IMG/VR virus record: IMGVR_UViG_3300034072_000758
Location: 124,001-188,000 of that record
Direction: 5' to 3' (one strand)
DNA length: 64,000 nucleotides
How positions within the stretch are numbered: position 1 is the first letter of the stretch; every line of letters begins with the position of its first letter. The notes below the pieces were generated by a model. The model did no database searches, had not been told where the DNA came from, and was given only the letters and a program-made list of their open reading frames with translations. Shown here one piece after another: positions 1 through 64,000 of this stretch. The translations under genes and the position numbers were made by a program.

Positions 1-3000
1 AGGTCTTCCCGGCCTCTGGGATCAATCCCGTAGAGGTGGTTATGAATGGAGCTAATGCCGAAGGTGATCTGAATACAATATCGTTGTCCATATTCTCAAC
101 AACGTAAGAACTATTTGTGGTCAGAACGAGGTTAGCCGTGTTCCAATATGTTGTGGAGTTATTGTATACGCCGACGAAATACCACTGTGTATCCAATGGT
201 GTAAGCCCACGACTAGCATCAACGGAGTGGACCCAAACGGTGTCCCCAGCCGATATATGTGTCAGCGTTTGAATGTCTTCATACGAGAAAACGATGTTGT
301 TGACTTCGTTTGTTCGAACATATCCGCTGACCGGGAGATCGGTATCTCTCGGAGCGTAAGTCGTGCGAGTTTGGAAGACGTTCAGTGGATCGTCTGCGCG
401 TTCGACCCAACGTGTATCAACCGTCGTGTTGTCGTATATTTCAATCATGTCGTTTCCGATGGTATTACCCACCGAGAAATGAACGATCTCGGAATCACTA
501 GACATATCCGATTGTTGAATGAGGAACGATGCCGTTTTATTGCGGGCTACCCCGCCATATTGATCTATCTTGAAGGCCCATTCTTCACGGAAGGCAAGCT
601 CTCGGTTTTGATCCACATAATCGCTTCTCAGCAGTTTATCGAATGTTCCAACAGAACCCTTTTGCTGGATCATGCCCTGATAGAACTCGAACTGTTGAAT
701 TTCGTTGATGGCGAGGTTGCTCAAATAGTCGCGCTTGCTATAGCCGATATTATGACGAGCTTGTGTTGCGAATGTTGCGTTATTGTGGTCTTCGATGTCA
801 TACATGTTCAAGAAATCATCTGTTGATTTCATGAAGTTTGGCACGATTTCATTATTGGCGATTACGTAACCCGGAGCATCCAGACGCCCCGTCCAGTCCA
901 CCGAACGCTTACCCAAAATACGAATGCGAGGTTGTCTCAGATTGAACAGTGGGTTGTAAATCAAATTACCAAAGATAGTTTGATTACTGAACAAAATTGC
1001 GTGTTCGATTTCACGAACTTTAACTCGGATACCGTAGATGTCGCCATCGGTCGATTGGAATACAGTTTCGTCTTCACGTCTTGAAACAGCGACTTGTTCG
1101 GATGTCTTGGATACACCGGTATATCCGACAATGTTCTTTTTGCCGTTCACCGAAGTCATGACGCTGGATACGAGGCCGTGATCGGTCTTGTACTTCGCTT
1201 TATATGTTGATGGTGAGAAAAATATAGATTCGCCAGCTTCATATTCGACACTGGACCATTCCAAGAACTCTTTTACCGAGAGTTTCCAGTTGATTACGAG
1301 TTCATTTTCAACTTCATCAAACAACCATCCACGACTTTCAAGGTAACGCTCATAACCAAGGATAAAGTCGGTGACTTCTTGTGGTGTATAGAAAGTTGTA
1401 CCATATGGAATTTTAATAACTTCATCTTCGCCCTGACTGTAAACAAGAACACTTACGTTGTCGGATGCTGTAACCGTTCCAACTTCATCCCAGAATGCTG
1501 ATTCGAACACAGCCGAAGATAAATGGCTTCTCAGGGCCACATAAATCTTTCCGTTGTAAGAAATCTTGGTGTTGATCGCATAGTTGGTCGAAGCTCTCCA
1601 ATCATTATATGTGATTTCTTCCGAAGTCCCGGTTGTAATTTTATAACGAGGGCTTGTTATCATTGGTGGAATAATATTGAACCAAGGCTGGCTATCATCG
1701 TAACCGCTCATGGTCCAACCAGAACCATTCCAAGTGACAATGATCCCGCTATAGAAATCACTTTTTATTGGAGCCGATTGATACAAAACAAGGTTCACAT
1801 CGTCCGATGGGATGATGCCAAAATTGTCAGTTGTTGTGACCATATCAGAAACGGACGTGAACCCGCCCATCTTGTGACCGAGCATAACATTCAAACCGCG
1901 AACGGCATTACCAAAGATCGCCGGATCAGCACCAAGCGAAATAATATATTCACCGATGAATTGCTGAATACCACAGGCGTAAACCCGTTCACGATCCAAG
2001 AACTCTCCATGAACATAAAGTTCGGAGTTCTTTGGGCGATTTCCGGTTGTCAGGTTGATATATTGTCCATTATCGATCTTGCGGTTGTTGATTGTATCCC
2101 AGCCTTCTTCGATGAACTTTGCTGGCTTCAACAGGAAGCTTGCGATAGCTTGTGCGTAGGCATAAGCCGATGACAAACGCCACAAGTTTTCAACAGGGCT
2201 ACAATCACCATAAACCCATTCACTTGCGGCATCAGACATGATCGGAAGAACGATAACAATACGTGCTTCAACAGGATCGAGCAATGCGCCTTCTTCACTT
2301 ACTGGCAATATGTTTAGAATGTTAGGACGAGCATATCGCGCCGACAAGCCCGCGCGCTGCCCTTGGCGAATGCGACCTTCTTCAATGTCGGTCCACATCT
2401 TCGTGTTACCACGGGTGTATGGCGCAGCCCCATATTCAATATCCCACCAGACTGGCTTATCGGTGAAACCGAGCATTTCCCAAGGATGGGAATGCGGGCG
2501 GGTTGTATCGAAATATTTGAGATAAATCCCACGCCAGTTACCGGCCAATTGCGAACCATCAAACGCACCGCCATTAGTCATGTTCCATGTGAAATAATCG
2601 TCGGGATCGAACGAGTTGTTATCACGATAGTCGAGATTGTTTTCACTGGCCCACTTGTAGAAGCTGGATTCCATGACATTTAGGTATTCGTCTCTCGAAT
2701 ATTCCCCACCGATATAAACATGCTCCGTGATGTCAAAAACCGGGCGCTCAGTCAGCAGCGCCGGTTCAATTGCGTTATACAATTGATGTTCCAGTTCGAG
2801 AATAATATCATCGCGGAAATCGTTGAATGCGGGTGTGCGGCTTCCATCATGACCGATGATGAACTTGATTCCACCCATAGTGTCGTCAAAGAAGAAATCT
2901 GGCTTGCGCGTTATACCCACACCAATGCTGGCTGGTGTAATAGGGATATAGAACTGACCCCCACCCATCTTTGACAAAGAGAACGGGCTATCGGATGTTT

Positions 3001-5422
3001 TGTTCAGACGAATATTATACAGAACCTTCTCAACCCATGTTGCTGGTGGGTCGATTTCTGAAAGAGTTCCGTTTTCCAAGAAAGTTAAGATCGTTTGATT
3101 AAACTTGTTTTTGAAATATGTGTATTCGTGCTCAACAAAATTTATAGCTGCCACAACATCGAAACGAGAGTCACTGGCTACAAGCATAGTCTTCAACAGA
3201 GGGTTTCTGTGTTGAATGATGTAGTCACCATATCCGAAATACTTTTCAGTATCGCGGTAGTTGTTGATGCTATATGCGCTTCCGGCGAAGTTCGACTGTC
3301 CGGTCATGATCGAATTGAAATGATCGAACCACTTGTTTTTGTCGATAAATTCAACTTCTTCGTTATTTGGGTTAGCTTGTAGGTTCAGGGGTGTTGAGTA
3401 AACGCCATTAGCAATCTTTGTCTGGGAACTGAAATCCGGGTTCAAAAACCAATTATTCGAAAACTCATTTGTATTCCAGATGCGGTGATAGTAATAACCA
3501 ACGATCTCTTCGTTCTCAGCATATGTCACGCGATCCGTCATCGAATAGACTTGGAAAATATGTTTGTCGTATTCATTTAATACGGTCGGGAAACCAAGAA
3601 CGGAATCAGCCACACCATTCCCAATCTCATATCCGAATAGTTTGTTCCCGGCGAACGAAGATGTTGGATAAGTTAGTTCATCATCCAACTTGTTTTTGTT
3701 CGAATCATAGAGTTGGAACAGTGGCGGCACACCCGAATTATAAGCTTGGGCCAAGACCCATTGTGTTCCGGTGAAGCGGTATTCGTTGTAGTGATGGAAG
3801 TCCGAATAAACTTGTGGAATAGCTACACCATTGGCGTCACGCACTCCATTTCCCGGTACGAGACGAACGATGTCACCCAATTGTGGAGCGCCTTCGGAAA
3901 TCAGTTCAATAACCGCTGCGTTACCCCCCGTAGGCAATTCGATTTCTTCGTTGGATACGACACGATAGATACGTTGGTTCAAACCAACTTCAACGGTCGA
4001 GTTGGACTGAACGACCAAAAGGCGATCATTCGGTTGAAGAACATATGAGTCGGTTGTGCCGGGATTGACCACGATACTACCAACATATTCACCATTTATT
4101 TCCCCGAAGAACTTACCATTGATGTGTGACAGAGTAACTTGTTCTTCGTCCCATACGTTGTTGTCATATGGGTACAAATCCCAATGGTCAATAACATCGA
4201 GATCATCCGTGAGCATGATTGCTTGAACGTCTGGTAGACGATTTGTACCATAATCATAGAGTTCTATATTCGGAAGGAACTCGATAATAGGACGCACGGC
4301 TTTCTTGGCATTTAGATCAAGGTCGGACCACTTCAAAGAATTTTGGTGTATCCATAGGTTTTTGAGAGACCAAGCATTGCGATCCAGAGAGCGTCTGTCG
4401 TTCAAAACATAAACGGGTGTCTCTGAACCAGCATCTTGTGTGTGATCATCTGTAAAAACAATCGATGTCCCAACTCCGTCAACGATGAACACCTTACCCA
4501 AGGATACCCCATCATTCAGACGAAGGCGCATACCCGAAGTGATCTCAACTTGGTCGATTTCTTTCCAGTATTCGGGGTTGAATGTATCGGTCGCTGTATG
4601 TTGTGTGATACAGAGATAATTGCGGGTTCCATAGTAAACGACTTCCCCAACGTTGTAGACGCGGCTTGAACGCACGTAGGACGCCCCAGAGAAGCCGTAA
4701 GAGTAGGCTTCCCAATATTGGAATGGGTGGAGTGCTTCGGCGGTCTTACCCTCGTATACGGCTTTTAAATCGCCATAACGGATGACTTCAATAATCGACC
4801 CAGCAGCCGGGGTAGCGATCTGTGCCTGACCGTTCACGATGTCGGCGGTGACTTCTTCACCGTTGACCAAAACGGACGGATGCTCGTCATCACCACCAAA
4901 GCCTAGAATGACCGATGGGAGTGTGAAGCGATTTTGAACGCCATCGCCGGTATAAACGTTTCTCGGCGCTTTCAAATTCAGCAGGGTCTTTTCATATTCG
5001 TCATCTGTCAAGCCACCCATCCAAATGTATTGGTTCGGGTTATTGATAGCATCCAGATTGATCGGCGGTGACCAAGAGTAATAATCCCCGGAAAAGAGGC
5101 GCGAATGATCTTCGACGTTTCCGCCCATGCTGTCGAGATAGTTGATCAGATCATCGTAGAACAGGGTATAGGCGACGTTACCATTCACCTTGCTGATCAT
5201 GGTTGGTTCGAGTTGATAATACTCGCGCTTGATGTCCTTCTCAGGAATGTAAAAGTCTTTTGTTGAGTCGAAATACGATGGCTTCTGTCCGATATAACCG
5301 GTCAAGGTTTCAGACGCACCACTTTGAAAGAGGTGATCGACCGTTGCGGAGAAGAAGTTCTTAAGAGTTTCGGTCTGATTGACAACCGGAAGGCTCTCAA
5401 CGAAAAAACGTTTCTTTGTCAT
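1..5422 (-). CDS. Giant virion structural protein (baseplate/tail-associated), >1800 aa, truncated by the left window edge
   Basis: Hand translation from ATG at 5422 gives MTKKRFFVESLPVVNQTETLKNFFSATVDHLFQSG...YYQLEPTM...RLFSGDYYSWSPPINLD. The frame is also open at the window edge and where spot-checked. No complete minus-strand ORF is in the track, consistent with run-off. Contains a CBM5/12-like motif near 1490-1603 (DWRASTNYAINTKISYNGKIYVALRSHLSSAVFESAFW). Preceded by TAAATA-N5-ATG. Confidence 0.85.
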   Translation of the reverse strand, partial: MTKKRFFVESLPVVNQTETLKNFFSATVDHLFQSGASETLTGYIGQKPSYFDSTKDFYIPEKDIKREYYQLEPTMISKVNGNVAYTLFYDDLINYLDSMGGNVEDHSRLFSGDYYSWSPPINLDAINNPNQYIWMGGLTDDEYEKTLLNLKAPRNVYTGDGVQNRFTLPSVILGFGGDDEHPSVLVNGEEVTADIVNGQAQIATPAAGSIIEVIRYGDLKAVYEGKTAEALHPFQYWEAYSYGFSGASYVRSSRVYNVGEVVYYGTRNYLCITQHTATDTFNPEYWKEIDQVEITSGMRLRLNDGVSLGKVFIVDGVGTSIVFTDDHTQDAGSETPVYVLNDRRSLDRNAWSLKNLWIHQNSLKWSDLDLNAKKAVRPIIEFLPNIELYDYGTNRLPDVQAIMLTDDLDVIDHWDLYPYDNNVWDEEQVTLSHINGKFFGEINGEYVGSIVVNPGTTDSYVLQPNDRLLVVQSNSTVEVGLNQRIYRVVSNEEIELPTGGNAAVIELISEGAPQLGDIVRLVPGNGVRDANGVAIPQVYSDFHHYNEYRFTGTQWVLAQAYNSGVPPLFQLYDSNKNKLDDELTYPTSSFAGNKLFGYEIGNGVADSVLGFPTVLNEYDKHIFQVYSMTDRVTYAENEEIVGYYYHRIWNTNEFSNNWFLNPDFSSQTKIANGVYSTPLNLQANPNNEEVEFIDKNKWFDHFNSIMTGQSNFAGSAYSINNYRDTEKYFGYGDYIIQHRNPLLKTMLVASDSRFDVVAAINFVEHEYTYFKNKFNQTILTFLENGTLSEIDPPATWVEKVLYNIRLNKTSDSPFSLSKMGGGQFYIPITPASIGVGITRKPDFFFDDTMGGIKFIIGHDGSRTPAFNDFRDDIILELEHQLYNAIEPALLTERPVFDITEHVYIGGEYSRDEYLNVMESSFYKWASENNLDYRDNNSFDPDDYFTWNMTNGGAFDGSQLAGNWRGIYLKYFDTTRPHSHPWEMLGFTDKPVWWDIEYGAAPYTRGNTKMWTDIEEGRIRQGQRAGLSARYARPNILNILPVSEEGALLDPVEARIVIVLPIMSDAASEWVYGDCSPVENLWRLSSAYAYAQAIASFLLKPAKFIEEGWDTINNRKIDNGQYINLTTGNRPKNSELYVHGEFLDRERVYACGIQQFIGEYIISLGADPAIFGNAVRGLNVMLGHKMGGFTSVSDMVTTTDNFGIIPSDDVNLVLYQSAPIKSDFYSGIIVTWNGSGWTMSGYDDSQPWFNIIPPMITSPRYKITTGTSEEITYNDWRASTNYAINTKISYNGKIYVALRSHLSSAVFESAFWDEVGTVTASDNVSVLVYSQGEDEVIKIPYGTTFYTPQEVTDFILGYERYLESRGWLFDEVENELVINWKLSVKEFLEWSSVEYEAGESIFFSPSTYKAKYKTDHGLVSSVMTSVNGKKNIVGYTGVSKTSEQVAVSRREDETVFQSTDGDIYGIRVKVREIEHAILFSNQTIFGNLIYNPLFNLRQPRIRILGKRSVDWTGRLDAPGYVIANNEIVPNFMKSTDDFLNMYDIEDHNNATFATQARHNIGYSKRDYLSNLAINEIQQFEFYQGMIQQKGSVGTFDKLLRSDYVDQNRELAFREEWAFKIDQYGGVARNKTASFLIQQSDMSSDSEIVHFSVGNTIGNDMIEIYDNTTVDTRWVERADDPLNVFQTRTTYAPRDTDLPVSGYVRTNEVNNIVFSYEDIQTLTHISAGDTVWVHSVDASRGLTPLDTQWYFVGVYNNSTTYWNTANLVLTTNSSYVVENMDNDIVFRSPSALAPFITTSTGLIPEAGKT

Positions 5423-5427
5423 AAGTG

Positions 5428-5433
5428 TATTTA
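5428..5433 (-). promoter_or_regulatory. T4-like late promoter box TAAATA, 5 nt before ATG 5422
   Basis: Minus strand reads TAAATA-CACTT-ATG. Confidence 0.75.
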
Positions 5434-5551
5434 AGGACTCTATAAAGTGCGTATATTATATTTATCCCCGTGAAAAACAGCATATTTAAAGTAAAAATTG
5501 ACCTCAATATTTTTATTATGCTATCGTCAATAGTAGATAAGGATTATACCG

Positions 5552-5758
5552 ATGGAATTAATTACTACAAATCTTCACATTATTGCCAGCGCAATATTGC
5601 TGTTGTTTTCGGCACTCAATGTTTTCTTTTATTATCGCAAGAAAACATCACTGAACCTTCAAGTTGCCGCATGGTTGTTCTTCGCAGCCATCATAGCATT
5701 CTATATTTTACAAGGGACGTTTACCTTCACCCTCTCGTTTGGAACAGGTGCCATCTAA
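5552..5758 (+). CDS. Small two-TM membrane protein
   Basis: 68 aa with two hydrophobic segments separated by YYRKK. Confidence 0.6.
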   Translation: MELITTNLHIIASAILLLFSALNVFFYYRKKTSLNLQVAAWLFFAAIIAFYILQGTFTFTLSFGTGAI

Positions 5759-5803
5759 AAATATAGATAAATATCTATAGATAAATTTTTCGGAGTGAAG
5801 GCT

Positions 5804-6148
5804 ATGACCGAAGAAGATAAAATCGTCTGGAATGAATTTGTTCAAAATATGAACAAATATGCTCCAACTGTTTCGTATTTCCCACCAGTTAAGCGCGCTT
5901 ATCGTTTGGACCTTCATGGTATGACGGTCGATAGCGCTCACAAGACTACTATCGACTTCATTGAAAAGTCTAAGGTGTCTGGTTTAAAGCATATCACGAT
6001 TGTGACCGGCCTCAGCGGAAACATCAAGAAAGAGTTTCCGTACTGGCTGGAACGCAATCCACATATTGCTAAGATCGAGCAAAAAAGCGGTGGTGGAGCC
6101 TACAAGCTTTATCTGAAAAAGAATCAGGCTAACAGCAGTAGAAGATAG
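5804..6148 (+). CDS. Smr/MutS2 C-terminal domain protein
   Basis: RLDLHGMTVDSAH...ITIVTG...GGGAY are Smr motifs; N-terminal EEDKIVW resembles alphaproteobacterial Smr proteins. Confidence 0.85.
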   Translation: MTEEDKIVWNEFVQNMNKYAPTVSYFPPVKRAYRLDLHGMTVDSAHKTTIDFIEKSKVSGLKHITIVTGLSGNIKKEFPYWLERNPHIAKIEQKSGGGAYKLYLKKNQANSSRR

Positions 6149-6462
6149 ATCGCATCTTCGGCTTGCTGTTTATGAAATAACCGATACCAACCTTGGATAA
6201 TATCGGCCCCTTCTCGGCGTCTATACTCAGGCCGAATGTGATATTTGAAATACAAAGTTTCACCTTCGACAGTAATAAGTATATCGCCGCTTTGATATGT
6301 TTCACTTCTGACTTTAAATGACATACCATTTATCTCAGTGTTCCATATACTTACGGACCCACTGTTATAAGACACGCTGTAAATAGGACACATCTTTTGG
6401 CTATTCAAAAAGATTGAATAGTGAGGGACGTTCCTTTCAACAATAGGCCGCTTAAGAAGCAT
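6124..6462 (-). CDS. Hypothetical protein with C-terminal acidic-hydrophobic motif
   Basis: Ends QQAEDAIYLLLLLA*. Confidence 0.65.
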   Translation of the reverse strand: MLLKRPIVERNVPHYSIFLNSQKMCPIYSVSYNSGSVSIWNTEINGMSFKVRSETYQSGDILITVEGETLYFKYHIRPEYRRREGADIIQGWYRLFHKQQAEDAIYLLLLLA

Positions 6463-6466
6463 AACC

Positions 6467-6931
6467 TTACCAGTAGTGATTGAACAGATAGAACTTGAAG
6501 TTGCCGCGCTTCAAGATTTCGGGATAGTCCGCGAATATCTCGTTGATCTTTTCCCAGATGCCTTCGGGATCGGGGAGACTTTTCGGATCAAGATGTACGG
6601 GATCGTCAGTGTCATTGATGACTTTGAGCCATCCGAGATAGTAATCATCTTCGCCATAATTACTCAAGACGCCTTCCCAGCCGTTCGGAAGTTTGATCCC
6701 ATTTAGCTCGCCATCTTCGTGGACGAACTCGCCAAACAAGTTGCGAAATTCATCCCACCGAGGACGAGACGCAGTTTGTGTAACTGCGACCTTCTTACCG
6801 CAATGTGGACAGAACTTAGCAGTCTCGTCTTTTTCGCATTCGCAGGATTTGACGGAAATGATTTCCTTCGGGAAAGAGCCGATTCCGAACTTGAGTGCGA
6901 AACCAGCATGAACGTATCTCGAAGTACCCAT
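6467..6931 (-). CDS. Zinc-ribbon-containing hypothetical protein
   Basis: CECEKDETAKFCPHCG; AAGGA SD upstream. Confidence 0.7.
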   Translation of the reverse strand: MGTSRYVHAGFALKFGIGSFPKEIISVKSCECEKDETAKFCPHCGKKVAVTQTASRPRWDEFRNLFGEFVHEDGELNGIKLPNGWEGVLSNYGEDDYYLGWLKVINDTDDPVHLDPKSLPDPEGIWEKINEIFADYPEILKRGNFKFYLFNHYW

Positions 6932-6973
6932 TGTTTATCCTTTGTGCTTTCGAAGCACCATACAACAAATGGC

Positions 6974-7294
6974 TTATACCGCAAGCATCAATTTGATTAG
7001 CACTTCATCTGGATCAACATTATCCGGCGTCGTTACGATCACCTTATGTAAATATCTCAGTCTGATAGGATCGGCATTAGGGATGTATGGGTCAGAATCT
7101 CGAACGCCACGAAAAGTAAATCTAAGTTCAATACCATCGCCCTTGATAAAAATATCCCCGCCGCGCGCCATACCGGTTCTAAATTTATATTCAGTGATTT
7201 CAAAATAGTCTGGTTGCTTCCACAATTCATTGAGCTTGTAAGCAAAATTATACAATTCATCATTATGGCCGTTGGTTTCATATTCTTTGATCAT
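6974..7294 (-). CDS. Hypothetical protein with C-terminal motif
   Basis: Ends VDPDEVLIKLMLAV*; ATGA-coupled to the upstream gene. Confidence 0.7.
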   Translation of the reverse strand: MIKEYETNGHNDELYNFAYKLNELWKQPDYFEITEYKFRTGMARGGDIFIKGDGIELRFTFRGVRDSDPYIPNADPIRLRYLHKVIVTTPDNVDPDEVLIKLMLAV

Positions 7295-8037
7295 CGGGTT
7301 TCAAATCGCAAACGCAGATAGGTTTGAACTTCATCGTCCTCGGCGACATGAGCACAAAACATGAGGGCGATGGGGTGAGAAATATCGCGGTAAATACGAG
7401 ACACGACATCATTTGTTATGAACTTGCGGTTCACATGAATAATTAAGTTGGGATCGATGTCAATGATATACCCCAGCATATTTTCTGGGACCACATCGAA
7501 ACAGTGCGCTCGACCTTTGTTTAATAAAAATTTGATTGTTCTTTTCCAAAATCGATCTGGAAAAACTAAACCACGTTTACTCGCCTCATATATGTAACTC
7601 CAAGCGTCATTCTTGACTATCATGTAATACATTAAAGCGGGAGTAATTTTATCCTTCATATTATCAAAGAAAAAAACATCGTCTTCTCGGAAATTATAAT
7701 CCTTCATTCTATCAATACAGGCCAGCAGCGCAGCACGACATGGATTTTTTATGTATTCTATCGCATAACCATTGTATGAATTTTCAATTGCTATCAATTG
7801 TAATTCGGGAGACGGGTCTTCAACATAAGCGATAAATTTAGGCGAGACTTCACCAACCAATTTTTTGATTAATTCATAATCGGTTGTTTTCGATAATCGC
7901 TCAAGAACAATACGCTCATATTCAAATCGCCAATTGCCATCATACTTATCTTGGTTTCTCCCAAGATAGTCCTCTGTTTCTTTGATGATTTTAACAACTT
8001 GTGCTGGCTCAAGCCCATCGAAATCTATGCGAAACAT
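7291..8037 (-). CDS. Helical-repeat (DUF4116-like) protein with C-terminal motif
   Basis: YVEDPSPELQLIAIE / AIEYIKNPCRAALLACI repeats; ends EDDEVQTYLRLRFETR*. Confidence 0.65.
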   Translation of the reverse strand: MFRIDFDGLEPAQVVKIIKETEDYLGRNQDKYDGNWRFEYERIVLERLSKTTDYELIKKLVGEVSPKFIAYVEDPSPELQLIAIENSYNGYAIEYIKNPCRAALLACIDRMKDYNFREDDVFFFDNMKDKITPALMYYMIVKNDAWSYIYEASKRGLVFPDRFWKRTIKFLLNKGRAHCFDVVPENMLGYIIDIDPNLIIHVNRKFITNDVVSRIYRDISHPIALMFCAHVAEDDEVQTYLRLRFETR

Positions 8038-8222
8038 TAACGTACTCGACGGTTATTCATGTGAAGCAACCGAAGTACCAAAATTATCAGCATTGCGAAC
8101 AGATTGAATGGTGGCGGAAATAACAAGTACACGACCACAAATGGACCAAAGAATGTCAGGAAGCGCCAAGGCTCTTTTAGCCGGTCATACTTATCTAAAA
8201 GCTTGAAAACAGGCTCTAACAT
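8037..8222 (-). CDS. Small membrane protein
   Basis: Hydrophobic 61-aa ORF coupled to its neighbour. Confidence 0.55.
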   Translation of the reverse strand: MLEPVFKLLDKYDRLKEPWRFLTFFGPFVVVYLLFPPPFNLFAMLIILVLRLLHMNNRRVR

Positions 8223-8232
8223 GCTGTCACAC

Positions 8233-8451
8233 CTATAAATGAGAGAAGATATAAATCAACCCTAAGATAGCTCCGCCACATACTAAAAACAGAGCACCAC
8301 ATGCGAATAGTATTACGAAACCCACTACAACACCGGAAACAAGATCACCGCCGCCGGAACTTGATTCAAAACCATTATAGTTAGAGCGATAGCTTCTTCT
8401 TGTATCAACCTTAATTTCAAAAAAAGGCCGTTTACTTGAATCTGGCATCAT
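8233..8451 (-). CDS. Small membrane protein
   Basis: C-terminal TM segment; start moved to ATG 8451 because the track start overlaps the tRNA. Confidence 0.55.
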   Translation of the reverse strand: MMPDSSKRPFFEIKVDTRRSYRSNYNGFESSSGGGDLVSGVVVGFVILFACGALFLVCGGAILGLIYIFSHL

Positions 8452-8471
8452 CTTATTCCCTATGATAGTTG

Positions 8472-8545
8472 TGACCACGGCAGGATTCGAACCTGCGACC
8501 GTCCGCTTAGAAGGCGGATGCTCTATCCATCTGAGCTACGTAGCC
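8472..8545 (-). tRNA. tRNA-Arg (anticodon UCU)
   Basis: GGCTACG-TA-GCTC-AGATGGATA-GAGC-A-TCCGC-CTTCTAA-GCGGA-CGGTC-GCAGG-TTCGAAT-CCTGC-CGTGGTC-A folds as a cloverleaf; followed by CAA, so CCA is not encoded. Confidence 0.95.
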
Positions 8546-8553
8546 ATAAGGCA

Positions 8554-8583
8554 ACTATATGCATTGCGGTTATGATCTGTCAA
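8554..8583 (-). promoter_or_regulatory. Sigma70-like promoter for the tRNA/minus-strand cluster
   Basis: TTGACA-N18-TATAGT ending about 9 nt before the tRNA 5' end. Confidence 0.55.
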
Positions 8584-8654
8584 TTTATTTTGACAATTGA
8601 CATTATGTTTATTGGTGATAATGTATAAGCAGAGCAATTAATAGGAGATATTTT

Positions 8655-8879
8655 ATGATTTGGATTATATTCCCACTGATGGTTCAGCTTATGATGGTCT
8701 TCGTCGGTATTCCGTGGTTGATCGCGCTGGCTGCTATGTGGAATAATGAAGAGGCATACAAGTATTTCATCGGTTTGTGGAAATTATACGTGTGGATGGC
8801 TTTGGTGACATCGCCGATTCTTATTTCGCACGTTTACTACTTCGGCTTCGCCATCGGCGGAGAAGTTATTAGGGGTTAA
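8655..8879 (+). CDS. Small membrane protein
   Basis: AGGAG SD; two hydrophobic segments. Confidence 0.65.
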   Translation: MIWIIFPLMVQLMMVFVGIPWLIALAAMWNNEEAYKYFIGLWKLYVWMALVTSPILISHVYYFGFAIGGEVIRG

Positions 8880-8881
8880 TC

Positions 8882-10006
8882 ATGACGAATACGGTTTTTG
8901 CATCGACATGGGTGCGCTCTAGGTCACCAATCGAATCCACACATTCTTTCATTACCCCCACGGATGAAGTTCTGGCGGTGGTGAAATACAATATGATCAA
9001 CGGTGTTATCGCGGTTATCGATGATGCCAATAATGGGTCATACAAAATCACTCTTCAATCCAAGCCCAAACATGATACGGAAAACAGCGCCCTGACCCGC
9101 GCTGACACTATGATCGGTGACGATAATCACGTACTCAAGAAGCTAATGGATGCTGCCTTCTCTGATGATGATTACGAAAAGTATGATCCGTATCAGGGAA
9201 AGCGTCGTAATACCGTGTCGATGCCATTTGGGATGATGATACCTCCGCAAATTCGCGCTCAAATAGCTTTGGTGGATGATCGCGCCAATACTATAATAGA
9301 GAAAATAAAAACCGGTATCCAAAATACCTATTTCCAAAAGCTGTACGATACCGGCCAGCGCGCAAATGTCGATGATCTAATCTCTGATCTCAAGCTCAGA
9401 AAATACAGCGGTCAGTTAACCTTGGAGCAATCCAAAGATTATTATAGCCGCACCAAGTATCAACTCGGTCGCGGGTTTTTGGAAGTGGCTACGCTCGATG
9501 AAACGCTTGCTGGTAGAGTCGTATACTATACACCCGAACTAATGGCCCACGAGAAGGTAATTCCCTTCGTCACGCGCAAGCAATATATTGAATTTCTTTC
9601 ACGGTACGATCAATCGCGCGACGGCGTATTGACGGAAAGCGCAAGCAAGTTGATTGAGAAATTCGGCCTGACTGACGCGGAAATGGGTGAATTGCTCCTT
9701 CATCGACCAGTCCTTCTTCCCATGATTATGAAGCTGATGCCCGTACCAGAAAGCATTTTGGTTGAAGTCTTCAAAGGTCATCCTTCGGTATTTCATAGCA
9801 TCGACGCCACGCTGGAACAGTTTCAGCTATTCGTGAGTGCCAACAGCGTCAATTACACACTCAAGGTACTCAAGGATTTCAAATCGGAATGGCTCGAATG
9901 GCTTAACACCGAACTTCAAAAACACCGGGGCAGTCTGTTATACGCAGCGGACGATCATGCCAAGGTCAAGAAGCTGATGAAATCACCCCTCACCCAGCAA
10001 GCGTAA
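8882..10006 (+). CDS. Hypothetical protein (helical-repeat C-terminal half)
   Basis: 374-aa ORF with no recognised catalytic motif. Confidence 0.7.
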   Translation: MTNTVFASTWVRSRSPIESTHSFITPTDEVLAVVKYNMINGVIAVIDDANNGSYKITLQSKPKHDTENSALTRADTMIGDDNHVLKKLMDAAFSDDDYEKYDPYQGKRRNTVSMPFGMMIPPQIRAQIALVDDRANTIIEKIKTGIQNTYFQKLYDTGQRANVDDLISDLKLRKYSGQLTLEQSKDYYSRTKYQLGRGFLEVATLDETLAGRVVYYTPELMAHEKVIPFVTRKQYIEFLSRYDQSRDGVLTESASKLIEKFGLTDAEMGELLLHRPVLLPMIMKLMPVPESILVEVFKGHPSVFHSIDATLEQFQLFVSANSVNYTLKVLKDFKSEWLEWLNTELQKHRGSLLYAADDHAKVKKLMKSPLTQQA

Positions 10007-10369
10007 ATCATTCTCACGATCCAAGAACTTCCATTCGACTTTCGATGGGTCAAAGAATTGGAGTTCTTGGATCACTTGCTCTACGTCCAGATCGGAGCAT
10101 GTATAAAGGTCAAGTTGAAGAATCGCCGGATCACATTCATCCCATGAATGAATTACGAAATGACTGGTCTCGATAATGGCATCGGCAGTCATTCCGCGAT
10201 TGCCTTCAACGGCGCAATAACGAGCGCGCGGCGCGGCCAATTCCTTCATTCCGATGTTCTTGATCAACGCGGACATCCACGCGCACACAGCGTCACAATC
10301 CTCAGCCAACGGCGGTCTTTTTATTTCGGCACGAACGATTAGATGCTTGTGGCGGTTGTCTGGTGTCAT
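9983..10369 (-). CDS. speD: S-adenosylmethionine decarboxylase proenzyme (pyruvoyl-dependent) family
   Basis: GMTADAIIETSHFVIHSWDE...LQLDLYTCS matches AdoMetDC motifs. Confidence 0.8.
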   Translation of the reverse strand: MTPDNRHKHLIVRAEIKRPPLAEDCDAVCAWMSALIKNIGMKELAAPRARYCAVEGNRGMTADAIIETSHFVIHSWDECDPAILQLDLYTCSDLDVEQVIQELQFFDPSKVEWKFLDRENDLRLLGEG

Positions 10370-10429
10370 CGAAATATTCCCCTGAAATAAGTGTAGGAAT
10401 ATTTATAATAAAACCGTCCTTATGAAAAA

Positions 10430-10792
10430 TTATTCCACTCCCATCACAAGCATGGTGACATGAAGATCGACATCTGAGTCAGATAAAAGCTCATGCCGCT
10501 TCTGAACGCGAATAATACCACCCGGTAATTCGGTGATGGACACATGTGATGATACGATACCTACCAAAATTGGTAGGTAACAGTTCTCATAACGATACGA
10601 GAAGAAGTATTCAATACCAAAAATTTCTACACGATGAATAAGCAATCTATTGCTGAAATATATTGTCTCTTTCTTCGGTATTTTTTTGCGGCCCGTACCA
10701 GTATACCCATAGTGTTTGAAGAAGAAGGCATCAACTTCTTCTTTTCTATATTGTGTAAATTTCAGCCAAATTCGTTCGTCATATAAATTCAT
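10430..10792 (-). CDS. Hypothetical protein with C-terminal motif
   Basis: Ends SDSDVDLHVTMLVMGVE*. Confidence 0.6.
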   Translation of the reverse strand: MNLYDERIWLKFTQYRKEEVDAFFFKHYGYTGTGRKKIPKKETIYFSNRLLIHRVEIFGIEYFFSYRYENCYLPILVGIVSSHVSITELPGGIIRVQKRHELLSDSDVDLHVTMLVMGVE

Positions 10793-11205
10793 AACTGATC
10801 CGAAAGTAATACAATTGACATCATATCACTTTCTACGGTCTCAAGGGAAATATTATCTACAAGCTCGTCAATATAAAACATGAGCGTATTTGAGAATAGA
10901 CCTCGGCTCACCCAAGTAAATATCCAGTCGGGTGAGTAAATCTTGAACAACTCAGTGGTACGTTTACTGTTATCGGATTCCCACTTCCAAATCAATTCAA
11001 AGTTATACGGAACACCGTTGATGTAACGATACTCATATGAATGACTATCGTAATCACCTTTCAATTTATATGAAAAGTTTTTGCGCCCGTGCTCTACACA
11101 AAAATCCTCTAAAGTCTCGTCAACATAGTAATTTGTTGTCAAATTATCTTTGATCTTGTGGACGAACTTCCACATATCACTATTCTGATCGAGACTATAG
11201 AGCAT
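10789..11205 (-). CDS. Hypothetical protein with C-terminal motif
   Basis: Ends LETVESDMMSIVLLSDQL*. Confidence 0.65.
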   Translation of the reverse strand: MLYSLDQNSDMWKFVHKIKDNLTTNYYVDETLEDFCVEHGRKNFSYKLKGDYDSHSYEYRYINGVPYNFELIWKWESDNSKRTTELFKIYSPDWIFTWVSRGLFSNTLMFYIDELVDNISLETVESDMMSIVLLSDQL

Positions 11206-12569
11206 TAGTACGCCGCGTAAACCTTGATGAAGTCTTCGACCGTTTCAGCAGCCGAATCCATTTCCTTGACAGGAATATAGCTCGAAGGCCCCATCTTGTT
11301 CAAGACGGCATCGACATAGCACGAGAATTTTCCTTCGGGTGAAGTTGTCAGAACACGGTGGATACCAGCCATGTCAAGCAAACGCTGATGACGATCAACA
11401 AATGCGGTATCGACCGAAACAGAAACCTTTTGCTGGTCGAACAGCAGTTTCATGATCGTGGCATCATCTTCAACATTTCCAAAATCGAAACGTTCTTTGC
11501 CTTTACCGAAGCCCACCTCCTTGTAACCCAGCAGAAGGATTGGGAATTTTTGAGCCGCAGCTTCACGCAAGATGTTGGCGGTGTCCGAGATCGGAACAGA
11601 CCCGAAGACGTGTTGGATCATCACCTTCCGGTCTTGGTAATAAGACGGAAAGATGTTGCGAATGTTGATAGCCGTCTCGAAGTCAGCCATTGAGTGAACC
11701 GACACGCCGATAGCACCGATCTTCCACATGATGTTCTTGACCAATTCCACGTCTTGCACCCACTTATCAGTGTAAGTGGTGAAGTTCGGAACAATATTTT
11801 TGGAAACGATGTAGTCGATAATTGCGCCGAAGTCCGGGTGAGCGGTCGTTTCTCCGCCACCGAGAGCAATTTCGAACACACCCATTTCCGCCAGAATATC
11901 GACATGCTTCTTGATGGCATCAAGAGGGGCATGTTTACCCTTCAATGTGGATGATTGGTAGCAAAACGAACAACCCGCATCACACCAATTGGTGATCTTC
12001 AAATCAACCAATTCAGGCATAGTGGATTTGGTATATTCGTTTGTTTCCCCACCGTTATCCAGTCGGACACGAATTTTTGTACCATCGGTGGTATCGAAGA
12101 GGACAATGTAATCACCATCAATACGAACCTTTTTTGAGTAGCCTGATGTGTTGATTGCCGTTTCGGGGGTGTAACGAGAAAAAGTATCGCACACAGTTTC
12201 ATCGCTGTTGTCATTACCCCCAACAACCACGATATTTTTATGTGAAAGAAGATTTACCCGGAACCGAAGTTCAGCCTCAGTGTCGATAGATTTATGGCTT
12301 TGGTGATCGACGTACATTTCGGTACGCAGCTTGTCGAGACCTACACTCTTGGCGAACTCAGTATCAAACAGAGCTTCATTGATAACTTGCGCAGCAACAT
12401 AGCGCAGCTTTTCTTCGGTCGAAACCAGAGAGAAATCTTGCCATCCATAATCACAAGGGATGTCGTCATACATTTTCGCAAGGTCTTCATTCGGGACAAC
12501 AATGATCGAATGTGATGATGACGAATTGGTTGCGAAGCCAAGACGAATGTTGTCAACGATGAAGTCCAT
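11205..12569 (-). CDS. Radical SAM protein with N-terminal 'GFATNSSSSHS' domain
   Basis: CDAGCSFC (CxxxCxxC) and IALGGGE. Confidence 0.88.
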   Translation of the reverse strand: MDFIVDNIRLGFATNSSSSHSIIVVPNEDLAKMYDDIPCDYGWQDFSLVSTEEKLRYVAAQVINEALFDTEFAKSVGLDKLRTEMYVDHQSHKSIDTEAELRFRVNLLSHKNIVVVGGNDNSDETVCDTFSRYTPETAINTSGYSKKVRIDGDYIVLFDTTDGTKIRVRLDNGGETNEYTKSTMPELVDLKITNWCDAGCSFCYQSSTLKGKHAPLDAIKKHVDILAEMGVFEIALGGGETTAHPDFGAIIDYIVSKNIVPNFTTYTDKWVQDVELVKNIMWKIGAIGVSVHSMADFETAINIRNIFPSYYQDRKVMIQHVFGSVPISDTANILREAAAQKFPILLLGYKEVGFGKGKERFDFGNVEDDATIMKLLFDQQKVSVSVDTAFVDRHQRLLDMAGIHRVLTTSPEGKFSCYVDAVLNKMGPSSYIPVKEMDSAAETVEDFIKVYAAY

Positions 12570-12672
12570 AACGCACCTTTTTTACACTTTGTTAACTATC
12601 CCTATCAAAGTGAATTTCGCTCGTCAACCATTTTTGTTCACCATACTAAATACTTTTAAGCGAGGGTAGGAA

Positions 12673-13140
12673 ATGCGTTATGATGATTTCAACTCCTACG
12701 ATATAATAAAATTATTGTTGGAAGACGATGATGAAAATCTTCCGAGAATAGTTAAGTGTTTTGTGTTACTTCTTTCAATATATTCCGATCCTTTCGAAGC
12801 ACGTTCTATTAAAAATATTCAAAAATATATTGATACCAACAATCTTTATATTATTTGGGATGAAATGCCAAACGCCCCCAATATTCGTATTGAAAATCTA
12901 ATCTACGGTATAGCAACAAAGAACCCGGCATACTTTCATTATTGCTATGGTTTTGTAGTAGGTATGATTGTAGCCGATGATGCTTGCTCCACAGTCTATC
13001 AATTTCTAAAGCCATCTAAGGCTATTGAATCCGATCCAACTAGATGCGCATGTTTTAGAAACATATTAGACATGGAGTTCGGCAAAGCCTTCTTGGACCA
13101 CCATTACAAAATTATTGACGAAACTTTAGATACAGTGTAA
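12673..13140 (+). CDS. Hypothetical protein
   Basis: 155 aa; GAGG/AGGA SD. Confidence 0.6.
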   Translation: MRYDDFNSYDIIKLLLEDDDENLPRIVKCFVLLLSIYSDPFEARSIKNIQKYIDTNNLYIIWDEMPNAPNIRIENLIYGIATKNPAYFHYCYGFVVGMIVADDACSTVYQFLKPSKAIESDPTRCACFRNILDMEFGKAFLDHHYKIIDETLDTV

Positions 13141-13143
13141 TCT
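13115..13143 (+). promoter_or_regulatory. Sigma70-like promoter upstream of the BI-1 gene
   Basis: TTGACG-N17-TAATCT. Confidence 0.5.
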
Positions 13144-13169
13144 CTGCTTCTCTTTCTTTGGAGAAGAAA

Positions 13170-13871
13170 ATGTTTAATCAAGCTACCGCATCCCCCACCG
13201 TCGAAGATAGCGGCCTTCGTTCGTATATGATCGGCATCTATAATAAGATGGGTCTAGGTCTCGTCCTGACTGCTATCCTATCGTGGCTGTTCGCATACAA
13301 TCCGAACCTGACGGCACTTCTGTACACGACCAATCCGAAGGGCGCGCTGACCTACACCATTCTCGGCTGGATCGTCGCATTCGCACCGCTGGCGGTCATT
13401 TTCATGCGAAGCTTTCTCGGCTCGACCGTGGCATACTGGCTGGTCGTCGTTCTGTTCGGTATCTCGCTCAGTTCTGTCGCCATGCTTTATACCGTGTCTT
13501 CGCTGGCATCCACCTTCCTGATCACCGCCGCCGCCTTCGGAGGACTTAGCCTCTTTGGTTATACGACCAAGAAGAACCTGTCGGGCGTTGGCAACTTCGC
13601 GGTTATGGCCTTGATTGGCCTGATCATCGCAATGATAGTTAACCTGTTCCTGCGCAGTTCGATGTTCGATCTGATCATCAGCGCAGCCGGTGTGCTGATC
13701 TTCTCGGCCCTGATTGCCTACGATACGCAAAACCTCAAGAACCTCTACAGCCCCGGCTTGTCGGGTAAAGAGCTTGACGAGCGCACGAGCGAGGGTGCTT
13801 TGTCCCTTTACCTCGACTTCATCAACCTCATGCTGTTCCTCTTGCGCTTCTTAGGCGTCAAAAAGGATTAA
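13170..13871 (+). CDS. Bax inhibitor-1/YccA family membrane protein
   Basis: GLRSYMIGIYNKMGLGL...FGYTTKKNLS...IAYDTQNLK...GALSLYLDFINLMLFLLR; 7 TM; GGAG SD. Confidence 0.92.
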   Translation: MFNQATASPTVEDSGLRSYMIGIYNKMGLGLVLTAILSWLFAYNPNLTALLYTTNPKGALTYTILGWIVAFAPLAVIFMRSFLGSTVAYWLVVVLFGISLSSVAMLYTVSSLASTFLITAAAFGGLSLFGYTTKKNLSGVGNFAVMALIGLIIAMIVNLFLRSSMFDLIISAAGVLIFSALIAYDTQNLKNLYSPGLSGKELDERTSEGALSLYLDFINLMLFLLRFLGVKKD

Positions 13872-13874
13872 CGG

Positions 13875-13902
13875 AAAAGCCCCTCGAAAGAGGGGCTTTT
13901 TT
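13875..13902 (+). terminator. Rho-independent terminator
   Basis: AAAAGCCCCTC-GAAA-GAGGGGCTTTTTT. Confidence 0.9.
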
Positions 13903-13969
13903 CATACCAATTTTTTACTGGCACAACTCTTGAAGGTGTGTAAGCATCTGAGAACGGAGGGAGCTAAAG

Positions 13970-14338
13970 ATGGTCAGCAGAGAAGCCTTACAGGATGTCC
14001 TTTACGAAATTATCGTCAAGGATAACGACCTGTTCATGACGACCATCCCCGAAGGGTGTGACGCGGAGATCATGGGAAATGCCATGTTCCATCCTCGCTA
14101 TGAACCACCCTTCTCCCATATCGTCATGATTGTCCACTACGTTGTCCAGACGTTCGAAGGAGTTAATCTCCAATCACAAATAGACCTCGCGCGCATCTAT
14201 GATCGTCTGAAAAGAGATCGTGATCTCTTAAAAACTTGTGTGGCTATTTTGGTGAAGTATCGTGCCAAGGCTCAACGTAGCCCAGACATCGACAATTACT
14301 TGAATTGCATCAAAGTATTTCTTGAAACAGCTATGTAG
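13970..14338 (+). CDS. Hypothetical protein
   Basis: GGAGG SD; 122 aa. Confidence 0.65.
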   Translation: MVSREALQDVLYEIIVKDNDLFMTTIPEGCDAEIMGNAMFHPRYEPPFSHIVMIVHYVVQTFEGVNLQSQIDLARIYDRLKRDRDLLKTCVAILVKYRAKAQRSPDIDNYLNCIKVFLETAM

Positions 14339-14402
14339 ATAGCTTGACAACATATGGATATATGATACTCTCTATTTAAGTTTCATATTAATGGAGTGCG
14401 AT

Positions 14403-14813
14403 ATGTCTGAGACACCGCCTATTAAATCTGAGGAAGACGTTTTCGAATCGGAAGCGGTAAAGCTTCTGAACTACATGATCGACCGCAAGGCTCAAGAACT
14501 GATCATGTGGGGCAATATTCTCAAGAGCCAAGCGACTGAGAACGAAACCAGCAAATATCCAGATACGGTCGGCGTCCGCACCTACAATGAGGGCAAGCGC
14601 GGCCACGGTCCCGAAAAGAATGTCCCCATTCCGGTGAGCAAGCATCAGGCCGAAAAGATGCTAGTAACCTGCCAGAAGATCATCGCTTTGGAAACCGAAA
14701 TCAACGAGCTTCAACGCACGAAGCTGCGCGCTGCGCGCGACTACGATTTCGATGACGGCGGCGCGCTTCAAGAAGCTCTGTGGGGCGAGACAAAGACCTC
14801 AGTAGAGAGCTAA
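14403..14813 (+). CDS. Hypothetical protein
   Basis: GGAG SD before MSETPP; TTGACA upstream. Confidence 0.65.
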   Translation: MSETPPIKSEEDVFESEAVKLLNYMIDRKAQELIMWGNILKSQATENETSKYPDTVGVRTYNEGKRGHGPEKNVPIPVSKHQAEKMLVTCQKIIALETEINELQRTKLRAARDYDFDDGGALQEALWGETKTSVES

Positions 14814-14814
14814 A

Positions 14815-15024
14815 ATGCTTACATTCATACCAACAACCGACATAGATATAGGCCGCGCCGACCTACTGATTGGCGAATTTCCGGTGGATGAAAACGGAAA
14901 TCCTCAAGCTGTCAAAGTGGGTGACGTTCTAAACGTTAATGGCGTATCCCGCCACGTGATCGGAATAGAAGACCCACGCTTCCATTCGAAAGGAACCTGT
15001 GGGCTGGTATTCGGTAAACTTTAA
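14815..15024 (+). CDS. Hypothetical protein
   Basis: 69 aa, directly after the upstream stop. Confidence 0.55.
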   Translation: MLTFIPTTDIDIGRADLLIGEFPVDENGNPQAVKVGDVLNVNGVSRHVIGIEDPRFHSKGTCGLVFGKL

Positions 15025-15527
15025 GACTGGAAGAACAGGCCAGTGTCGCCAGCTAAGAACTTTGACAGCGGCACAAACACATAGCTGCCGTATCTGACCG
15101 AAGCATTACCATTCACTAGAGGGTCGTCGTGGCTAATCACGGCGACCTCTTCTACATTATTGAACTTCATAATAACCAGAACGCGCTTACCACAAGCCGT
15201 AGCGTCTTGCTCGGCCTGTGAGAGCCAATCATTCAGTTGCTTGTAGTCTTGCTTCATGATTGACGCGAATGAAGGCGGCGTCTTGTAGTGCTTACATTCG
15301 ATGCTGTAGGCAAACGTGTCCGGGGTTATGATGTCACCAAATGTTGCCTTGGATAGGTCGTGCGTCTCTGTACGCGCCTTGTTGGTGCCTCCGAAGAACG
15401 AACCGCTATCACTCGCTCGCCTAAAACCTTTGGTTATACCAAGATGTTCAGCGAAACGATCTGAGAAGAGATTCGAGATTTTGCGTTCGAAGGTATTCCC
15501 CTTCGCTTTTGAATTTATACCGGCCAT
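15021..15527 (-). CDS. Holliday junction resolvase-like PD-(D/E)xK nuclease
   Basis: NSKAKGNTFER...GDII...IECKHYK. Confidence 0.8.
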   Translation of the reverse strand: MAGINSKAKGNTFERKISNLFSDRFAEHLGITKGFRRASDSGSFFGGTNKARTETHDLSKATFGDIITPDTFAYSIECKHYKTPPSFASIMKQDYKQLNDWLSQAEQDATACGKRVLVIMKFNNVEEVAVISHDDPLVNGNASVRYGSYVFVPLSKFLAGDTGLFFQS

Positions 15528-15532
15528 GATAG

Positions 15533-15538
15533 TATTTA
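15533..15538 (-). promoter_or_regulatory. Late promoter TAAATA box
   Basis: TAAATA-CTATC-ATG(15527). Confidence 0.75.
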
Positions 15539-15550
15539 TTAAGGCCGGTG

Positions 15551-16000
15551 TTAATCCCCTAGAAAATCGAGCACTTGGGTTTGGAACGCCATGTGGGCGG
15601 GATCACGGTTGAAGTATTTGCGCTCATGTCCACTCAAAATGATCTGGAAACAATTGTCGATGTAAATGTCGCCTTCATTGGGTTTGTAGACTGTTGCTTT
15701 AAACAGATTGTAGGCGAAGAGATAGTCGCTGTATTCCTGTCCAGTGGAAGAATTGGTTCGTTGAAGAATGGTGTTTTTGAATAGTGCTATTTCAAGCATT
15801 TGGAAATCGAACACTTCTTCATTGTAAATTGTGTTTTTTTCCAAATATTCTTTTATCTTGCCTTTGATCTGTTTGATCAAATTAATCTCGGTGTTCAAGT
15901 ATTCGCTAAGATGAAGAATGATCAATACTTTATTTTCGACAAAATGCTGCCGAAAAACTTCAAACCATTTCTTATCATCCACAAGCTTGTTACTGAACAT
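15551..16000 (-). CDS. Hypothetical protein
   Basis: 149-aa AT-rich ORF. Confidence 0.55.
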   Translation of the reverse strand: MFSNKLVDDKKWFEVFRQHFVENKVLIILHLSEYLNTEINLIKQIKGKIKEYLEKNTIYNEEVFDFQMLEIALFKNTILQRTNSSTGQEYSDYLFAYNLFKATVYKPNEGDIYIDNCFQIILSGHERKYFNRDPAHMAFQTQVLDFLGD

Positions 16001-16031
16001 GTCTCATTATTACACAATAGTTAATATGAAA

Positions 16032-16037
16032 TAAATA
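16032..16037 (+). promoter_or_regulatory. Late promoter TAAATA box
   Basis: TAAATA-TTAAA-ATG(16043). Confidence 0.7.
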
Positions 16038-16042
16038 TTAAA

Positions 16043-16676
16043 ATGCGTTACTCAGAACTTTTCGCTTCATGAAGAAGAACCCGATCTGTTCTATAAGCTT
16101 CCGGCGAATGTTCAAGAAGAAATGAAAGAAGACGTACTCAACAAGATCATGAGTGATGATCCGGCTGATGCTCCGACAACCGCCCACATGAGCTTCAACA
16201 AACAAATGAAGCGCAACACATGGCTTGTTCACTTTTCAGACAACGCGAGACAAATCTGGTATGAAGGTTTCAAGTACGGTGTAGACCGTATGGACAAGCT
16301 CGGCCTGACAACCTATCTGAATAATAAAGAGAAGGAAGAGGGTGGCTACAATTTCGCATTCGAGGCCAATTCGCGCTATGCGTCGAATGCTGCCCGTAAC
16401 CATAAGTACGGACGTGATGCCGTGATCTTCCAGAGTGCTGGCATCAATTGTGAGCACTATGGCGATGAAGAAGATCAAGTCGTATTCTGGGGCGAAGACG
16501 TTGATTGGCACAGCATCATCTACATTCGTTACGAAGATGGCGACTGGTGCCTGATTTCCCGACGCGATCTGAGGAACGGTAATGACGTATTGCTTCGTTC
16601 AGAGAACTTCGAATCTATTGTCAAGTGGGTAGCGAAGAACCATCAGCAATATCGCAAATACCTTTACGGTAAGTGA
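16043..16676 (+). CDS. Probable ADP-ribosyltransferase-fold internal virion protein, split by a +1 frameshift near its 5' end
   Basis: ATG 16043 gives MRYSELFAS*; the +1 frame is open (SLHEEEPDLFYKLP...) into track ORF 16122-16676, which has WLVHFSDNARQIWYEGF...YNFAF...GDEEDQVVF. Confidence 0.55.
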
Positions 16677-16922
16677 TCAGTGATGCGAAATATGATTATG
16701 ATTAATCGGTTTTTTCTTTAGACTTGCAATACCGATCACGATCAAGACAATGATTTGACCCAATATAAATACCGGGATTTCCCACCATTTATTGAGAAAT
16801 GTCTGTACCAAACTTGTTTTTAACCATAGGTCCGCGATAACAGAGCCGACAAAATAGCCTATGGGAAAGGTGAACCAACCTCTATCTATATAGAAACGAA
16901 AGGCCCATTCAACATATTTCAT
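16677..16922 (-). CDS. Small membrane protein
   Basis: Two hydrophobic segments. Confidence 0.55.
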   Translation of the reverse strand: MKYVEWAFRFYIDRGWFTFPIGYFVGSVIADLWLKTSLVQTFLNKWWEIPVFILGQIIVLIVIGIASLKKKPINHNHISHH

Positions 16923-17152
16923 CGACCTTTACCCCAATCCTCGATAAAATATTCCCAATTTTCTTTGCCATTACGGAGATCGGCGTAATCGATGTAGGCG
17001 TGAGGGTTTTGTCCCGCAGCTATACACGCGGCCTTGGCTTCGGCCTCAGTGCGAATAATTGGCTTCCGGTGCGCCCGGTCGAGCTTCATGGGACGCACGG
17101 TCACACCGCGCAATGATTGTTTTGGCTTGAGCTTGAGCTTGTTCATACCCAA
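16919..17152 (-). CDS. Hypothetical basic protein
   Basis: 77 aa; ATGA-coupled to the next gene. Confidence 0.55.
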   Translation of the reverse strand: MGMNKLKLKPKQSLRGVTVRPMKLDRAHRKPIIRTEAEAKAACIAAGQNPHAYIDYADLRNGKENWEYFIEDWGKGR

Positions 17153-17182
17153 TGGATATGTCGAATATACTTTACTGTCAAC

Positions 17183-17188
17183 TAAATA
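17183..17188 (+). promoter_or_regulatory. Late promoter TAAATA box
   Basis: TAAATA-TCTTC-ATG(17194). Confidence 0.75.
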
Positions 17189-17193
17189 TCTTC

Positions 17194-17619
17194 ATGTCTC
17201 ACTGGTATAGAACAATCATCGAAAATATGGAAGAGGCCGTCATTAAATTGCGCGGTTTTGGCTCTGCCTCAAACACGGAAGAGTTTATGGAAGATTGGGA
17301 AAACATTACGGAAGAACATCCGTGGACGCCGAACATGCGTGTTTTCAACGATGCCGTGATGGTCAAGCTCGTCAAGTGGGGTGGAGCAATCCACATCGAA
17401 GATATTCAGTCACACGAGGGTAATCCAAAGGGAGAAGGCTCCAAGGCCCTACAAGCCATTTGTGACCTCGCTGACAAGCATCATGTGACTTTGGACCTTA
17501 CGGCTCAGGGAGACCGTGGAACGCCCACAGAGGCCCTTGTGAAGTGGTATACGCGCTTTGGTTTCACCATCACAGCCGACGATGAACGTGGTCCTGACAT
17601 GGAGCGCAAGCCGCGTTAA
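17194..17619 (+). CDS. GNAT-family acetyltransferase-like protein
   Basis: KGEGSKALQAICDLAD...LDLTA...LVKWYTRFGF; start reassigned by the late box. Confidence 0.72.
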   Translation: MSHWYRTIIENMEEAVIKLRGFGSASNTEEFMEDWENITEEHPWTPNMRVFNDAVMVKLVKWGGAIHIEDIQSHEGNPKGEGSKALQAICDLADKHHVTLDLTAQGDRGTPTEALVKWYTRFGFTITADDERGPDMERKPR

Positions 17620-17797
17620 GCTTCTCGAATACTTGTGACTGTTTCGACCTCAAGATCGAAATAATCTGAAAGATTTGCTTCCAGATGCTCTTGGCTTTTT
17701 GACCATATCCGCTGTTTATTCGGAGTATGTTCCTGTTTCGGATAGTGATAGGTGACTATGAAACATTTGTTTTGATCGGTCATATTTTATCTTCCTT

Positions 17798-18202
17798 TCA
17801 ACCTTTCAGATAACGGATATTATCGCCGAAGTAGCGAAGTTCGGACGGAGACAATGAACCATTGAAGCCCGAAGTTGTGAACATGGACATGCTGGACCCA
17901 AACGCCGTGCCGGGTATCGTGGCGAGATATTCATCCGCCGCATTTTGAAGCGGGTTGCTGGACTTCCGATAACGGTCACACATGCGCTCGAAAAAATCCA
18001 CGCCATCGTTACCCAGATGAAGATCGAAGAAGAAGGCCATAGCAAAGACGTGGCGCGAAGGTGAGACATACCATAGGCCATAGATGCGATCATAGACGAA
18101 CGGGCTGTTATCGAAATCGCGCAGGGAGATCGCTTCTCGACCAGTACCGCATTCGCCCATCATGACGGCGAGTTGTTCGGGGGTGGGCTTAAAGCGAGGC
18201 AT
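17798..18202 (-). CDS. Hypothetical protein
   Basis: 134 aa; overlaps the upstream gene's stop. Confidence 0.6.
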   Translation of the reverse strand: MPRFKPTPEQLAVMMGECGTGREAISLRDFDNSPFVYDRIYGLWYVSPSRHVFAMAFFFDLHLGNDGVDFFERMCDRYRKSSNPLQNAADEYLATIPGTAFGSSMSMFTTSGFNGSLSPSELRYFGDNIRYLKG

Positions 18203-18482
18203 GGTCGGCCATCAGCTTGTTGAATTGATCCATAGCTCCGTTTTCAGTCAGACCTTCGTAGTCGGTATGAGTGAAGTGACCGCCATTCTTGTCGCCGTTC
18301 CAGACGTTCAGACGAACGATATATTCGTCGGCGGCAGGACGCCACAGGATCGACAAATAATTATCGTTGGGGAAGTTATGCTCGACCAGAGCGAATACCG
18401 GGGTTTTGGCTTTTGACTCTTCAATCTGGGCGAGCGTGACGGGCTTGTCCACGAAGAATTTGTGATAATGAATGACGTGCAT
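18189..18482 (-). CDS. Hypothetical protein
   Basis: GGAG SD; TTGACA at 18543-18548 upstream. Confidence 0.6.
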   Translation of the reverse strand: MHVIHYHKFFVDKPVTLAQIEESKAKTPVFALVEHNFPNDNYLSILWRPAADEYIVRLNVWNGDKNGGHFTHTDYEGLTENGAMDQFNKLMADHASL

Positions 18483-18550
18483 ATTTTATCTCCATGTATA
18501 GCCATGAGTAGGTACTTATAGCTATAACATAGATTAGAATATTGTCAAGC

Positions 18551-19441
18551 TTACACTACCCAGATTTCACCCTTAGCGCTATTCAATATTTTGTTGAATT
18601 TACTACCCATGAGTCTTGGGAAATTAGCCCAAGCCTTTTGAGCATGAGCGAGCTTCTTTTCATCTGTGGTCAACTTTTCATCGGGGTGAATTTCGGGAGG
18701 CAATTCTTTTAACGTGATCTTACCCTTGATCATCCATTGCGTGAAGGTTTCAACATACCATTCGTATGGTGTCGCCAACCTGTTATTTCGAGCACTCGCC
18801 ATTGTCCCCAGATGTGGTCCCAAAATTTTTTGGTATATCTCCTGCCACTCATCACGTTGCATTGTACCAAAATAGCTATAATCTCTTTTGGACGGCCATA
18901 TGGTCCCGTAAGCATAAGAAGTAATCTTCTCTACGAAATTCTCAAAGTAATGAGCCGCATCAAATATCGCCTCATGTTCGTGAGACTTTGCGGTTAGAAA
19001 GCAATGTCCCAGACGATGCGCAATCATCCACGGACTGCGTAAGTTTATCTTGTCAATGTCCGAGAGATTGTTCGTAAAGATAACCGTAATAACATCCGGC
19101 GTATGATTTGCCGCGATCCGCCCCCAAACCTTCTCGCCCATCATGTCCTTGATCCATTCTTCTTTGACTGGACCGATGTTCATAGTCGGATCGTAATTTG
19201 GATTGGTGCTTTGCCAGAAGTACATGTCGAATGTGGTTGGTACTTTCAGAAATGCCGACTTCACCCGCTGGATGGTCGGCTCATGAGTTATGGCGCGTTT
19301 GTCACTGTCGGACCAATGCTTTCGCTCTTGGCGGTATGTCCCACTAAATTTGCTTATCATCTGGTCTTCATTGTCACGAAGATCAGGATCAACATTCCAG
19401 TTTCGGATTGGCATTTCGGAAATTATTTCGTGATAGCGCAT
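18551..19441 (-). CDS. Probable internal head protein with zincin-like HxxxH motif
   Basis: N-terminus MRYHEIISE resembles the T4 capsid-targeting sequence; PWMIAHRLGH...EWYVE. Confidence 0.6.
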   Translation of the reverse strand: MRYHEIISEMPIRNWNVDPDLRDNEDQMISKFSGTYRQERKHWSDSDKRAITHEPTIQRVKSAFLKVPTTFDMYFWQSTNPNYDPTMNIGPVKEEWIKDMMGEKVWGRIAANHTPDVITVIFTNNLSDIDKINLRSPWMIAHRLGHCFLTAKSHEHEAIFDAAHYFENFVEKITSYAYGTIWPSKRDYSYFGTMQRDEWQEIYQKILGPHLGTMASARNNRLATPYEWYVETFTQWMIKGKITLKELPPEIHPDEKLTTDEKKLAHAQKAWANFPRLMGSKFNKILNSAKGEIWVV

Positions 19442-19446
19442 GAAGA

Positions 19447-19452
19447 TATTTA
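19447..19452 (-). promoter_or_regulatory. Late promoter TAAATA box
   Basis: TAAATA-TCTTC-ATG(19441). Confidence 0.75.
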
Positions 19453-19467
19453 GGACGTATCATGCCC

Positions 19468-21351
19468 TTACTTTCGCATCAAGAAATTATGTCCACCGAT
19501 CTTACCGATCAATCGCAAACTTGAAGCCCAAGACGGACTTGATGTCGATGGGTTATAGAACCACATAGCGCTCTTACGATTGGCGTTAATGATGTTATAC
19601 GAATTGTTGGTGCTCTTGTAAGTACCAGCCATAACTTGTCGGCAAACTTCTTCAATTTTCTTGTAGAGCGCGGTGCTCTTGTTCTTGGTGTAAACCTCAA
19701 TACCGCGCTTCTCAGCCGTTGCGTAATCACCCTTCTTTACCGAACCTCTATTGTACGCATTCGGGAACCAGAAGTGAGAGAAAGCGTTTTGTGCGAGAAC
19801 ATATTTCTTTACACCCGCAAATTTATCGTTCATGTTGTTCTCACGGAAATTATGCTGATAACGATTCAGAACTGTTCGAGCAACAGCCGCTCGACCATCA
19901 TCATTTTCTCCACGCGATTCCGTCCATACGCATATCGTCAGCCATGTCAGATCGTCATCCGTGAAATTCTCATTGAGCGTTGAAGTTACCACGGATGAAT
20001 TACCATTCTCGATTACATTCTCACGATCATCAGCGCTTGCCACTTCGGACGGCTGAATTGGATCAGGCGATGGGTTGGACCCGGTTGGATGACCGGCGAA
20101 TGGTTCGTGTGTTGGTAACCTAGTGGTGATCGTAGGGCGTGATCCTTGCTGATAACAAGGCGCATCACCCTGCGTCTCGGCCAAAGTGTTAGGTTGGGCC
20201 ACAGAAGCCTTCACAGGGCTTACAGAGGCACTTGCGCCCGTATTATGGAGCAATTTACCAGCGGAGATAATATGGTCCCCACCAGCCCCGTTGTAGATCG
20301 TTCCAGAGGCTCCTAATTGAATATCGCCACCAGAACCCAGAACCAAGCGACTCCCACCCGTTCCAGACAGAACACCACCGAACTCCAAAGCCAAATCACC
20401 ATTTCCGGCGAAGTGAGTATGGTTGGCCGATTGGAAAGTCAGATTGCCGCCCGCGCGCAGGTTTAAATTACCATCGGCTTCGATGTTCAACGAACCATCG
20501 GCATGTAGGTTCAGAGAGCCTTCGGCGCGCATCGAAATCGCACCACGACTATAAGCGTCGATACCCTTGTCGGAAATAGACAACCAAGAGTCGCCATTCT
20601 TCGAATTGATGTATACAAAACCAGTAGTATCGTTGATAAGAACCTGAGCACCTTGGCGCGTTCTCATACGGATGTATTCGTTACCTTCTTCTTCATCCAC
20701 ATAGATCGTGTGCCCGCGCGGTGTGTTCCAACCGTATACATTCGAGATCGGAGCACGTCTTGCTGATGCTTGTGAAACACCGCGAGACGGGTCTTGGAAC
20801 AAACCCTGTTTAGCAATACCTTCGGCTAGTGGTGTGAAGATTGGGCGCTTAGGAGCGTTTTGATTTTCCTTGGAAAATTTGTTGTACTCAACCACAGGGG
20901 GATTTGAACCACAGGCGTCAAACGTCTCAGCCGGGGTGCCACCAGCGATCCCCGGAACCATGTGATTCATGTTCTGTTGATAAACACAGCCGATCCAAAA
21001 TGCTTGAGCGGTGTCACCGTTCGCAAAGCATACCAGCACTTCGGTATCAATATGTGGCGGAACGAACCACATACCATAGGACGACTGACTACCCTCCATG
21101 TTGGTAGCATCTTCGACCAGATTACCGCGAGGGGTTACCCCAGCAAACGGAGAGCCATAGCTACAGATGATCCACGAAGCCTCTTGTGTGGGATCGCCAC
21201 ATATTTCTGGAATCCACACAGCAAGACGGCCCATACATTGTGGGTCTTCGTTGGCCTTCACAATGGCGCGATAGATACCATTATATCGAACACGACCAGC
21301 AAAACTATCGGTGCTGTAATTATCTGGAAGTTTTCTAATATCACGTACCAC
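19468..21351 (-). CDS. Baseplate central spike (gp5/VgrG-like) fused to a C-terminal SleB/Hydrolase_2 cell-wall hydrolase
   Basis: DPQCMGRLAVWIP and PPHIDTEVLVCFANGD OB-fold motifs; Gly-rich beta-helix repeats; C-terminal VWTESRGE..GRAAVARTVLNR...FS...FYNP...IGGHNF. Confidence 0.85.
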   Translation of the reverse strand: MVRDIRKLPDNYSTDSFAGRVRYNGIYRAIVKANEDPQCMGRLAVWIPEICGDPTQEASWIICSYGSPFAGVTPRGNLVEDATNMEGSQSSYGMWFVPPHIDTEVLVCFANGDTAQAFWIGCVYQQNMNHMVPGIAGGTPAETFDACGSNPPVVEYNKFSKENQNAPKRPIFTPLAEGIAKQGLFQDPSRGVSQASARRAPISNVYGWNTPRGHTIYVDEEEGNEYIRMRTRQGAQVLINDTTGFVYINSKNGDSWLSISDKGIDAYSRGAISMRAEGSLNLHADGSLNIEADGNLNLRAGGNLTFQSANHTHFAGNGDLALEFGGVLSGTGGSRLVLGSGGDIQLGASGTIYNGAGGDHIISAGKLLHNTGASASVSPVKASVAQPNTLAETQGDAPCYQQGSRPTITTRLPTHEPFAGHPTGSNPSPDPIQPSEVASADDRENVIENGNSSVVTSTLNENFTDDDLTWLTICVWTESRGENDDGRAAVARTVLNRYQHNFRENNMNDKFAGVKKYVLAQNAFSHFWFPNAYNRGSVKKGDYATAEKRGIEVYTKNKSTALYKKIEEVCRQVMAGTYKSTNNSYNIINANRKSAMWFYNPSTSSPSWASSLRLIGKIGGHNFLMRK

Positions 21352-23689
21352 TTGTTGTTCCCTCTTCCGACGAACCCTTCTTCTTCAATACCGGGGCAAT
21401 CAATTCCAGTTTAATAGCAGTCAATGTTTGCTTGAACTCACCTTTGTCGAAACGGCTGACCACATTCGTAACTCGATATACACCCAAGAACACATCGTCT
21501 GGTCGGATGATTAGGTTACCGTCATCGCCAACTTTTAATGGGAACCGGAAATTGAAAGCAAAGGTGTTATCGCCTTCGGCAAAGTTCGGCAAATTGCGAG
21601 CGCGGACACCCTCTGCGTTTAGAAGAACACGACGCTCTATAGATGAATATCCCAACCAGTATGGATCGCCCTTAATATCCATCGTGATATTGATCATAGC
21701 ATTTGTGAGCGGGGCATATTGCTGGTTATAGAGAGCGCCTACCAGAGACGCCCCACGATGCCATTGTGCGGCATATCCAGAGCCAGCCGCATAGTCTTCC
21801 CCAGCGCGCTGATTATAGGTCGCAATGTATGGTAACGCGAATGGCTTGTCGAAATCCTCGGCATACGATTCCAAAGGCAGCACATCCTTCATACGATCCA
21901 TCTGGATTTGATTTTCCAGATTTGTATCAGTTCTAATCTGGTTGGCGTTAAAACGAAGGTCCGTTCTCTGTTGTTCAAGATTTGCGATACGACCTTGAAT
22001 TTCAGTCTTTTTGGCTTCGTCAGTCGTCGCTTCCATTTCGCTAGTAAGATTGCTTATCTCGCCGTTAATACCTGAAAGCTTTTTACGAATTTCAGACGGT
22101 GAAAGTTCAACATTTTTCTTCTGATCGGAATAGGTGCCTGAGTTGATAGCGCTACTTGGATTATGCTTCTCGTGATCAGTCACGGCAGCATTTTTTGTAC
22201 GCCATCCACCAAGTTGAGGAAGCAATGATGAAAAGGCAAAGTTGAACTCAGTGTCGAGATTAATCACTTCGGTATTCATACCAGTGAAGCGATACTCATA
22301 CTTCTTCTTGAGATAATTATTATCCAATAATGTTTGAACCATATCCGTGGTTACTTGTTCATCAGACGTGTTTTCATATTGCGAAGGCGCAAGGTTAGCA
22401 CCCAATGTTCTAAAGCCCCAAATATGATAGGTTACCTCTTTCATATAGTTACCGGTGATCGGATCGTAACCTGTTATCTTGATCTCAGGCTCAATGACGG
22501 GTACGACCGCCAGACGATATTTCTTACCCTTATAGAGACCGCCTTCATCCTCGATGTCCAGTGGAGTAGAAGTATCCAGCATAAGCATCTGCATCGACTC
22601 GCAATGCGCATACATTGCTGTGATGATGTCCGTTAAAGTCGCACCTCTTGGAATTTCAGCGGAAATGTATTGATTCGACGTTCCCTGAGAAAATGGGATA
22701 TTGCGAATAGGACTGTGCTCCGGGTTCGTGAGATCAGGACTTAGAACAAAGTTATTCGGGTCATATTCCTTATCAGATGTTACGATGCTTCGCGCCTTGA
22801 TTTTAAATTTGTAAATTTCCCCAGCATACATTTCATCCCATGCTCTTGTGAGCTTGGCCGCTAGATCATCAAGGAATGTTTTTACGGTATTTCCACCGAT
22901 ATTCAATTTTTCAGGAATACGCCCACATGTTTCATCATTGAAACCCTCCATGTCATAAGGCATACATGTCAGAATATGACGCGCACCAGCTACGTCGATG
23001 TTGGTCTTGATATTACTAATCGAGATTTGATAAATCCATCGCCCGCCATTATCCAAATCCATCTTCTCGCATGGATTGTAATTGACATCCCCGTTTTCAT
23101 TGTAGCCAATAAAGGTGAGTTCGAGGAAGTACCAGAACTTCATATAATTCTGAACGTTCAAGTCCTGCGCCGAAATGATCATCGATTCCAGCAATGACGA
23201 TCCCACAGGTTCGGTGATGACGATCTCGAAGCTAGATGAATACGAACTTCTCGTTCGCCATCCCGGCGCGGTCATTTGGTTGATCTCAACACTCTCGATA
23301 TTGATACCCGCTGTTACGCCCGTCTCAGCAATAGTGATTTTGGGAATGGCGTCGATGATCTTGTAAATCTCTTGCGTGTCATAGCTTGTCACACGATCCA
23401 TGATGTCGCGTTCGGTTGTCATGAACAATCGGAAACGATAGTTCGACATCGGCATTTCGGATAGAACGTTTGGAAGGAAATTGCTTTCATCTTCCAAGAG
23501 CCTTGAGATTGCATTGTTTTGCGCAAGCTGTTTCTTCTGAGCGCGCTGGAACGCCGCCTCGTTTTCGGCTTTCTTATCCGCCTCAGCCTTCTTCTCTTCC
23601 GCTGTCTGAGGGGCCTCAGCAACAGACATAGTTGTGTTAGCAGTCTGGTTCGGAACGTAAGGTCTGTTTGGATTATTTGTAATAGCCAT
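21341..23689 (-). CDS. Baseplate hub-like structural protein (gp27-like)
   Basis: IKGDPYWLG and FLGVYRVTNVVSRFDKGEFKQTL; lies between the gp53-like and gp5-like genes. Confidence 0.7.
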   Translation of the reverse strand: MAITNNPNRPYVPNQTANTTMSVAEAPQTAEEKKAEADKKAENEAAFQRAQKKQLAQNNAISRLLEDESNFLPNVLSEMPMSNYRFRLFMTTERDIMDRVTSYDTQEIYKIIDAIPKITIAETGVTAGINIESVEINQMTAPGWRTRSSYSSSFEIVITEPVGSSLLESMIISAQDLNVQNYMKFWYFLELTFIGYNENGDVNYNPCEKMDLDNGGRWIYQISISNIKTNIDVAGARHILTCMPYDMEGFNDETCGRIPEKLNIGGNTVKTFLDDLAAKLTRAWDEMYAGEIYKFKIKARSIVTSDKEYDPNNFVLSPDLTNPEHSPIRNIPFSQGTSNQYISAEIPRGATLTDIITAMYAHCESMQMLMLDTSTPLDIEDEGGLYKGKKYRLAVVPVIEPEIKITGYDPITGNYMKEVTYHIWGFRTLGANLAPSQYENTSDEQVTTDMVQTLLDNNYLKKKYEYRFTGMNTEVINLDTEFNFAFSSLLPQLGGWRTKNAAVTDHEKHNPSSAINSGTYSDQKKNVELSPSEIRKKLSGINGEISNLTSEMEATTDEAKKTEIQGRIANLEQQRTDLRFNANQIRTDTNLENQIQMDRMKDVLPLESYAEDFDKPFALPYIATYNQRAGEDYAAGSGYAAQWHRGASLVGALYNQQYAPLTNAMINITMDIKGDPYWLGYSSIERRVLLNAEGVRARNLPNFAEGDNTFAFNFRFPLKVGDDGNLIIRPDDVFLGVYRVTNVVSRFDKGEFKQTLTAIKLELIAPVLKKKGSSEEGTTSGT

Positions 23690-23694
23690 ACCTG

Positions 23695-23700
23695 TATTTA
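23695..23700 (-). promoter_or_regulatory. Late promoter TAAATA box
   Basis: TAAATA-CAGGT-ATG(23689). Confidence 0.75.
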
Positions 23701-23727
23701 TGGCTTATTAAAACCGTATTTTATTAA

Positions 23728-24033
23728 TCAGAGGCTCAGAGCTTGCTTTAGTGTAGCAAATGTTGGAACCATGATTACTGTACCAGTCGTCATATCCCAA
23801 ACCGGGTCTTTGAGGATGTTTCTGTTTCTCACAGAAAAAATCCACCAATATTCTGGCGAACCGTAAAGGTCCAGCGACAATTTGTCGGGGCGATTTTCAT
23901 AGAGCTTAGTGATGGTGAACTCGGTATCGTCGGTCGATTCTGGGATAGGGCGGTGAACATAGTTCTTGATGTACCAAGACGCTTGTGGCGTGGAAACATA
24001 AGGCGACGATGCTGTATAATTAACCTTGCTCAT
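23728..24033 (-). CDS. Baseplate wedge protein, T4 gp53/LysM-like
   Basis: YENRPDKLSLDLYGSPEYWWIFSVRN; start reassigned to ATG 24033. Confidence 0.8.
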   Translation of the reverse strand: MSKVNYTASSPYVSTPQASWYIKNYVHRPIPESTDDTEFTITKLYENRPDKLSLDLYGSPEYWWIFSVRNRNILKDPVWDMTTGTVIMVPTFATLKQALSL

Positions 24034-24038
24034 ACGTA

Positions 24039-24044
24039 TATTTA
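24039..24044 (-). promoter_or_regulatory. Late promoter TAAATA box
   Basis: TATAAATA-TACGT-ATG(24033). Confidence 0.75.
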
Positions 24045-24080
24045 TATTGAAAAAATTAACTACAATTCGTATCATCCCAT

Positions 24081-24728
24081 ATGTTCAGAGAAAATGACAA
24101 CGGCCCCATCATCCTCGATCCTCGCACAATAGAATACGTTAGAGAAGACCAATTGGACAAGGTGCGTGAAATCAACGAATGCGTTGCTTTCAATATGGAC
24201 GATCTGGAAAAGTGGAAGGATGAATTAACCGACGATATGATCGCGGCCCTTATCCTGAATGATCCCTACACCATAATCAAATACTACGATGAACCAAAAG
24301 AAGAATGGCAGATCATATCGATTTCTCAATCGCCGATCATGGTGTTCTATATAAGACCCTCGGCTATAAGCGACAAGGTTCTTCGTCTTGCGCTAGACCA
24401 ACTCAAACTAAAGAACGCCTATGGGATGTCAGTAGATTGGTTGACGCATTTTCTGAAATTATATCCAAAAGATTTCCATGAAGAAATTATTGATTGGTAT
24501 GTGTGCTCAATTGATTATTATTTCAATAACAAGAACAAGATAGATGCGGTAAGAAGTTATTGGACGAAAATTCACTTCTATTTGGCACATTCCATCCCCG
24601 AATACAAAATCAGCACTATCGAAGAAACGCTCTATCCTGTCCTGACACGGGGAGACCATAAATCTATCCTTGATCACTGGATCGTTTTAGAAAAAGTCGG
24701 TATTCCATTCGATACACAAACCTCTTGA
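24081..24728 (+). CDS. Helical-repeat (DUF4116-like) hypothetical protein
   Basis: DEPKEEWQIISISQSPIMVFYIRP resembles the repeats of 7291-8037. Confidence 0.55.
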   Translation: MFRENDNGPIILDPRTIEYVREDQLDKVREINECVAFNMDDLEKWKDELTDDMIAALILNDPYTIIKYYDEPKEEWQIISISQSPIMVFYIRPSAISDKVLRLALDQLKLKNAYGMSVDWLTHFLKLYPKDFHEEIIDWYVCSIDYYFNNKNKIDAVRSYWTKIHFYLAHSIPEYKISTIEETLYPVLTRGDHKSILDHWIVLEKVGIPFDTQTS

Positions 24729-24783
24729 CAATTTATGGACAATATGTAAATATTGTCTATGTGTCAATATAGGAGACGGTATC

Positions 24784-25149
24784 ATGGAACTTCAAAACTA
24801 CCCTGCTGTCCAAAGTTGGACACGCAAGGTCTACATCTTCACCGGCAATCTTATCATCGCCACCGGCACGGTTCATGGTGGTGTGGATTGTTTCGTCAAC
24901 ATCGATCCCGATGACGGGTTGTTCCGCCATCTGATCAAGGACGATGTGGATCACATCAAGGCCCTGCGCAGACTGAATACCGGCCTTCGTTTCGACAAGT
25001 ACGGCGGGAAGTTCGTCAATACGTGGGAAGACTACATTCCATCCCCGGCCATGCTCGAACTTCAAATCGTCTGTAAGACATCGTTCGATGTCGGCATCGC
25101 GGGTGATCGCTACGCCAGCTTGACTGGTGACGATTCGTTCGCCGCTTAA
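24784..25149 (+). CDS. Hypothetical protein
   Basis: AGGAG SD; TTGACA at 24725. Confidence 0.65.
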   Translation: MELQNYPAVQSWTRKVYIFTGNLIIATGTVHGGVDCFVNIDPDDGLFRHLIKDDVDHIKALRRLNTGLRFDKYGGKFVNTWEDYIPSPAMLELQIVCKTSFDVGIAGDRYASLTGDDSFAA

Positions 25150-26084
25150 TCCAGCGAAAAGAAACTGGCTGGTAGTGGCTTAACCAGAACGAGGTTTGCC
25201 GGTAGACCATGTGAACTATTCAGTTCATCATCAACCGTCTTGCCTACACCATCTTCCGGGTCAACGCGAAGATACTCTTTTGGGATGTTGGTGAGCTTCA
25301 CTATCGTCCCATTATCTTTTTCGTCAGCATACCACTGAGCATTGTCTGGGGTATTGGTGACATAAAGATAGCGGCGCTGCCCCATTTGACCGCCCTGCGC
25401 CCACTTATTCGGCTCCCAACCATTCTTGAGTAAGCTATCAGCCGACTCTCTCGAAGTACCGTGATAGAGTGCCGGGATCACATCAGCATTTTCGTCTAGG
25501 TTGATTTTGAGGTCGTATTCGTCGGTCGGGACATCTTTCCATTTGATGATTTCGACCTTCTTGATTTTCTTTGGGTTGACGAGAACCACCATCGTATTAC
25601 GCCCCCCACCGTAATTATTCGACACGGTATAATCCACACCTTGCTCGACTAGCCATCGGCGGAAATCGGCTGTCTTCGATGGCTTAAGTAAATCATAATT
25701 CAAAATGAGATTGGTGAATTGTTCGGCAGTGATGCCTTCTCCGTTCTTTCTCTGTACCGAAATCTTATACGATTCCCAGAATGCTTCTTGTGTTCTCTTG
25801 TCTCTAGGAAGATTGCGCTTGCCCCATTCTAAGCAAACCTCGTTTGATAGCACAACCTGATCGGCGCGATTACCTTTCTCGAAAGTGACGCGGTACATCT
25901 TGTTGCCGCCCTTGGCAAATTTGGCTGCGATCTCGATGTCAGAGATCAGATACAAACCGACGCCATGAACGATTTGTCCACTCTTGTTTCCTAAGATTTC
26001 GTTGTAATCGGATTCGAGATTACGCCCACCATGATACATGGTGATCAAGTTAGAACTCTCAGTCAGAAACTCGTTTAATAGCAT
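25146..26084 (-). CDS. Tandem two-domain ADP-ribosyltransferase-fold protein, probable internal virion protein
   Basis: Domain 1 MYHGG...HGVGLYLISD...KFA; domain 2 LYHGTSRESADSLLKNGW...LYVTNTPDNAQWYA; N-terminus MLLNEFLTE. Confidence 0.65.
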   Translation of the reverse strand: MLLNEFLTESSNLITMYHGGRNLESDYNEILGNKSGQIVHGVGLYLISDIEIAAKFAKGGNKMYRVTFEKGNRADQVVLSNEVCLEWGKRNLPRDKRTQEAFWESYKISVQRKNGEGITAEQFTNLILNYDLLKPSKTADFRRWLVEQGVDYTVSNNYGGGRNTMVVLVNPKKIKKVEIIKWKDVPTDEYDLKINLDENADVIPALYHGTSRESADSLLKNGWEPNKWAQGGQMGQRRYLYVTNTPDNAQWYADEKDNGTIVKLTNIPKEYLRVDPEDGVGKTVDDELNSSHGLPANLVLVKPLPASFFSLD

Positions 26085-26087
26085 ACA

Positions 26088-26501
26088 TTATTTAGGTTTT
26101 TTGTTATTCACAGACAGATATGACAATTCTATTGTGACTTTAGTGCGTTCCCACCCACTATTATCGCCTCGTTTATCTATTTCAGATAATTCAATTTTTT
26201 CTATCAAGCATCCAAGAACATTCAATTCAGAAACAACAGTTCTATTCTTCTGTTCCTTATATTCAATCGTTATATGTAATGGTTGCTGATCATGTTTGAG
26301 CGGTGTTAAACGACTCATAAATGTATCGAGAACCAAGCTTTCAGCATCATCGAAAAACGCTAATACTATATTTTCCCATTGAAGTCGCCCACTAACATAT
26401 TTGGCTTTAGGCGGCTTACAATATTCAATCATAGCATTCACTTGTTCAGGAACGTCATGTACAATAACATTGAAGTTAGTAGTAGATTTGATCATGAGCA
26501 A
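26088..26501 (-). CDS. Tail-tube (T4 gp19)-like protein, divergent
   Basis: YVSGRLQWENIVLAFFDD...LGCLIEKIELSEID...KVTIELSY pattern. Confidence 0.5.
   Translation of the reverse strand: MLMIKSTTNFNVIVHDVPEQVNAMIEYCKPPKAKYVSGRLQWENIVLAFFDDAESLVLDTFMSRLTPLKHDQQPLHITIEYKEQKNRTVVSELNVLGCLIEKIELSEIDKRGDNSGWERTKVTIELSYLSVNNKKPK
26089..26094 (-). promoter_or_regulatory. Late promoter TAAATA box (4-nt spacer)
   Basis: TAAATA-ATGT-ATG(26084). Confidence 0.65.
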
Positions 26502-26533
26502 AGTTTAACACAATACTCAAGCTCGACCAATTT

Positions 26534-27310
26534 TTAAATCCAACCCTTGTTCTTACGCATCAATTCGCCAGTTCTAAACTTATCAAGTGAGAACTCGGTG
26601 CGTTGAAGTGTTGGTGTTTGCTGTATGACCACTTTTATATTCACAGTGAATTTCGCAGGAACATACATGGTGATACCAGCGGACTCACATAGAACCATGT
26701 TGATCTGATCATCGAACGACCATCCGTGCGATTGGACGATGACTGGAAGCTCGTTGAACATACCATTACCGTAGCCTTCGAGAAGAAGCACGGGTGGTGG
26801 AAGACCGGCCAGCTTATTAGCCTTGTCTTGCTCACCAAAATACATTTTGGATACGGTTCTCAAGAAGTGTAGCACAGCAATAGCATACGCGCCTTCTCTC
26901 TGGTTCTGAACCGTGAAGGTTGCGTTGATGTCAATCGAGGCATTCGGTGTTCCGGTATAATGCGAATATCCATAGTTGGTATGGACCAATGCGGCCTCAG
27001 AATAATTAACGCCCTGACTGAACGTGATGACCGGGGTATATGGGAATAGCAATCCATTGGTCCCATCGGTCATATCTGGATGCATGATCGAGAGCACATT
27101 ATCCTGCGCCACTTTCCCGTAAATCTGATCTGCTTGACCATCCTTGGCACGAAGACGCAAACGAATATCCGTATTCGTTGTAGCCACCGGGCTAGAGACA
27201 ACACCAAAACTTTCATCATCCGCAGCCGATGAAATATCAACGATGGTGTTGGACGAATTAACTGCCAACGCCGCGCCAGCAAAGGATGCGAGAGGATTAT
27301 AATAGACCAT
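26534..27310 (-). CDS. Baseplate/tail-tube initiator-like structural protein
   Basis: LLFPYTPVI...HFLRTVSKMYFG...PPPVLLLEGYGNGMFNELPVIV. Confidence 0.65.
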   Translation of the reverse strand: MVYYNPLASFAGAALAVNSSNTIVDISSAADDESFGVVSSPVATTNTDIRLRLRAKDGQADQIYGKVAQDNVLSIMHPDMTDGTNGLLFPYTPVITFSQGVNYSEAALVHTNYGYSHYTGTPNASIDINATFTVQNQREGAYAIAVLHFLRTVSKMYFGEQDKANKLAGLPPPVLLLEGYGNGMFNELPVIVQSHGWSFDDQINMVLCESAGITMYVPAKFTVNIKVVIQQTPTLQRTEFSLDKFRTGELMRKNKGWI

Positions 27311-27315
27311 ATTTT

Positions 27316-27321
27316 TATTTA
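27316..27321 (-). promoter_or_regulatory. Late promoter TAAATA box
   Basis: TATAAATA-AAAAT-ATG(27310). Confidence 0.75.
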
Positions 27322-27361
27322 TAGTGTTGATAAAGGATGGGTTTTATAATACGTTGCTGGG

Positions 27362-27916
27362 ATGGAATTTCTTTATAGACCCGAATTTTGGCTGGTGACC
27401 TTGCTATTAGTTTTAGCAGTCATCACGCTATCTAATCTATGGTCCGATTTCGCATTTATGTATTATACCCGCAAAGGCCGCTATCGCAGCAAATACTATG
27501 AATTTCCCAATGTGTTCAAATACATATTCTTTAAGAAGAAATTCAATCCAAAAGTTTACAACCTACCAAGAAAGCTTGAGGAAACATTCTCACCTCTCGC
27601 GGCTTATCACGGTCGGTTCAGGAGTCTGGAAATTATTGGTGGAGTTCATATCGAACTATCCGGCGTCGGTGAGTACCATCCAAACATTCTAACGGTTGAA
27701 GGTGACCGATGGATTTTATCTAATGATCCAAACGTGATGATGCCGATTCCGTTTTTTGATCGCTGGCGCGCGATCTACGGGAAATATCAATATATTTACG
27801 TAGGCAATAGCTTTTTCTTCAAGGGTGATGTAAAGTGTTTCGAAGAGGATTTGACCATTATCCTCATGTGTATTGATGACCACATAAAAGAAAAATTTAG
27901 GCCCATTTCATTATGA
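27362..27916 (+). CDS. Membrane-anchored C-terminal-motif protein (G-N/D-xxx-FExD subfamily)
   Basis: N-terminal TM; FFKGDVKCFEEDLTIILMC. Confidence 0.7.
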   Translation: MEFLYRPEFWLVTLLLVLAVITLSNLWSDFAFMYYTRKGRYRSKYYEFPNVFKYIFFKKKFNPKVYNLPRKLEETFSPLAAYHGRFRSLEIIGGVHIELSGVGEYHPNILTVEGDRWILSNDPNVMMPIPFFDRWRAIYGKYQYIYVGNSFFFKGDVKCFEEDLTIILMCIDDHIKEKFRPISL

Positions 27917-28668
27917 TACTCGGAAGCCGCGCCCGCACTGATGAATTTTTCAAAACCTCTGGGATTAAAGCCCATGAGTTGCTGACACGCATGGCTGATC
28001 GGAGAGACGGTCTTGAAGCCGAAACGCTTGAGCACAATCGATACGGAACAGTCCGGGTAATCAATCTGGATGGCGTCTATATCCTGATTGAACTTGGTAA
28101 CGATAAGTCTTTGGCGCGGGGTAGAAACAAGCATGAGGTAGAAGTCCTACCCCTGATCATTCACGATTATGGTCCAGACAAAAATACCCTCAAGCGCCAT
28201 GTTCAACCAGAATTAGTCTATGAGCCTATTCGCTCGAAGGGCTATCGAGCCAACGTATATGGTTCTTACACTGTTGCGACCAATCGCTTATTCTATTTCA
28301 GAGGGCAATACGAAAATGATCATGACGGTTATCGTTTGGTAGAGTTTCACAAACCCCCGATTCTACATTACAAAAATGATGATGTCATGGATGCCATACA
28401 ACGCATCGCCATCCATCTAAGGTATGAGGATAGAGGGAACGTTCGGCAGACAAGGTATCAACACGAGCGTTGGAATTTTGCTATGAATTTTGGCGCACGA
28501 TACGTATTTACCGAATACGACAATATGCCATTATATAATGCGCTGACATTCAAACAACCGGATTACGAAATCATCTTTGACAATGATTTTAATCAATTCT
28601 CGGCATTCTTGTGGGGAAATAAAGAGGATTTCGATGAAACCCTCACGCTGTCGATCCTCACCAACTGA
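27913..28668 (+). CDS. C-terminal-motif protein (G-N/D-xxx-FExD subfamily)
   Basis: Ends LWGNKEDFDETLTLSILTN*. Confidence 0.7.
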   Translation: MILGSRARTDEFFKTSGIKAHELLTRMADRRDGLEAETLEHNRYGTVRVINLDGVYILIELGNDKSLARGRNKHEVEVLPLIIHDYGPDKNTLKRHVQPELVYEPIRSKGYRANVYGSYTVATNRLFYFRGQYENDHDGYRLVEFHKPPILHYKNDDVMDAIQRIAIHLRYEDRGNVRQTRYQHERWNFAMNFGARYVFTEYDNMPLYNALTFKQPDYEIIFDNDFNQFSAFLWGNKEDFDETLTLSILTN

Positions 28669-28915
28669 GGTGAATGTCACACGTTAGGACATAATCAGGT
28701 TGCCAGCCGTCGATGGTGAAGCCGCGATCTTCCAGTATGGCGACCACTTCGCTCGCATTGTGTGGATCATCGATGTAGACCCTGACCCAGCCGGAAGAGA
28801 GGTCGAAACGTCGAGCGTTATGAGCCTCGGCTTCCAGCCGCTTGTCGAGATAGCTTTCGATTGACAAGGGTTCGTCGTCGCTGATGAAATCCCTCATGTT
28901 TTGAGCGGTGATCAT
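28658..28915 (-). CDS. Hypothetical protein
   Basis: 85 aa, ATGA-coupled. Confidence 0.6.
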   Translation of the reverse strand: MITAQNMRDFISDDEPLSIESYLDKRLEAEAHNARRFDLSSGWVRVYIDDPHNASEVVAILEDRGFTIDGWQPDYVLTCDIHLSW

Positions 28916-29244
28916 TTAGGAGCCTTATGTTTGAGGATTACATCGTCGCTGACCTTGTAAGCCAGCACGGCGAGTTGATCGTAGTAATCCAGCGTCATGT
29001 CAACGATCTTGTCGATTTGAGCGCGGGTACATACGATCCTAACCGGGATCATGCGTTCCTCGAACAGTTCACCTTCCCTCGAAATCCACTGGCCTTTGGC
29101 CGGGGATAGGATCGTGAGACCACCACTTACGGCCCGAACCTTCTTGTCCCAGACTTTGTGGAAGCGAGTGCGAATCGGCTTACCGTCCAACCGGCGAATG
29201 GTCGGAACGAGAATTTCCCACATATACAATTTCGGCTGGGTCAT
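28912..29244 (-). CDS. Conserved phage hypothetical protein
   Basis: AGGAG SD; TTGACA-N16-TACAAT promoter at 29273-29300. Confidence 0.7.
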   Translation of the reverse strand: MTQPKLYMWEILVPTIRRLDGKPIRTRFHKVWDKKVRAVSGGLTILSPAKGQWISREGELFEERMIPVRIVCTRAQIDKIVDMTLDYYDQLAVLAYKVSDDVILKHKAPK

Positions 29245-29296
29245 AAGAGGCTCCTATATTTTATACAGGAGTATTGTATCATACGTTGAGTATATG

Positions 29297-29650
29297 TCAA
29301 GATAAGCTTAGAGCTATTCTCATCAGTATCTCATCTACTTCATTTCGAGAGAATTTGGGATTGAAGAAATATTTCTCGCGCTTACTACCAGTCATGATGT
29401 TTAATAAATTCTCTCTGGTATCGTGCCACATTATTTGTTGTAGCGCATATTGATTATCTGTATTCAACATACCTATGATAAAAAATTCACCAACATTGGT
29501 TCGAACAACGGTTTCTCGACCCAGACTAATACGCTTACTATAACGTTCACGAGCCTCGTTCGCCAGAAGCTCAATTAAGCCGTCTATGTCTTTACGATTA
29601 ATATATCTGGACATGAAAGAATTGATGTTGGTTACAGTGATATATTTCAC
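29297..29650 (-). CDS. C-terminal-motif protein
   Basis: Ends RNEVDEILMRIALSLS*. Confidence 0.7.
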   Translation of the reverse strand: MKYITVTNINSFMSRYINRKDIDGLIELLANEARERYSKRISLGRETVVRTNVGEFFIIGMLNTDNQYALQQIMWHDTRENLLNIMTGSKREKYFFNPKFSRNEVDEILMRIALSLS

Positions 29651-29901
29651 GATAAAACCAACATAGCTTTCATAAGCACTTCATCCAGACGCTCCGACGA
29701 AGCGTTCGACATATATTTCACATTTTTGTCGCAACCGAATGGCTCAATAATAACTTCCTCATAACGAAGACGATGAAGAACAGCCGAAAAAGAGTCCCAA
29801 GTAAAATCCCCAGCTTCAAAAGTTGGCCAACGTTTCCTAGTCAATTTATCTAATTGTTCCCAGACCTCGCGCGGCACTTCGCTGTGATAGGTTGGTCTCA
29901 T
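29647..29901 (-). CDS. C-terminal-motif protein
   Basis: Ends ERLDEVLMKAMLVLS*. Confidence 0.7.
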   Translation of the reverse strand: MRPTYHSEVPREVWEQLDKLTRKRWPTFEAGDFTWDSFSAVLHRLRYEEVIIEPFGCDKNVKYMSNASSERLDEVLMKAMLVLS

Positions 29902-30218
29902 GACATCGCCAATTTCAAAGTTATCAAAACATCATCGAAATGCTTTGGACGACAGTTGATGTAATAGAATGACCGAAGCTGGATTTTAATATCGCCATAG
30001 TCCAAACTGGACAGGACCGGAACGTAATCCATCTTTGGAAACCTTTCCCTATTGAGCCAAGTGCCAGTCAGCAACGCTTTACCAACAGGTAAAGGGTTCA
30101 GACGACTACCCACATCATTTGTCAGAATGCTTTGACGCTCGTACAATGGCTGTATGACTGGTAAGAAGCGTTCGCTCCATACGCGGTTCGGAATTTTGTA
30201 AAACCCCTCGCCGCGCAT
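29898..30218 (-). CDS. C-terminal-motif protein
   Basis: Ends KHFDDVLITLKLAMS*; start uncertain (30218 or 30251). Confidence 0.6.
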   Translation of the reverse strand: MRGEGFYKIPNRVWSERFLPVIQPLYERQSILTNDVGSRLNPLPVGKALLTGTWLNRERFPKMDYVPVLSSLDYGDIKIQLRSFYYINCRPKHFDDVLITLKLAMS

Positions 30219-30231
30219 AAGCTGGTCAATG

Positions 30232-31791
30232 CTAATTGAGATCGTCCCCATCGGGCCAAGTATCCGTGATCAATGGTGTGTCGGAATAAGCCATCCGAAT
30301 ACGCTCAGTAATGAACGGAATAAACGGATGACTCATACGAAGTGTCTGGTCCAAAGCCCACATCAAAGTGTTAATAGCTTCGGGATCACCATTGTAAAGT
30401 CTTTGCTTGGATATTTCAAGATAGAACCCGCAAAGATCATCGAACAAAAACTTTCTGAAACACATAGCCGCATCACTATAACGCAGATTAGCCAAATGCT
30501 CAGAAATCTCATTAGAAGCCCGTAGAGCCGTTTTATAGATCATCCGGTCACACTCTTGGGCCAAGGTCAACTTACCCGTCTCTGGCCTTCCTGCGCGGTC
30601 CCACTGACCCAATGTGAACTTAGATGCGTTCCACAACTTCGTACACAAAGATTTGGCCCCTTTGAACTTCTCGTCCCACAGCTTCATATCCATCGCTGGG
30701 GTTGTGTTCTCGGCCAACGCAAATCGCATCGTGTCGCAACCATACGTCTCGATAAGTTCAAGCGGATCGATACCATTACCCTCGCTCTTGGACATCTTCT
30801 TTCCATCTTTGTCGAGGATCAATCCGTGAAGGTAGATCGTCTTGAACGGAAGCTGATCGGTCAGGAACAAGCCCATCATCAGCATACGAGCACACCAGAA
30901 GAAGAGAATGTCCGAAGCCGTCTCGATCATATTGGCTGGATAGAACTTCTTATAGTCCTCGGTCTGTTCCGGCCACCCCAAGGTTGCGAATGGCCATAAA
31001 GCTGAACTGAACCACGTATCCAGACAGCCCTCAGCTTGGGTCCAGCCGCCATCAAGAAATTCCAGATACTTCCATTTTTCGGAAGTATCGAGAATTTTTA
31101 TCTCACCGTTTTTGGTGAAGATCGGAAGACGATGGCCCCACTTGATCTGGCGAGAAATACACCAAGGCTCAATACGATACAGGAAATCACGGATCGTGCC
31201 TTCCTGCCCTTTTGGATGAATATTGATGTTGCCTTGATCAAGCTCACCTAGCAATCGGTTGGCCAACAACGTCATGTCGAGATACCATTGACCCTCGGCC
31301 TCGTAAAGCATTCCCTGTTCGTGGCAACGTTTTAGGGCTTCGGTAGTAGCCTTGGAGTAACGGTCGTCCAGAGTAAACGTTTCCCGGCTCCAATCAGCCG
31401 AAGCACCGCAACGGCGTAATTGTCCGGTGATGGTAGATTTGAGGTTCTGTTTATAGTTCTGGGAATATGGGTAGAACTGTGTGTCGTCGGTCGGGTCAAG
31501 CCCTTCGGCGAGCATGGCTTCTTCAAGCTTACGCTGCGTGGCAAGGCCAGCATGATCCGTACCGGGAAGCCAAAGAGTATCGAACCCTTTCATCCGGTGG
31601 TAGCGTGTAGAAATGTCTTGAAGGGTGGCGAACATCGCATGGCCCATATGAAGGATGCCGGTGATGTTCGGGGGAGGCATTGGGATGAAATATGGAGTCC
31701 CGGTGCCAGATGGTTTGAAGTGGTTATTTTGTTCCCAACGGGAATAGATCAAAGCTTCGTCATTCGCATGATCGAAAAACTTTGATGTCAG
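30232..31791 (-). CDS. valS: Valyl-tRNA synthetase, minimal (no CP1 editing domain, no C-terminal coiled coil)
   Basis: PPPNITGILHMGHA, PGTDHAGLATQ, WCISRQIKWGH, LDTWFSSALWPF, KMSKS. Homology extends upstream of the track start (LTSKFFDHANDEALIYSRWE); start codon uncertain (CTG 31791 or TTG 31752). Confidence 0.92.
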   Translation of the reverse strand: MTSKFFDHANDEALIYSRWEQNNHFKPSGTGTPYFIPMPPPNITGILHMGHAMFATLQDISTRYHRMKGFDTLWLPGTDHAGLATQRKLEEAMLAEGLDPTDDTQFYPYSQNYKQNLKSTITGQLRRCGASADWSRETFTLDDRYSKATTEALKRCHEQGMLYEAEGQWYLDMTLLANRLLGELDQGNINIHPKGQEGTIRDFLYRIEPWCISRQIKWGHRLPIFTKNGEIKILDTSEKWKYLEFLDGGWTQAEGCLDTWFSSALWPFATLGWPEQTEDYKKFYPANMIETASDILFFWCARMLMMGLFLTDQLPFKTIYLHGLILDKDGKKMSKSEGNGIDPLELIETYGCDTMRFALAENTTPAMDMKLWDEKFKGAKSLCTKLWNASKFTLGQWDRAGRPETGKLTLAQECDRMIYKTALRASNEISEHLANLRYSDAAMCFRKFLFDDLCGFYLEISKQRLYNGDPEAINTLMWALDQTLRMSHPFIPFITERIRMAYSDTPLITDTWPDGDDLN

Positions 31792-31811
31792 ATTACGTCC
31801 AACAGGGTCAT
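31788..31811 (-). other. Possible 7-codon upstream ORF (MTLLDVI) overlapping the valS start region
   Basis: GGAGG-N8-ATG; its TGA overlaps the in-frame CTG of valS (CTGA). Confidence 0.4.
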
Positions 31812-31893
31812 TTGATTATCCTCCAAAGGATTAAGGGTTGAAATATTTTAATACATTATTTAGAATGCTAAGGTCAAGCCAAATGGTATTTTC

Positions 31894-32256
31894 GTGCTCC
31901 CATTTAACTCTTTCGTCACAATACTAAAAACCGCTCCATACAAAGAGTATGTCAAGGGTGGCGCGGGTTACGACATGGTTAATGGTAACTTTACTGTAGA
32001 ATTGCGAACTTACGATTATAGAAATAATCAATTCCTACAGTCGTACAAGATGAGTATTTACTGGAAAGGGCTGGAAATATATCAAGGCATATTGACGCTG
32101 GACACTGGTAATATTAGAATCGATGGTGATACTGTTGTCGGAGGAAGATTTCTCCACATAGGACCAAGTGGTTATGATATTAAACCCCACCGCATAGGGT
32201 TCTTGGGCGAAGACTCGCACGAAGAAATGATGATCGAAATTTTGAGGATGATGTGA
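31894..32256 (+). CDS. C-terminal-motif protein
   Basis: Ends DSHEEMMIEILRMM*. Confidence 0.6.
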   Translation: MLPFNSFVTILKTAPYKEYVKGGAGYDMVNGNFTVELRTYDYRNNQFLQSYKMSIYWKGLEIYQGILTLDTGNIRIDGDTVVGGRFLHIGPSGYDIKPHRIGFLGEDSHEEMMIEILRMM

Positions 32257-32897
32257 TGGGTGATGATCATATTGACGCAAGAAACAGCGTATGGTGGGCT
32301 TGGATCATGGTGTTGGTCGGAATTGTCGGATTAGCTGGTATCGGTTTTCGGGTATATAAAATAATTACCGGGATAGCTCCACTCAAATCATTTTGGTATG
32401 AGTTTTGGACCGTAACACCAATGCTTATTAGTACAATGCTTGGTTTATTTTTTGCTGTATTGCTCTATCATTATTATACCTATTACCAATACGAATTGCC
32501 ATATTCGGATAAGTATCCTCGCAATATATATCCATTTCCAAAAAGGAACGAGTTTAAGAAACTTATCCTGCGCAAAAACGATACGTTGGATGTTCAGTGG
32601 TTCTTGAAGAAAGCCATTGACGCCGCCCCATATTTCCACACACCGGACCCACGCCTTCCCCACAGGCTTTTTCACGATGTCGGAAAAATTGGATCAATTG
32701 ATCTCGATTTTTATGGAAGCATTCTGTACACAAAATATGTCCAAGGTAACGGCTGGCAGATCGTCTTTTGTAATGATCCCGAAATACAAGATTTTTTCAA
32801 AGGACAAGGTTATTATTTTGTCAATTCAAAGATGATAGTGTATGGTGATCTCGAACAGTTAGAGAACGACCTTATTACTATGAGGTTGTCTATGTAA
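32256..32897 (+). CDS. Membrane-anchored C-terminal-motif protein (G-N/D subfamily)
   Basis: Two N-terminal TMs; ends VYGDLEQLENDLITMRLSM*. Confidence 0.72.
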   Translation: MGDDHIDARNSVWWAWIMVLVGIVGLAGIGFRVYKIITGIAPLKSFWYEFWTVTPMLISTMLGLFFAVLLYHYYTYYQYELPYSDKYPRNIYPFPKRNEFKKLILRKNDTLDVQWFLKKAIDAAPYFHTPDPRLPHRLFHDVGKIGSIDLDFYGSILYTKYVQGNGWQIVFCNDPEIQDFFKGQGYYFVNSKMIVYGDLEQLENDLITMRLSM

Positions 32898-32913
32898 CAA
32901 CATTGAGCGTACC

Positions 32914-33210
32914 GTGGACGTATCTTTTCTTGTAAATCATTTTATAGAACTCACTCCATTTCGGGATGACGAGAACTATATTTCAACTACCCTGATCGGC
33001 AACACACCATGCGCCTATTATCGGTCTTTTACTAACACCAGTACCTTAGTCACAGTCTTCACACAGGACTGGATTATTGCGCCAGCACCCATAGAAGATA
33101 CACTTGATGATTCTACAAAATGGGTGTATCTTGGTGGGGAATATTATTTTAAGGGAAACGCGGAACAGTTTGAAAACGACATGATTGTCTTTAGGCTGGT
33201 GTTACAATAA
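32914..33210 (+). CDS. C-terminal-motif protein (G-N/D subfamily)
   Basis: Ends YYFKGNAEQFENDMIVFRLVLQ*. Confidence 0.72.
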   Translation: MDVSFLVNHFIELTPFRDDENYISTTLIGNTPCAYYRSFTNTSTLVTVFTQDWIIAPAPIEDTLDDSTKWVYLGGEYYFKGNAEQFENDMIVFRLVLQ

Positions 33211-33722
33211 TGGCTACAGGTCTCCAACTCGTATTGTTAATCCTCTTTTCGTCCCTCGCAATATTCGTCTTAAAGACGTTGACGAAGGGTAAGCTGTTGT
33301 TCGCCTCAAAGGATCGCCAGAAAGCTTACGCCGAATATATGATCCATAAGGGTTATATTTACAGTAAATATCAGGACCAGCGCCAGCTTCCATCCTTCAA
33401 CGTCTGGGAAAAGATGTCAAAGAAGTATATGGATTTGGAATTTATTGACGATTATTTTTCGGGCAATAGGCGCGGTGCTGATTGGTATGACGCCAACACT
33501 TTTCATTATACCTTCCCCGAATACGGTATGTTGGCCGTGGCCACGCGCGATGATGACCGAATGCTGCTGTTTTTTTCCGGTTCGGATTGGCGATTGGTTT
33601 ATCGTCTCAAGTTTGTGAACAACCTCAGCCGTGCCATATATCTCGGCGAAGGGCTGTACTTCGAGGGTAACCCGGAACAGTTCGAAAACACAATGTCGAT
33701 CATCAAGCTGAAAGCGTCATGA
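33210..33722 (+). CDS. Membrane-anchored C-terminal-motif protein (G-N/D subfamily)
   Basis: N-terminal TM; ends LYFEGNPEQFENTMSIIKLKAS*. Confidence 0.72.
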   Translation: MATGLQLVLLILFSSLAIFVLKTLTKGKLLFASKDRQKAYAEYMIHKGYIYSKYQDQRQLPSFNVWEKMSKKYMDLEFIDDYFSGNRRGADWYDANTFHYTFPEYGMLAVATRDDDRMLLFFSGSDWRLVYRLKFVNNLSRAIYLGEGLYFEGNPEQFENTMSIIKLKAS

Positions 33723-34120
33723 ACGTAAGAGACGATATTGCGTTCTGGGCTAAAATCTTAAACGCTTCTGATGTTGATCGAGTAGTCAAACTCAATGGCT
33801 ATCAGTTTAAAGCTAAGTATAACGCCAATGGTTTAGTTCAAAGTTTTGTTTCGAGATCACATAACGAGTGGCGTAGCAGTCTTATGTTGATTTTTGAAAA
33901 CAGCTTATTTCGTTTTACCGTAAACGCTGTAATCAATATTGTGGATTCAAATCGTCCGCCCTCTGATTTTCATGAACTTCCAATGTTACATACCAAACCG
34001 TTCAATCCAATAGTATTTCGGATAGAACAATATGGTTCACATAAACTCGAATTATTCGACTGGACAGAAGACGAGTTCGATAGTATGGTTATGTCTCTTT
34101 ATTTGAAGTTGAAAGACTGA
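33719..34120 (+). CDS. C-terminal-motif protein (DxxFW subfamily)
   Basis: Starts MNVRDDIAFW; ends TEDEFDSMVMSLYLKLKD*. Confidence 0.72.
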   Translation: MNVRDDIAFWAKILNASDVDRVVKLNGYQFKAKYNANGLVQSFVSRSHNEWRSSLMLIFENSLFRFTVNAVINIVDSNRPPSDFHELPMLHTKPFNPIVFRIEQYGSHKLELFDWTEDEFDSMVMSLYLKLKD

Positions 34121-34638
34121 TGTATATCACAATCATCGCCGTTTTCATGACTGTGTTGTCTTTGGTACGAATGTATCAGGAGATCATAGCTTATTGCACC
34201 ACTCGGATCATATCGCTTGTTGATGTTGAAAACCGCAACTTCGGTATTTTTAACATCAACATTATTCGGAATAGCTGGGTGCGCAAGATTGCGAAGCCGC
34301 GCAATTTTGATGAACGCCTTATCGACATTCTGATCAACAAGTTCCCCGAAAAGCTGGACAAGAACGGCTCGGCCAAGATGTCGAAGAATGGGACCATTCT
34401 CGAACTCCAAGGTTCGTTCAACGATGACCATTATCATTTCCGACGCCTCGGCGGTCGAAAGCCTTGGGTCGAAGTGAAAACCGCCAAGTGGGTTCTGACC
34501 AAGGCTCCCTTTATTCATCCCACACTTAACCCAACACCCAAAGGTAATTGGGTGAAGATTGGCGACAATTATTTCGTCGGTGGCGACATCGCGCGGTTTG
34601 AAGACGATGTTGCGATTATCGCTCTCACACACAATTAA
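34120..34638 (+). CDS. Membrane-anchored C-terminal-motif protein (G-N/D subfamily)
   Basis: Ends YFVGGDIARFEDDVAIIALTHN*. Confidence 0.72.
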   Translation: MYITIIAVFMTVLSLVRMYQEIIAYCTTRIISLVDVENRNFGIFNINIIRNSWVRKIAKPRNFDERLIDILINKFPEKLDKNGSAKMSKNGTILELQGSFNDDHYHFRRLGGRKPWVEVKTAKWVLTKAPFIHPTLNPTPKGNWVKIGDNYFVGGDIARFEDDVAIIALTHN

Positions 34639-34645
34639 GCGGCAA

Positions 34646-35011
34646 ATGGAACCAGATGCCTTCCGTGCCCCGAAAGATGATGAAGTCGTAATCGCCCCGA
34701 AATACGACCACGAACTCCTGCGACAAGAGTTCATCAAGATCGCCAAAATTCTCACGGAACATAATTTATTCACGGAATATGGCGATCTTTACGATTACCG
34801 GGTTGGTAGTCGGGGATACTCAGTTTATATAAGCGGAGATTTTGTCGAATTTTCATTATACGAATACGCCGATACTGGACACCGATTTATGAAAACCCCG
34901 ATCTATTCGGCGTCATATATAAAGTGTAAAATATTGTCATATTCTGTCGTAGACATGACACAAGACGAAATCATCGAACAATTGCTTTTATTTGTGTTGA
35001 TGCTGAAATGA
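34646..35011 (+). CDS. C-terminal-motif protein
   Basis: Ends TQDEIIEQLLLFVLMLK*. Confidence 0.68.
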   Translation: MEPDAFRAPKDDEVVIAPKYDHELLRQEFIKIAKILTEHNLFTEYGDLYDYRVGSRGYSVYISGDFVEFSLYEYADTGHRFMKTPIYSASYIKCKILSYSVVDMTQDEIIEQLLLFVLMLK

Positions 35012-35343
35012 CAATTATGCGCGCAATACCACTGGATAAAGCTGATCTATCTCGGCCATTCCTGTATGCGCGCTTTATCGGCGTCCGCCATTTCGATGGC
35101 GAGTGGATAGAAGCCATGCGCCACATATGCTTCCAATGGTATGAAACTGATTTCTCCAATTTGCCACCACTCGCCGTCCACCATTGCTTCTTTCGTATGA
35201 TCAGCGGAACATGTATGTTCGATCCTGCCGTCAGCTTATCGATCATCGCAGCCCACCGCAAAAATTTGACCCGGCGTGAGCAACGTATATTGGGTAATGA
35301 CATTCTGTTTTTCGATCAAGCCAAGAAGGTGTCTGATGGCTAA
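35008..35343 (+). CDS. Hypothetical protein
   Basis: ATGA-coupled, 111 aa. Confidence 0.6.
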   Translation: MTIMRAIPLDKADLSRPFLYARFIGVRHFDGEWIEAMRHICFQWYETDFSNLPPLAVHHCFFRMISGTCMFDPAVSLSIIAAHRKNLTRREQRILGNDILFFDQAKKVSDG

Positions 35344-35734
35344 GGATATGCCAACATACAAGATACCCTTCCAACCAGTCATCGATCTCTTTAATAAGGG
35401 TGTAGAGGACGGGGAGATCAAACAGTTCCCCGGCGCTGAACAGATTGATATGCGCGGTGAGCTTGGAACGTTTAAAATCACGTTTCGCAATCAATGGGTC
35501 CAGCTTACTTCATTCATCGCCTGTAGCCATGTTTTGCGTCTTCGTGGTGGATCGGTTGACGTGAGGTTCTATTTGACCTCCTGCGTCCCACAGGCGGCTG
35601 ACGCCTATTTGTTAAATTTGGGCCTTCCTTACTATCCTCGGTATCATTTGATACAATATAGCGTTCATGCGCGAAAGAATATCAAGAAGGCCGAAGACGA
35701 ACTTGCTATCTTCCTATTAACAAACGGACTATAG
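35336..35734 (+). CDS. C-terminal-motif protein
   Basis: Ends KKAEDELAIFLLTNGL*. Confidence 0.68.
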   Translation: MAKDMPTYKIPFQPVIDLFNKGVEDGEIKQFPGAEQIDMRGELGTFKITFRNQWVQLTSFIACSHVLRLRGGSVDVRFYLTSCVPQAADAYLLNLGLPYYPRYHLIQYSVHARKNIKKAEDELAIFLLTNGL

Positions 35735-35745
35735 GGAACAAACCA

Positions 35746-36087
35746 ATGGTCAAGAAAAAAGGCGGCTACCACATTCCATTTGATAAGAATGGGAATCAAC
35801 TTCACTATCCCGATCCGTCCTATGACTTTTCTTCGGGGTCTCGCGTCCAAGTGGGGCCGATCTGGAAAAACAACGATCCCTTTAGCGATACATTAACTTT
35901 TGAGTCGTATAGTCGCGGTCGGTCGGCAGCGTATTTTCGGTTCCGCCGATCTGATAACACTCAAGTATGTATGTTCCTGAGTGACATGACCGATGCTATC
36001 CCGCATATGGTCAACGGTAAGCTTACTGGAAATTTCCAGTTTACTAAACGTGGCATGAATTACGGAGTCCAGCTTCAAAAACCATAG
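35746..36087 (+). CDS. Hypothetical phage protein
   Basis: 113 aa; SRGRSAAYF. Confidence 0.65.
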   Translation: MVKKKGGYHIPFDKNGNQLHYPDPSYDFSSGSRVQVGPIWKNNDPFSDTLTFESYSRGRSAAYFRFRRSDNTQVCMFLSDMTDAIPHMVNGKLTGNFQFTKRGMNYGVQLQKP

Positions 36088-36098
36088 GAGATTTGCTA

Positions 36099-36206
36099 AT
36101 GACCATCAGTACCCTACTTCGAGTGATAGCGTATCCTGTTCGTTACCTTCGTACCCGTTATCTTATGGCCCAAGTCTCGGCTAAGCTGGCAAATTATCAT
36201 GCCTAA
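36099..36206 (+). CDS. Small 35-aa protein (below track cutoff)
   Basis: AGGAG SD; MTISTLLRVIAYPVRYLRTRYLMAQVSAKLANYHA*. Confidence 0.5.
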   Translation: MTISTLLRVIAYPVRYLRTRYLMAQVSAKLANYHA

Positions 36207-36210
36207 GATG

Positions 36211-36239
36211 TTGACGAGTTGATTTGTTTCAATTATACT
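36211..36239 (+). promoter_or_regulatory. Sigma70-like (early) promoter
   Basis: TTGACG-N17-TATACT. Confidence 0.6.
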
Positions 36240-36508
36240 CGTCAACATGAATCAATTCACTCTTTCCATTATCTCGATCTGTGTATCCAGCTTTACACTT
36301 CTGTGTTCGCTGACGCTCATAGGTCTGACGGCGTGGAACCGCCGCCTATCGAAGGAATTGGACGGATGATGTTTACCATCGCTCTCATAGCTACCAATGT
36401 TCTTCTGAGCATCATAGTCCTAACTGTTATAGGTCTGACGATCCGAGACATAGTTGCGAAGCGCAAGCTTATTCGTACTCGTTGTGAGCGCGACTGGCGT
36501 TTAAATTG

Positions 36509-36850
36509 ATGATTCGGGTCACTGAGCTTCTACACAAGATGCTTCGTGTCCATAGACACAATTTCAATAGCGTCAATTGGCCTCAAATTCATAGAATACA
36601 TCGAGGTGAAAATTTTATGCTTGAAATGATCATACCATTTCATGCGACGATTGATATAAAATACACCAGCCCTAATCTAATTCTGAGGTCAAATCTTAAA
36701 CATGCGACCGATTTCAGCCAACATGCTATTCGCTGGTACGCGCTGCTGGGGCCGCTCGAACAATGCTACAACATCGTCGCAGAAGAAACTCAGTTCCTCA
36801 GTGATCAAGCAGACTGTGAACTTGCTACACTGGTGTTAAAGTATTCATGA
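36509..36850 (+). CDS. C-terminal-motif protein
   Basis: Ends SDQADCELATLVLKYS*. Confidence 0.65.
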   Translation: MIRVTELLHKMLRVHRHNFNSVNWPQIHRIHRGENFMLEMIIPFHATIDIKYTSPNLILRSNLKHATDFSQHAIRWYALLGPLEQCYNIVAEETQFLSDQADCELATLVLKYS

Positions 36851-37248
36851 CTAACATCGATCTCTTCTTCATGATCTGCACCCTCATAAACAAGTATGAG
36901 GATAAGCTTACCCTAACGGAAGCTGGTAGTGGAGACTTTAGCTTTAGACAACTCAAAGGAAGAGTTTTGATAGGTGGGGTTTACACCAATCTTGAATATT
37001 CTGCGCCTAACCCAATATACGTCTCGTTGAAGACGACGAACATCCACATTTATTGTGGAATGACGACCGTTAGTATGTTGAGTAATATCTCCCTAGAAGA
37101 TTACTTGAGAGCACCACTCAATATTTTAGAATCTTATTATTTTATAAACGCATATTTACACAACCCAGAGAAAAATGTTACAGTCAGTTACAAGAGCAAA
37201 GATCGCGCAGAAGATCATCTTATGATTCTCAGGCTGGCAGCATCATGA
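36847..37248 (+). CDS. C-terminal-motif protein
   Basis: Ends KDRAEDHLMILRLAAS*. Confidence 0.7.
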   Translation: MTNIDLFFMICTLINKYEDKLTLTEAGSGDFSFRQLKGRVLIGGVYTNLEYSAPNPIYVSLKTTNIHIYCGMTTVSMLSNISLEDYLRAPLNILESYYFINAYLHNPEKNVTVSYKSKDRAEDHLMILRLAAS

Positions 37249-37652
37249 CCGACATAACAGAAGACATTGAGTGGTGGGGAACTTTGTTTTCCGACATCGC
37301 GGCTCGATATAAAGTCGAAGAGACCTCTGATAAAATGCTGCTGTCGATTCCACTATCGAACCACAGTGTTGTGGAATGCTCGGCCTATCAACGCAAGAAC
37401 CCACCTATCGGTATGGAGTTCGTGGACATGAAATTCTCGTCCAGAAACTTCACCTTTTCATTCAATCTGTCTCGTCCCTATAAGGATAACGGGATGACTA
37501 TCGACCGACTGCGTTCAGGAGGCTTCGGCGAAGGGGTGATCATGTTCGATGATAACCAATTCCTGTACTATGACGTGAAGATGTTCGAGCACGGCACCAC
37601 CGCCGAAATCGATGAAGACCTCATGTTGCTGCGGCTGGCGTTCGCTTCCTGA
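37245..37652 (+). CDS. C-terminal-motif protein (DxxFW subfamily)
   Basis: Starts MTDITEDIEWW; ends TAEIDEDLMLLRLAFAS*. Confidence 0.72.
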   Translation: MTDITEDIEWWGTLFSDIAARYKVEETSDKMLLSIPLSNHSVVECSAYQRKNPPIGMEFVDMKFSSRNFTFSFNLSRPYKDNGMTIDRLRSGGFGEGVIMFDDNQFLYYDVKMFEHGTTAEIDEDLMLLRLAFAS

Positions 37653-38071
37653 TGCTTAGTATAACGGATCATATTTTCCAAGATTTTAAGTTCTGGGACT
37701 CTATCGTAGACCGGGGAGACGAATTAATTTCATGGGGCGTTCATGTTGAAGAGTTGGACAATACCAACAAATATCAATTCTATAGTAACACACATAAGGT
37801 TAGACTAACGAGTACAGATTATAATTGCTTCTCGTATAGTATAGAAGCTTCTTGTTTCGTCTTCCAATATGAGATCATTGGGTCTATGTTGTCTTTGAGT
37901 GAAGAGAAACAATTCTGGACGCGATATTACTCTGAATTTCCATACTCCCCAAAAAACATCATCGAACTTTACCCCGGCGTATATTATGATTGCCACGCAT
38001 ATCATCTTGAAGTAAAATCCGAACCAGACGCAATTGACCTAATCACTCGCCTGAGATTGACCTATGTATGA
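37652..38071 (+). CDS. C-terminal-motif protein (DxxFW subfamily)
   Basis: QDFKFW near the start; ends EPDAIDLITRLRLTYV*. Confidence 0.7.
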   Translation: MLSITDHIFQDFKFWDSIVDRGDELISWGVHVEELDNTNKYQFYSNTHKVRLTSTDYNCFSYSIEASCFVFQYEIIGSMLSLSEEKQFWTRYYSEFPYSPKNIIELYPGVYYDCHAYHLEVKSEPDAIDLITRLRLTYV

Positions 38072-38843
38072 CGATACCACCGACAAATTCTGGAAGCTGT
38101 ACGGCGATGATCTATGCGAGCAATTGAGTGAACAATCCTGCGATCCAGACAATAAGATGTATGACCATATCGGGGTCATCAATTATGATCGCATCAACAT
38201 GCTCAATATCCGAATGTTTGTTGAAGTGACCTTGGAAGGTCAGGAGCCGTTTTGCGTGGAATACGAAAGCGGTAACAACAACGGCTTCGCCATCCATAAA
38301 TTTGGCCCAAATATCCAGTTCGAAGAATACGAACCAGATGTTCGTTACTTCGCGCCGACGCATATTGACACCTATGTTCGAAATCTAACGTATATCCGCG
38401 AGCAAGAGCGGAAGATGAACTACGATTTTCACTTCGACCCCTCATCGAGGATTTTTAAATATTATAATGATTGGGCCAGCAACAATGCTTGCGCCATATC
38501 AACACGCGAACCCTATAAGATTCTGAAATACGAACATGCTCAAAAAATGGTCCTGACCGTCATGGATCATAAAGACGATGGTGTGAAACTATCCAAGTTT
38601 ACTCAAGCCTACAGATTGTTTCACCAAATCGCCGAAGCGGCTACTTGGACTTTGTATTGGCAACACTGTCCTACCGAAATCGAACGCTATGACGAATATA
38701 TTCCCTCGGCGGGGCATCTATCGCCACCACGCTATCGTATCGAGTACCGATTTGGCGATAACAAAGGGACGGCTGTGTATCTTCGCGGAAACGTGGCTGA
38801 CTTTGAAGACTATGCGATGCGGGCTATACTAATGTCAAAATAA
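38064..38843 (+). CDS. C-terminal-motif protein (G-N/D subfamily), two-domain
   Basis: Ends YLRGNVADFEDYAMRAILMSK*. Confidence 0.7.
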   Translation: MYDDTTDKFWKLYGDDLCEQLSEQSCDPDNKMYDHIGVINYDRINMLNIRMFVEVTLEGQEPFCVEYESGNNNGFAIHKFGPNIQFEEYEPDVRYFAPTHIDTYVRNLTYIREQERKMNYDFHFDPSSRIFKYYNDWASNNACAISTREPYKILKYEHAQKMVLTVMDHKDDGVKLSKFTQAYRLFHQIAEAATWTLYWQHCPTEIERYDEYIPSAGHLSPPRYRIEYRFGDNKGTAVYLRGNVADFEDYAMRAILMSK

Positions 38844-39210
38844 GGGTGGATAGATCGCATTCCATTTGTTCGCGGTCACCCTTGTATCTGCGTGTGCCCC
38901 AATCCAATTCCCAACCGAGGCCCTTCATAGCCAGAACAAAAATCTGACTAGCTGTCCCGTTGAAGAAACAGACGTTGAGTGTGATGCTCATGGTTATACC
39001 ACTGATTTCAAATGGTATAAAAATCTTGCGGCGGGACGACCCCATCTTAAGCCCGGTATCTCTTGACATCCGAGCGAAATTCACATGCTCCTGATCAGCA
39101 AGTCCACGCACCGAAGTTTCTATGCTTTTGATCTTTACCAGATTATCCCATTCTAACGCTTTGGTCAGTGTCTTAGGATCATTCGGATAGGGTTTGCTGA
39201 ACCACATCAT
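38824..39210 (-). CDS. C-terminal-motif protein (G-N/D subfamily)
   Basis: Ends RYKGDREQMECDLSTLILTLV*. Confidence 0.7.
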   Translation of the reverse strand: MMWFSKPYPNDPKTLTKALEWDNLVKIKSIETSVRGLADQEHVNFARMSRDTGLKMGSSRRKIFIPFEISGITMSITLNVCFFNGTASQIFVLAMKGLGWELDWGTRRYKGDREQMECDLSTLILTLV

Positions 39211-39641
39211 ACTGTCACTTCCGATAGCAGCAAGACAATCGTTGTGACATCTTCTTCAAAACGAGCCGCGTTACCTTTGAACTGGTACTTGCTTCGTTTT
39301 CCGATATTCACCCCGGCGGTATTGTGCTTCAATATCCATTCGGGAGAAATAACAGAGTCGATTACAAAATCACGACGCAAATCACCGCCAAAAAAAGTGT
39401 GTAGCGCTTCCACCGCGATCTTCACAGAACTAAACTCAAGCTGATGCTTGTGAAGAAGGGTGAATTTATTTTGTGCGAACTCAGGCACGTGACCCAAATA
39501 CTGAATCTCGATTACTTCCTTCATTTTGCGTATACTATCCTGCATTTGTGCGGATTCACGCAAAAGCCTCAGCGCCTTTTCGACAACCGTAGCATCATGA
39601 ACCGTCTTGAAAGGAAGAAGGGGTAAGAATAGGGTTTTCAT
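39207..39641 (-). CDS. C-terminal-motif protein (G-N/D subfamily)
   Basis: Ends QFKGNAARFEEDVTTIVLLLSEVTV*. Confidence 0.7.
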   Translation of the reverse strand: MKTLFLPLLPFKTVHDATVVEKALRLLRESAQMQDSIRKMKEVIEIQYLGHVPEFAQNKFTLLHKHQLEFSSVKIAVEALHTFFGGDLRRDFVIDSVISPEWILKHNTAGVNIGKRSKYQFKGNAARFEEDVTTIVLLLSEVTV

Positions 39642-39738
39642 TTGACTATAATACGCAATGAAAATAAATTACGCAATATATCTTTACATTTTACGATTTG
39701 ATGATATGGTGTAAACATATCAACATCGGGAGACAAAT

Positions 39739-39987
39739 ATGTACACTCTCGCGCAATTAGCTCTCTTTGATCGCTGTCTGTTTCCAGATGACTTTTACAA
39801 CGCTTTGCTTAAGCATGGTTGCCAACCCACCCTTGCTATGTTCATTCGTTCGTGGTTGATCGAAGGAAAAGGGAAGCGTGGTATCGTGTCTGTATATCAA
39901 GAGTGGGTAGAAACATCCTCTGATGGGCGTCCTCTCGCAGCTACTATAGACGCCATCCTACAAGAATTTTTCGAGGGGAAAAACTGA
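39739..39987 (+). CDS. Hypothetical protein
   Basis: GGAG SD; 82 aa. Confidence 0.6.
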   Translation: MYTLAQLALFDRCLFPDDFYNALLKHGCQPTLAMFIRSWLIEGKGKRGIVSVYQEWVETSSDGRPLAATIDAILQEFFEGKN

Positions 39988-40181
39988 TGCTCGATCTCAT
40001 TATTCACGAATGGCGGTTGTTCGTCACTTGTGCGGTTCAGGCCAGCGCAGTTTACATCGTCATTCGCATCAATCTTCCAGCAAGTGATGGTGAGCGTTTC
40101 CCCGGTGGGCGTAGGGCCATGCTGTCGGCGTTCATTCTGTTTCTAGTCTTCTTCTTGTGCGGAGTATCCCATGTTGCCTGA
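39987..40181 (+). CDS. Small membrane protein
   Basis: Two TM segments; coupled. Confidence 0.6.
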   Translation: MLDLIIHEWRLFVTCAVQASAVYIVIRINLPASDGERFPGGRRAMLSAFILFLVFFLCGVSHVA

Positions 40182-40488
40182 TTACGCTACAATCGGTCCT
40201 TGGGCGATGGTGTCCTCCATATCACTTCTGGTCTATTTCTCAGTCGTCACGTTCATGATGATCTTCAACATGGTGCGGCGCGAGAAGGCATCCGTTCTGG
40301 TGGCAATCTTCCTGTCTACCGGTGCTGCTATCGGCATCTTCGCTTTCGTTCATATCGTTTTTATGATCGTTCACTTTGGTAAGCTTACCCCTATTTTCAC
40401 GGCGGCTGTCTGGATTTGCCAAATCGTCGTGTTGACAAAATATCGCTCGGCGTTCTTCGCCATATTCGGAAAGGATGTACACCAATGA
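40171..40488 (+). CDS. Small membrane protein
   Basis: Three TM segments. Confidence 0.65.
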   Translation: MLPDYATIGPWAMVSSISLLVYFSVVTFMMIFNMVRREKASVLVAIFLSTGAAIGIFAFVHIVFMIVHFGKLTPIFTAAVWICQIVVLTKYRSAFFAIFGKDVHQ

Positions 40489-40775
40489 TCGACATTACTC
40501 CCTTGGAAACCTACATTTTCGGTATGGTGGGTTTCGCTTCGTTCGTCATCGCCTTCGCGTCATCACTGATCATGTTTAAAAATCATGTCCCCGATTTCCC
40601 GTTCATGCTGTCGGGGCTGATTTCGATGGTACTTGCTACGCTTACCCTCATTTTCGTTATGTTTGTCGTGGGTGCGCTATTCATCACCGGTCTTTCCAAA
40701 CTGGCCTTCATCGGGTTCGTGGTATCCCTCGCGGTCGGTGCGGGTATCTGGTGGAATATGAAGGTATCCCAATGA
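40485..40775 (+). CDS. Small membrane protein
   Basis: Three TM segments; ATGA-coupled. Confidence 0.65.
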   Translation: MIDITPLETYIFGMVGFASFVIAFASSLIMFKNHVPDFPFMLSGLISMVLATLTLIFVMFVVGALFITGLSKLAFIGFVVSLAVGAGIWWNMKVSQ

Positions 40776-41077
40776 TCGAATCCATCCTCAACGGCCTTCT
40801 GTGGTACTATGCTGCGCTGTCGGCTCTGGCCACCCCGATCCTGCTGTCGATCATCGCCGGGGCGAACTACGCCGTATCGCTGAACCATCTGTTCACACAC
40901 GCCAAACCACCGATGGCAGATCGTAACCTCAACGAATGGCCGCTGGTCGCCGGTCAAGCGTTTTTGGCAATGATCATCCTGACCATCGTTATCATCGCGT
41001 GTGCGGTCCTCCTACCCTTCATCGCTGTCGCATACGCTATGTATTTCCCGTTTTCTCTCGTTTTTAAGAAGACGTAA
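40772..41077 (+). CDS. Small membrane protein
   Basis: Hydrophobic; ATGA-coupled. Confidence 0.65.
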   Translation: MIESILNGLLWYYAALSALATPILLSIIAGANYAVSLNHLFTHAKPPMADRNLNEWPLVAGQAFLAMIILTIVIIACAVLLPFIAVAYAMYFPFSLVFKKT

Positions 41078-41361
41078 TGTTCGAATTATTCGAAAAATAT
41101 GTCGAGTGGGCTAGGTCTTTCGAGGTAGTAAAACCCGCAAGTTTAGTCGTCTTGGTGATCACGGGGTTCCTTATCGTCCCCATGCGTAATTTACTCATTA
41201 ATGAAATGAGTGATATGGTCATCATGAGTTGGATACTGGCTTTCCTTATTGGTATAGCAGCATTCCTTACTGGAATGCTGATCTTCTTGTTCCTTCCCTT
41301 CGCAATGGTAATCATGGTGGGTATTTCTATCTTTTATGCGGTGTGGCGATGGAAACCATGA
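41077..41361 (+). CDS. Small membrane protein
   Basis: Three TM segments; resembles 41358-41672. Confidence 0.65.
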   Translation: MFELFEKYVEWARSFEVVKPASLVVLVITGFLIVPMRNLLINEMSDMVIMSWILAFLIGIAAFLTGMLIFLFLPFAMVIMVGISIFYAVWRWKP

Positions 41362-41672
41362 ATATTTTTATTGCGTGGGATAAAATATACAACAGCATCC
41401 CGATAGAATATGTTATCGCCCCTTCTGTTTTGATTGCTGCGATAACAGCCCCCATCGTGTTTCTTCGGGTAAAAGAAGAAAATGATGATTTTTCTATGAT
41501 CATGGTGTCATGTTTAATGACTGCGGCGAGCGCGTTCTGCACTGTTGTGGTTTTGGCTGGCGTTGTTAAATTCTTGCCATATACCATTTGTGTAATCGTG
41601 GGTCTTTCCATTTTCGCAGTGTTCTGGCGAGCTTATGGAAAGAAGTTCCTAGCTTTTTTCGGCATTAACTGA
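41358..41672 (+). CDS. Small membrane protein
   Basis: Three TM segments; ATGA-coupled. Confidence 0.65.
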   Translation: MNIFIAWDKIYNSIPIEYVIAPSVLIAAITAPIVFLRVKEENDDFSMIMVSCLMTAASAFCTVVVLAGVVKFLPYTICVIVGLSIFAVFWRAYGKKFLAFFGIN

Positions 41673-41719
41673 CAACAAAATAATTGTGCGCTTGATCAAC
41701 TTTGTGCTAAGTTGTCACC

Positions 41720-42754
41720 ATGCGTATGAATGACCTGATCTTCTGTAATGATGGCGTACTGAGAGTACGATACAACGATGAACTCCCGTTGGTCGATCTC
41801 AAGTCTTTTCAAGACCTCAGTGGCGATGATGACCTGAACTTCATCACCGGCTGGTGGGAAGAAAATGTCGTCTTCGAAGAAGGTCTGACCATCGCCAAGT
41901 TTCTCATGTGCCTTGAGCCTTGGGCGAAGCTGTGGTCAATCATAACCAAGAAAGACATTGCTGCTTATATCAAAGAAAGCCGCAAGCCCACCATCGTCAA
42001 AGAGACTGATAAAAAATGGTACGCGGTGATCGGCTACTTCACTGATGTCGAGCCAGAGCTTCAACACAGCACCTCAGCGTCGGACTTCACTTCGTTTGAA
42101 GATTTCTTGAATAATCGTACCCCACCGACACTCAAGCCAAAATGGAATTTCCACGGCCACTATAAACTAAATGGCCATGTTCAGGGTGAGGTTGAACACT
42201 ATTCCTTGGACTATTCGCCTATGAACGAAATGGCGAACTATCCATTGTATCTTTCGCCAAATCATATGGTCAACGTCTCCAAGTTCTACGTCGAAAAGTA
42301 CGGCGATGCTGAGACGGTCGATCTGTTCAATTATGATGGGTTGGGTATGCGTTCGGTAACACATGAGGACCGCACACACCACTACATCATTGGCGATAAG
42401 AGCCACAATCTGCGTGATGTGGTTGAAGCCTTCTTTTGGTGGCTCCCACACAGCCCAACCAGCCGTGATGCGTTCAACGCCAAGCTCAAGGAAGATTTGG
42501 ATCGTCTGGACATCGACGTGTCTAAAGTGGTTGAGAAAACGGTTGATGACGAGACCGAAATCAAGATTGTTGTGGCCGATGGTGCCTTTGATGGTCTCAC
42601 GTCGCAATGGGAGGCTGAGAAGAAGTATTTCTTAGACGGTCTGGAACAAGCTAAGAAAGCCAAGATTTGTAAGCTTCGGGTGGGCGGTGCGAAAGAAGGT
42701 AAGGTGCCAGAAAAGCGCGTCTCCTTGTGGCTCGTAGATGACGAGGACTTGTAA
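41720..42754 (+). CDS. Hypothetical protein (acidic, 344 aa)
   Basis: Long ORF with no recognised motif. Confidence 0.75.
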   Translation: MRMNDLIFCNDGVLRVRYNDELPLVDLKSFQDLSGDDDLNFITGWWEENVVFEEGLTIAKFLMCLEPWAKLWSIITKKDIAAYIKESRKPTIVKETDKKWYAVIGYFTDVEPELQHSTSASDFTSFEDFLNNRTPPTLKPKWNFHGHYKLNGHVQGEVEHYSLDYSPMNEMANYPLYLSPNHMVNVSKFYVEKYGDAETVDLFNYDGLGMRSVTHEDRTHHYIIGDKSHNLRDVVEAFFWWLPHSPTSRDAFNAKLKEDLDRLDIDVSKVVEKTVDDETEIKIVVADGAFDGLTSQWEAEKKYFLDGLEQAKKAKICKLRVGGAKEGKVPEKRVSLWLVDDEDL

Positions 42755-43113
42755 TGTTGGATGTTGTTAGCTTCTATCTGACCCTCTATATTGGCGCGGC
42801 TTTAACTGGCTGGCTGTTTTGGATTTGGGTCGTCGTTACGGCAATTGGTCTGTATGTCGCATTTGTCAACGAAAACCTCTATGAGTTCAGACAAGCGTGT
42901 TCAATTGGTTGGTGGAGCCTCGTTGCTATACTAGCAGTGCCGATTGTCGTGCCACTCGTCATCATCGTTGGTCTAGGCTACAGTCTGTTGGCTTATATAG
43001 ATCATGTTTATGTTCGCAAGACCACCACCCACAAAAAGATCGGTGAAACGATAAAGGCATACTTTGCTCAGATCGATGCCGAAGTCGAACAGAATAATAA
43101 GAATAAAAAATGA
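42754..43113 (+). CDS. Membrane protein
   Basis: Two TM segments; coupled. Confidence 0.65.
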   Translation: MLDVVSFYLTLYIGAALTGWLFWIWVVVTAIGLYVAFVNENLYEFRQACSIGWWSLVAILAVPIVVPLVIIVGLGYSLLAYIDHVYVRKTTTHKKIGETIKAYFAQIDAEVEQNNKNKK

Positions 43114-43397
43114 TTTTTGACAAAACTCTTGTATATACGTTGTATATGCGCGCTACCGTTGAAGTCGAAGGCCCTCCCGAAATAAAAGTTTTGAATGTGA
43201 ATGATACACTTGTTCGGTTCGAAACTTGGGGCAAGCATGATTGGCATCGAACAATGTCTATCTATACCGATGACTTTAAGATAGACTACGACTTCCAAAG
43301 TATTAACAACTGGAATATGCTGAGACAATTTCCACCCAAGGTCTATAATCAGGAACAAGCTGAAACGACATGGATGTTGATGAAAATACTCGCCTAG
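43110..43397 (+). CDS. C-terminal-motif protein
   Basis: Ends QEQAETTWMLMKILA*. Confidence 0.65.
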   Translation: MIFDKTLVYTLYMRATVEVEGPPEIKVLNVNDTLVRFETWGKHDWHRTMSIYTDDFKIDYDFQSINNWNMLRQFPPKVYNQEQAETTWMLMKILA

Positions 43398-43753
43398 ACT
43401 TCGTTCGTCTTTACAACAAATGTAAAGATAAAAAGAGTCGTACCACGATGGCGGTAGGTGATCATATTCTGCGCTTTCATGTTGTCGGCCAAGAAAATGC
43501 CACGGTCGTAAAGTTTCGAGTCAGCGTTTCAAAATTATTCTCTTATGAGTTCCGCGCTCAACTTACCTGTATGGTGAAGAACGAGCAATCTCTTAAGGGA
43601 ACGCCTTTCATTAAGCTCTATTACTATAGTGGTTACTTTCATTACCGCGTAATGCATTCTGTGCTATCGAGCACTTTTACATCATCAAAGTCTTTCGTAA
43701 AAGATGATCTTGAATCCATTATCGCTATGGCCAAAATTCAGCATATGTGCTAA
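43370..43753 (+). CDS. C-terminal-motif protein
   Basis: Ends KDDLESIIAMAKIQHMC*. Confidence 0.6.
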   Translation: MDVDENTRLDFVRLYNKCKDKKSRTTMAVGDHILRFHVVGQENATVVKFRVSVSKLFSYEFRAQLTCMVKNEQSLKGTPFIKLYYYSGYFHYRVMHSVLSSTFTSSKSFVKDDLESIIAMAKIQHMC

Positions 43754-43762
43754 CGATTGATT

Positions 43763-44308
43763 ATGGAATTTTTGACTTCGCCCTTGTTTACTATGTTAGT
43801 GACCTGCGGGTTCATCTTTCTCGTGGTATTCGGCTCACAGTTGAAACAAATTCTGCGGGATTATCATCCCCGGTATAAAGACTATCTTTTTGACCGGGCC
43901 AAGCATATGAAAGCCACCACAAAACCCGCTCAGTATCCTTTGCCGGGGGTGTATCCTCTTGCTGCGGTCCCACTTGAACTAAGTATCACGTATCCATCGT
44001 TCAGTAAATGGCTACGCATGGAGCATATCAGCGAGCCAATGAACCTCGATTTTACTAATACTATCGGCGGTCAAGTGGATGCGGACTATGTGTTTACTTA
44101 CTACTTCAACAAGTCGAACATAATAGTCATGTACCGTGACCTAGAGCGTTATCTACAGTTCAAGACCGAAAAGTGGAATTGCAATCTCAGCTATATGCTC
44201 ATTGAGAAGCCAAGCAAGAAGACTTACCTGATCGATGGAAAATATTTCGTTCAAGGCGATCTGGCTCAATTCGAAGAAGATATGATGTCTCTAAGGTTAT
44301 TGAACTGA
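43763..44308 (+). CDS. Membrane-anchored C-terminal-motif protein (G-N/D subfamily)
   Basis: N-terminal TM; ends YFVQGDLAQFEEDMMSLRLLN*. Confidence 0.72.
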   Translation: MEFLTSPLFTMLVTCGFIFLVVFGSQLKQILRDYHPRYKDYLFDRAKHMKATTKPAQYPLPGVYPLAAVPLELSITYPSFSKWLRMEHISEPMNLDFTNTIGGQVDADYVFTYYFNKSNIIVMYRDLERYLQFKTEKWNCNLSYMLIEKPSKKTYLIDGKYFVQGDLAQFEEDMMSLRLLN

Positions 44309-44769
44309 TGGAACTCAATCTTCGCCAATTGACAATTATTATGAATAAGATCGCGGACAATGCCATTGATATTAGGGAAAGTGGCGGAAGCAACAGTCCA
44401 AACTTTTCCGGTAAAGATTACGCCAATCGCGCATTGTCTCGATTTAAATTTATTATCACTGGTGATATAAAGGCTGGGATTTGTTACAATCTTCGTGCCG
44501 GGAATTGGGATTGCTCGGCTCCACCTTTCCATGTAGTACATACAAACTGGTTGGTCATTTTGATCCACCATCCTAAATTCAGACTCCGATACAAAGTGGA
44601 TATGCCAGAGTTTAACAGAAACAAGTTAAATGGTCCTTTTGCTATGAAAATTAAAGACCATTATGCCACCGCCGAATGTTATTGTGAGGGGACCATTGTT
44701 GGTTACCGCCTCACCCCATTAGCTTCGATTGAAGAAGTCGAAGAAGAGTTAGTAAAGCTTCTCCTATGA
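44308..44769 (+). CDS. C-terminal-motif protein
   Basis: Ends SIEEVEEELVKLLL*. Confidence 0.7.
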   Translation: MELNLRQLTIIMNKIADNAIDIRESGGSNSPNFSGKDYANRALSRFKFIITGDIKAGICYNLRAGNWDCSAPPFHVVHTNWLVILIHHPKFRLRYKVDMPEFNRNKLNGPFAMKIKDHYATAECYCEGTIVGYRLTPLASIEEVEEELVKLLL

Positions 44770-45347
44770 TCGATCCATACGACATCACCAATTTCAATCG
44801 TACCAACGCGGAACTCGAAGAGTTCTGGCTGTTCTCGATCTGCGTAGCCGGAAAAGGCGCGGATCAGCAACGTATCAAGCTGGACGCCTTTCTGAGCGAG
44901 GTTACTGGTGATCTGTCGCCGTTCCAGAAGATCGAAGCCATGATCAAGGCCGGAACCTTCGAAGATAACCTCCGTAAGCACAAGCTGGGGCAATACAGCC
45001 GCATTGCCCGCGCCTTTACCGAGAGCTTGCCCTTGAACCTCTACGTAGCCTCTCTGGACGATCTGGAAGGCATATTCGGCGTGAGCTTCAAGACCTCCCG
45101 GTTCTTCCTGATGCATTCCCGTCCGAACCTCAAGGTAGCAGCGTTGGACACGCATATCCTCAAATACCTAAACGACAATGGTATCGAGGCTCCAAAGAAC
45201 ACGCCATCCAGCCCCAAGCTGTACCGGGCGCTGGAAGAACAATTCATTCGATTGGCAGAAAGCGTTCCAAACCGGACTATCGCCGAAATCGATCTGATGA
45301 TATGGTCGCACTACGCTTCTAAACAAGAAGGGTCGGTGGTCCTGTGA
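44766..45347 (+). CDS. HhH-GPD superfamily DNA glycosylase/AP lyase (OGG-like)
   Basis: LEGIFGVSFKTSRFFL (HhH with Lys) and AALDTHILKYL (catalytic Asp). Confidence 0.75.
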   Translation: MIDPYDITNFNRTNAELEEFWLFSICVAGKGADQQRIKLDAFLSEVTGDLSPFQKIEAMIKAGTFEDNLRKHKLGQYSRIARAFTESLPLNLYVASLDDLEGIFGVSFKTSRFFLMHSRPNLKVAALDTHILKYLNDNGIEAPKNTPSSPKLYRALEEQFIRLAESVPNRTIAEIDLMIWSHYASKQEGSVVL

Positions 45348-45793
45348 CCTTTTCAATACAGCATTCTCTCGATTACCAACGAGTAAACACCGCTCGTAAA
45401 GTAATGGATATTGTTCGCCCTAAGCCGTTCTCGGATCATGTCATCACCGATGAAAAATTGATCAAAGCGATCAATGCTCGTCTGTGGGAAATTCTTGATA
45501 ATAATTGCGTAGGAAACTGTTCAGAAAGTCTACACGAATATGTCGTGTGGAAAGACGAACCCATGAGCGAAACAATTAAAATCGCTATCGCCAAATTCGC
45601 AATTAACGAATACGATAAATCCAACATAATCGTCTATGCTAAGGGTAGCGGATTTGAATATTACGTGAATAGAATGTTTGTCACTGATAGATTTGTTGAT
45701 CGACGGGCTTTGAACATCACTCATGCGGAAGTTTATTTTGTAAGCTCCGAAGGCGAAGAAAATTTTACAAAGTTTGTCCTGTGCCTAAACTAA
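45344..45793 (+). CDS. C-terminal-motif protein
   Basis: Ends EGEENFTKFVLCLN*. Confidence 0.65.
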   Translation: MTFSIQHSLDYQRVNTARKVMDIVRPKPFSDHVITDEKLIKAINARLWEILDNNCVGNCSESLHEYVVWKDEPMSETIKIAIAKFAINEYDKSNIIVYAKGSGFEYYVNRMFVTDRFVDRRALNITHAEVYFVSSEGEENFTKFVLCLN

Positions 45794-46143
45794 TCTACGA
45801 GTCTACCCCTGAGCTTACTTCCGTCCTAGAAGACATTGTTTTCTGGGTGACAATGGCTAACACGATGGGTGTGTGGATTCAACGCGATAATTTCTATGCC
45901 AAGAAGCGAGGCATCAAGCTTAAGTTCGATACACGCGATTGGAAACTCAGCGTGTCATCCGCGCGCTTTCATTTGGTCTTACCCTTCGCCGTCTATAACA
46001 AAGCTGATCAGAAATACTATTTACATAATAGCGGCATCTTCATCTTGCCGAATGATCGAGTCAATGCTAAAACCGTATGTCGTCTTTATCTTCCCCCGGA
46101 AGAGATCGAGGAATTTCTTCTGACTGCCAAGCTGACCATATGA
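45781..46143 (+). CDS. C-terminal-motif protein (DxxFW subfamily)
   Basis: EDIVFW; ends PEEIEEFLLTAKLTI*. Confidence 0.7.
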   Translation: MPKLIYESTPELTSVLEDIVFWVTMANTMGVWIQRDNFYAKKRGIKLKFDTRDWKLSVSSARFHLVLPFAVYNKADQKYYLHNSGIFILPNDRVNAKTVCRLYLPPEEIEEFLLTAKLTI

Positions 46144-46508
46144 TCTCCGAACAACTGTTAATCAATTTAATCAATCCGAAAAACTGGCTAAAGATCGTAG
46201 CCAAGTTTGATCTCGTAATAACGAGCGATATATATTACCATTTGAAATTCGACGGCTTTGAAATGGCTATCGACACCAAGCCAAAAGAACTTTCATACAC
46301 CGACAAAATTACTGAGATTATGATTAAATCCAGTGATGTCAAAATAATGATCACCATCCCCTCTAAACGCAATTATGACGTTCTAGCTACGGAACCTTTT
46401 ATATTGTCTACCGATTGTGTTGAGTTCTATTCTATTCGTTTTCTGAACAATAAGCCCGATCTCACCAAGATAGAGGATGCACTATTCAATGCTATCCTCG
46501 GCACGTAG
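46140..46508 (+). CDS. C-terminal-motif protein
   Basis: Ends TKIEDALFNAILGT*. Confidence 0.65.
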   Translation: MISEQLLINLINPKNWLKIVAKFDLVITSDIYYHLKFDGFEMAIDTKPKELSYTDKITEIMIKSSDVKIMITIPSKRNYDVLATEPFILSTDCVEFYSIRFLNNKPDLTKIEDALFNAILGT

Positions 46509-46911
46509 TAATTTATTAAATAACTTCTCGCATTGGCGAGGATTCCTCAAATATGCCACGATTTCTGGTAGTGCCAGCCCGTATACTCTAATGGGATCGT
46601 TTTATGTCGGGGAACACCAAGGCGAAATCATCATTGATGGATACGAGCGCGCCACCGGAAAGCATTTGCGTAAAGTGATGGTCCGAATTAGCTTCAACCA
46701 CACGGTTTATACGCTCAATACGATTGGTGTAGTCCCTATGTCTATAGAGGCGTTTAACATTTATGAGCGTGAAGATCGTTTTTATAAACTACCTCTTTTG
46801 GATGTTAGAACCTATCTGTATGACCAAAGCATCCAATCCACCAAGTTCATAACCACGCTCTCGCAAGATGAACTGGACGAGTTAGAAATCTTATTGAAGT
46901 TACACACATGA
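46477..46911 (+). CDS. C-terminal-motif protein
   Basis: Ends SQDELDELEILLKLHT*. Confidence 0.65.
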   Translation: MHYSMLSSARSNLLNNFSHWRGFLKYATISGSASPYTLMGSFYVGEHQGEIIIDGYERATGKHLRKVMVRISFNHTVYTLNTIGVVPMSIEAFNIYEREDRFYKLPLLDVRTYLYDQSIQSTKFITTLSQDELDELEILLKLHT

Positions 46912-47243
46912 TCCCAGCTTTGATGAAAACGAACTTTTGGGCGAGCCTGTGGAAAAATGCCGCCGCCACAAGTCATCCCACCCAGAAGATAGTAAATACG
47001 CCTTACGGAGACGTTACGGTTCAGTTTTGTTACGGATCGGTGAGCGCGGTCCACGAAGCGTTCTCGTACCGTGGGCGGGTGCGTACAGCCGTTGATGATA
47101 GTGAACATGTTGAGGTGTTCTGGACAGAAACCGCTTCGAACAAATACGAGCCGGACATCTGGAATATGGCCTCAAAGATTTTTGACAAAGAGGTTGCCGA
47201 AAACGTGATCACCATCCTTGTTCTTAAATATGTCCCAGAGTAA
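46908..47243 (+). CDS. C-terminal-motif protein (DxxFW subfamily)
   Basis: KTNFW; ends KEVAENVITILVLKYVPE*. Confidence 0.68.
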   Translation: MIPALMKTNFWASLWKNAAATSHPTQKIVNTPYGDVTVQFCYGSVSAVHEAFSYRGRVRTAVDDSEHVEVFWTETASNKYEPDIWNMASKIFDKEVAENVITILVLKYVPE

Positions 47244-47679
47244 GCCGTCATATTATACCACTAAATTCTGGTCGGACGTTTTGATAGCGTCCGAGCAAAC
47301 GACCACGCCGTTTAATGGCAAACAACATCAATCCGTGGCAACGTATCTCGATCTTACCATCACGATCACTTTCCCCATCGTGACAAATAAAAGCCCGATC
47401 CCCATAATCCATTTTAGAGTTAAGAAGGCCGGAAAATACCTGATCAAATTCAAATTGACCCGTAAGCGTGATTTACCCAATCTTATACTGGATAGTCGTG
47501 GTAGGGTTCTTAAAAGCAAGAACCGCGTTACTACAACATTGTTACCGATTAAAAACAGCTTCATTCGCAAGCCGGTCGGTCTGACGGTCGAGGATTTCAA
47601 ATTTAAACTCTATAAAAAAATGACTTTTGAACAGTTTGAAGACGATTTGACCCTCCTTAAGCTATTGACCAGCCAGTGA
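47230..47679 (+). CDS. C-terminal-motif protein (DxxFW subfamily)
   Basis: TTKFW; ends TFEQFEDDLTLLKLLTSQ*. Confidence 0.7.
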   Translation: MSQSKPSYYTTKFWSDVLIASEQTTTPFNGKQHQSVATYLDLTITITFPIVTNKSPIPIIHFRVKKAGKYLIKFKLTRKRDLPNLILDSRGRVLKSKNRVTTTLLPIKNSFIRKPVGLTVEDFKFKLYKKMTFEQFEDDLTLLKLLTSQ

Positions 47680-47719
47680 TTTTGTATAAAGATTTAACAA
47701 ACGTTAATAAGAGGCCGCT

Positions 47720-48148
47720 GTGAAGTATCTTACCGATTTGTCTTTTTGGTCGAAAATTATTGATGGTTGTAATGAACCGTCTCCGAATCCCTATAAAAAT
47801 CCATATGGTAAGAATCCTCCCGTAAAACGAAGTGATAAAAATAACCTTCGGGTGAGTTTCAAGATTTACGGAACCGTTGGTAAGCATCTTGGTTCGGTAA
47901 CTGTTACTATACATCTTCTAGGTAAGTTCAAGTTAGTCTTACATACTAAAAATGAATTAGATACCACTCGATATTTTTCCCGTGGCGAGCAAGCCATTAT
48001 TCCGAAAAACCACACCCCAATATACGTATACGATGATGCTTTCATTATCGCCTACACCAAAGTTGAAACGCACAAATTGACTTTGATGCGAAATATGACT
48101 ATAGAAAAATTCGAAGACGAAGTTCTTAGACTATCGCTGGCCTTATGA
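47720..48148 (+). CDS. C-terminal-motif protein (DxxFW subfamily)
   Basis: TDLSFW; ends TIEKFEDEVLRLSLAL*. Confidence 0.7.
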   Translation: MKYLTDLSFWSKIIDGCNEPSPNPYKNPYGKNPPVKRSDKNNLRVSFKIYGTVGKHLGSVTVTIHLLGKFKLVLHTKNELDTTRYFSRGEQAIIPKNHTPIYVYDDAFIIAYTKVETHKLTLMRNMTIEKFEDEVLRLSLAL

Positions 48149-48477
48149 TCATCACCGACGAACACAAAATCCGACAATTTATCAAAATGATATGGGCCGA
48201 AATTGGCGCTCAATATGATGATGATGAATATGAACCAGATGGCGACTCTATTTATTATTTAGATATGGGTGGTAAAAAGCTAACGATCTTAACTACAGCT
48301 ATTAACACTCAAAAAGGTGGTACACGAGATTGTGTCACAAACGTCATTTGTGATGATTTTTGTCTGGTGTTCAAACCCGCAATTCACCACGGTGATGTTG
48401 TTCAGCGGTCGATGCTCGTACTAAGCAATGATCAGGCGGAAGAACTAACAAAGTTTATGCTCATGATAGGAGACTGA
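48145..48477 (+). CDS. C-terminal-motif protein
   Basis: Ends DQAEELTKFMLMIGD*; paralog of 49853-50227. Confidence 0.68.
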   Translation: MIITDEHKIRQFIKMIWAEIGAQYDDDEYEPDGDSIYYLDMGGKKLTILTTAINTQKGGTRDCVTNVICDDFCLVFKPAIHHGDVVQRSMLVLSNDQAEELTKFMLMIGD

Positions 48478-48479
48478 CT

Positions 48480-48899
48480 GTGACACATCCCGCGATGATG
48501 GGTTATAACTACTCTTCGAAAGAGTATGACAATCTCGGTTTATGGATGGATATTGTCAACTTCACTAAACCTGACACTAAAACCCCAGCGCGCGTGTTGG
48601 GCGATACGTATTTCCATGTTCAGTGGGGAATGTCCAATGGATATTCTAATGTGTTCTACTTGGACATTATAAACCCATTTTTTTCAGCCGCGATTATGGG
48701 GACGCTGTATAAAGAACCAAAGCGCATACAATTTGCTGAGGACGAACCTGAACTGGTGTGGTGCGAAAACAAGAGACTGTCTGTCAGCTACCCGTACTAT
48801 ATAAAAGACGACCGATGCGATTTCAGCGTCAATCCTCTTAAATCAACTTGGGATGAAGTTGATTCGGCGATCATGGCTTTACGATTGTTGGCGAGTTAA
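48480..48899 (+). CDS. C-terminal-motif protein (DxxFW subfamily)
   Basis: DNLGLW; ends TWDEVDSAIMALRLLAS*. Confidence 0.7.
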   Translation: MTHPAMMGYNYSSKEYDNLGLWMDIVNFTKPDTKTPARVLGDTYFHVQWGMSNGYSNVFYLDIINPFFSAAIMGTLYKEPKRIQFAEDEPELVWCENKRLSVSYPYYIKDDRCDFSVNPLKSTWDEVDSAIMALRLLAS

Positions 48900-48988
48900 C
48901 CAAAGAAAATTGTTGACCTGACAAGTAATTAATGGTTGACTGCTACTAAGTATGTCTCGTAATCGTACTTTAACCCCAAGGATACCCA

Positions 48989-49396
48989 ATGGAAAATGTC
49001 TTCGCTCTCTCAAGTCTGGTGAATTACCTGACTTTCTTCGCGGCCTCTTTCGCCGTCTGGCTGGTCGTCTTCTCGATCTATCAAGTGATCACGCCCATCA
49101 AGGAACTAACCGAAATCAAGAATGGCAACACTGCCGTCGCCATCCATTTCCTCGCCGTCGCCGTCGCTCTGGCGCTGCCGCTCCAAGCTATCGGTCATTC
49201 AACCTTCGACATCGCCACACTGGCCCTCTGGGGCTTTATCGGCGGTCTGTCCCAGATCGTTCTTCATCTGGTCGTTCGCATCTTCTTCAAGAACCTCTAC
49301 ACCAGTCTGTCCAGCGGCAATATCGCTGCGGCTCTGGGTATCTCGGCGGTCACGCTGGTTGTCGGTCTCCTGAACTCGACCGCTCTGACCTTCTGA
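48989..49396 (+). CDS. DUF350 (YjfL-like) membrane protein
   Basis: ITPIKELTEIKNGNTAVAI...GNIAAAL; four TM; AAGGA SD. Confidence 0.85.
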   Translation: MENVFALSSLVNYLTFFAASFAVWLVVFSIYQVITPIKELTEIKNGNTAVAIHFLAVAVALALPLQAIGHSTFDIATLALWGFIGGLSQIVLHLVVRIFFKNLYTSLSSGNIAAALGISAVTLVVGLLNSTALTF

Positions 49397-49446
49397 TAAC
49401 GGCACTGCGTAAGCATCCGTATTAAGACCCTACCAAGGGCGCATTC

Positions 49447-49476
49447 AGACGGTCATCTTCGGATGGCCGTCTTTTT
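49447..49476 (+). terminator. Rho-independent terminator
   Basis: AGACGGTCATC-TTCG-GATGGCCGTCT-TTTT. Confidence 0.85.
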
Positions 49477-49490
49477 GTTTGGATTTGATT

Positions 49491-49838
49491 ATGGAAGCGA
49501 TTTATTTTGATTACTTTCCACACAAACTCCGCGACTACATGTGGGGAAAGTCTATTAAAAGAGAACAGAAAGTGCGGTATTGGACACGCACGGGATACCG
49601 ATGGAACAATAAACCGCAAGTATGGGTTTTTACTCAAGGTGAACACACTGTTAATCTATACGTAGAGGATCGCGCGTCGATCCCCGATTTCAAAATATTA
49701 CGTAAGGCAAACATATACAAAATTTGGGGACGGCTTGCGGATGGGAGCGTTGGTGAAATCATGAAAGTGGAACTTATTGGTAAGACCACCAAGGAAGAAG
49801 TTGAAGAAATTCTTACCTTGATTTCTCTCAGTATGTAA
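49491..49838 (+). CDS. C-terminal-motif protein
   Basis: Ends TKEEVEEILTLISLSM*. Confidence 0.7.
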   Translation: MEAIYFDYFPHKLRDYMWGKSIKREQKVRYWTRTGYRWNNKPQVWVFTQGEHTVNLYVEDRASIPDFKILRKANIYKIWGRLADGSVGEIMKVELIGKTTKEEVEEILTLISLSM

Positions 49839-49852
49839 GGTAAACTGCCCGC

Positions 49853-50227
49853 ATGGCCGAAGATAATATGCGCATTACTGATCCACATAAGTTGGCTGAT
49901 CTATATCAGTTCTTCTTGAAGAAAATTGAGGGACGCCTCGGTTTGCCGTCTTCTGCCAACAACATTATTCAGGGTGATCGATCCACCAGAGTCGTTGGCT
50001 TCGTGGTCAAAGACGGCTTCTACAAGTTCAATGCTTCTCTTGTGAGACTTTCCTATGAAATGCGACACTTCTGCCTAATCACCAATGTCGTGTGTAATCA
50101 ATTCGCAATCATCTTCGACATAGGTTTCGTGACCGACAATTTTGAGGTGACCGGAGCAACCATCATTGCTCGCGGCGACGGTGAGGACTTCATGAAGTTT
50201 ATGCTTGAAAAGAATGACATCACATGA
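49853..50227 (+). CDS. C-terminal-motif protein
   Basis: ITDPHK and TNVVC shared with 48145; ends GDGEDFMKFMLEKNDIT*. Confidence 0.65.
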   Translation: MAEDNMRITDPHKLADLYQFFLKKIEGRLGLPSSANNIIQGDRSTRVVGFVVKDGFYKFNASLVRLSYEMRHFCLITNVVCNQFAIIFDIGFVTDNFEVTGATIIARGDGEDFMKFMLEKNDIT

Positions 50228-50550
50228 GACGCAACGATGTGGTCTTTTGCCATTCTGGGGCGACACGCGACCCTCCACACTTTTCGCCGTATGGGCGGAT
50301 AGTAAAGAGAGTCGGCGATAAGTTCGAAGTTATCTTCTGTAACGGAGAGCGTTGGACGCTGGCGGAAGATGACCTGACTATCCATTACTATGGCGGGCGG
50401 ATCGATACGAAAACCAACTGGCATCCGACTAAGATCAGGCCCTTGAAAGAATGGCAGATCGTCGTTCGATTCCCAACACTCCGTAAGCTGAAAGCCATAG
50501 CTGCGCGGTATGAACGGGCTTATGGTAAGAAGAACATGTTTGATGAATGA
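50224..50550 (+). CDS. Hypothetical protein
   Basis: ATGA-coupled, 108 aa. Confidence 0.6.
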   Translation: MRRNDVVFCHSGATRDPPHFSPYGRIVKRVGDKFEVIFCNGERWTLAEDDLTIHYYGGRIDTKTNWHPTKIRPLKEWQIVVRFPTLRKLKAIAARYERAYGKKNMFDE

Positions 50551-50914
50551 TTGGAAAATTTGGGTTCAAATAATCAATAATATGCGGTGGGCTACTTACG
50601 GAAGTAAGTGGCTTAAAACACCTTATGAGTTTATGTATGCAAGTGTTTTCTTTGTGGGTGGCGGAGAAAATATGCTCTATACTTATCGCATCGTCATCAC
50701 TCTTAAATCTAAATTCAAGATAGAATTAACATTTAATTTTCGATTGGACCCATTTTCTACCTTGGAGTTTGATGTTAGGTCTAATGAGGAAGCCCCGTAT
50801 CGTATTGATCCTAGCACCATGACTATGACCGCGCGTCAATATGCGCCCACAATCATCACTCAAGATGAAATGGATGAAATCTTGATAGTCCTAACTCTGA
50901 CTGCTTTCGAGTAA
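50543..50914 (+). CDS. C-terminal-motif protein (DxxFW subfamily)
   Basis: MNDWKIW; ends TQDEMDEILIVLTLTAFE*. Confidence 0.7.
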   Translation: MNDWKIWVQIINNMRWATYGSKWLKTPYEFMYASVFFVGGGENMLYTYRIVITLKSKFKIELTFNFRLDPFSTLEFDVRSNEEAPYRIDPSTMTMTARQYAPTIITQDEMDEILIVLTLTAFE

Positions 50915-50917
50915 CAC

Positions 50918-51334
50918 ATGAAATTGGAAGCTGAAATTTGGGTGAAACTTATAAACACCCTCAATTGGCACGGTAATAACCGTTTCAAGCGCCGCTGGTG
51001 CTCGCAGGGTGTTTGGGAGGCGTATATAATACCTGCTGGTAGCTTCAATAAACGAAAGGGTACATTGTTTCGGGTCGTGATAAGATATATAAGTCTTGAC
51101 CTCGCCACCGAGTATTTCAAGAGCGAAAAAATGTTTGGGGTAACACCATTAAAAGGCCATTCCCCATACGAAGCGTTGTTCGATATTGATTACCAAGAAC
51201 CTCCAATTAAATATAGCACCAAGAGATTGGAGTTCCGCGACGGTTGGACAAAAACATCAATGACCAAAGATGAAATCGAAGAAGCAATAGTGGCTTTCTT
51301 CTTGACACTGGACCCTTATACGTATAACTCTTAA
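50918..51334 (+). CDS. C-terminal-motif protein (DxxFW subfamily)
   Basis: EAEIW; TKDEIEEAIVAFFLTL. Confidence 0.7.
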   Translation: MKLEAEIWVKLINTLNWHGNNRFKRRWCSQGVWEAYIIPAGSFNKRKGTLFRVVIRYISLDLATEYFKSEKMFGVTPLKGHSPYEALFDIDYQEPPIKYSTKRLEFRDGWTKTSMTKDEIEEAIVAFFLTLDPYTYNS

Positions 51335-51360
51335 GCTTAAATTCAAAACTTGAGATACAC

Positions 51361-52593
51361 ATGTCTGACATCGAAAATCCCCATGATCACCGCAACATCG
51401 GTCGTGATCTTGACCTCTTCCACATTCAGGAAGAAGGCAAAGGTATGGTCTTCTGGCACCAGAAGGGATGGCTTGTCTATCGCGCGCTGGAAACCTACAT
51501 TCGCAAGAAGCTCGATCAGCATGGCTATCAAGAGGTCAACACGCCTCTCCTGATGGATCGCGTTCTGTGGGAAAAGTCGGGTCATTGGGAAAAGTTCAAG
51601 AAGAACATGTTCATCTGCGAAACGGATGAAGACGAGTTCCTTGCGCTCAAGCCGATGAATTGCCCGTCGCATATTCAAATTTTCAATGACCGTCAAAAGT
51701 CCTACCGCGATCTCCCAATCCGCATGGCTGAGTTCGGCTCCTGCCATCGTTTCGAGTCATCTGGCGGTCTTCATGGCCTGATGCGTGTTCGCGCCTTCAA
51801 GCAAGATGACGCGCATATCTTCTGCCGTGAAGATCAGGTCGTGTCCGAGGTGGCAGACTTCATCGCCCTTCTCAAGGAAGTGTACGGCGATCTCGGTGTT
51901 AAGCTGGGGAATGTCTATCTGGCTTTGCGTCCTGAGACGCGAGCGGGAACGGATGAAGTATGGGATAAAGCCGAAGCTCAATTAGCCGAAGCTTCAAGGT
52001 TGGCGGGTGTGGAAGCGATTCCCGTAGAAGGTGAAGGCGCATTCTATGGTCCCAAGCTTGAGTTCCATCTGGAAGATTCGCAAGGCCGGTCATGGCAATG
52101 CGGGACGATCCAGCTTGACTTTGTTCTGCCACAAAGACTGGACGCTTCCTACATCAATGAGCAAGGCGAGAAACAAATTCCCGTGATGCTCCACCGCGCC
52201 ATTCTGGGAACGTTTGAACGTTTCCTCGGTATCTATATCGAGCACTGTAAGGGACGCTTCCCACTATGGATGGCCCCGGTCCAATTCTCTGTGCTTCCCA
52301 TCGTCACGGAATGTAATGACTACGGACACGAAGTCGCAGCCATCTTCAAGGAAGCTGGTCTCCGGGTTGAAGTCGATGATCGGTCGGAAACGCTAAATGC
52401 CAAAATCCGCGACAAAGCGGTCCAAAAGGTTCCATATTTGGTGATCATCGGTAAGCGCGAGCGCAATCAACGCACCGTGACGATCAAAGCTCCGGGGGTG
52501 AGCGATGAGCCTGAATCACAATGGACCCGGCCATTGGACGATCTGCCTCAGTGGATCAAAAACAATTACGGCTGGATTAAAAAATTCCAATGA
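51361..52593 (+). CDS. thrS: Threonyl-tRNA synthetase, minimal (no N-terminal TGS/editing domains)
   Basis: Begins at DHRNIGRDLDLF; KPMNCP, HRFESSGGLHGLMRVRAF, GEGAFYGPK, QCGTIQLDF, MLHRAILG; anticodon-binding domain present; 410 aa. Confidence 0.95.
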   Translation: MSDIENPHDHRNIGRDLDLFHIQEEGKGMVFWHQKGWLVYRALETYIRKKLDQHGYQEVNTPLLMDRVLWEKSGHWEKFKKNMFICETDEDEFLALKPMNCPSHIQIFNDRQKSYRDLPIRMAEFGSCHRFESSGGLHGLMRVRAFKQDDAHIFCREDQVVSEVADFIALLKEVYGDLGVKLGNVYLALRPETRAGTDEVWDKAEAQLAEASRLAGVEAIPVEGEGAFYGPKLEFHLEDSQGRSWQCGTIQLDFVLPQRLDASYINEQGEKQIPVMLHRAILGTFERFLGIYIEHCKGRFPLWMAPVQFSVLPIVTECNDYGHEVAAIFKEAGLRVEVDDRSETLNAKIRDKAVQKVPYLVIIGKRERNQRTVTIKAPGVSDEPESQWTRPLDDLPQWIKNNYGWIKKFQ

Positions 52594-52892
52594 GCATCGA
52601 AGAATATATCGCACGAACCAATAGCGATTGGGCCAATGAGGGTAGCGGATACCAGATGTATCGAGTCTGGTACTCGCGCCGCGCTGGCCACAAAGAGTTC
52701 ATGTTCCAAGGTGGGAAATCTCAAGCGGAAGCTGAGGATTTAGCGCAGGATCATTTCGACAATCGGGATGAACATAACCGCCAGCATCATGGTCATGCCA
52801 AGGTTATTCGCACAACGCCCGTGGCCAAGTCTGTGGATGCTCAGGCACCAAAGGCGACATTCGGTGACTGGTTACGTAACCTGTTCCGCTAG
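52590..52892 (+). CDS. Hypothetical protein
   Basis: ATGA-coupled to thrS. Confidence 0.6.
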   Translation: MSIEEYIARTNSDWANEGSGYQMYRVWYSRRAGHKEFMFQGGKSQAEAEDLAQDHFDNRDEHNRQHHGHAKVIRTTPVAKSVDAQAPKATFGDWLRNLFR

Positions 52893-53242
52893 ATCGTTAG
52901 CGCCAGCTTTATTAACATTTCGTCCATAGCTTCCTGATCGTTCGTGTGGTATTCAAGAAGCTTTAGGCTTGTGAACGAGACCATAAAACCGTTACCCGTA
53001 TGTATTGTGTAGAATGGCTCCGGTTGCATTACATATGCCGGGGTCATTTCTATTTTAGCAGATAATAAACTATGCTCTATTTCAAGCATATTTCTGCGTT
53101 TCTCCATAGTAATCGTAATTTTATATTCACCGATATTATATATTGCGGGCGTTATTCCAGCATCATTGCTCCCCATCCATTGCGTATGATCCGCGTCAGA
53201 AACAAGCTTTAGAATGAATTGGGGATTTTCGAGGATATTCAT
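52889..53242 (-). CDS. C-terminal-motif protein
   Basis: Ends DQEAMDEMLIKLALTI*. Confidence 0.7.
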   Translation of the reverse strand: MNILENPQFILKLVSDADHTQWMGSNDAGITPAIYNIGEYKITITMEKRRNMLEIEHSLLSAKIEMTPAYVMQPEPFYTIHTGNGFMVSFTSLKLLEYHTNDQEAMDEMLIKLALTI

Positions 53243-53613
53243 TTCTCAACGTCCGCATACCATTCGTCCAGAGTGTAGACGGTGATATGACCGACATCGA
53301 AGTTCTCGATCAGGAACATGCGTCCGCCGATTGTAAAGCTCTTAGCGTCCATAACTGCGCGGTTACACCGTAACGCATTCTGTTGAGCCTCAAGAGCCTC
53401 CTGCGTATCTTTGTCTTCGAGATATAAACGCATCATTTCCTGAGACGCCTTGGTTGCCGCCTCTCGAAGACTCACCAATTGAGCCGTGCGTCTGGTTACA
53501 ATTTCTGCAATATCCTTGATCAGGGTATCGGCACTCTCGTATATTATCGGAACATCGTGCGTGTCGGATCGTCCGTCACCATTGTCTACCAGAATTTCGA
53601 TTACCAGTCGCAT
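53239..53613 (-). CDS. Hypothetical protein (coiled-coil centre)
   Basis: Coupled ORF. Confidence 0.6.
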   Translation of the reverse strand: MRLVIEILVDNGDGRSDTHDVPIIYESADTLIKDIAEIVTRRTAQLVSLREAATKASQEMMRLYLEDKDTQEALEAQQNALRCNRAVMDAKSFTIGGRMFLIENFDVGHITVYTLDEWYADVEK

Positions 53614-53903
53614 TAGTCTTCCACCCACACATCTTCTTCACCGTGACCATGCCTATTGGCGGTCACCAAGCCGTCACCGTCAACAACCGCTACTCTCAGA
53701 GCATCGGCATACCAGTCTTTGACTTGCGCTGAATTGAAGCGCTTCAAATAAGTGTCTGCGCTTTCGTGGTGAGCCTCGCATACCAGTTGATCATTCTTGA
53801 CCCTGACCTCGAACAGAACGCCTTCTAACAACGTGTCCCCGAAGCTGTAGCCGTCAACATACGCGACTTCGACTTCACCTTTTTCGGTCATCAGTTTAGG
53901 CAT
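53613..53903 (-). CDS. Hypothetical protein
   Basis: GGAG SD before MPKLMTE. Confidence 0.6.
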   Translation of the reverse strand: MPKLMTEKGEVEVAYVDGYSFGDTLLEGVLFEVRVKNDQLVCEAHHESADTYLKRFNSAQVKDWYADALRVAVVDGDGLVTANRHGHGEEDVWVED

Positions 53904-53970
53904 CGGGAACTCCAAATAAATTGTCCTACACATAATATTGATATATAGTGTGTCTATCAAGGAAAAAGTT

Positions 53971-54711
53971 ATGAGAACCATTTACGCCTTTACCGATGTT
54001 CACGGCCATTACGATATTGCCCGTTCCGCCTTTGAGTATATCTTGGCGATGGACGCCGATGCGCGGTTTATCGGGCTGGGTGACTATGTAGATCGCGGCC
54101 CCAGATCGCCCGAACTCGTAGAATATCTTATCGAGAACGAGATCGAATGCCTCATGGGTAATCATGAATCCATGATGATCGGCGCGCATGATGTCGGATA
54201 CTACTCCGGGGCAGGAGCTTACCGTTTCTGGGCCGGGAATGGCGGTTTGGAAACTGAAAAGTCCTACGAGGGACAAGAAGACCTTCGCGCTAAACATGTG
54301 CTATGGATGCGTGGACTTCCTACGTTCATCGAGACAGAAGCAAACATCTTCGTCCATGCTGGGTTGAACCCGGATAAGACTATGGCGGAACAGACGAATG
54401 AAGATCGTATGTGGATACGAAACAAATTCCTGTTCTCTCTCCATGATTTTGGAAAGCATGTCGTTCACGGTCACACACCGCGCGAAGGGATTGAGCTTCG
54501 TCCCAATCGTACCAATCTGGACGTGGGTACACCGTTTGTGCGCCGCATGGCTATCGGAGCGTTCAAGGAGGACGTAAAAGGGCCGGTGGGTATCATTCTC
54601 TTGGAAGCTAAGGACGAGGATAGCGAGTTCACTGTGAGCCGCTACACTCGCACCGATAATGTCTGGTCGGATGGTATCAAAGAGACGATCCCAAATAATT
54701 ATAAGGCTTGA
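53971..54711 (+). CDS. Calcineurin-like metallophosphoesterase (Ser/Thr protein phosphatase-like)
   Basis: DVHG, GDYVDRG, GNHE, FVHAG, HGHTP. Confidence 0.92.
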   Translation: MRTIYAFTDVHGHYDIARSAFEYILAMDADARFIGLGDYVDRGPRSPELVEYLIENEIECLMGNHESMMIGAHDVGYYSGAGAYRFWAGNGGLETEKSYEGQEDLRAKHVLWMRGLPTFIETEANIFVHAGLNPDKTMAEQTNEDRMWIRNKFLFSLHDFGKHVVHGHTPREGIELRPNRTNLDVGTPFVRRMAIGAFKEDVKGPVGIILLEAKDEDSEFTVSRYTRTDNVWSDGIKETIPNNYKA

Positions 54712-55226
54712 TCGTGCCACCGGTAGAAGACGTATTCCATCATCAGCGGAATGATCTAGTTACGCAAATGTATGAAGGTAAAGTTGAGAAGAAAGCCGTA
54801 ATGAGCTTTCTTTTCGACATTATCACGGATATGTATGGTATCATGCGATCCGAAACTGTGCTCCCACCGGAATTTCATCAGGACTACGTTTTTCTCAAAC
54901 TAAATCTCGAACATTATATGAATGATCGGGAAGTTCCCGACGATGTTATTGGTGATCATACTATACCACAAAGGTATGACATGTATGGTCTTCATATGCT
55001 CATATACATTATGACTAAGTTCCAAAAAACACTTAGAGGTGAACATATGTTATTCACCAGTTCTAGCCAATCATTCTTTCGTTTGATCCCTTCGTTCTTT
55101 ACTTACATAAAGCATCGAGGTCAGGACAATTTTAAGATCGATGACATATTGACATCGCGGGTAATGTTGTATTACGATAACGTAAGCAAGTTTCGTTTCG
55201 GATACCCATTAAGGCCCACGAATTGA
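54708..55226 (+). CDS. Hypothetical protein
   Basis: Coupled 172-aa ORF. Confidence 0.6.
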   Translation: MIVPPVEDVFHHQRNDLVTQMYEGKVEKKAVMSFLFDIITDMYGIMRSETVLPPEFHQDYVFLKLNLEHYMNDREVPDDVIGDHTIPQRYDMYGLHMLIYIMTKFQKTLRGEHMLFTSSSQSFFRLIPSFFTYIKHRGQDNFKIDDILTSRVMLYYDNVSKFRFGYPLRPTN

Positions 55227-55642
55227 AAATCGAACAACTCAAAGCTCTGATCTACAAGACACCAATCAACAGGCGCAATCGGGTAACCCCCGATACATTC
55301 ATGGTGTCCACTGATGAATACCAAGTATTCTTGCGCTTGGTACGAAAGCCCGATGGGCTAATCGCCGAAGTCGCGCTCGCAACGAAGACCCTTCATATCA
55401 AATCTCAGATGTCGATCTTCGAGCTACCGGGTGGGGATGTTCTCGAAGCCGCAGATGCACCCAATCGTTTTCCGGTAGCCATCGGCGCTGCGAACAGGAT
55501 GGTATTGAAAGGCGTCGAGCCATCTACGTTTAAGGTTGTCGATTGCCGCGCCCTACGCCAAACCAAAGATGGCGCGCAAAGCTATATCGACCCCGAAGAA
55601 GTCGAGAACGAGCTTATGCTTCTCGTCCTCATGGAACTGTAA
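55223..55642 (+). CDS. C-terminal-motif protein
   Basis: Ends DPEEVENELMLLVLMEL*. Confidence 0.7.
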   Translation: MKIEQLKALIYKTPINRRNRVTPDTFMVSTDEYQVFLRLVRKPDGLIAEVALATKTLHIKSQMSIFELPGGDVLEAADAPNRFPVAIGAANRMVLKGVEPSTFKVVDCRALRQTKDGAQSYIDPEEVENELMLLVLMEL

Positions 55643-56037
55643 TGAACCCAGAATTATTTAAAAAACTAATTGAGCAAGCTACCATCATTGGGTCAAGATA
55701 CGGTTTCATCGCGTCCACCAATGATTATACGATACATGTCAATTCAGCCGACTGGACTAATAAAATCACAGTTCAGCTTCAAACGAATGTCAGTGGCGAT
55801 TTGATCGTCGTTCACGGGTCCGTGCTACGATCCGGCAACGTGACGGGAATGGAGTTTCCAACACACTACTTTTATGTTGATAACAAAATGGCGGTCTCAT
55901 ATGATCCAATCTCTCCCGACTATGGGTTTGCCATATCGGATGCCGTGATCTACTATAATTGTGATTCAAATAATTTCACCAAAGATCGTGATATAATCGG
56001 TGATCATCTGGCGATGCTGATCATCAACCATTTATAA
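55642..56037 (+). CDS. C-terminal-motif protein
   Basis: Ends DRDIIGDHLAMLIINHL*. Confidence 0.62.
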   Translation: MNPELFKKLIEQATIIGSRYGFIASTNDYTIHVNSADWTNKITVQLQTNVSGDLIVVHGSVLRSGNVTGMEFPTHYFYVDNKMAVSYDPISPDYGFAISDAVIYYNCDSNNFTKDRDIIGDHLAMLIINHL

Positions 56038-56079
56038 AAATTTAATAGAAATTAAGGGTATATTTTGATACAACAAAAT

Positions 56080-56574
56080 ATGTCCAGTGATTACATGTTT
56101 GACAAACTTGATGTGTGGTTGGCGCTTTTAGCCAAAGCCAAACCCGTTAGTTCCCAGATAGAAACTCTTGCCGATAAGCGTTTACGCATTCGGTATAAGT
56201 ATCTACCTGACGAGAAGCTGTCGATCCTCGTCCGCGAACCTATCTTCAAATACAAGACCTACCGCAACGGTGGCTTCATCGATTATGAACGATTTCGATA
56301 TTGGGTTGAAAATCCCGGTCGGCCTATGCCCCGTGAAGGTTTCTATGATTTCCTTCATCACCCGATGGAAGTGGTATTCAAGTATCGAAACACTTTTCAG
56401 TTCACGATCAAATTCCAAGCTTGTAAGGGTCGGGCTGCCTTTCCGGTAAGAACGGTTTTAGACAATGGTGAATACCATATGTCCTACTGTATGGAGCAAT
56501 CCCTTCGCCCTATTCGTAAATCGTCTCAAGAAAAAATTGATGAAGCCATGATGCGATTGGCGTTGACGCTATGA
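56080..56574 (+). CDS. C-terminal-motif protein (DxxFW subfamily)
   Basis: DKLDVW; ends SQEKIDEAMMRLALTL*. Confidence 0.7.
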   Translation: MSSDYMFDKLDVWLALLAKAKPVSSQIETLADKRLRIRYKYLPDEKLSILVREPIFKYKTYRNGGFIDYERFRYWVENPGRPMPREGFYDFLHHPMEVVFKYRNTFQFTIKFQACKGRAAFPVRTVLDNGEYHMSYCMEQSLRPIRKSSQEKIDEAMMRLALTL

Positions 56575-56945
56575 GAATCCAAGATGATGTTCAATTCTGG
56601 GCTGCGCTGTGTCATACATGCGATAAATTTGTTGTGCCTTATCCTGTGTCGGTGAAAGGTGTATCGAGATATTGGCCAGTCGAATATCATCATACCGAGC
56701 TACCACTTTCATTTTATATTTTATATAATGTTTCAAAACCCGGCATCATTCGAGTAATATATAAGCACAAATTCATGTGCGTTATGAAAGTACGATTTGG
56801 TGAGGTTCCGTTCACCTTAAACCGCCATGAAGCTGTTGATCTTGAGGACGTATTTCATACAAAAATAAAGCCGTTACGCGGGACTTCTATTGAAGAAGTG
56901 GAAGATATATTGGTTAACCTTCGTTTGTCTGTTGACCTTGTGTAA
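56571..56945 (+). CDS. C-terminal-motif protein (DxxFW subfamily)
   Basis: MRIQDDVQFW; ends SIEEVEDILVNLRLSVDLV*. Confidence 0.72.
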   Translation: MRIQDDVQFWAALCHTCDKFVVPYPVSVKGVSRYWPVEYHHTELPLSFYILYNVSKPGIIRVIYKHKFMCVMKVRFGEVPFTLNRHEAVDLEDVFHTKIKPLRGTSIEEVEDILVNLRLSVDLV

Positions 56946-56960
56946 GTACAAGTATACACT
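56932..56960 (+). promoter_or_regulatory. Sigma70-like (early) promoter
   Basis: TTGACC-N17-TACACT. Confidence 0.5.
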
Positions 56961-56984
56961 ACACCTCTAAGTGGGAGTGATGTT

Positions 56985-57377
56985 GTGCTTAAAGACTTTG
57001 AGTTGTGGCGTGATATTTTCTATATGGCCGAGACGGTCTATGTAGAGGATAAAAATTTTTTTATTTGTAAAAAGCGTTTAGATGCTAGTGACATCAGCAT
57101 GTATATAGAAGTCAAGTTGGATAAAGAACGTCCAGAAGACTTGATTACTATGACCGTCAAGTCGGAGCATTTTGACACCAAAATCATTCTCACACCCGCT
57201 GAGGTGGGTGATTATGAAGAAGACACCATGTTATTTCAAATTACCAGCAATGCGGCTTTATTTATTGATCGGGAAGCTCGTGTTGAATACGAGTTGAATG
57301 ACTGTTCAGAAGCACAGATTATGGAAAAAATCGGCCACTATCGCTTGCTGTCCACACCGTCTCTAGGGACAGCTTGA
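56985..57377 (+). CDS. DxxFW-subfamily protein with a variant C-terminal motif
   Basis: MLKDFELW; SEAQIMEKIGHYRLL. Confidence 0.62.
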   Translation: MLKDFELWRDIFYMAETVYVEDKNFFICKKRLDASDISMYIEVKLDKERPEDLITMTVKSEHFDTKIILTPAEVGDYEEDTMLFQITSNAALFIDREARVEYELNDCSEAQIMEKIGHYRLLSTPSLGTA

Positions 57378-57401
57378 CAAATACTGTATCTATGGTAAGG
57401 T
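57374..57401 (+). promoter_or_regulatory. Sigma70-like promoter
   Basis: TTGACA-N16-TAAGGT. Confidence 0.45.
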
Positions 57402-57444
57402 ATAGTCATCGAATATGACTTTCACTTATTGAAGGATACCAAAT

Positions 57445-57663
57445 ATGAGCAAGCGTCGAGACGACATCTTCAAGCAAAGCCGTTTCTTCACGGTTCAAGA
57501 CGCTGTTCGTGAGCGTCATGCCTATGACGCCATGCTGGAAGAAAAGGCCCGCAAGCGCCAAATCAAGGAACTGGAAGGCCGTCTTAAGCTGGCCTTGAAG
57601 CATGGCTGGGAGCACATCGCCGCCCGCACCCAAGCCCGTCTCGAAAAGCTCAAGGCTGCGTAA
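57445..57663 (+). CDS. Small basic coiled-coil protein
   Basis: AAGGA SD; 72 aa. Confidence 0.7.
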   Translation: MSKRRDDIFKQSRFFTVQDAVRERHAYDAMLEEKARKRQIKELEGRLKLALKHGWEHIAARTQARLEKLKAA

Positions 57664-57944
57664 TGGGTAAGTCTCGTAAAACCAACGTCATGAACGCGGT
57701 CTTTAATGGACGTGAGGGCGATCTCAAGGGCGCTGAAAAAGCGACGTTTGATCGCATGTTCACCAAGATCGACAACGGCGCAAAGCTGTCAGCGGCGACC
57801 GAGGTGAAGGACTTCGATTTCAATGGCGATTTCGGCGCTGGGTTCCGTCATGGGAATAAGCGTAAAGCTATGGCCGCGATGAAAGTCCTCAAGCGCAAAT
57901 CAGATCGCGCCAAGGGCAAGAAGGTCGATTTAAGCGGCGACTAA
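57663..57944 (+). CDS. Small basic protein
   Basis: TAATG-coupled; Lys-rich. Confidence 0.7.
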   Translation: MGKSRKTNVMNAVFNGREGDLKGAEKATFDRMFTKIDNGAKLSAATEVKDFDFNGDFGAGFRHGNKRKAMAAMKVLKRKSDRAKGKKVDLSGD

Positions 57945-58316
57945 CAATATGTTGGTCAGGATGTCTTCAACTTCTTCCCGACGATCAACGTTCGGACGAC
58001 CTTCGATATATGATCCCGATAACATCCAGACAACACCCGTCTCCATCGTAAATTTCATGACAATATATTTGTGGTGATATTTGGGATCATCAATTAGAGT
58101 GAATTTGAAGCCGGAAATATACACGCCCGCTTCGTCTTCTATCTTGACGATACAATGGCTGGCGTTAAACTCGCTCATACTATTTGTCGCGGCAAGTGAT
58201 ATTTTACCCATTGGCGAAATGATCTCGGCCACGGAGACACCATCGTTGATGTCAAACTTCGTCGTGTAACGATTGAACAGATCGATCCAAAAGTTCATAT
58301 GATCGTATTTCATCAC
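57930..58316 (-). CDS. C-terminal-motif protein (DxxFW subfamily)
   Basis: DHMNFW; ends REEVEDILTNILLVAA*. Confidence 0.72.
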   Translation of the reverse strand: MMKYDHMNFWIDLFNRYTTKFDINDGVSVAEIISPMGKISLAATNSMSEFNASHCIVKIEDEAGVYISGFKFTLIDDPKYHHKYIVMKFTMETGVVWMLSGSYIEGRPNVDRREEVEDILTNILLVAA

Positions 58317-58522
58317 ATATTCCGTTCTCTACCGCACTTCTTTTTTACGGTATGGGAGGGTGCTGTGGGCGAGGGTATATTAGAGAGGTACTGTTTTAAT
58401 GCCTCTTGAATGATCTCACTTTTGGTAAGACCATCTTTAAATGATTTTATCCGCAATGCGTCGTCCGTCGCCGAATCGAGGTAGACCGTGCGAAGAATCA
58501 TCCGCTCATTAGTTTCGGCCAT
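58313..58522 (-). CDS. Ribbon-helix-helix (CopG-like) DNA-binding protein
   Basis: RTVYLDSATDDALRIKSFKDGLTKSEIIQEALKQYL. Confidence 0.75.
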   Translation of the reverse strand: MAETNERMILRTVYLDSATDDALRIKSFKDGLTKSEIIQEALKQYLSNIPSPTAPSHTVKKKCGRERNM

Positions 58523-59042
58523 TGCGGATTTCCTCTCTCACCTTCATGAGAGCTTCGCCTAACCAGTTCGTGCCCTGCCAGTTGGCCGGGTCTACAATCT
58601 TGGGATCGTTCCATGCGAGCTTCACGCCCCATACAGCATCGTACCAAGCACCCTCAACCAGATGCTTGTCGCCCGTAGCCAGCAGGAACGCTTGTAGATC
58701 ATCATCCTGTTCAAATTTGGCTAGGTTCCCGCGATACACAATATCGCGCGCATTAGCTTCCCAGACGGCTTGGTCGAAGTTCTTTACTTTGCGACCAAGC
58801 TCCTTACAGCGTTTTGGAGCGTCCTGCCACTTATCGGTCTGTTCGACCTCTAAGATTTCTATGAAAGTCTCTTCATCTTGGAAGAGAGCGGCTTTCCCCG
58901 CCATCATATATTGTTCGGCACAATGAAAATCAAATTGAAAATCGCGGCCAAAATTACCACTAAAGCCACCACGGAAATCGGACGGGAACCATTGGCTGAA
59001 CGGTCCATTCAGGAAAAACAAGTGCGTGTCCGTCTCGGACAT
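58509..59042 (-). CDS. NADAR (YbiA) family hydrolase
   Basis: FSQW...AEQYMMAGKAALFQD...LGRKVKNFD...LVEG...WG...GTNWLGEALMKVRE; alternative start GTG 59072. Confidence 0.9.
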   Translation of the reverse strand: MSETDTHLFFLNGPFSQWFPSDFRGGFSGNFGRDFQFDFHCAEQYMMAGKAALFQDEETFIEILEVEQTDKWQDAPKRCKELGRKVKNFDQAVWEANARDIVYRGNLAKFEQDDDLQAFLLATGDKHLVEGAWYDAVWGVKLAWNDPKIVDPANWQGTNWLGEALMKVREEIRNGRN

Positions 59043-59235
59043 CTTCAATTCGTTATCGATTTTTGTGAACACACGCCTACCCCTGTTACATTCCGCGTTC
59101 ATCATATCATAAAGGTTGAGAAAGGATCAATTGGTATTATGGTTAAAATATAATAAAAATCCTCGTTGACAGGTCTCTAAAAACCGGGTTAGGCTCGATC
59201 ATGCCAAAGTCGGGCATAACAGGGAGTTGAGTATC

Positions 59236-59604
59236 ATGTTCACGGATTCCATCATCGCAGCCTTGTGTAAATTCTATTCTGACAATAATAACTGCCTTCT
59301 GATCGAAGGCGCGACAACAGAAGACAACTATCTCGTAGTAACCACAACCCGACGAACTCACTCCTTTGCTTTTGTTTCGAATCAATATCTCACAGTATAC
59401 GAAGACAATACTTCCAAAGTAGAGCGAATGCGTATCAGCTATACTTCGGACACGGCGAAAATCGGAATGGATTTGACGCCTCTTGAAGACGGTAAGTGGC
59501 GCGCTGAAAACTACACTAGTGTGGTAGATATGGATACTATCATGGATGAATTATGCATCTTACAGTTGATGGGTGGTCAGATGGCATTTCATCTGGCCGC
59601 GTAA
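59236..59604 (+). CDS. C-terminal-motif protein
   Basis: DMDTIMDELCILQLMG. Confidence 0.62.
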   Translation: MFTDSIIAALCKFYSDNNNCLLIEGATTEDNYLVVTTTRRTHSFAFVSNQYLTVYEDNTSKVERMRISYTSDTAKIGMDLTPLEDGKWRAENYTSVVDMDTIMDELCILQLMGGQMAFHLAA

Positions 59605-59980
59605 TTAACCAAATATCATATTGTGCTAGACGAAAAGCGATATGATTGAGACGCTGGGCTATCACATATGCGTGATAGCTTCGGGGCCAGATGATCCGGT
59701 ACTTAATCATTTCGCTGATCTCTTGATAGAAACAGCCGTGGCTTCTTATAAGCGTTGGTGATTGAATTACTGGATACAGTTCGGACCAATGTGAATGAGG
59801 ATAGGGTGAGGCATACTCGTCCGAATTTTCTGTCGCATATTCTACGACGATCTTCTTGAGCGAGGTCTGTAGATGATCGTTCTCAAGGAATGGGTATATG
59901 TCGAACATCCAAGAGTAGGCTTCGGCATCCGAGAACGATAACAGAAATCTCTCGAACCAAACCCGGTCAATAATCATCAT
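59540..59980 (-). CDS. Hypothetical protein
   Basis: Coupled to 59967-60860. Confidence 0.5.
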   Translation of the reverse strand: MMIIDRVWFERFLLSFSDAEAYSWMFDIYPFLENDHLQTSLKKIVVEYATENSDEYASPYPHSHWSELYPVIQSPTLIRSHGCFYQEISEMIKYRIIWPRSYHAYVIAQRLNHIAFRLAQYDIWLITRPDEMPSDHPSTVRCIIHP

Positions 59981-60860
59981 GCGCCGGAACCTCGATCAGA
60001 TCATAGGTCAGGGCTAATGCCATCTGTTCATCTTCGGATAAAGTGTCGAACTCTAAGATGGTCTTCATCATTGCGACACGATTTTTGCCACAGATACTAT
60101 TAATCTTTCTTAATTCATCATCCGGTAGATTGCGGAGCGCCAGAATCATGTCTGGAAGCATCGTATGAAGGGGCGACGTTGAACCAACGCGCTTCCGACA
60201 ACTATCCAACTCCATAATATTTTCTACGGACATTTGGATATAATGGAGCATGGGAGAACTCGATAGATTATTTACCAATTTCTCTCGCAAATCGTCTGGA
60301 ACGTGGAGGCGATTGGGATACTCCGGGGTGAAACCTTCGAGTTGAAGCCAAATGTCAGACTTGTTACCAAATCCAGCCGTCGCTTGAACAATAGCTTCTC
60401 CGAACTCTTGTGAGCTAATAGGATACAGATGCCGGTTCATTAGAATGGGATCGGCGAAGTGCGAGAAGCTACAGTCAAAAGCGTCGTAATATCGAAGAAG
60501 AACCTCCTTTGATTCAATACCACACAGCATTTGACCAGCCGCTCGAAAGAAGGAGTTAGCCTCTGGGAACCAGTCGGGATCACCGATATAATCTCGAACC
60601 TTACTTTCTTTACGCTCTTTTAAGCGAGCCACATGGTCTTTGAGCATTTCAAAGACGTATTCGCGTTGAACAGGGTCGGTGAAGATGAAATTTTCAAAAC
60701 CCTCTATCTGGTAAATCCATTTCGGGACGCGATTGATCTCTGTCTGTTCTTCAAGCGTAAGTATGCGAGGATGCGTGAGTTCCGACGCCATACGTCGATA
60801 CTTCTCCGCAATGATCTTTAGCATCGGGTCTTGTGCGTTGAATATGGATAATACTTTCAT
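59967..60860 (-). CDS. Hypothetical helical protein with motif-like C-terminus
   Basis: 297 aa; LSEDEQMALALTYD. Confidence 0.68.
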   Translation of the reverse strand: MKVLSIFNAQDPMLKIIAEKYRRMASELTHPRILTLEEQTEINRVPKWIYQIEGFENFIFTDPVQREYVFEMLKDHVARLKERKESKVRDYIGDPDWFPEANSFFRAAGQMLCGIESKEVLLRYYDAFDCSFSHFADPILMNRHLYPISSQEFGEAIVQATAGFGNKSDIWLQLEGFTPEYPNRLHVPDDLREKLVNNLSSSPMLHYIQMSVENIMELDSCRKRVGSTSPLHTMLPDMILALRNLPDDELRKINSICGKNRVAMMKTILEFDTLSEDEQMALALTYDLIEVPAHDDY

Positions 60861-60877
60861 ATCGGTATCCTATCACA

Positions 60878-61255
60878 CTATAGCGAAAGCCACAATTTCA
60901 TTAATGCTTCATCCGGGTCTGTCCCATCATGCGTTGATACGCGAACGTATTGGTATTTTACACGATCCAAAATTCCATCCAAAATTTCACTTGGCTTCAA
61001 ATCACTCTCACATGAGGTTTTTGGTGCTACGTTTATTTCGAAATAAAAATCAACACGGTCATCAGATAAAGGCTGGCCGTGGTGAACCGACCAAATGAAA
61101 ATCACACCATCAACAATTTTGGTTATGATGGCAAAATCATACGGGCCGATTTTTAAACGCTTCGTTTCATATTCCGCTTTATACATCAGCGCCCAAGCAA
61201 GGTCATTAGCCTTGTCTGGATAGTATTTCACTTTTTTGCGCTCTAAAAAGTTCAT
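60878..61255 (-). CDS. C-terminal-motif protein
   Basis: Ends TDPDEALMKLWLSL*. Confidence 0.7.
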   Translation of the reverse strand: MNFLERKKVKYYPDKANDLAWALMYKAEYETKRLKIGPYDFAIITKIVDGVIFIWSVHHGQPLSDDRVDFYFEINVAPKTSCESDLKPSEILDGILDRVKYQYVRVSTHDGTDPDEALMKLWLSL

Positions 61256-61578
61256 GACATAAACATGGCCAGAGATATGGCCGCATCATCCAATGATCCG
61301 GCGAAGCCGTCGCTCAACTTGACCCGACCATCTTCGTGGACCGTGGATACGTAATCATGCTTGATGCCGATAACGTACCAACTTTTCCACTCATATTCGT
61401 AAGAAATCGTAGCTGCCGCCGTGGTGTATCTATGTTCCTTGGGCGTGGATACAAGATAGCTTTGAAACGTCACCTTAAGCTCACCGATGATCTTCACCAG
61501 CTTCTCAGGAGATTGTTTATGGATCGGTAAAGCAGCGCGTTTCACAAGCGCAGCACATAGGCTTTGGTAGGGTGTCAT
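61252..61578 (-). CDS. C-terminal-motif protein
   Basis: Ends SLDDAAISLAMFMS*. Confidence 0.65.
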   Translation of the reverse strand: MTPYQSLCAALVKRAALPIHKQSPEKLVKIIGELKVTFQSYLVSTPKEHRYTTAAATISYEYEWKSWYVIGIKHDYVSTVHEDGRVKLSDGFAGSLDDAAISLAMFMS

Positions 61579-61724
61579 TTCTTTTTCTTGTCCTTGCGAT
61601 AAGCCTGATTACCCGGCGCTTTACCCTTCTTATGCGAAGGCGTAGGTTTACCATCGACGCATCGTTGATCCCCAGCACATATGCGGCGATTGTCACACAT
61701 ATCACAGGTCACGAAATCATTCAT
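61575..61724 (-). CDS. Small Cys-rich basic protein (below track cutoff)
   Basis: MNDFVTCDMCDNRRICAGDQRCVDG...KDKKKK*; ATGA overlaps on both sides. Confidence 0.55.
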   Translation of the reverse strand: MNDFVTCDMCDNRRICAGDQRCVDGKPTPSHKKGKAPGNQAYRKDKKKK

Positions 61725-62119
61725 GCGAGCAACTTCATCTGTATGTAAATCTCGTCTGGATCAATTGTCTTGGTGCGAATCGTGGCACCGACACAAACGG
61801 GAGCAAGAAACTTACCATAAGTTTCTCGAAATCCGTGCATATTGAAGCGTTCTTCAATCTTAAGATGATATTCGTATTGGAATTTAATAACGATCTCTCG
61901 ACCATAATTAATCTTGGTAATGACATCATACCATATTGTTTTGTCTTCACCTGTATTCTTCGACGGAAATTCATCTAAGCTTACGCTAAAATCATATCCC
62001 AAAATATCGATATTTGCCCGGTACAGTTTTTCATTAACGAACTTCTTATAATCAAGCTCCTTTTTAGTAATATACTCATGCAGCCAGACAGCCGTATCCC
62101 GATCAAGCTCCTTGAACAT
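61721..62119 (-). CDS. C-terminal-motif protein
   Basis: Ends IDPDEIYIQMKLLA*. Confidence 0.7.
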   Translation of the reverse strand: MFKELDRDTAVWLHEYITKKELDYKKFVNEKLYRANIDILGYDFSVSLDEFPSKNTGEDKTIWYDVITKINYGREIVIKFQYEYHLKIEERFNMHGFRETYGKFLAPVCVGATIRTKTIDPDEIYIQMKLLA

Positions 62120-62224
62120 AAATCACCCGATCAACATAAAGCGCATGGAAAGCATTAGCAGATGGTCCCGCGATGACGGCGCAACCGCTGATCTTCTTAT
62201 AACCATCAACCCAACGTGTATCGA

Positions 62225-62530
62225 TCATGCTGTCAGCGATAAGATCATCACCGCTTCCTCTTCGTCTGTGTTTATGTCAACGCGAGAAATAAACATCTTA
62301 CCACTACCAAAATGAATGATCAATGTGGGTGTGGTGACTTTTATTATCTCATAATTACCTTTACCCTTTAAGCCAATAATGGTCGCAGTACAGAGATCGT
62401 CGCCTATACGAAAATCGATAACTTCTCGTGTTTCTGGTGTCAGCATAATAAGTCCGTACCGTTCGCTCACGCGCCGAACAATTCCATTAGCAATAGGCCA
62501 GTAAGCTGGGTTCGAGCGTTCAAGGATCAT
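62225..62530 (-). CDS. C-terminal-motif protein
   Basis: Ends TDEEEAVMILSLTA*. Confidence 0.7.
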   Translation of the reverse strand: MILERSNPAYWPIANGIVRRVSERYGLIMLTPETREVIDFRIGDDLCTATIIGLKGKGNYEIIKVTTPTLIIHFGSGKMFISRVDINTDEEEAVMILSLTA

Positions 62531-62885
62531 GGCGAGTAATTACCGGCACAGCCTTATCGTCGGGCATATGAAGAGTGAATATCATCAGAGCTTCATCAAG
62601 AGTATATTGCGAGTCACTAAAGTTCACTAAAAAATCGTTAGAAGATATTTCTTCCAGCAAAGAATACACCGAGATCGCTTCGCATTGTAACTCACGGAAA
62701 CGAAGCTTGTTTTCCTTGATGGATACCCGCTCACAAACATAAATTATTTTATATTTACCAATGGTAAAATGAATTTGTGTGCCGGGATGCCAGCCCAATC
62801 CAGTCAATGACAGATGGCTGATAGCGTTCGAAATGGTGTCGATGATTCGCGCACCAAGCTCTCTTGGGACTTCAATACCAATCAT
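62520..62885 (-). CDS. C-terminal-motif protein
   Basis: TLDEALMIFTLHM near the C-terminus. Confidence 0.65.
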   Translation of the reverse strand: MIGIEVPRELGARIIDTISNAISHLSLTGLGWHPGTQIHFTIGKYKIIYVCERVSIKENKLRFRELQCEAISVYSLLEEISSNDFLVNFSDSQYTLDEALMIFTLHMPDDKAVPVITRHDP

Positions 62886-63247
62886 TCGACCACCATCAGT
62901 ATAAGCATCATAGCATCATCCCCGTCATCATACGTGGGATGCCTCATTATAAAATATTCTGTAAAGGGGTCGATTCCAGCCGCTTTATTGATCACTCGTA
63001 TCAAGTGAATGTCACCATATTTTATTTCACGCAGAACCCAGCGACCGCGTATTGGTTCTTCTTTAAAGGGGTTATCATCTGGGAAAAATTGAAATGTCGA
63101 AATAAAACGTCCGGTTTCAAGCGTGACTTGCTGGCCATGTTCTTTCGAGCGCATCATGTCCATGCGCGCCTTACCCTCAATCGTAATGTTCTTCCGAACA
63201 TACGAAAGCACCATATCATGATATTCTTCTTCGATGTAGTAGGTCAT
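62882..63247 (-). CDS. C-terminal-motif protein
   Basis: Ends DDGDDAMMLILMVVE*. Confidence 0.7.
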   Translation of the reverse strand: MTYYIEEEYHDMVLSYVRKNITIEGKARMDMMRSKEHGQQVTLETGRFISTFQFFPDDNPFKEEPIRGRWVLREIKYGDIHLIRVINKAAGIDPFTEYFIMRHPTYDDGDDAMMLILMVVE

Positions 63248-63573
63248 TTATATTTCAAAAGGAATGTCGTAAACTCGGTATCAATTTCAGTGGTACGGTC
63301 TTTAGGGTTTCGATGACTCACCTTAACCGAACTGACCTTACTCTTATCCCACTCAAATTCGAAACGCAGGGCCTCATAGAGAACTTCTTTAATGAAACTA
63401 CCAACCGAAGTATTGATCATTGTGATTTCGATGTCGGGGTCAAAATATAGCGTCTCTTCCCCGCGATTCCACTTAGTAGCAACTTCGCTGTCATAATACA
63501 TTTTGTGGAAATAATTGTATATTTCTGCGCTCTTAGGCGAGTTATAACAAAGGGAAACGATAAACTCATTCAT
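63244..63573 (-). CDS. C-terminal-motif protein
   Basis: Ends TEIDTEFTTFLLKYK*. Confidence 0.65.
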   Translation of the reverse strand: MNEFIVSLCYNSPKSAEIYNYFHKMYYDSEVATKWNRGEETLYFDPDIEITMINTSVGSFIKEVLYEALRFEFEWDKSKVSSVKVSHRNPKDRTTEIDTEFTTFLLKYK

Positions 63574-63905
63574 CGATAGTCACTCTCTATTTTATCACGC
63601 TTCGTCATTGGTTCTTTTTTCAAACTTACAGAGAAACCCAGATGTGGAAGAATGCTTGCGAAATTTCGGATGGTATCACCGTGAATGGTTACGCGACACT
63701 CATATTCCCCGGAGGCCAGCAAGGATGATGCCACCTTGGGAATAATAAAGGGGGGACATCCAAAACTAAACACCACACCAGCCGCATAGTCGGCCTGTTG
63801 CTTGGTTGGGTATCCTTCACCTATCCACTTAATGCGGATCGGAGTGCCATCTGGATAGCCGTAAGGTTTGGGTAAGCTTAACATGGTAAATTTCGTATCA
63901 CACAT
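63570..63905 (-). CDS. Hypothetical protein
   Basis: 111 aa, ATGA-coupled. Confidence 0.55.
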   Translation of the reverse strand: MCDTKFTMLSLPKPYGYPDGTPIRIKWIGEGYPTKQQADYAAGVVFSFGCPPFIIPKVASSLLASGEYECRVTIHGDTIRNFASILPHLGFSVSLKKEPMTKRDKIESDYR

Positions 63906-64000
63906 TTAAGCCATTTAGAAGCCCCTACAGCGATATAAATGAATTTAGTCAACACTTATCGATTATCTTATTAACGCCCGTCCTGAGCCTTGTCTGGGGC

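What the first reader, a model, noticed from the sequence alone, without database searches (positions are those of the whole stretch)
27362..44308. Subfamily with an extended C-terminal domain W...(Y/F)-x-G-(N/D)-xxx-FE-x-D, half of them membrane-anchored
Seen: ten members (27362, 27913, 32256, 32914, 33210, 34120, 38064, 38824, 39207, 43763) share a longer signature. A conserved Trp strand (EGDRWILS, GNGWQIVF, TQDWIIA, GSDWRLVY, TAKWVLT, SPEWILK, GLGWELD, TEKWNCN) is followed by F/Y-K/E/Q-G-N/D-xxx-FE-x-D and the terminal helix. Five (27362, 32256, 33210, 34120, 43763) have N-terminal TM segments. 32914 is nearly the bare domain, and 27913 and 38064 carry large unrelated N-terminal parts. Inference: a shuffled module that brings the common partner to the inner membrane or to different targets.
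Basis: partly seen in the sequence, partly recalled or inferred. Interest (0 to 1): 0.6.

Follow-up and report, generated by a model that had tools for sequence, protein, structure and literature searches.

The report
Membrane-tethered orphan protein family, huge phage
A 517-kb phage from subsurface and soil metagenomes carries about a dozen diverged copies of a small protein domain with no relatives outside its own lineage, over half tethered to the cell membrane facing the cytoplasm; the family is real and new, but its function is unknown.

Summary
All ten ORFs exist, and all carry G-[DN]-xxx-[FLM]-[ED]-x-[DTY] followed by the terminal helix. Shuffles give 1.5.

A profile recovers a core of 11 (seven in the window) in leave-one-out tests, E 6e-15 to 3e-3. 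ORF 38824 is marginal. ORFs 38064 and 27913 share only the last ~25 residues.

Seven of 12 members have an N-terminal membrane segment, against 2 of 71 other terminal-helix genes (p = 6e-6). Charge distribution favours N-out/C-in.

AlphaFold models (pLDDT 70-75) show a six-stranded antiparallel meander closed by the C-terminal helix. Longer members add two short helices and a membrane stalk.

Pfam, PHROGs, NCBIfam, PDB, fold libraries and an exhaustive search of 1.84 billion proteins found nothing outside this phage, apart from one 4.3-kb contig of a related phage and one weak hit in a more distant one.

Strain differences in gene 32253 are all synonymous.

Function is inferred only: early, cytoplasmic-face host-interaction proteins that arose by tandem duplication.

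The parts
27362..27916 (+). Core member, 184 aa. One N-terminal membrane segment (residues 9-27), a basic and aromatic linker, the conserved domain, and a 13-residue tail after the helix.
   Evidence: ORF. Profile E 4e-17, leave-one-out E 1e-7. Membrane segment with 4 K/R in the C-flank.
32253..32897 (+). Core member, 214 aa (ATG at 32256). Two membrane segments (16-34 and 53-71), then the domain.
   Evidence: leave-one-out E 2e-5. The six differences from a second strain are all synonymous third positions.
32914..33210 (+). Core member, 98 aa. This is the bare domain: a six-stranded meander plus the C-terminal helix (residues 83-97).
   Evidence: leave-one-out E 1e-13. AlphaFold model with pLDDT 69.8, pTM 0.60.
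33210..33722 (+). Core member, 170 aa. Membrane segment 3-21 continuing as a helical stalk to residue 54, two short helices (63-72, 77-85), six strands (97-153), and the terminal helix (155-169).
   Evidence: AlphaFold model with pLDDT 75, pTM 0.52. Five K/R residues follow the membrane segment.
34120..34638 (+). Core member, 172 aa, with a weaker N-terminal hydrophobic segment (1-19). Its closest paralogue is L001, outside the window.
   Evidence: phmmer E 4.5e-10 to genome 231766-232275. Leave-one-out E 5e-10. Membrane score 1.83.
39207..39641 (-). Core member, 144 aa, with no membrane segment.
   Evidence: Profile E 1e-16, leave-one-out E 3e-6.
43757..44308 (+). Core member, 183 aa (ATG at 43763). 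It has an N-terminal membrane segment and the mid motif YPSFSKW.
   Evidence: Profile E 3.5e-25, leave-one-out E 6e-15..
38824..39210 (-). Probable diverged member, 128 aa. The Trp strand is followed almost directly by the Y-K-G-D turn and the helix.
   Evidence: Profile E 0.03-0.12, aligning as two collinear fragments. Matches the motif regex.
38064..38843 (+). 259 aa. Shares only the last ~25 residues (strand, G-N turn, F-E-D, helix). The N-terminal 140 residues resemble Caulobacter phage CcrBL9 gp336.
   Evidence: Profile E 0.4-7. Regex match. BLASTP E 2e-10 to gp336, whose C-terminus lacks the motif.
27913..28668 (+). 251 aa. Shares only the last ~25 residues. The N-terminal part has no relatives.
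   Evidence: Profile E 3-14. Regex match. No tblastn hit in phages.

Best explanation
This is a real protein family specific to one phage lineage. The phage has a complete 516,805-bp genome and a contractile tail.

Size and placement (shown): there are 12 members supported by profile or motif, 15 by motif alone. They are the best-conserved branch of a much larger set of about 70-90 small genes in the same genome. The larger set shares only an acidic-capped, amphipathic C-terminal helix.

Fold (predicted at moderate confidence): the shared unit is a small alpha/beta domain.
- A six-stranded antiparallel meander, whose fourth strand carries the invariant Trp.
- A tight Gly-Asp/Asn turn.
- The terminal helix, which begins F-E-x-D and lies on the sheet.
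- Longer members add two short helices before the sheet.

Membrane anchoring (shown for the segments, inferred for the topology): seven of 12 members have an uncleaved N-terminal anchor. Its charge pattern puts the domain on the cytoplasmic face of the host membrane.

Origin (inferred): the family grew by tandem duplication and fast divergence, with anchors gained or lost.

Function (inferred, not shown): these are early or middle, non-structural host-interaction proteins, for example in takeover, counter-defence or exclusion. On this reading the membrane-tethered branch acts at the inner face of the membrane. The variable sheet and loops would give target specificity, and the strand-turn-helix end is mainly the folding core.
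For: The family is real:
- The motif occurs in exactly 15 of 2651 ORFs, against 1.5 in shuffles.
- Leave-one-out recovery of all 11 core members is at E 6e-15 to 3e-3.
- Conservation is at the protein level only. Third codon positions carry about 0-0.3 bits, apart from one Leu/Met position where the codons mostly end in G.
- Six of six strain differences in gene 32253 are synonymous.

The family is lineage-specific:
- Nothing in Pfam, PHROGs or NCBIfam.
- A word search of 5.8 billion proteins and an exhaustive hmmsearch of 1.84 billion representatives returned the genome's own members plus P0015.
- P0015 lies on contig L007 with two further family genes. Its baseplate hub is 61% identical to the window's hub.
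- There are no matches in Atu_ph07, Phosso or LR756504.
- There is one weak hit in about 250 kb of flanks from 24 more distant relatives.

Fold: two models agree on the meander plus terminal helix.

Membrane branch: 7 of 12 members against 2 of 71 other terminal-helix genes, Fisher p = 6e-6. K/R residues cluster after the anchor and none precede it.

Timing:
- The T4-type late motif TATAAATA marks structural genes, for example at 27316 on the minus strand.
- It precedes no terminal-helix gene.
- Sigma-70-like hexamers lie in the divergent gaps that head the gene arrays.
Against: - No experiment or homologue bears on function.
- Promoter evidence is consensus matching only: 53 sites against 43 expected across the region.
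- Identical contigs in one metatranscriptome do not prove transcription.
- Topology rests on a hydropathy scan and the positive-inside rule, not on a trained predictor. The two-segment member 32253 is ambiguous.
- The models have pLDDT 70-75 and come from shallow alignments of 14-15 sequences that overlap each other.
- The conserved hydrophobic positions of the helix span roughly 200 degrees on a helical wheel (my calculation from the table). This is wider than packing on one sheet needs, so the helix may also contact something else.
- The host is unknown.
Confidence: 0.45

Rival explanations
1. The terminal helix, shared by about 80 otherwise unalignable proteins, is an exposed docking element for one common phage or host partner. 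The anchored subfamily brings that partner to the membrane.
For: - The helix is the only element shared across the large set. Single-seed iterative searches do not join the general members, and helix-HMM hits are 46-73 against 0 in controls.
- Its conserved hydrophobic arc is wide and its acidic cap is nearly invariant.
- 38064 and 27913 carry the end piece on unrelated N-terminal parts.
Against: - In both models the helix is an integral part of the fold and has the highest confidence. This alone could explain its conservation.
- No partner has been identified.
- The complex prediction gave no verdict.
Confidence: 0.2
2. The C-terminal helix is a sorting or turnover signal, for packaging into the capsid, export, or timed proteolysis. 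The family is then defined by a shared fate rather than a shared activity.
For: - It lies at the extreme C-terminus of about 10% of the genes.
- The last residues are small or hydrophobic.
- In the related contig the family genes lie next to the baseplate hub gene, and in the window they lie next to structural genes.
Against: - Membrane-anchored members could not be packaged into a capsid.
- Degrons and secretion signals are usually unstructured, whereas this one is predicted to be a packed helix.
- No late promoter motif precedes any family gene.
Confidence: 0.1
3. The domain is a miniature helix-grip (START/SRPBCC-like) module that binds a hydrophobic ligand. The anchored members would handle a lipid or lipid-linked compound at the membrane.
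For: - The predicted order alpha-alpha-beta6-alpha resembles, from my knowledge, the helix-grip order beta-alpha-alpha-beta6-alpha.
- SRPBCC, CoxG, START, cyclase and Aha1 chains recur among the weak structural matches at Z 3.3-4.3. An SRPBCC cluster in the Atlas has TM 0.48.
Against: - All scores are below the level the tool's own notes call meaningful (Z under 8).
- The domain has about 100 residues, against roughly 140-150 for that fold (my knowledge).
- No sequence signal was found.
- The best domain match is a protein of unknown function, VC0508, at Z 5.9.
Confidence: 0.08
4. The N-terminal hydrophobic segments are cleaved signal peptides, and the domain works outside the cytoplasm.
For: The hydrophobic segments lie at the very N-terminus.
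Against: - There is no positive n-region before the hydrophobic core, and there is a K/R cluster after it.
- The 33210 model continues the segment as one helix to residue 54.
- Five of 12 members have no such segment at all.
Confidence: 0.05

Closest known systems
Lineage-specific expansions of small proteins in jumbo phages, for example the ~35-copy zinc-ribbon expansion of Bacillus phage G (PMC7824862)
   Same: Many diverged paralogues of a small domain within one very large phage genome. They are arranged largely in tandem arrays, lie outside the structural modules, and have no assigned function.
   Different: The domain here has no recognisable relation to any described fold or family. It is defined by a C-terminal strand-turn-helix signature, and one branch of it is specifically membrane-anchored.
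START/SRPBCC (helix-grip) domains
   Same: An antiparallel sheet closed by a long C-terminal helix, with two short helices before the sheet in the longer members.
   Different: Structural scores are weak (Z 3.3-4.3, TM below 0.5). The domain is about a third smaller, has no sequence similarity to them, and no pocket was shown.
VC0508 of the Vibrio cholerae VSP-II island (PDB 2w56)
   Same: The best structural match to the soluble part of 33210: Z 5.9, rmsd 4.0 A over 80 residues.
   Different: The score is below the level that indicates homology. VC0508 itself has no known function, and sequence identity is 6%.
Double-wing domains (T4 MotA C-terminal domain, E. coli YdcD, PDB 1kaf and 8wj5)
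   Same: A small sheet-plus-helix arrangement found in phage proteins. YdcD scores Z 4.0 over 75 residues, and MotA appears among the non-significant Foldseek rows.
   Different: The scores are not significant. There is no evidence of DNA binding, and the membrane tethering argues against a role as a transcription factor.
Small N-terminally anchored early proteins of T-even phages, such as Imm, Sp and rI (from my own knowledge)
   Same: Short phage proteins anchored in the host membrane by a single N-terminal segment and encoded among non-essential genes.
   Different: No sequence or fold relation was tested or found. Several of those proteins face the periplasm, whereas this domain is predicted to be cytoplasmic.

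Membership tests
Any curated protein family (Pfam-A, PHROGs v4, NCBIfam) | A profile match at or near the curated threshold | tested here: not met
   No hit better than E 0.01, and none near a cut-off, for the ten proteins or the 15 rows of A3.
This phage's terminal-helix gene set (defined here) | An acidic pair followed by h-x-x-h-x-[LM]-x-h within the last ~15 residues | tested here: met
   All 15 motif-bearing ORFs end this way. The set has 46 members at E<0.01 and 73 at E<0.1, with 0 in reversed or internal controls.
The G-[DN]-xxx-F-E subfamily (the finding) | A strand, then G-[DN]-xxx-[FLM]-[EQD]-x-[DTYE], directly before the helix | tested here: met
The G-[DN]-xxx-F-E subfamily (the finding) | Profile-detectable similarity over the last ~60 residues, including the Trp strand | tested here: inconclusive
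   Met for seven of the ten plus four or five genes elsewhere. Marginal for 38824. Not met for 38064 and 27913. The Trp region is not significant on its own, although the Trp is present in 11 of 12 members.
START/SRPBCC helix-grip superfamily | A significant structural match over the whole domain to a solved member | tested here: not met
   Best Z 4.3 (2ns9, 81 residues) and Atlas TM 0.48. Foldseek found nothing at E<=0.001.
START/SRPBCC helix-grip superfamily | A hydrophobic ligand cavity between the sheet and the C-terminal helix | not testable with these tools
Sec-type cleaved signal peptide proteins | A positively charged n-region before the hydrophobic core, and a cleavage site after it | tested here: not met
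   There are 0-1 K/R residues before the hydrophobic segment and 2-5 in most members (1 in 34120) in the 15 residues after it. No trained predictor was available.

The most novel reading that the evidence does not exclude
The terminal helix is an address label read by a single phage- or host-encoded receptor, making it a phage-specific protein-sorting or recruitment code carried by about 10% of the genes. The anchored G-[DN]-F-E subfamily would then be the membrane-resident arm of that system, assembling a phage-built platform on the cytoplasmic face of the host membrane.
Probability: 0.12. Interest if true: 0.8.

Novelty: new variant of a known kind. Interest (0 to 1): 0.4.

Why it matters
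Huge phages devote much of their coding capacity to small genes of unknown function, and this family gives one block of them a defined shape. It supplies a testable domain, a clear membrane-tethered branch, a bare-domain member (32914, 98 aa) suited to structure determination, and a signature that picks out all copies. If the shared C-terminal helix proved to be a recognition element, it would point to a single hub through which the phage organises dozens of its proteins. If it is only a folding core, the family is still a clean example of rapid paralogue diversification in a virus, but of specialist interest only.

Tried and rejected
Searches for relatives that found nothing:
- Megablast and tblastn of the region and of member 34120 against 50,697 phage records.
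- A pattern scan of IMG/VR with the family alignment: 53 pattern matches, none confirmed.
- An IMG/VR scan with the 782-aa virion protein.
- A search with the alignment of Atu_ph07, Phosso and LR756504. There was no positive control inside that call, but the same profile does find the genome's own members in other searches.
- Relatives cannot be drawn for a virus record.

Spurious hits: three long repeat proteins in the exhaustive search (P0006, P0013, P0014) are repeat-driven artefacts.

Structure and feature searches:
- Fold searches in PDB (Foldseek), BFVD and the ESM Atlas gave nothing significant.
- VIA-align found no match above Z 4.3 for the domain model.
- The full-length model was dominated by coiled-coil matches to its stalk helix.
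- The language-model atlas search had low recognition and pointed to unrelated beta-rich peptidases.

Complex prediction: 33210 (residues 56-170) with 32914 gave no verdict, which is neither support nor evidence against binding.

Explanations considered and rejected:
- A DNA-level origin of the C-terminal conservation, such as a repeat, promoter or recombination site. Rejected because third codon positions carry almost no information.
- A Shine-Dalgarno origin. Rejected because the acidic pair lies 30-36 nt from the stop codon.

Not established:
- Leave-one-out support for the mid motif is collectively suggestive but individually weak.
- Profile-profile comparison of the subfamily with the general helix set gave only P 0.0015, mostly from the helix itself.

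Full report
**Setting**

The window is bases 124,001-188,000 of a single 516,805-bp contig. The contig is held as a complete virus record with direct terminal repeats.

It is a tailed phage with a contractile-tail baseplate. PHROGs recognises a baseplate hub/tail lysozyme and several virion proteins just upstream of the finding. Its most similar cultured relatives are distant: Agrobacterium phage Atu_ph07, Sinorhizobium phage Phosso and the PA5oct group, at about 24-28% identity in a virion protein.

The same DNA is present in subsurface and soil metagenomes, in two 2025 runs that look like one data set filed twice, and in small part in a wastewater metatranscriptome. The host is unknown.

**The observation**

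All ten ORFs exist. Each ends with a hydrophobic strand, then G-[DN]-xxx-[FLM]-[ED]-x-[DTY], then the terminal helix.

- A regular expression for this motif, restricted to the last 36 residues, matches exactly 15 of the 2651 genome ORFs of at least 50 aa.
- Shuffled C-termini give 1.5 matches on average, and internal segments give 1.

So the signature is real and specific.

**How deep the similarity goes**

Pairwise similarity is weak, but several pairs are significant (32914 to 34120 at 1.8e-5; 34120 to L001 at 4.5e-10). Profile iteration over all genome ORFs converges on 11 proteins at E 1e-16 to 4e-25. The next hits appear at E of about 5e-3 (2e-4 with a shorter profile) or worse, and they share only the helix.

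Leave-one-out tests:
- Every core member is recovered at E 6e-15 to 3e-3, ranking directly after the training sequences.
- Without the last 14 residues, 5 of 11 are still the first non-training hit.
- Without the last 24 residues, none is significant.

The conserved signal therefore lies mainly in the last strand, the Gly turn, the F-E-x-D cap and the helix.

The Trp strand is too short and too variably spaced for a profile. Yet Trp is invariant in the 14-row alignment that includes three genes of a related phage. A [polar]-W-x-[hydrophobic] pattern lies 21-38 residues before the Gly in 11 of 12 members, against a 10% background. That pattern was chosen post hoc.

- Seven are core members.
- 38824 is marginal (E 0.03-0.1), with the Trp and the turn aligned collinearly.
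- 38064 and 27913 align only over the final ~25 residues.

My estimate is that about 0.6 terminal-helix genes would carry G-[DN] at that spot by chance. Three extras are therefore more than expected (Poisson P about 0.02), but each individual case is open.

**Real genes**

- Conservation is at the protein level. In the helix region, first and second codon positions carry up to 2 bits. Third positions carry about 0-0.3 bits, apart from one Leu/Met position whose codons mostly end in G.
- A second strain, seen in runs X3/X4, differs from the window at six places in gene 32253. All six are synonymous third positions.
- A neighbouring family gene (36847) carries an in-frame 3-nt deletion in that strain.
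- The longer antisense ORF 34099-34773 over gene 34120 is most likely spurious.

**Membrane anchors**

A hydropathy scan finds:
- One N-terminal segment in 27362, 33210, 34120 and 43757, and in L001 and L005 outside the window.
- Two segments in 32253.

Before the segment there are 0-1 basic residues. In the 15 residues after it there are 2-5 in most members and 1 in 34120. By the positive-inside rule (established knowledge) this gives N-out/C-in, so the conserved domain is cytoplasmic. For 32253 the count is ambiguous.

Anchoring is a property of this branch. Seven of 12 members are anchored, against 2 of 71 other terminal-helix genes (Fisher p = 6e-6). About 11% of all genes have such a segment.

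**Structure**

ORF 32914, modelled with a 14-row alignment, gives pLDDT 69.8 and pTM 0.60. The model has a short N-terminal helix, a meander of antiparallel strands (21-28, 31-40, 43-50, 53-57 with the Trp, 71-74, 77-81), and a helix at 83-97. Confidence is highest over the last 30 residues.

Full-length 33210 gives pLDDT 75 and pTM 0.52:
- One long helix from residue 3 to 54 (anchor plus stalk).
- Two short helices at 63-72 and 77-85. These coincide with a weak second motif, [YL]-P-[SP]-F-x-x-W-x-K-x-x-K, seen in five to seven members.
- Six strands, then the helix at 155-169.

The two models agree, but they rest on overlapping shallow alignments.

**Relatives and known folds**

Pfam, PHROGs, NCBIfam and PDB sequences give nothing.

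The word-based search of 5.8 billion proteins returned only the genome's own proteins. Because the claim rests on absence of relatives, I then ran the exhaustive profile search of 1.84 billion representatives. It returned the 11 own members, three repeat-protein artefacts and one outside protein, P0015.

P0015 lies on a 4.3-kb metagenome contig (L007):
- The contig carries two more genes with the Trp strand and the turn-helix end.
- Its baseplate hub is 61% identical to the window's hub, so it is a fragment of a related phage.
- There the family genes lie directly after the hub gene. This differs from the arrangement in the window, which suggests the arrays lie in variable regions.

Twenty-four more distant hub-bearing metagenome loci show no terminal-helix genes in their flanks. 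They contain one weak subfamily candidate, next to the hub of the closest of them (L011 12654-13079, E 0.04).

Fold searches found nothing significant:
- Foldseek against PDB and BFVD had no match at E<=0.001.
- The Atlas gave TM no higher than 0.48.
- VIA-align gave at best Z 4.3 for the domain, and Z 5.9 to the uncharacterised VC0508 for the longer model.
- Helix-grip (SRPBCC/START) proteins recur among the weak rows. The order alpha-alpha-beta6-alpha is reminiscent of that fold, but this is a lead and not a match.

**The larger set**

In a greedy set of 787 genes, a terminal-helix pattern occurs in 59-95 genes, against 3-16 in shuffles. A helix profile finds 46 at E<0.01 and 73 at E<0.1, and none in reversed or internal controls. 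The hits are concentrated between genome positions 130 and 270 kb.

These proteins are otherwise unalignable. The subfamily is one of the few parts of the set that cluster by sequence. A profile-profile comparison of the two sets is weak (P 0.0015, 49 columns).

**Expression class (inference)**

TATAAATA, the T4-type late promoter consensus (established knowledge), occurs 34 times in the genome.
- 21 sites are intergenic, in a genome that is 93% coding.
- 19 sites lie within 40 nt of a start codon, including one before the virion gene that ends at 27310.
- None precedes a terminal-helix gene.

Sigma-70-like hexamer pairs lie in the divergent gaps that head the arrays, at 31838-31866 and 39642-39715. 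The region as a whole is not significantly enriched for such pairs.

Four 151-nt contigs identical to the region occur in an RNA library, which does not prove transcription.

**Interpretation**

I take the finding to be a genuine, previously undescribed family. It is a small cytoplasmic alpha/beta domain, multiplied by tandem duplication, with one branch tethered to the inner face of the membrane. Most probably it belongs to the early or middle host-interaction gene class.

The N-terminal 140 residues of 38064 resemble CcrBL9 gp336, which ends differently.

The 'common partner' idea is neither supported nor excluded. The one complex prediction gave no verdict.

- Read laying was given exactly 6,000 letters.
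- No alternative genetic code was used.
- No step needed referral.

Noticed in passing
whole genome; in the window mainly 6124-63573 (for example 29297-30251 minus strand, 33719-37652 plus strand, 44308-50914 plus strand): About 70-90 small genes (roughly 10% of all genes) end in the same acidic-capped amphipathic helix, [DE][DE]-x-h-x-x-h-x-[LM]-x-h, but are otherwise unalignable. They are concentrated between genome positions 130 and 270 kb.
   Followed up: partly
window 27316-27323 (minus strand) and 33 other genome sites: TATAAATA occurs 34 times: 21 intergenic and 19 within 40 nt of a start codon. Eight sites lie exactly 5 nt before the start codon, which would leave almost no leader on late transcripts.
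   Followed up: partly
window 30232-31752 (minus strand): A valyl-tRNA synthetase of only 506 aa matches full-length enzymes in two pieces. I believe cellular enzymes are nearly twice as long, so the editing insertion may be missing.
   Followed up: no
window 51361-52593 (plus strand): A threonyl-tRNA synthetase-like gene of 410 aa matches positions 242-613 of a 643-position profile. It is 56% identical to one in a 636-kb uncultured phage.
   Followed up: no
window 25146-26084 (minus strand): A 312-aa protein between the structural genes and the family array has a sub-threshold match to ART-PolyVal, the ADP-ribosyltransferase of polyvalent phage proteins (E 7e-5, 24 bits against a cut-off of 31).
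   Followed up: no
window 39987-41672 and 42754-43113 (plus strand): A run of six or seven small, very hydrophobic ORFs that look like polytopic membrane proteins. It coincides with the strongest AT skew in the window (-0.21) and lies just upstream of the anchored member 43757.
   Followed up: no
window 32228-32709 and 37132: A near-identical strain in two 2025 runs differs by six synonymous changes in gene 32253 and by an in-frame 3-nt deletion in gene 36847.
   Followed up: yes
L007 1-4307: This is a fragment of a related phage (hub 61% identical). It has three family genes directly after the hub gene, plus a small two-segment membrane ORF. A Cys-rich 243-aa ORF on the opposite strand looks to me like a homing-type endonuclease. 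The gene order differs from the window.
   Followed up: partly
window 34099-34773 (minus strand): A 224-aa ORF lies antisense to family gene 34120-34638. It is longer than the real gene and would mislead a length-based gene caller.
   Followed up: partly
window 44766-45347 (plus strand), 11205-12569 (minus strand), 8471-8545 (minus strand): An Ogg-HhH-like glycosylase at a sub-threshold score (24.2 against 27 bits), a radical-SAM protein, and a tRNA-Arg(TCT) gene.
   Followed up: no

Follow-up and report, generated by a model that had tools for sequence, protein, structure and literature searches.

Can a valyl-tRNA synthetase (ValRS) dispense with its proofreading domain, and what does a huge phage do with such an enzyme? 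ValRS is a textbook case of the double sieve, and its CP1 domain, which hydrolyses Thr-tRNA(Val), is treated as a fixed part of the enzyme. The 64,000-nucleotide stretch analysed here (the window) belongs to a 516,805-bp virus record with direct terminal repeats and a CheckV completeness of 100, so its assignment to a phage is correct. The original prediction described, at positions 30232-31791, a phage ValRS of about 510-520 aa with intact HIGH-like and KMSKS motifs and without CP1 or the C-terminal coiled coil, and this observation is confirmed. It was read as an error-prone or trans-edited synthetase, or as a decoy or backup against host defences that attack tRNA charging, and this interpretation is only partly supported.

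Anatomy of the short ValRS

One open reading frame runs on the minus strand from 31791 to the stop at 30232-30234, and it has 519 codons counted from a CTG at 31791, or 506 aa from the first ATG/GTG/TTG, which is a TTG at 31752. The start implied by the original prediction needs correction, since no ATG, GTG or TTG lies in frame at or above 31791 and the CTG at that position overlaps the stop of an out-of-frame leader ORF. Alignment to Thermus thermophilus ValRS (1GAX, 862 aa; E=5.7e-106) places query residues 6-165 on residues 7-169 and query residues 168-514 on residues of about 358-707. About 186 residues of CP1 (about 170-357) and the last 155 residues (708-862), which form the stem-binding domain and the coiled coil, are therefore missing, and the protein ends at the position of Thermus residue of about 712. 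The Cys4 zinc knuckle, a small insertion, is also absent. Pfam finds tRNA-synt_1 (PF00133, 3.5e-99) and Anticodon_1 (PF08264, 1.8e-19) and nothing else.

The HIGH motif (HMGH, residues 48-51; 31639-31650, minus strand) aligns to the HMGH of Thermus ValRS and is nearly invariant in 108 sequences. In the KMSKS loop (residues 332-336; 30784-30798, minus strand), Lys332 and Lys335 are invariant across these sequences, and Met333, Ser334 and Ser336 are invariant or nearly so. The valine-pocket and adenylate-binding motifs PPPN, TDHAG, DTWFSSALWP and DILFFW align residue for residue with Thermus ValRS and are invariant or nearly invariant in the family. The sequence passes directly from GMLYEAEG to QWYLDMTLLA, as originally described, and in the AlphaFold2 model the place of the CP1 insertion is taken by a tight β-hairpin (residues 162-171; 31279-31308, minus strand) with strands assigned by DSSP at 162-165 and 168-171; the same gap is present in all short relatives. 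The anticodon-binding helix bundle (about residues 415-514; 30250-30549, minus strand) is kept, with helices at 373-500 in the model, and the protein ends five residues later. The model is confident (pLDDT 94.6, pTM 0.93), and its best fold match is 1GAX (TM 0.90 normalised to the query).

The best profile matches are all ValRS models. Residues 154-501 align to positions 351-697 of 860 in NF004349, one of two matching stretches, with 551.7 bits, against 238.7 bits for IleRS, while the two ValRS equivalog scores (551.7 and 516.4 bits) lie below the curated cut-offs (704 and 612) because domains are missing. These low scores and the loss of CP1 and two tRNA-contacting domains leave room for the possibility that the protein no longer charges tRNA, being a ValRS-derived paralogue that uses Val-AMP for another acceptor, or a regulator or decoy that binds tRNA-Val or its own mRNA, for example by sequestering or protecting tRNA-Val during infection. 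Synthetase paralogues with new functions exist, such as GluQRS and MshC, both of which appear as weaker hits to other aaRS of the phage. However, paralogues that left translation usually lose the anticodon-binding domain, which is here kept and conserved, the whole aminoacylation site is invariant, and the gene travels with tRNA-Val genes and other complete aaRS. A leader with a fixed Val codon, described below, also fits a link to Val-tRNA supply. This reading is considered unlikely.

Conservation and editing modules

More than 90 short relatives, counted as clusters at 45-65% identity, lie mostly on phage contigs of 0.2-0.6 Mb (up to 0.58 Mb), and one relative lies in a 1.86-Mb record. Short and full-length forms are split by one branch with SH-aLRT 100, and the short group includes the cultured Stenotrophomonas jumbo phages RAS14 and CM1. 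dN/dS is 0.10-0.19 at dS of about 0.75-1.2, and the original prediction missed that this is a large family under purifying selection and not a one-off. A decaying remnant or an assembly artefact, suggested by the absence of a canonical start codon in frame and by gene callers that cut the product to 471 aa, starting inside the HIGH motif, is close to refuted by these values. The frame is also unbroken in 22 loci from independent samples, the same DNA, including the start region, lies without differences or indels in contigs of a second sample from the same study, and the missing start is itself a conserved design. In most genomes gene callers mis-start this gene, at MPPPN or inside HIGH, so database entries are truncated. 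No near-identical DNA was found in GenBank phages, and no RNA run was found to contain the stretch.

Searches of the whole genome for a module that could edit in trans found no CP1 (PF13603, none at E<=1), tRNA_SAD (PF07973), AlaRS or ValRS C-terminal domain (PF10458), and only a noise hit for YbaK (E=0.07) with an internal stop. Neighbouring small ORFs, examined as a possible missing domain supplied in trans, gave no Pfam hits. Of the original readings, an error-prone synthetase remains the best inference. A trans-edited enzyme gets no support from the phage itself, although editing in trans by the host's own ValRS cannot be excluded. For the decoy or backup role against host defences there is no evidence for or against.

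The phage has 57 tRNAs, which include Val-AAC, Val-GAC and Val-TAC, and it encodes SerRS, CysRS, AspRS, GluRS, TrpRS and a ThrRS (window 51361-52593). This ThrRS, which the original prediction did not mention, also lacks its editing domain: it matches TIGR00418 only over positions 171-545 of 565 and has just tRNA-synt_2b plus HGTP_anticodon.

It is possible, though doubtful, that the short ValRS is accurate after all, either because threonine is rejected in the synthetic site, by a tighter pocket or by pre-transfer hydrolysis, or because Thr-tRNA(Val) is cleared in trans by the full-length ValRS that the host presumably keeps; loss of CP1 would then cost no fidelity. A related megaphage keeps CP1 in its IleRS next to the short ValRS (one unbroken ileS match over positions 36-791), so editing is not discarded wholesale by these phages. 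On the other hand, the pocket residues are the same as in Thermus ValRS at the aligned positions, and that enzyme needs CP1. The absence of a phage trans-editing factor also weighs against accuracy, while the editing-less ThrRS and a 264-aa gene with only an AlaRS-core match in another relative suggest a general tolerance of unedited charging.

The leader ORF and the translation start

The original prediction also missed the unusual start. On the minus strand at 31788-31811 lies a mini-ORF, ATG ACC CTG TTG GAC GTA ATC TGA (MTLLDVI*), in the +1 frame relative to ValRS, and its TGA overlaps the CTG at 31791. A Shine-Dalgarno sequence GGAGGA (31819-31824, minus strand) lies 7 nt upstream of the leader ATG and about 15 nt from the nearest ValRS-frame GTT. 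The same arrangement is found in 21 of 22 loci of the short clade, which appear to lack a usable in-frame start and in which a Shine-Dalgarno plus ATG opens a leader of 6-10 codons ending in (L/W/S)(D/E/N)-Val-(0-4 codons)-stop, whose stop overlaps the first conserved Leu codon of ValRS. This overlapping codon is ATG (1), TTG (1) or CTG (2) in four loci, and CTA or TTA in the rest. The leader is absent from 70 full-length ValRS loci. These controls come from a metagenome scan for more short loci, whose patterns were too general and which returned 79 full-length bacterial ValRS and one short locus. The ThrRS, SerRS and CysRS of the phage have plain ATG starts and no similar leader.

At 31794-31799 (minus strand) the leader frame reads GAC GTA, that is Asp and then the invariant Val codon, preceded by G, which makes G-GAC with Val in the A site a candidate -1 slip site. 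Among the 21 leaders, 14 read G-GAC, 4 G-GAA and 5 A-AAC, RAS14 and the locus L013 included, and each is followed by GTN. These would be single-tRNA slip sites: there is no classical X XXY YYZ slippery heptamer, and RNAalifold predicts no conserved RNA structure around the leader. GAC-to-GGA re-pairing needs a G-U pair at the middle position, and a slow A-site codon is generally more important for +1 than for -1 shifts (PMC5009743). RAS14, whose ValRS has 449 aa, has a plain ATGA overlap, which suggests translational coupling rather than frameshifting.

A ValRS-frame GTN codon located 7 nt upstream of the leader's Val codon is also conserved, and neither frameshifting nor reinitiation explains it. 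It could be an independent start, with the leader being only a small upstream ORF, since its changes are synonymous in the ValRS frame (GTT, GTG, GTC) while the leader-frame residue varies among Leu, Trp and Ser. In six loci it is GTG and lies 9-11 nt from the Shine-Dalgarno. This alternative seems improbable, since in most loci the codon is GTT or GTC, which are very poor initiators, and in the long-leader loci, including the one in the window, the Shine-Dalgarno is about 15 nt away. Moreover, substitutions at the next two codons are conservative in the leader frame (D/E/N, then synonymous Val) and radical in the ValRS frame (G/K, R/S). A GTT-reading initiator tRNA was considered and dropped, because the phage tRNA-Val(AAC) has no initiator features, namely no GGG:CCC anticodon stem. 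A tRNA-Val anticodon-loop mimic, as in a thrS-type operator, was rejected because four loci have GAA instead of GAC and no stem is conserved.

Interpretation and comparison with known systems

The explanation favoured, with reasonable though not full confidence, is that this is a working but non-proofreading ValRS, a conserved minimal enzyme of a phage lineage which keeps the Rossmann catalytic core, the stem-contact fold and the anticodon-binding helix bundle. The analysis itself establishes the anatomy, the conservation, the purifying selection, the absence of editing modules from the genome and the presence of the leader, whereas catalytic activity, charging of tRNA-Val, mischarging with the resulting mistranslation, and the way in which the leader works are inferred from sequence and model alone. 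In this view the enzyme would still make Val-AMP and charge tRNA-Val, either the host's or the phage's own GAC and TAC species, which both end in A73-CCA, and its odd AAC species. It would be unable to hydrolyse Thr-tRNA(Val) itself, so any clearing of that error would fall to the synthetic site or to the host ValRS. In Thermus ValRS the coiled coil and the stem-binding domain are reported to contact tRNA (Fukai et al.), so tRNA affinity may be poor.

Synthesis of the enzyme most likely depends on the leader. Ribosomes would load at the strong Shine-Dalgarno and ATG and reach the ValRS frame either by a -1 shift at G-GAC, G-GAA or A-AAC, while the next leader codon waits for Val-tRNA, or by termination-reinitiation at the codon that overlaps the leader stop. 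A more speculative possibility, held only tentatively, is that the synthesis is switched by its own product: if Val-tRNA(Val) is scarce, ribosomes slip into the ValRS frame, and if it is plentiful they finish the leader and stop. This would be an RF2-like recoding feedback, the first known for an aminoacyl-tRNA synthetase, and it would govern a whole lineage of proofreading-free ValRS in huge phages.

The existence of a phage lineage with cultured members that has kept a ValRS without CP1 under strong purifying selection gives a natural test of how much proofreading a virus needs during one infection cycle, what the minimal tRNA-Val recognition module is, and whether huge phages tolerate, or even exploit, Val-to-Thr ambiguity. 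The editing-less ThrRS and the AlaRS-core gene of a relative hint at a general rule. The conserved leader, which is new here, makes it directly testable whether a synthetase can be regulated by recoding or coupling at its own cognate codon. Literature searches on CP1-less ValRS, phage aaRS editing and aaRS frameshifting found nothing specific, and no paper on phage RAS14 was found.

For the leader, the closest known systems are the autoregulatory frameshift of prfB (RF2) and the leader-peptide control of pheST, in which the decisive leader codon is one whose decoding depends on the gene's own product: UGA for RF2, Phe codons for pheST, and here it would be a fixed Val codon. As in those systems, a short upstream frame would have to be left for the product to be made. 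However, prfB shifts +1 at CUU UGA with an internal Shine-Dalgarno and pheST works by transcription attenuation, while here the shift would be -1, without a classical slippery site or conserved structure, and reinitiation is an equally live alternative. Nothing comparable for an aaRS turned up in a review of frameshifting (PMC5009743) or in the other searches.

For the enzyme, bacterial ValRS (1GAX; NF004349/TIGR00422) shares the class Ia core, the pocket motifs and the anticodon helix bundle but has 862 aa against 519, with the domains that the phage form lacks, and the out-of-frame leader is absent from the full-length loci examined. The editing-less ThrRS of the same phage resembles yeast mitochondrial MST1 and archaeal ThrRS-cat, which have only catalytic and anticodon domains, but it belongs to a different enzyme class. 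The LeuRS of Mycoplasma mobile (3ZIU; PMC3643597), the second-best structural match (TMq 0.78, TMt 0.71; 18% identity), is a class Ia synthetase that has naturally lost CP1, and the short ValRS likewise lacks its editing domain while its synthetic site is intact and under selection. They differ in amino-acid specificity, and the LeuRS is the only one of its cell, in a parasite with a reduced genome, whereas the phage enzyme is an extra copy alongside a host enzyme and is also C-terminally truncated. Minimal MetRS enzymes, such as those of S. aureus (7WPN, TMt 0.81) and T. thermophilus (2D54), have the same domain set and size (about 500 aa; TMt 0.75-0.81) at about 20% identity, but the specificity motifs and best HMMs of the phage protein are those of ValRS, not MetRS.

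Domain architecture of the phage ValRS

The virus record to which bases 124001-188000 belong is 516,805 bp long, has direct terminal repeats and has an estimated completeness of 100. On the minus strand of the window, an open frame runs from 31791 to the stop at 30232-30234 and comprises 519 codons counted from the CTG at 31791, while the first ATG, GTG or TTG in frame is a TTG at 31752, which would give 506 aa. Only two Pfam models match the product, tRNA-synt_1 (3.5e-99) and Anticodon_1 (1.8e-19). Among the NCBIfam models, the first four are ValRS models, with 551.7 bits for NF004349 against 238.7 for IleRS. All of them match in two stretches, the second of which joins residues 154-501 to model positions 351-697 of 860, and the score falls under the curated cut-off because parts are missing.

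Against the Thermus thermophilus ValRS (1GAX, 862 aa; E=5.7e-106), residues 6-165 align with 7-169 and residues 168-514 with about 358-707, so that about 186 residues, which correspond to CP1, are replaced by two or three. The last 155 residues, which form the anticodon-stem-binding domain and the coiled coil of 1GAX, are also absent. The Cys-x2-Cys...Cys-x2-Cys knuckle of the Thermus enzyme is replaced by a cysteine-free stretch, which some relatives delete entirely. The HMGH, KMSKS, PPPN, TDHAG, DTWFSSALWP and DILFFW motifs all align residue for residue. The original prediction, a ValRS with intact HIGH-like and KMSKS motifs but without the CP1 editing domain or the C-terminal coiled coil, therefore holds in every particular except the start codon. 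An AlphaFold2 model built on 108 sequences has a pLDDT of 94.6 and a pTM of 0.93, and in this model a tight beta-hairpin (strands 162-165 and 168-171) stands where CP1 would be inserted.

Conservation and genomic context

A word-indexed protein search returned more than 90 short clusters (about 430-520 aa as called) at 45-65% identity before the first full-length bacterial ValRS (38-43%), and many of them lie on contigs of 0.24-0.58 Mb. In an unrooted tree of 68 rows, with narrow bacterial sampling, 30 short and 38 full-length sequences are separated by one branch (SH-aLRT 100), and the fewest changes of state is one. The cultured Stenotrophomonas jumbo phages RAS14 and CM1 (319 kb) carry a 449-aa member, annotated simply as valyl-tRNA synthetase, which falls inside the short group on a long branch. 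Pairwise dN/dS is 0.10-0.19 at dS of about 0.75-1.2, and the catalytic residues are invariant or nearly so across the family, which makes a pseudogene very unlikely. Relatives with the same leader, described below, lie on metagenome contigs longer than 1 Mb (loci L030 and L116, on contigs of 1.28-1.86 Mb, and L013, of 1.01 Mb). The 20-kb neighbourhood read at L116 is dense in small ORFs without family matches, which looks phage-like, and these contigs could be very large phage genomes or concatemer assemblies. A separate reduced ValRS-like gene of about 508 aa, at 30% identity, lies on another viral contig of 507,910 bp (locus L129, 1420-2949). It has a plain ATG, a linker of about 40 residues in place of CP1 and a degenerate KMSKS, which reads KFAKQ, and may be an independent and perhaps inactive reduction.

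ARAGORN finds 57 tRNAs in the genome, including Val-GAC and Val-TAC, both with A73 and an encoded CCA. The other tRNAs singled out here lie at 8471-8545 (minus strand) in the window and at 117291-117364 and 351587-351662 of the whole genome (G000); they comprise a tRNA-Arg(TCT), which is the one in the window, a CTA-anticodon (amber suppressor type) tRNA and an unusual tRNA-Val(AAC) with an 11-nt D-loop, whose AAC anticodon is odd for a bacterial system. The other synthetases of the genome are SerRS, CysRS, AspRS, GluRS, TrpRS and a 169-aa HisRS/HisZ-like fragment (G000 352621-352986; locus L007 1435-1944, minus strand), which matches hisS model positions of about 39-132, lies next to the two tRNA-His genes and is too short to be a complete HisRS. 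The window also encodes, at 51361-52593 on the plus strand, a ThrRS of 410 aa that matches TIGR00418 only over positions 171-545 of 565. It has only the class II core and the HGTP anticodon domain, begins with a plain ATG right at the DHR.IG motif of the catalytic core and so also lacks its N-terminal TGS and editing domains.

Searches of the whole genome found no CP1, tRNA_SAD, AlaRS or ValRS C-terminal domain, and YbaK gave only a noise hit. The small ORFs next to the ValRS gene have no Pfam matches; at least nine of those flanking it, at 27913-30251 and 31894-34120 on both strands, end in a similar C-terminal motif of acidic residues followed by alternating hydrophobics (for example ...FENDMIVFRLVLQ, ...LDEVLMKAMLVLS, ...FDDVLITLKLAMS), which looks like a paralogous array. 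Editing is not discarded by all such phages. In a 558-kb relative (locus L014) the short ValRS sits beside an 851-aa IleRS (9546-12101) with an unbroken match through CP1, and in another relative (locus L118) it sits beside a 264-aa gene (3174-3968) with a precomputed match to the AlaRS core family PF01411, far shorter than a whole AlaRS. Loss of editing domains seems to be specific to particular synthetases. In a 546-kb relative (locus L113), the short ValRS is flanked by an ART-PolyVal (ADP-ribosyltransferase-like) gene and a ribosome hibernation factor (Ribosomal_S30AE) gene, at 375-1268 and 3197-3565.

An out-of-frame leader upstream of the ValRS frame

Upstream of 31791 the ValRS frame has no ATG, GTG or TTG. 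Instead, a perfect GGAGGA is followed 7 nt later by an ATG (31811), which opens the frame that lies +1 of ValRS, reads MTLLDVI and ends in a TGA that overlaps the CTG at 31791. The same design recurs in relatives down to about 41% identity and is found in 21 of the 22 loci of the short clade that could be read, RAS14 included. The pattern is formed by an SD, an ATG and 0-2 codons, followed by Leu, Trp or Ser (TTG, TGG, TTA or TCA), by Asp, Glu or Asn (GAC, GAA or AAC), by Val (GTA, GTC or GTT), and by 0-4 codons and a stop. The stop always overlaps the first conserved Leu codon of ValRS (LTKTFDH...), and the overlapped codon is ATG in RAS14, TTG in one locus, CTG in two, including the present one, and CTA or TTA in the rest. 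The base before the Asp/Glu/Asn codon always equals the first base of that codon (G-GAC, G-GAA, A-AAC). Substitutions at these two codons are conservative or synonymous in the leader frame (D/E/N; Val GTA/GTC/GTT) and radical in the ValRS frame (G/K; R/S), so the leader frame is evidently translated. Gene callers consequently start the protein at MPPPN or even inside HIGH, although the roughly 37 residues before that are conserved and include the first Rossmann strand.

Of 70 full-length ValRS loci, 68 have an ordinary start and only one shows a chance mini-ORF, which has no SD. The ThrRS, SerRS and CysRS of the phage have ordinary starts, and one short ValRS (locus L117), which branches next to the full-length clade, has an ordinary ATG and no leader. 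The leader region of this genome is identical, with no indel, in contigs of a second sample.

By inference, the leader could work in any of three ways, and all of them make it part of the expression of the gene. The first is a -1 frameshift, in which, with Asp, Glu or Asn tRNA in the P site, the A-site codon is Val; if Val-tRNA is scarce, the P-site tRNA could re-pair one base back (GAC or GAA to GGA, AAC to AAA), and CGU or AGU would be read next in the ValRS frame. This would give homeostatic feedback of the RF2 kind. The hungry-codon principle is established, though it is said to matter more for +1 than for -1 shifts (PMC5009743), and neither a classical heptamer nor a conserved structure is present around the leader. 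The second is termination-reinitiation at the overlapped codon, which is natural for RAS14 (ATGA) and plausible for TTGA and CTGA, but hard to accept for CTA or TTA, which most loci have. The third is independent initiation at the in-frame GTN seven bases upstream. That codon is always Val in the ValRS frame, which neither the frameshift nor reinitiation explains, but it is GTT or GTC in most loci and is about 15 nt from the SD in the loci with long leaders.

Inferred function and comparison with known systems

The best reading, held with moderate confidence, is that of a working but non-proofreading ValRS that supplies Val-tRNA(Val) during infection, with expression tied to a Val-containing leader. 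The domain anatomy, the conservation, the purifying selection, the lack of editing modules in the genome and the presence of the leader are established by the analysis, while charging activity, the absence of proofreading in action and the mode of action of the leader are inferred from sequence. A ValRS-derived protein with a non-charging role is an unlikely alternative, and an enzyme whose fidelity is rescued in the synthetic site or by the host enzyme is a doubtful one, although it is compatible with the main reading. The proposal originally attached to the gene, an error-prone or trans-edited synthetase, or a decoy or backup against host defences that attack tRNA charging, receives partial support.

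The protein differs from the ValRS of Thermus in the missing domains, and an unresolved and possibly new expression mechanism is attached to its gene. In the literature searched, nothing was found on a CP1-less ValRS or on recoding in a synthetase gene, which does not prove that the finding is unpublished, and only general statements that huge phages encode up to 15 synthetases (PMC7162821) and the precedent of the Mycoplasma mobile LeuRS (PMC3643597) were found. In a Foldseek comparison of the predicted structure, 1GAX ranks first (TM 0.90 on the query), followed by the naturally CP1-less M. mobile LeuRS 3ZIU (0.78 on the query, 0.71 on the target) and by MetRS structures with target TM of 0.75-0.81. 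The protein thus has the domain set of a minimal MetRS-type class Ia enzyme.

What the first reader, a model, noticed from the sequence alone, without database searches (positions are those of the whole stretch)
33719..58316. Second subfamily with a conserved N-terminal D-x-x-(F/I/L)-W helix as well as the C-terminal motif, and a hypervariable middle
Seen: about 14 ORFs of 110-170 aa begin with DDIAFWAKIL, EDIEWWGTLF, QDFKFWDSIV, EDIVFWVTMA, KTNFWASLW, TTKFWSDVL, TDLSFWSKII, DNLGLWMDIV, NDWKIWVQII, EAEIWVKLI, DKLDVWLALL, DDVQFWAALC, KDFELWRDIF, DHMNFWIDLF. They end in T/S-x-E-E-h-E-E-x-h. The middles are rich in alternating (beta-strand-like) hydrophobic residues with no visible identity. Inference: N- and C-helices form a conserved scaffold that displays a fast-evolving beta-sheet, like a phage-encoded library of binders.
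Basis: partly seen in the sequence, partly recalled or inferred. Interest (0 to 1): 0.6.

Follow-up and report, generated by a model that had tools for sequence, protein, structure and literature searches.

The report
Giant phage's expanded small-protein family
A 517-kb uncultured giant phage carries at least 38 very diverged copies of one small protein, part of a set of about 100 genes with the same tail helix; it has no detectable relative elsewhere and its function is unknown.

Summary
All 14 ORFs exist, have codon usage typical of genes, and form one profile-defined family (here "FW"). It has 18 members in the window and at least 38 in the complete 516,805-bp phage genome. Trp sits in one aligned column in 30 of 38 members. 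The C-terminal capped amphipathic helix occurs at the extreme C-terminus of about 73-105 of 700 genes, against 0.4-3.4 in shuffles.

AlphaFold models of an FW member and of the sister "SF1" subfamily both give helix, antiparallel sheet, helix. No Pfam, PHROG or PDB match was found.

An exhaustive profile search of 1.84 billion proteins returned only this genome's own paralogs. Five related 457-578-kb phage genomes have no FW gene. One of them has its own family of about 258 small proteins with a similar C-terminal helix.

"Hypervariable" is not shown:
- there is no reverse transcriptase;
- there are no DNA repeats among copies and no recent duplicates (best pair about 30% identical);
- strain variants show mostly synonymous change.

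Best reading: an old lineage-specific expansion of one small alpha/beta domain with a conserved core and a free surface. It is probably a host-interaction repertoire, but that function is untested.

The parts
33719..34120 (+). FW family member (claimed), 133 aa
   Evidence: family profile E 6e-14, C-helix profile E 1e-5, coding score +0.20
36847..37248 (+). FW family member (added; Ile in place of Trp), 133 aa
   Evidence: family profile E 1e-8, C-helix E 2e-6
37245..37652 (+). FW family member (claimed), 135 aa
   Evidence: family profile E 2e-14; 4-nt overlap with the neighbouring gene
37652..38071 (+). FW family member (claimed), 139 aa
   Evidence: family profile E 2e-14
45781..46143 (+). 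FW family member (claimed), 120 aa
   Evidence: E 5.8e-11 with the 30-member profile, 2e-3 with the 38-member profile
46908..47243 (+). FW family member (claimed), 111 aa
   Evidence: family profile E 2e-11
47218..47679 (+). FW family member (claimed), 153 aa
   Evidence: family profile E 3e-14, C-helix E 1e-9
47720..48148 (+). FW family member (claimed), 142 aa
   Evidence: family profile E 2e-14
48480..48899 (+). FW family member (claimed), 139 aa; variable patch at 48759-48836 in other strains
   Evidence: family profile E 6e-12; strain differences stop before the C-helix
49479..49838 (+). FW family member (added), 119 aa
   Evidence: E 2.2e-8, C-helix E 1e-6
50510..50914 (+). FW family member (claimed), 134 aa
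   Evidence: family profile E 4e-15; a public gene call starts downstream of the Trp helix
50918..51334 (+). FW family member (claimed), 138 aa
   Evidence: family profile E 7e-10
52889..53242 (-). FW family member (added; Ile in place of Trp), 117 aa
   Evidence: family profile E 4e-13, C-helix E 4e-6
56065..56574 (+). FW family member (claimed), 169 aa
   Evidence: family profile E 5e-10
56571..56945 (+). FW family member (claimed), 124 aa; the protein that was modelled
   Evidence: family profile E 4e-14; AlphaFold2 model with pLDDT 73.5
56985..57377 (+). FW family member (claimed), 130 aa
   Evidence: family profile E 7e-10
57930..58316 (-). FW family member (claimed), 128 aa
   Evidence: family profile E 2e-13
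29297..29650 (-). FW family member outside the stated span, 117 aa
   Evidence: family profile E 1e-5, C-helix E 7e-7
44308..44769 (+). borderline FW member, 153 aa
   Evidence: family profile E 7e-4, C-helix E 1e-2
10789..11205 (-). borderline FW member with an N-terminal Trp helix, 138 aa
   Evidence: family profile E 0.03, C-helix E 4e-3
27362..27916 (+). SF1 sister subfamily (strand, G-N/D, F-E-E/D-D helix), with an N-terminal hydrophobic (membrane-like) segment
   Evidence: SF1 profile E 4e-20
32253..32897 (+). SF1 member with N-terminal hydrophobic segments
   Evidence: SF1 profile E 4e-17
32914..33210 (+). SF1 minimal domain, 98 aa; the protein that was modelled
   Evidence: SF1 profile E 4e-26; AlphaFold2 pLDDT 84.8, helix, six strands, helix
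33210..33722 (+). SF1 member with an N-terminal hydrophobic segment
   Evidence: SF1 profile E 1e-35
34120..34638 (+). SF1 member
   Evidence: SF1 profile E 3e-10, C-helix E 2e-5
38064..38843 (+). SF1 C-terminal domain on a 259-aa protein whose N-terminus also has an F-W helix motif
   Evidence: SF1 profile E 4e-14; N-terminus read
39207..39641 (-). SF1 member
   Evidence: SF1 profile E 1e-20
43757..44308 (+). SF1 member with an N-terminal hydrophobic segment
   Evidence: SF1 profile E 4e-34
29647..29901 (-). other small gene carrying only the C-terminal helix motif
   Evidence: C-helix profile E 2e-6
55223..55642 (+). other small gene carrying only the C-terminal helix motif
   Evidence: C-helix profile E 3e-5
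27913..28668 (+). other gene carrying the C-terminal helix motif, 251 aa
   Evidence: C-helix profile E 2e-2
29898..30251 (-). other small gene carrying the C-terminal helix motif
   Evidence: C-helix profile E 1e-2
38824..39210 (-). other small gene carrying the C-terminal helix motif
   Evidence: C-helix profile E 3e-2

Best explanation
Shown. The ORFs are real genes of one very diverged paralogous family in a complete 516,805-bp phage genome with direct terminal repeats. The family has at least 38 copies, 18 of them in the window. It is one branch of a set of about 100 genes (about 15% of the genome's genes) that end in the same capped amphipathic C-terminal helix.

Predicted. Each FW protein is a single small alpha/beta domain: an N-terminal Trp helix, a four-stranded antiparallel sheet, then a C-terminal helix joined to the last strand by only a few residues.

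Inferred.
- The conserved residues (Trp13, Phe47, Phe60, Tyr82, Leu100/103/105, and the S/T-x-x-E cap) are the hydrophobic core and helix caps. Loops and the solvent face of the sheet are free to drift. This gives conserved ends and an unrecognisable middle without any special mutational mechanism.
- The copies arose by old duplications in this lineage and are kept by purifying selection.
- The most likely role is a repertoire of intracellular host-interaction modules, for host takeover, anti-defence or exclusion. They appear to be made from long, tightly packed polycistronic gene runs. No target is known.
For: Genes are real.
- All 38 ORFs have a positive codon-usage score, mean +0.22 against -0.07 for shadow ORFs.
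- They tile the strand with short overlaps.
- Other strains show mostly third-position changes.

One family.
- Profile E-values reach 1e-25.
- Trp sits in one column in 30 of 38 members.
- Conserved core positions are listed.

Fold.
- The FW model is helix, four strands, helix, with pLDDT 73.5. The C-helix is the most confident part, at 92-95.
- The SF1 model has the same order of elements, with pLDDT 84.8.

Scale.
- The C-helix profile hits 73, 105 and 141 genes at E<0.1, 1 and 10. Shuffles give 0.4, 3.4 and 30.

Restricted to this lineage.
- An exhaustive profile search of 1.84e9 proteins gave 27 hits, all from this genome.
- There were 0 hits in five related complete genomes, against 30 in the positive control.
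- My own profiles found nothing in two fully fetched relatives or in 1.2 Mb of 82 related loci.

Old expansion.
- The best pairs are about 26-32% identical, and similarity does not correlate with genomic distance.
- There are no DNA repeats among copies and no reverse transcriptase.

Gene runs.
- There is one strong terminator in 20 kb.
- No T4-type late-promoter motif lies in 33-58 kb.
- Sigma-70-like sites sit at the divergent junction at 39.6-39.7 kb. These regulatory hints are weak.

Precedent. A lineage-specific expansion of a small protein in a jumbo phage is known: phage G has about 35 zinc ribbons (PMC7824862).
Against: - Function is wholly untested. There is no RNA run, no known partner and no identified host.
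- The models rest on shallow, paralog-only alignments of 30 and 12 rows. I had no coordinates, so helix-helix packing and which face is exposed are not verified.
- Promoter-like sites are not above chance: 45 against 37.8 +/- 5.7.
- The strain data cover one FW gene and are only partly listed. The excess of non-synonymous change is not significant.
- The shared C-helix might be more than structural (see the first rival explanation).
Confidence: 0.5

Rival explanations
1. The C-terminal helix is a shared docking or sorting peptide. It would be recognised by one common partner, such as a phage or host hub, a chaperone, or a packaging or degradation machine. The variable bodies would be cargo or adaptors.
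For: - The motif is always at the extreme C-terminus.
- It is shared by families that are otherwise unalignable. The profile-profile comparison of FW and SF1 aligns only the last 19 residues, P 4.8e-4.
- Carriers include proteins with N-terminal hydrophobic anchors.
- Its N-terminal half is conserved and acidic.
- Each related genome has its own flavour of the helix across its families: K-L-K-W in G002, K-L-R-W or K-M in G001, L-x-L here.
Against: - In both models the helix follows the last strand with a connection of 1-5 residues and no linker.
- It is the most confident element and carries 6-7 hydrophobic positions, as a buried core helix would.
- No candidate partner was identified.
- The genome-specific flavours can also come from expansion after the lineages split.
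Confidence: 0.2
2. The families encode virion-associated proteins, either internal or ejected proteins or decoration proteins. This would resemble the paralogous head-protein families of other jumbo phages.
For: - The arrays begin a few kb from baseplate, spike and other virion genes at 19-27 kb.
- From my own knowledge, not tested here: paralogous internal head proteins are known in phiKZ-like phages, and T-even internal proteins share a short conserved targeting segment on variable bodies.
Against: - There is no similarity to any virion protein.
- No T4-type late-promoter motif lies inside the arrays, while three of the four in the window lie in the 10-27 kb part that holds the virion genes.
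- About 100 different virion components would be extraordinary.
- The related virions whose structural genes are conserved lack the family.
Confidence: 0.1
3. The middle is actively diversified, by a diversity-generating retroelement, cassette recombination or ongoing duplication, as 'hypervariable' implies.
For: - In other strains one FW gene has a 75-nt patch with 10% divergence and compensating indels, while its neighbours are 99-100% identical.
Against: - There is no reverse transcriptase.
- There are no template-like or anchoring DNA repeats.
- There are no recent paralogs.
- Most strain changes are synonymous.
Confidence: 0.03
4. The ORFs are non-functional remnants or gene-calling artefacts, and the motifs are compositional.
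For: - Only 13% of the longest-ORF starts have a Shine-Dalgarno-like motif, against 41% for long genes.
- Four of the 27 public gene calls start downstream of the Trp, and a fifth starts one residue before it.
Against: - All 38 ORFs have gene-like codon usage.
- They are intact and non-overlapping, and the motifs are position-specific with no matches in the controls.
- They are conserved in contigs from other studies.
Confidence: 0.02

Closest known systems
Lineage-specific expansions of small proteins in jumbo phages (about 35 zinc-ribbon copies in Bacillus phage G; Iyer et al. 2021, PMC7824862)
   Same: Dozens of diverged copies of one small domain in a single very large phage genome, with unknown or regulatory function, interpreted as adaptation to biological conflict.
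   Different: The fold differs and there is no metal-binding motif. The family has no homolog outside the genome. The scale is larger: at least 38 copies, and about 100 with the shared C-helix, where about 35 copies was called unprecedented.
SF1 subfamily of the same genome (strand, G-N/D, x-x-x-F-E-E/D-D helix)
   Same: Same genome regions. Same helix, sheet, helix order in the AlphaFold models. Same C-terminal capped helix.
   Different: No Trp helix; instead there is a conserved Trp in a strand. It has six strands rather than four. At least five of its 13 members (12, plus 34120-34638) carry N-terminal hydrophobic segments. Profiles align only over 19 residues.
About 258-copy family ending in F-K-L-K-W-L in a related 561-kb phage (IMG/VR UViG 3300046616_000314)
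   Same: Small proteins of 71-185 aa. The last strand is followed by an S-E-E-D cap and a C-terminal amphipathic helix at the extreme end. The expansion is massive and old, with a median best-partner identity of 37%. The phage belongs to the same clade by a virion protein at 39% identity.
   Different: Profile-profile comparison with FW, SF1 or the C-helix profile is not significant, P 0.04-0.26. Its low-copy relatives in this genome (5-11 genes) are other genes than FW. It has no N-terminal Trp helix.
Helix-grip (SRPBCC/START), class I type III secretion chaperones, and KA1 domains
   Same: Small alpha+beta domains in which terminal helices pack on an antiparallel sheet. They appear among the weak structural matches.
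   Different: Matches are at noise level: best Z 3.7, Foldseek E no better than 0.097, TM no higher than 0.47. There is no sequence signal.
Variable proteins of diversity-generating retroelements
   Same: The idea of a conserved scaffold with a variable binding surface.
   Different: There is no reverse transcriptase, no template repeat and no C-type-lectin or Ig fold.

Membership tests
FW subfamily of this genome (as defined here) | Significant match to the family profile over the full length | tested here: met
   All 14 claimed ORFs score E 2e-3 to 4e-15 with the 38-member profile, and 5.8e-11 or better with the 30-member profile
FW subfamily of this genome (as defined here) | Trp (rarely Ile or Val) in the N-terminal helix column, and a capped amphipathic helix at the extreme C-terminus | tested here: met
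   Trp in 30 of 38 members; all 14 claimed ORFs match the C-helix profile at E 4e-2 or better
One superfamily with SF1 (shared fold) | Significant profile-profile match beyond the C-helix, or superposable structures | tested here: inconclusive
   hhalign aligns only 19 C-terminal columns, P 4.8e-4, probability 32%. The models share the helix, sheet, helix order, but no model-to-model superposition was possible
F-K-L-K-W family of the related phage G002 | Profile-profile or iterated-search link | tested here: not met
   hhalign P 0.26 for FW. The pooled iterated search recruits 258, 10 and 5 ORFs in G002, G001 and G000, and none of them is FW or SF1
Any Pfam or PHROG family | Match at or near the curated threshold | tested here: not met
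   Of 10 proteins, 9 have no Pfam family and the best hit is E 0.1, below the cutoff. The best PHROG hit is E 0.06
SRPBCC/START helix-grip fold | Structural match clearly above background covering the domain | tested here: not met
   Z 3.0-3.6 in pdb_via_wide, where the background for unmatched models is 7-8; Atlas TM 0.46
Class I type III secretion chaperones | Structural match; acidic pI; dimer | tested here: not met
   Foldseek E 0.3-0.6, TM 0.24-0.31. Family pI median is 6.3, range 4.1-10.2. Dimerisation was not tested
Targets of diversity-generating retroelements | Reverse transcriptase and a template/variable repeat pair in the genome | tested here: not met
   No RVT_1 match, with a control that rings in 3 of 14 genomes; no matching DNA repeats
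Solved structures (any) | Sequence-profile match to a PDB chain | tested here: not met
   The best hit is E 0.019 to a snake-venom protease, taken as chance; none for SF1

The most novel reading that the evidence does not exclude
Megaphages of this clade devote 10-15% or more of their genes to old, hyper-diverged expansions of about 100-aa alpha/beta proteins built on one capped C-terminal helix. Here that is about 100 genes. In a 561-kb relative it is about 258 ORFs, 15% of the DNA.

A different branch is expanded in each lineage. This would be a combinatorial repertoire of host-interaction or anti-defence modules on the scale of parasite or giant-virus multigene families. It would be the largest paralog families yet seen in phages, on a fold with no solved relative.
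Probability: 0.3. Interest if true: 0.8.

Novelty: new variant of a known kind. Interest (0 to 1): 0.62.

Why it matters
Very large phages are full of genes of unknown function. Here a sizeable share of that dark matter collapses into one or a few small-domain families that each lineage has expanded on its own.

If the copies are host-interaction modules, they would give a tractable handle on how megaphages deal with many hosts or many defences: about 100 related small proteins that can be expressed and screened. They would also be a new natural scaffold that tolerates extreme surface variation.

The case shows a limit of database searches as well. The family is invisible even to an exhaustive profile search of 1.84 billion proteins, and it was placed in context only by fetching whole related genomes.

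Tried and rejected
- **DNA similarity.** Megablast of 12 kb against 50,697 phage records gave only a 74-nt chance-level hit.
- **Family libraries.** Pfam and PHROGs gave nothing for FW or SF1, and nothing for the G002 family.
- **Word-index search.** The search with the family alignment returned only this genome's own proteins. One apparent outside hit lay on a Logan contig that is 100% identical to this genome.
- **Locus search with a virion protein.** Against viral contigs, the single protein found nothing. The alignment of its homologs against genome contigs found only relatives at 21-25% identity.
- **Assembly loci as handles.** The genome search on loci from assemblies was not possible.
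- **Fold searches.** Foldseek PDB, VIA-align wide, BFVD and the Atlas gave no match above background for either model. The best was VC0508 of Vibrio cholerae, Z 4.9, for SF1.
- **Protein atlas by features.** No usable hit. The Atlas's own model of this protein is poor, pLDDT 0.37.
- **PDB sequence search.** Nothing credible.
- **Cluster members.** No variants from other samples, so no protein-level dN/dS was possible.
- **Tandem-duplication signal.** Similarity does not correlate with distance: Spearman -0.05, p 0.15.
- **Regulatory scans.** Sigma-70-like promoters are not above chance. The T4 late-promoter motif is not above chance in the window and is absent from the arrays.
- **Literature.** I found no description of this family.
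- **Not run.** Complex prediction, because the report claims no specific binding. The third word-index search, because it was not needed for the claim.

Full report
**Setting.** The window is bases 124,001-188,000 of a single 516,805-bp contig with 45% G+C. The record is classed as a complete virus genome with direct terminal repeats. The window carries phage baseplate and spike genes (Phage_base_V plus a cell-wall hydrolase). It also carries a truncated class I and a class II aminoacyl-tRNA synthetase, a Bax1-I protein, a radical SAM enzyme, an AdoMet decarboxylase, a metallophosphatase, NADAR and DUF350. A 782-aa virion protein links it distantly to cultured phages: 25% identity to Agrobacterium phage Atu_ph07, and also PA5oct and Rak2-like phages. 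The same protein is 37-58% identical to homologs on metagenomic contigs, several of them 560-580 kb long. The DNA comes from a subsurface metagenome. Near-identical or 90-100% identical pieces occur in soil, wastewater and other runs from four further studies.

**Check of the observation.**
- All 14 ORFs exist as described.
- A profile seeded with them and iterated over all ORFs of the genome converges on 30 members. With C-terminal seeding it reaches 38, with E-values down to 1e-25.
- The operators' genome search with alignment A1 finds the same 30 members.
- Eighteen members lie in the window. The four additions are 29297-29650(-), 36847-37248(+), 49479-49838(+) and 52889-53242(-). There are two or three borderline ORFs.
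- Trp occupies one aligned column in 30 of 38 members, usually at residue 8-22, against 1.4% Trp in the proteome. It is the most informative position of the profile, at 3.5 bits.
- Regex controls agree. The N-motif occurs in 42 small genes against 14.5 in shuffles. N- and C-motifs occur together in 12 genes against 0.1.
- The ORFs are genes. All 38 have gene-like codon usage, mean +0.22 nats per codon against -0.07 for shadow ORFs. They tile one strand with small overlaps.

**The C-terminal motif is much wider than the subfamily.**
- A profile of the last 30 residues hits 73, 105 and 141 of 700 genes at E<0.1, 1 and 10. Shuffled C-termini give 0.4, 3.4 and 30. Internal or N-terminal 40-mers give none.
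- That is about 100 genes, or 15% of the genome. They are concentrated between 140 and 300 kb. They include 22-25 of the 53 genes in the finding's span.
- A second profile family, SF1, has 12 members in the first gene set and a 13th (34120-34638) when all window ORFs are scanned. It ends in strand, G-N/D, x-x-x-F-E-E/D-D helix. At least five of its members have N-terminal hydrophobic segments.
- FW and SF1 profiles align only over the last 19 residues, P 4.8e-4.

**Structure.**
- AlphaFold2 on the 30-paralog alignment models 56571-56945 as helix 7-16, strands 46-53, 56-64, 68-76 and 91-101, then helix 107-121. pLDDT is 73.5 and pTM 0.68. The C-helix is the most confident part. The loop at 26-42 is unreliable.
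- The 98-aa SF1 domain 32914-33207 models as helix 4-13, six strands, helix 83-97, with pLDDT 84.8 and pTM 0.76.
- In both models the C-helix follows the last strand after 1-5 residues. The conserved S/T (or N/D)-x-x-E reads as a helix cap.
- Besides Trp13, the profile conserves Phe47, Phe60, Tyr82 and Leu100/103/105. I read these as core residues (inference).
- I could not obtain coordinates, so contact between the two helices is not verified.
- No structural search gave a match above background. The best Z was 3.7 for FW and 4.9 for SF1. Foldseek E was never below 0.015, and Atlas TM never above 0.47.
- The recurring weak flavours are helix-grip/START, type III chaperones and KA1. They are common small alpha+beta arrangements, not evidence of kinship.

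**Relatives.**
- Pfam, PHROGs and PDB sequence searches are empty.
- The exhaustive profile search of 1.84 billion representatives returned 27 proteins at E no higher than 1e-3, and every one is encoded by this genome.
- That threshold is severe for a small, diverged family, so I fetched relatives directly.
- The genome search finds no FW match at E no higher than 1 in five complete related genomes of 457-578 kb, including Atu_ph07. The positive control gave 30 hits.
- I fetched two relatives whole: G001 (578 kb, virion protein 45% identical) and G002 (561 kb, 39% identical). My FW profile finds nothing in either, nor in 1.2 Mb from 82 related loci.
- The FW family is therefore private to this lineage as far as any available method can see.

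**The phenomenon itself is not private.**
- G002 has 109 ORFs ending in [FLMIV]-[KR]-[LM]-[RK]-W within the last 16 residues, where 0.12 are expected. Its family profile recruits about 258 ORFs of 71-185 aa, which is 14.9% of the genome. Their consensus end is F-x-S-E-E-D-A-x-x-F-K-L-K-W-L.
- G001 has about 10 such genes. This genome has 5-11, and they are different genes from FW and SF1.
- SF1-like ends (G-D-x-x-x-F-x-x-D-M-x-x-h-K-M/L) occur in about 7 genes of G001 and at least 5 of G002. They give weak reciprocal hits: hhalign P 8.5e-4 over 22 columns.
- Profile-profile comparison of the G002 family with FW, SF1 or the C-helix profile is not significant, P 0.04-0.26.
- So I describe a shared architecture: a small protein whose last strand is followed by an acidic cap and a terminal amphipathic helix. 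Different branches are expanded in different lineages. Common descent is plausible but unproven.

**Evolutionary mode.**
- The most similar FW pairs are only about 26-32% identical over about 110 residues. Only 2 of 38 members have any BLASTP partner. Similarity does not fall with genomic distance.
- At the DNA level the copies share only 20-54-nt stretches of 60-80% identity over the motif-coding parts.
- There is no reverse transcriptase.
- Contigs of other strains cover parts of five FW genes at 90-100% identity.
- In 48480-48899 the differences cluster in 48759-48836, with compensating indels, and stop before the C-helix. They are 10 synonymous to 7 non-synonymous, against 19 to 2 in five neighbouring genes. 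Fisher p is 0.05, or 0.19 without the indel patch.
- The list of differences was truncated by the tool, and the contigs are of low depth.
- This is purifying selection, possibly relaxed. It is not programmed hypervariation.

**Regulatory context (weak).**
- There is one strong terminator, at 49447-49472.
- Sigma-70-like sites are not above chance overall but are present at the divergent junction at 39.6-39.7 kb.
- T4-type late-promoter motifs are absent from 33-58 kb.
- Only 13% of the longest-ORF starts have a Shine-Dalgarno-like motif. That fits translational coupling or slightly shorter true starts.
- Four of the 27 public gene calls begin downstream of the Trp, and a fifth begins one residue before it. 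In-frame conservation of the motif argues for the longer forms (inference).

**Interpretation.**
- The best-supported reading is an old, lineage-specific expansion of one small alpha/beta domain. Its conserved ends are structural: core Trp, core Leu/Phe and helix caps. Its surface has drifted beyond recognition.
- By analogy with other expanded accessory families of large viruses, and given the compact polycistronic arrays among auxiliary genes, I think a repertoire of host-interaction modules is the most likely function. Nothing here tests it.
- The main rival is that the C-helix is a common docking or sorting peptide. Its strict terminal position, its acidic half, its presence on otherwise unalignable and membrane-anchored proteins, and its genome-specific flavours speak for this. 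Its tight connection to the last strand and its strongly hydrophobic character speak against it.
- Virion-protein, active-diversification and artefact readings are unlikely for the reasons given under each rival explanation.

**Known comparison and novelty.** Expansions of small proteins in jumbo phages are on record. About 35 zinc ribbons in phage G were called unprecedented (PMC7824862). This family is a new one of that kind. It has no sequence or structural relative, it is larger in scale, and it has a parallel and even larger expansion in a related megaphage.

Noticed in passing
L129-L157 (whole record G002 = IMG/VR UViG 3300046616_000314, 561,116 bp); dense at 360-400 kb, e.g. L147:6451-6669(+): About 258 ORFs of 71-185 aa (14.9% of the genome) form one family ending in F-x-S-E-E-D-A-x-x-F-K-L-K-W-L. 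By regex alone there are 109, against 0.12 expected. There is no Pfam or PHROG match. The median best-partner identity is 37%. This may be the largest paralog family seen in a phage.
   Followed up: partly
window 27362-27916, 32253-32897, 33210-33722, 43757-44308 (+): SF1 members carry an N-terminal hydrophobic segment followed by a Lys/Arg-rich stretch. This suggests a membrane anchor with the conserved domain on the cytoplasmic side. It was read from the sequence and no topology predictor was run.
   Followed up: no
window 38064-38843 (+): A 259-aa protein combines an N-terminal D-K-F-W-K-L helix motif of the FW kind with an SF1-type C-terminal domain. It may be a link or a fusion between the two subfamilies.
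   Followed up: no
G000 genome 418788-419123(+), 419120-419647(+), 64020-64304(-), 28577-28915(+), 55465-56052(+) (outside the window): This genome has a third, low-copy family (about 5-11 genes) with D-E-D-A-x-x-F-x-L ends. It matches the G002 family profile: 11 C-termini at 6 bits or more, against 0.9 in shuffles.
   Followed up: partly
window 48759-48775 and 48943-48968: In contigs of two other runs, two 1-nt insertions are followed by two 1-nt deletions inside the FW gene 48480-48899, which recodes about 5 codons. Further indels lie in the spacer before the DUF350 gene. Neighbouring segments are 99-100% identical, so divergence between strains is patchy.
   Followed up: partly
window 30232-31752 (-) and 51361-52593 (+): There are two shortened aminoacyl-tRNA synthetase genes. 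One is a 506-aa class I enzyme (tRNA-synt_1 plus Anticodon_1). The other is a 410-aa class II enzyme (tRNA-synt_2b plus HGTP_anticodon). Both sit inside the small-gene arrays.
   Followed up: partly
window 40171-41672 (+): A run of five overlapping small ORFs of about 94-147 aa is rich in hydrophobic segments and has a strong T-over-A skew (AT skew -0.21). It looks like a cluster of small membrane proteins between the arrays.
   Followed up: no
window 25146-26084 (-), 13158-13871 (+), 9983-10369 (-), 11205-12569 (-): Auxiliary genes are present: a weak ART-PolyVal ADP-ribosyltransferase match (below the Pfam cutoff), a Bax1-I family membrane protein, an AdoMet decarboxylase and a radical SAM enzyme.
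   Followed up: partly
protein P0032: A homolog of the virion protein (45% identity in A2; 44%) lies on a 1,136,180-bp contig from NCBI and Logan. This is either a bacterial or misassembled contig or an exceptionally large phage. It was not examined.
   Followed up: no
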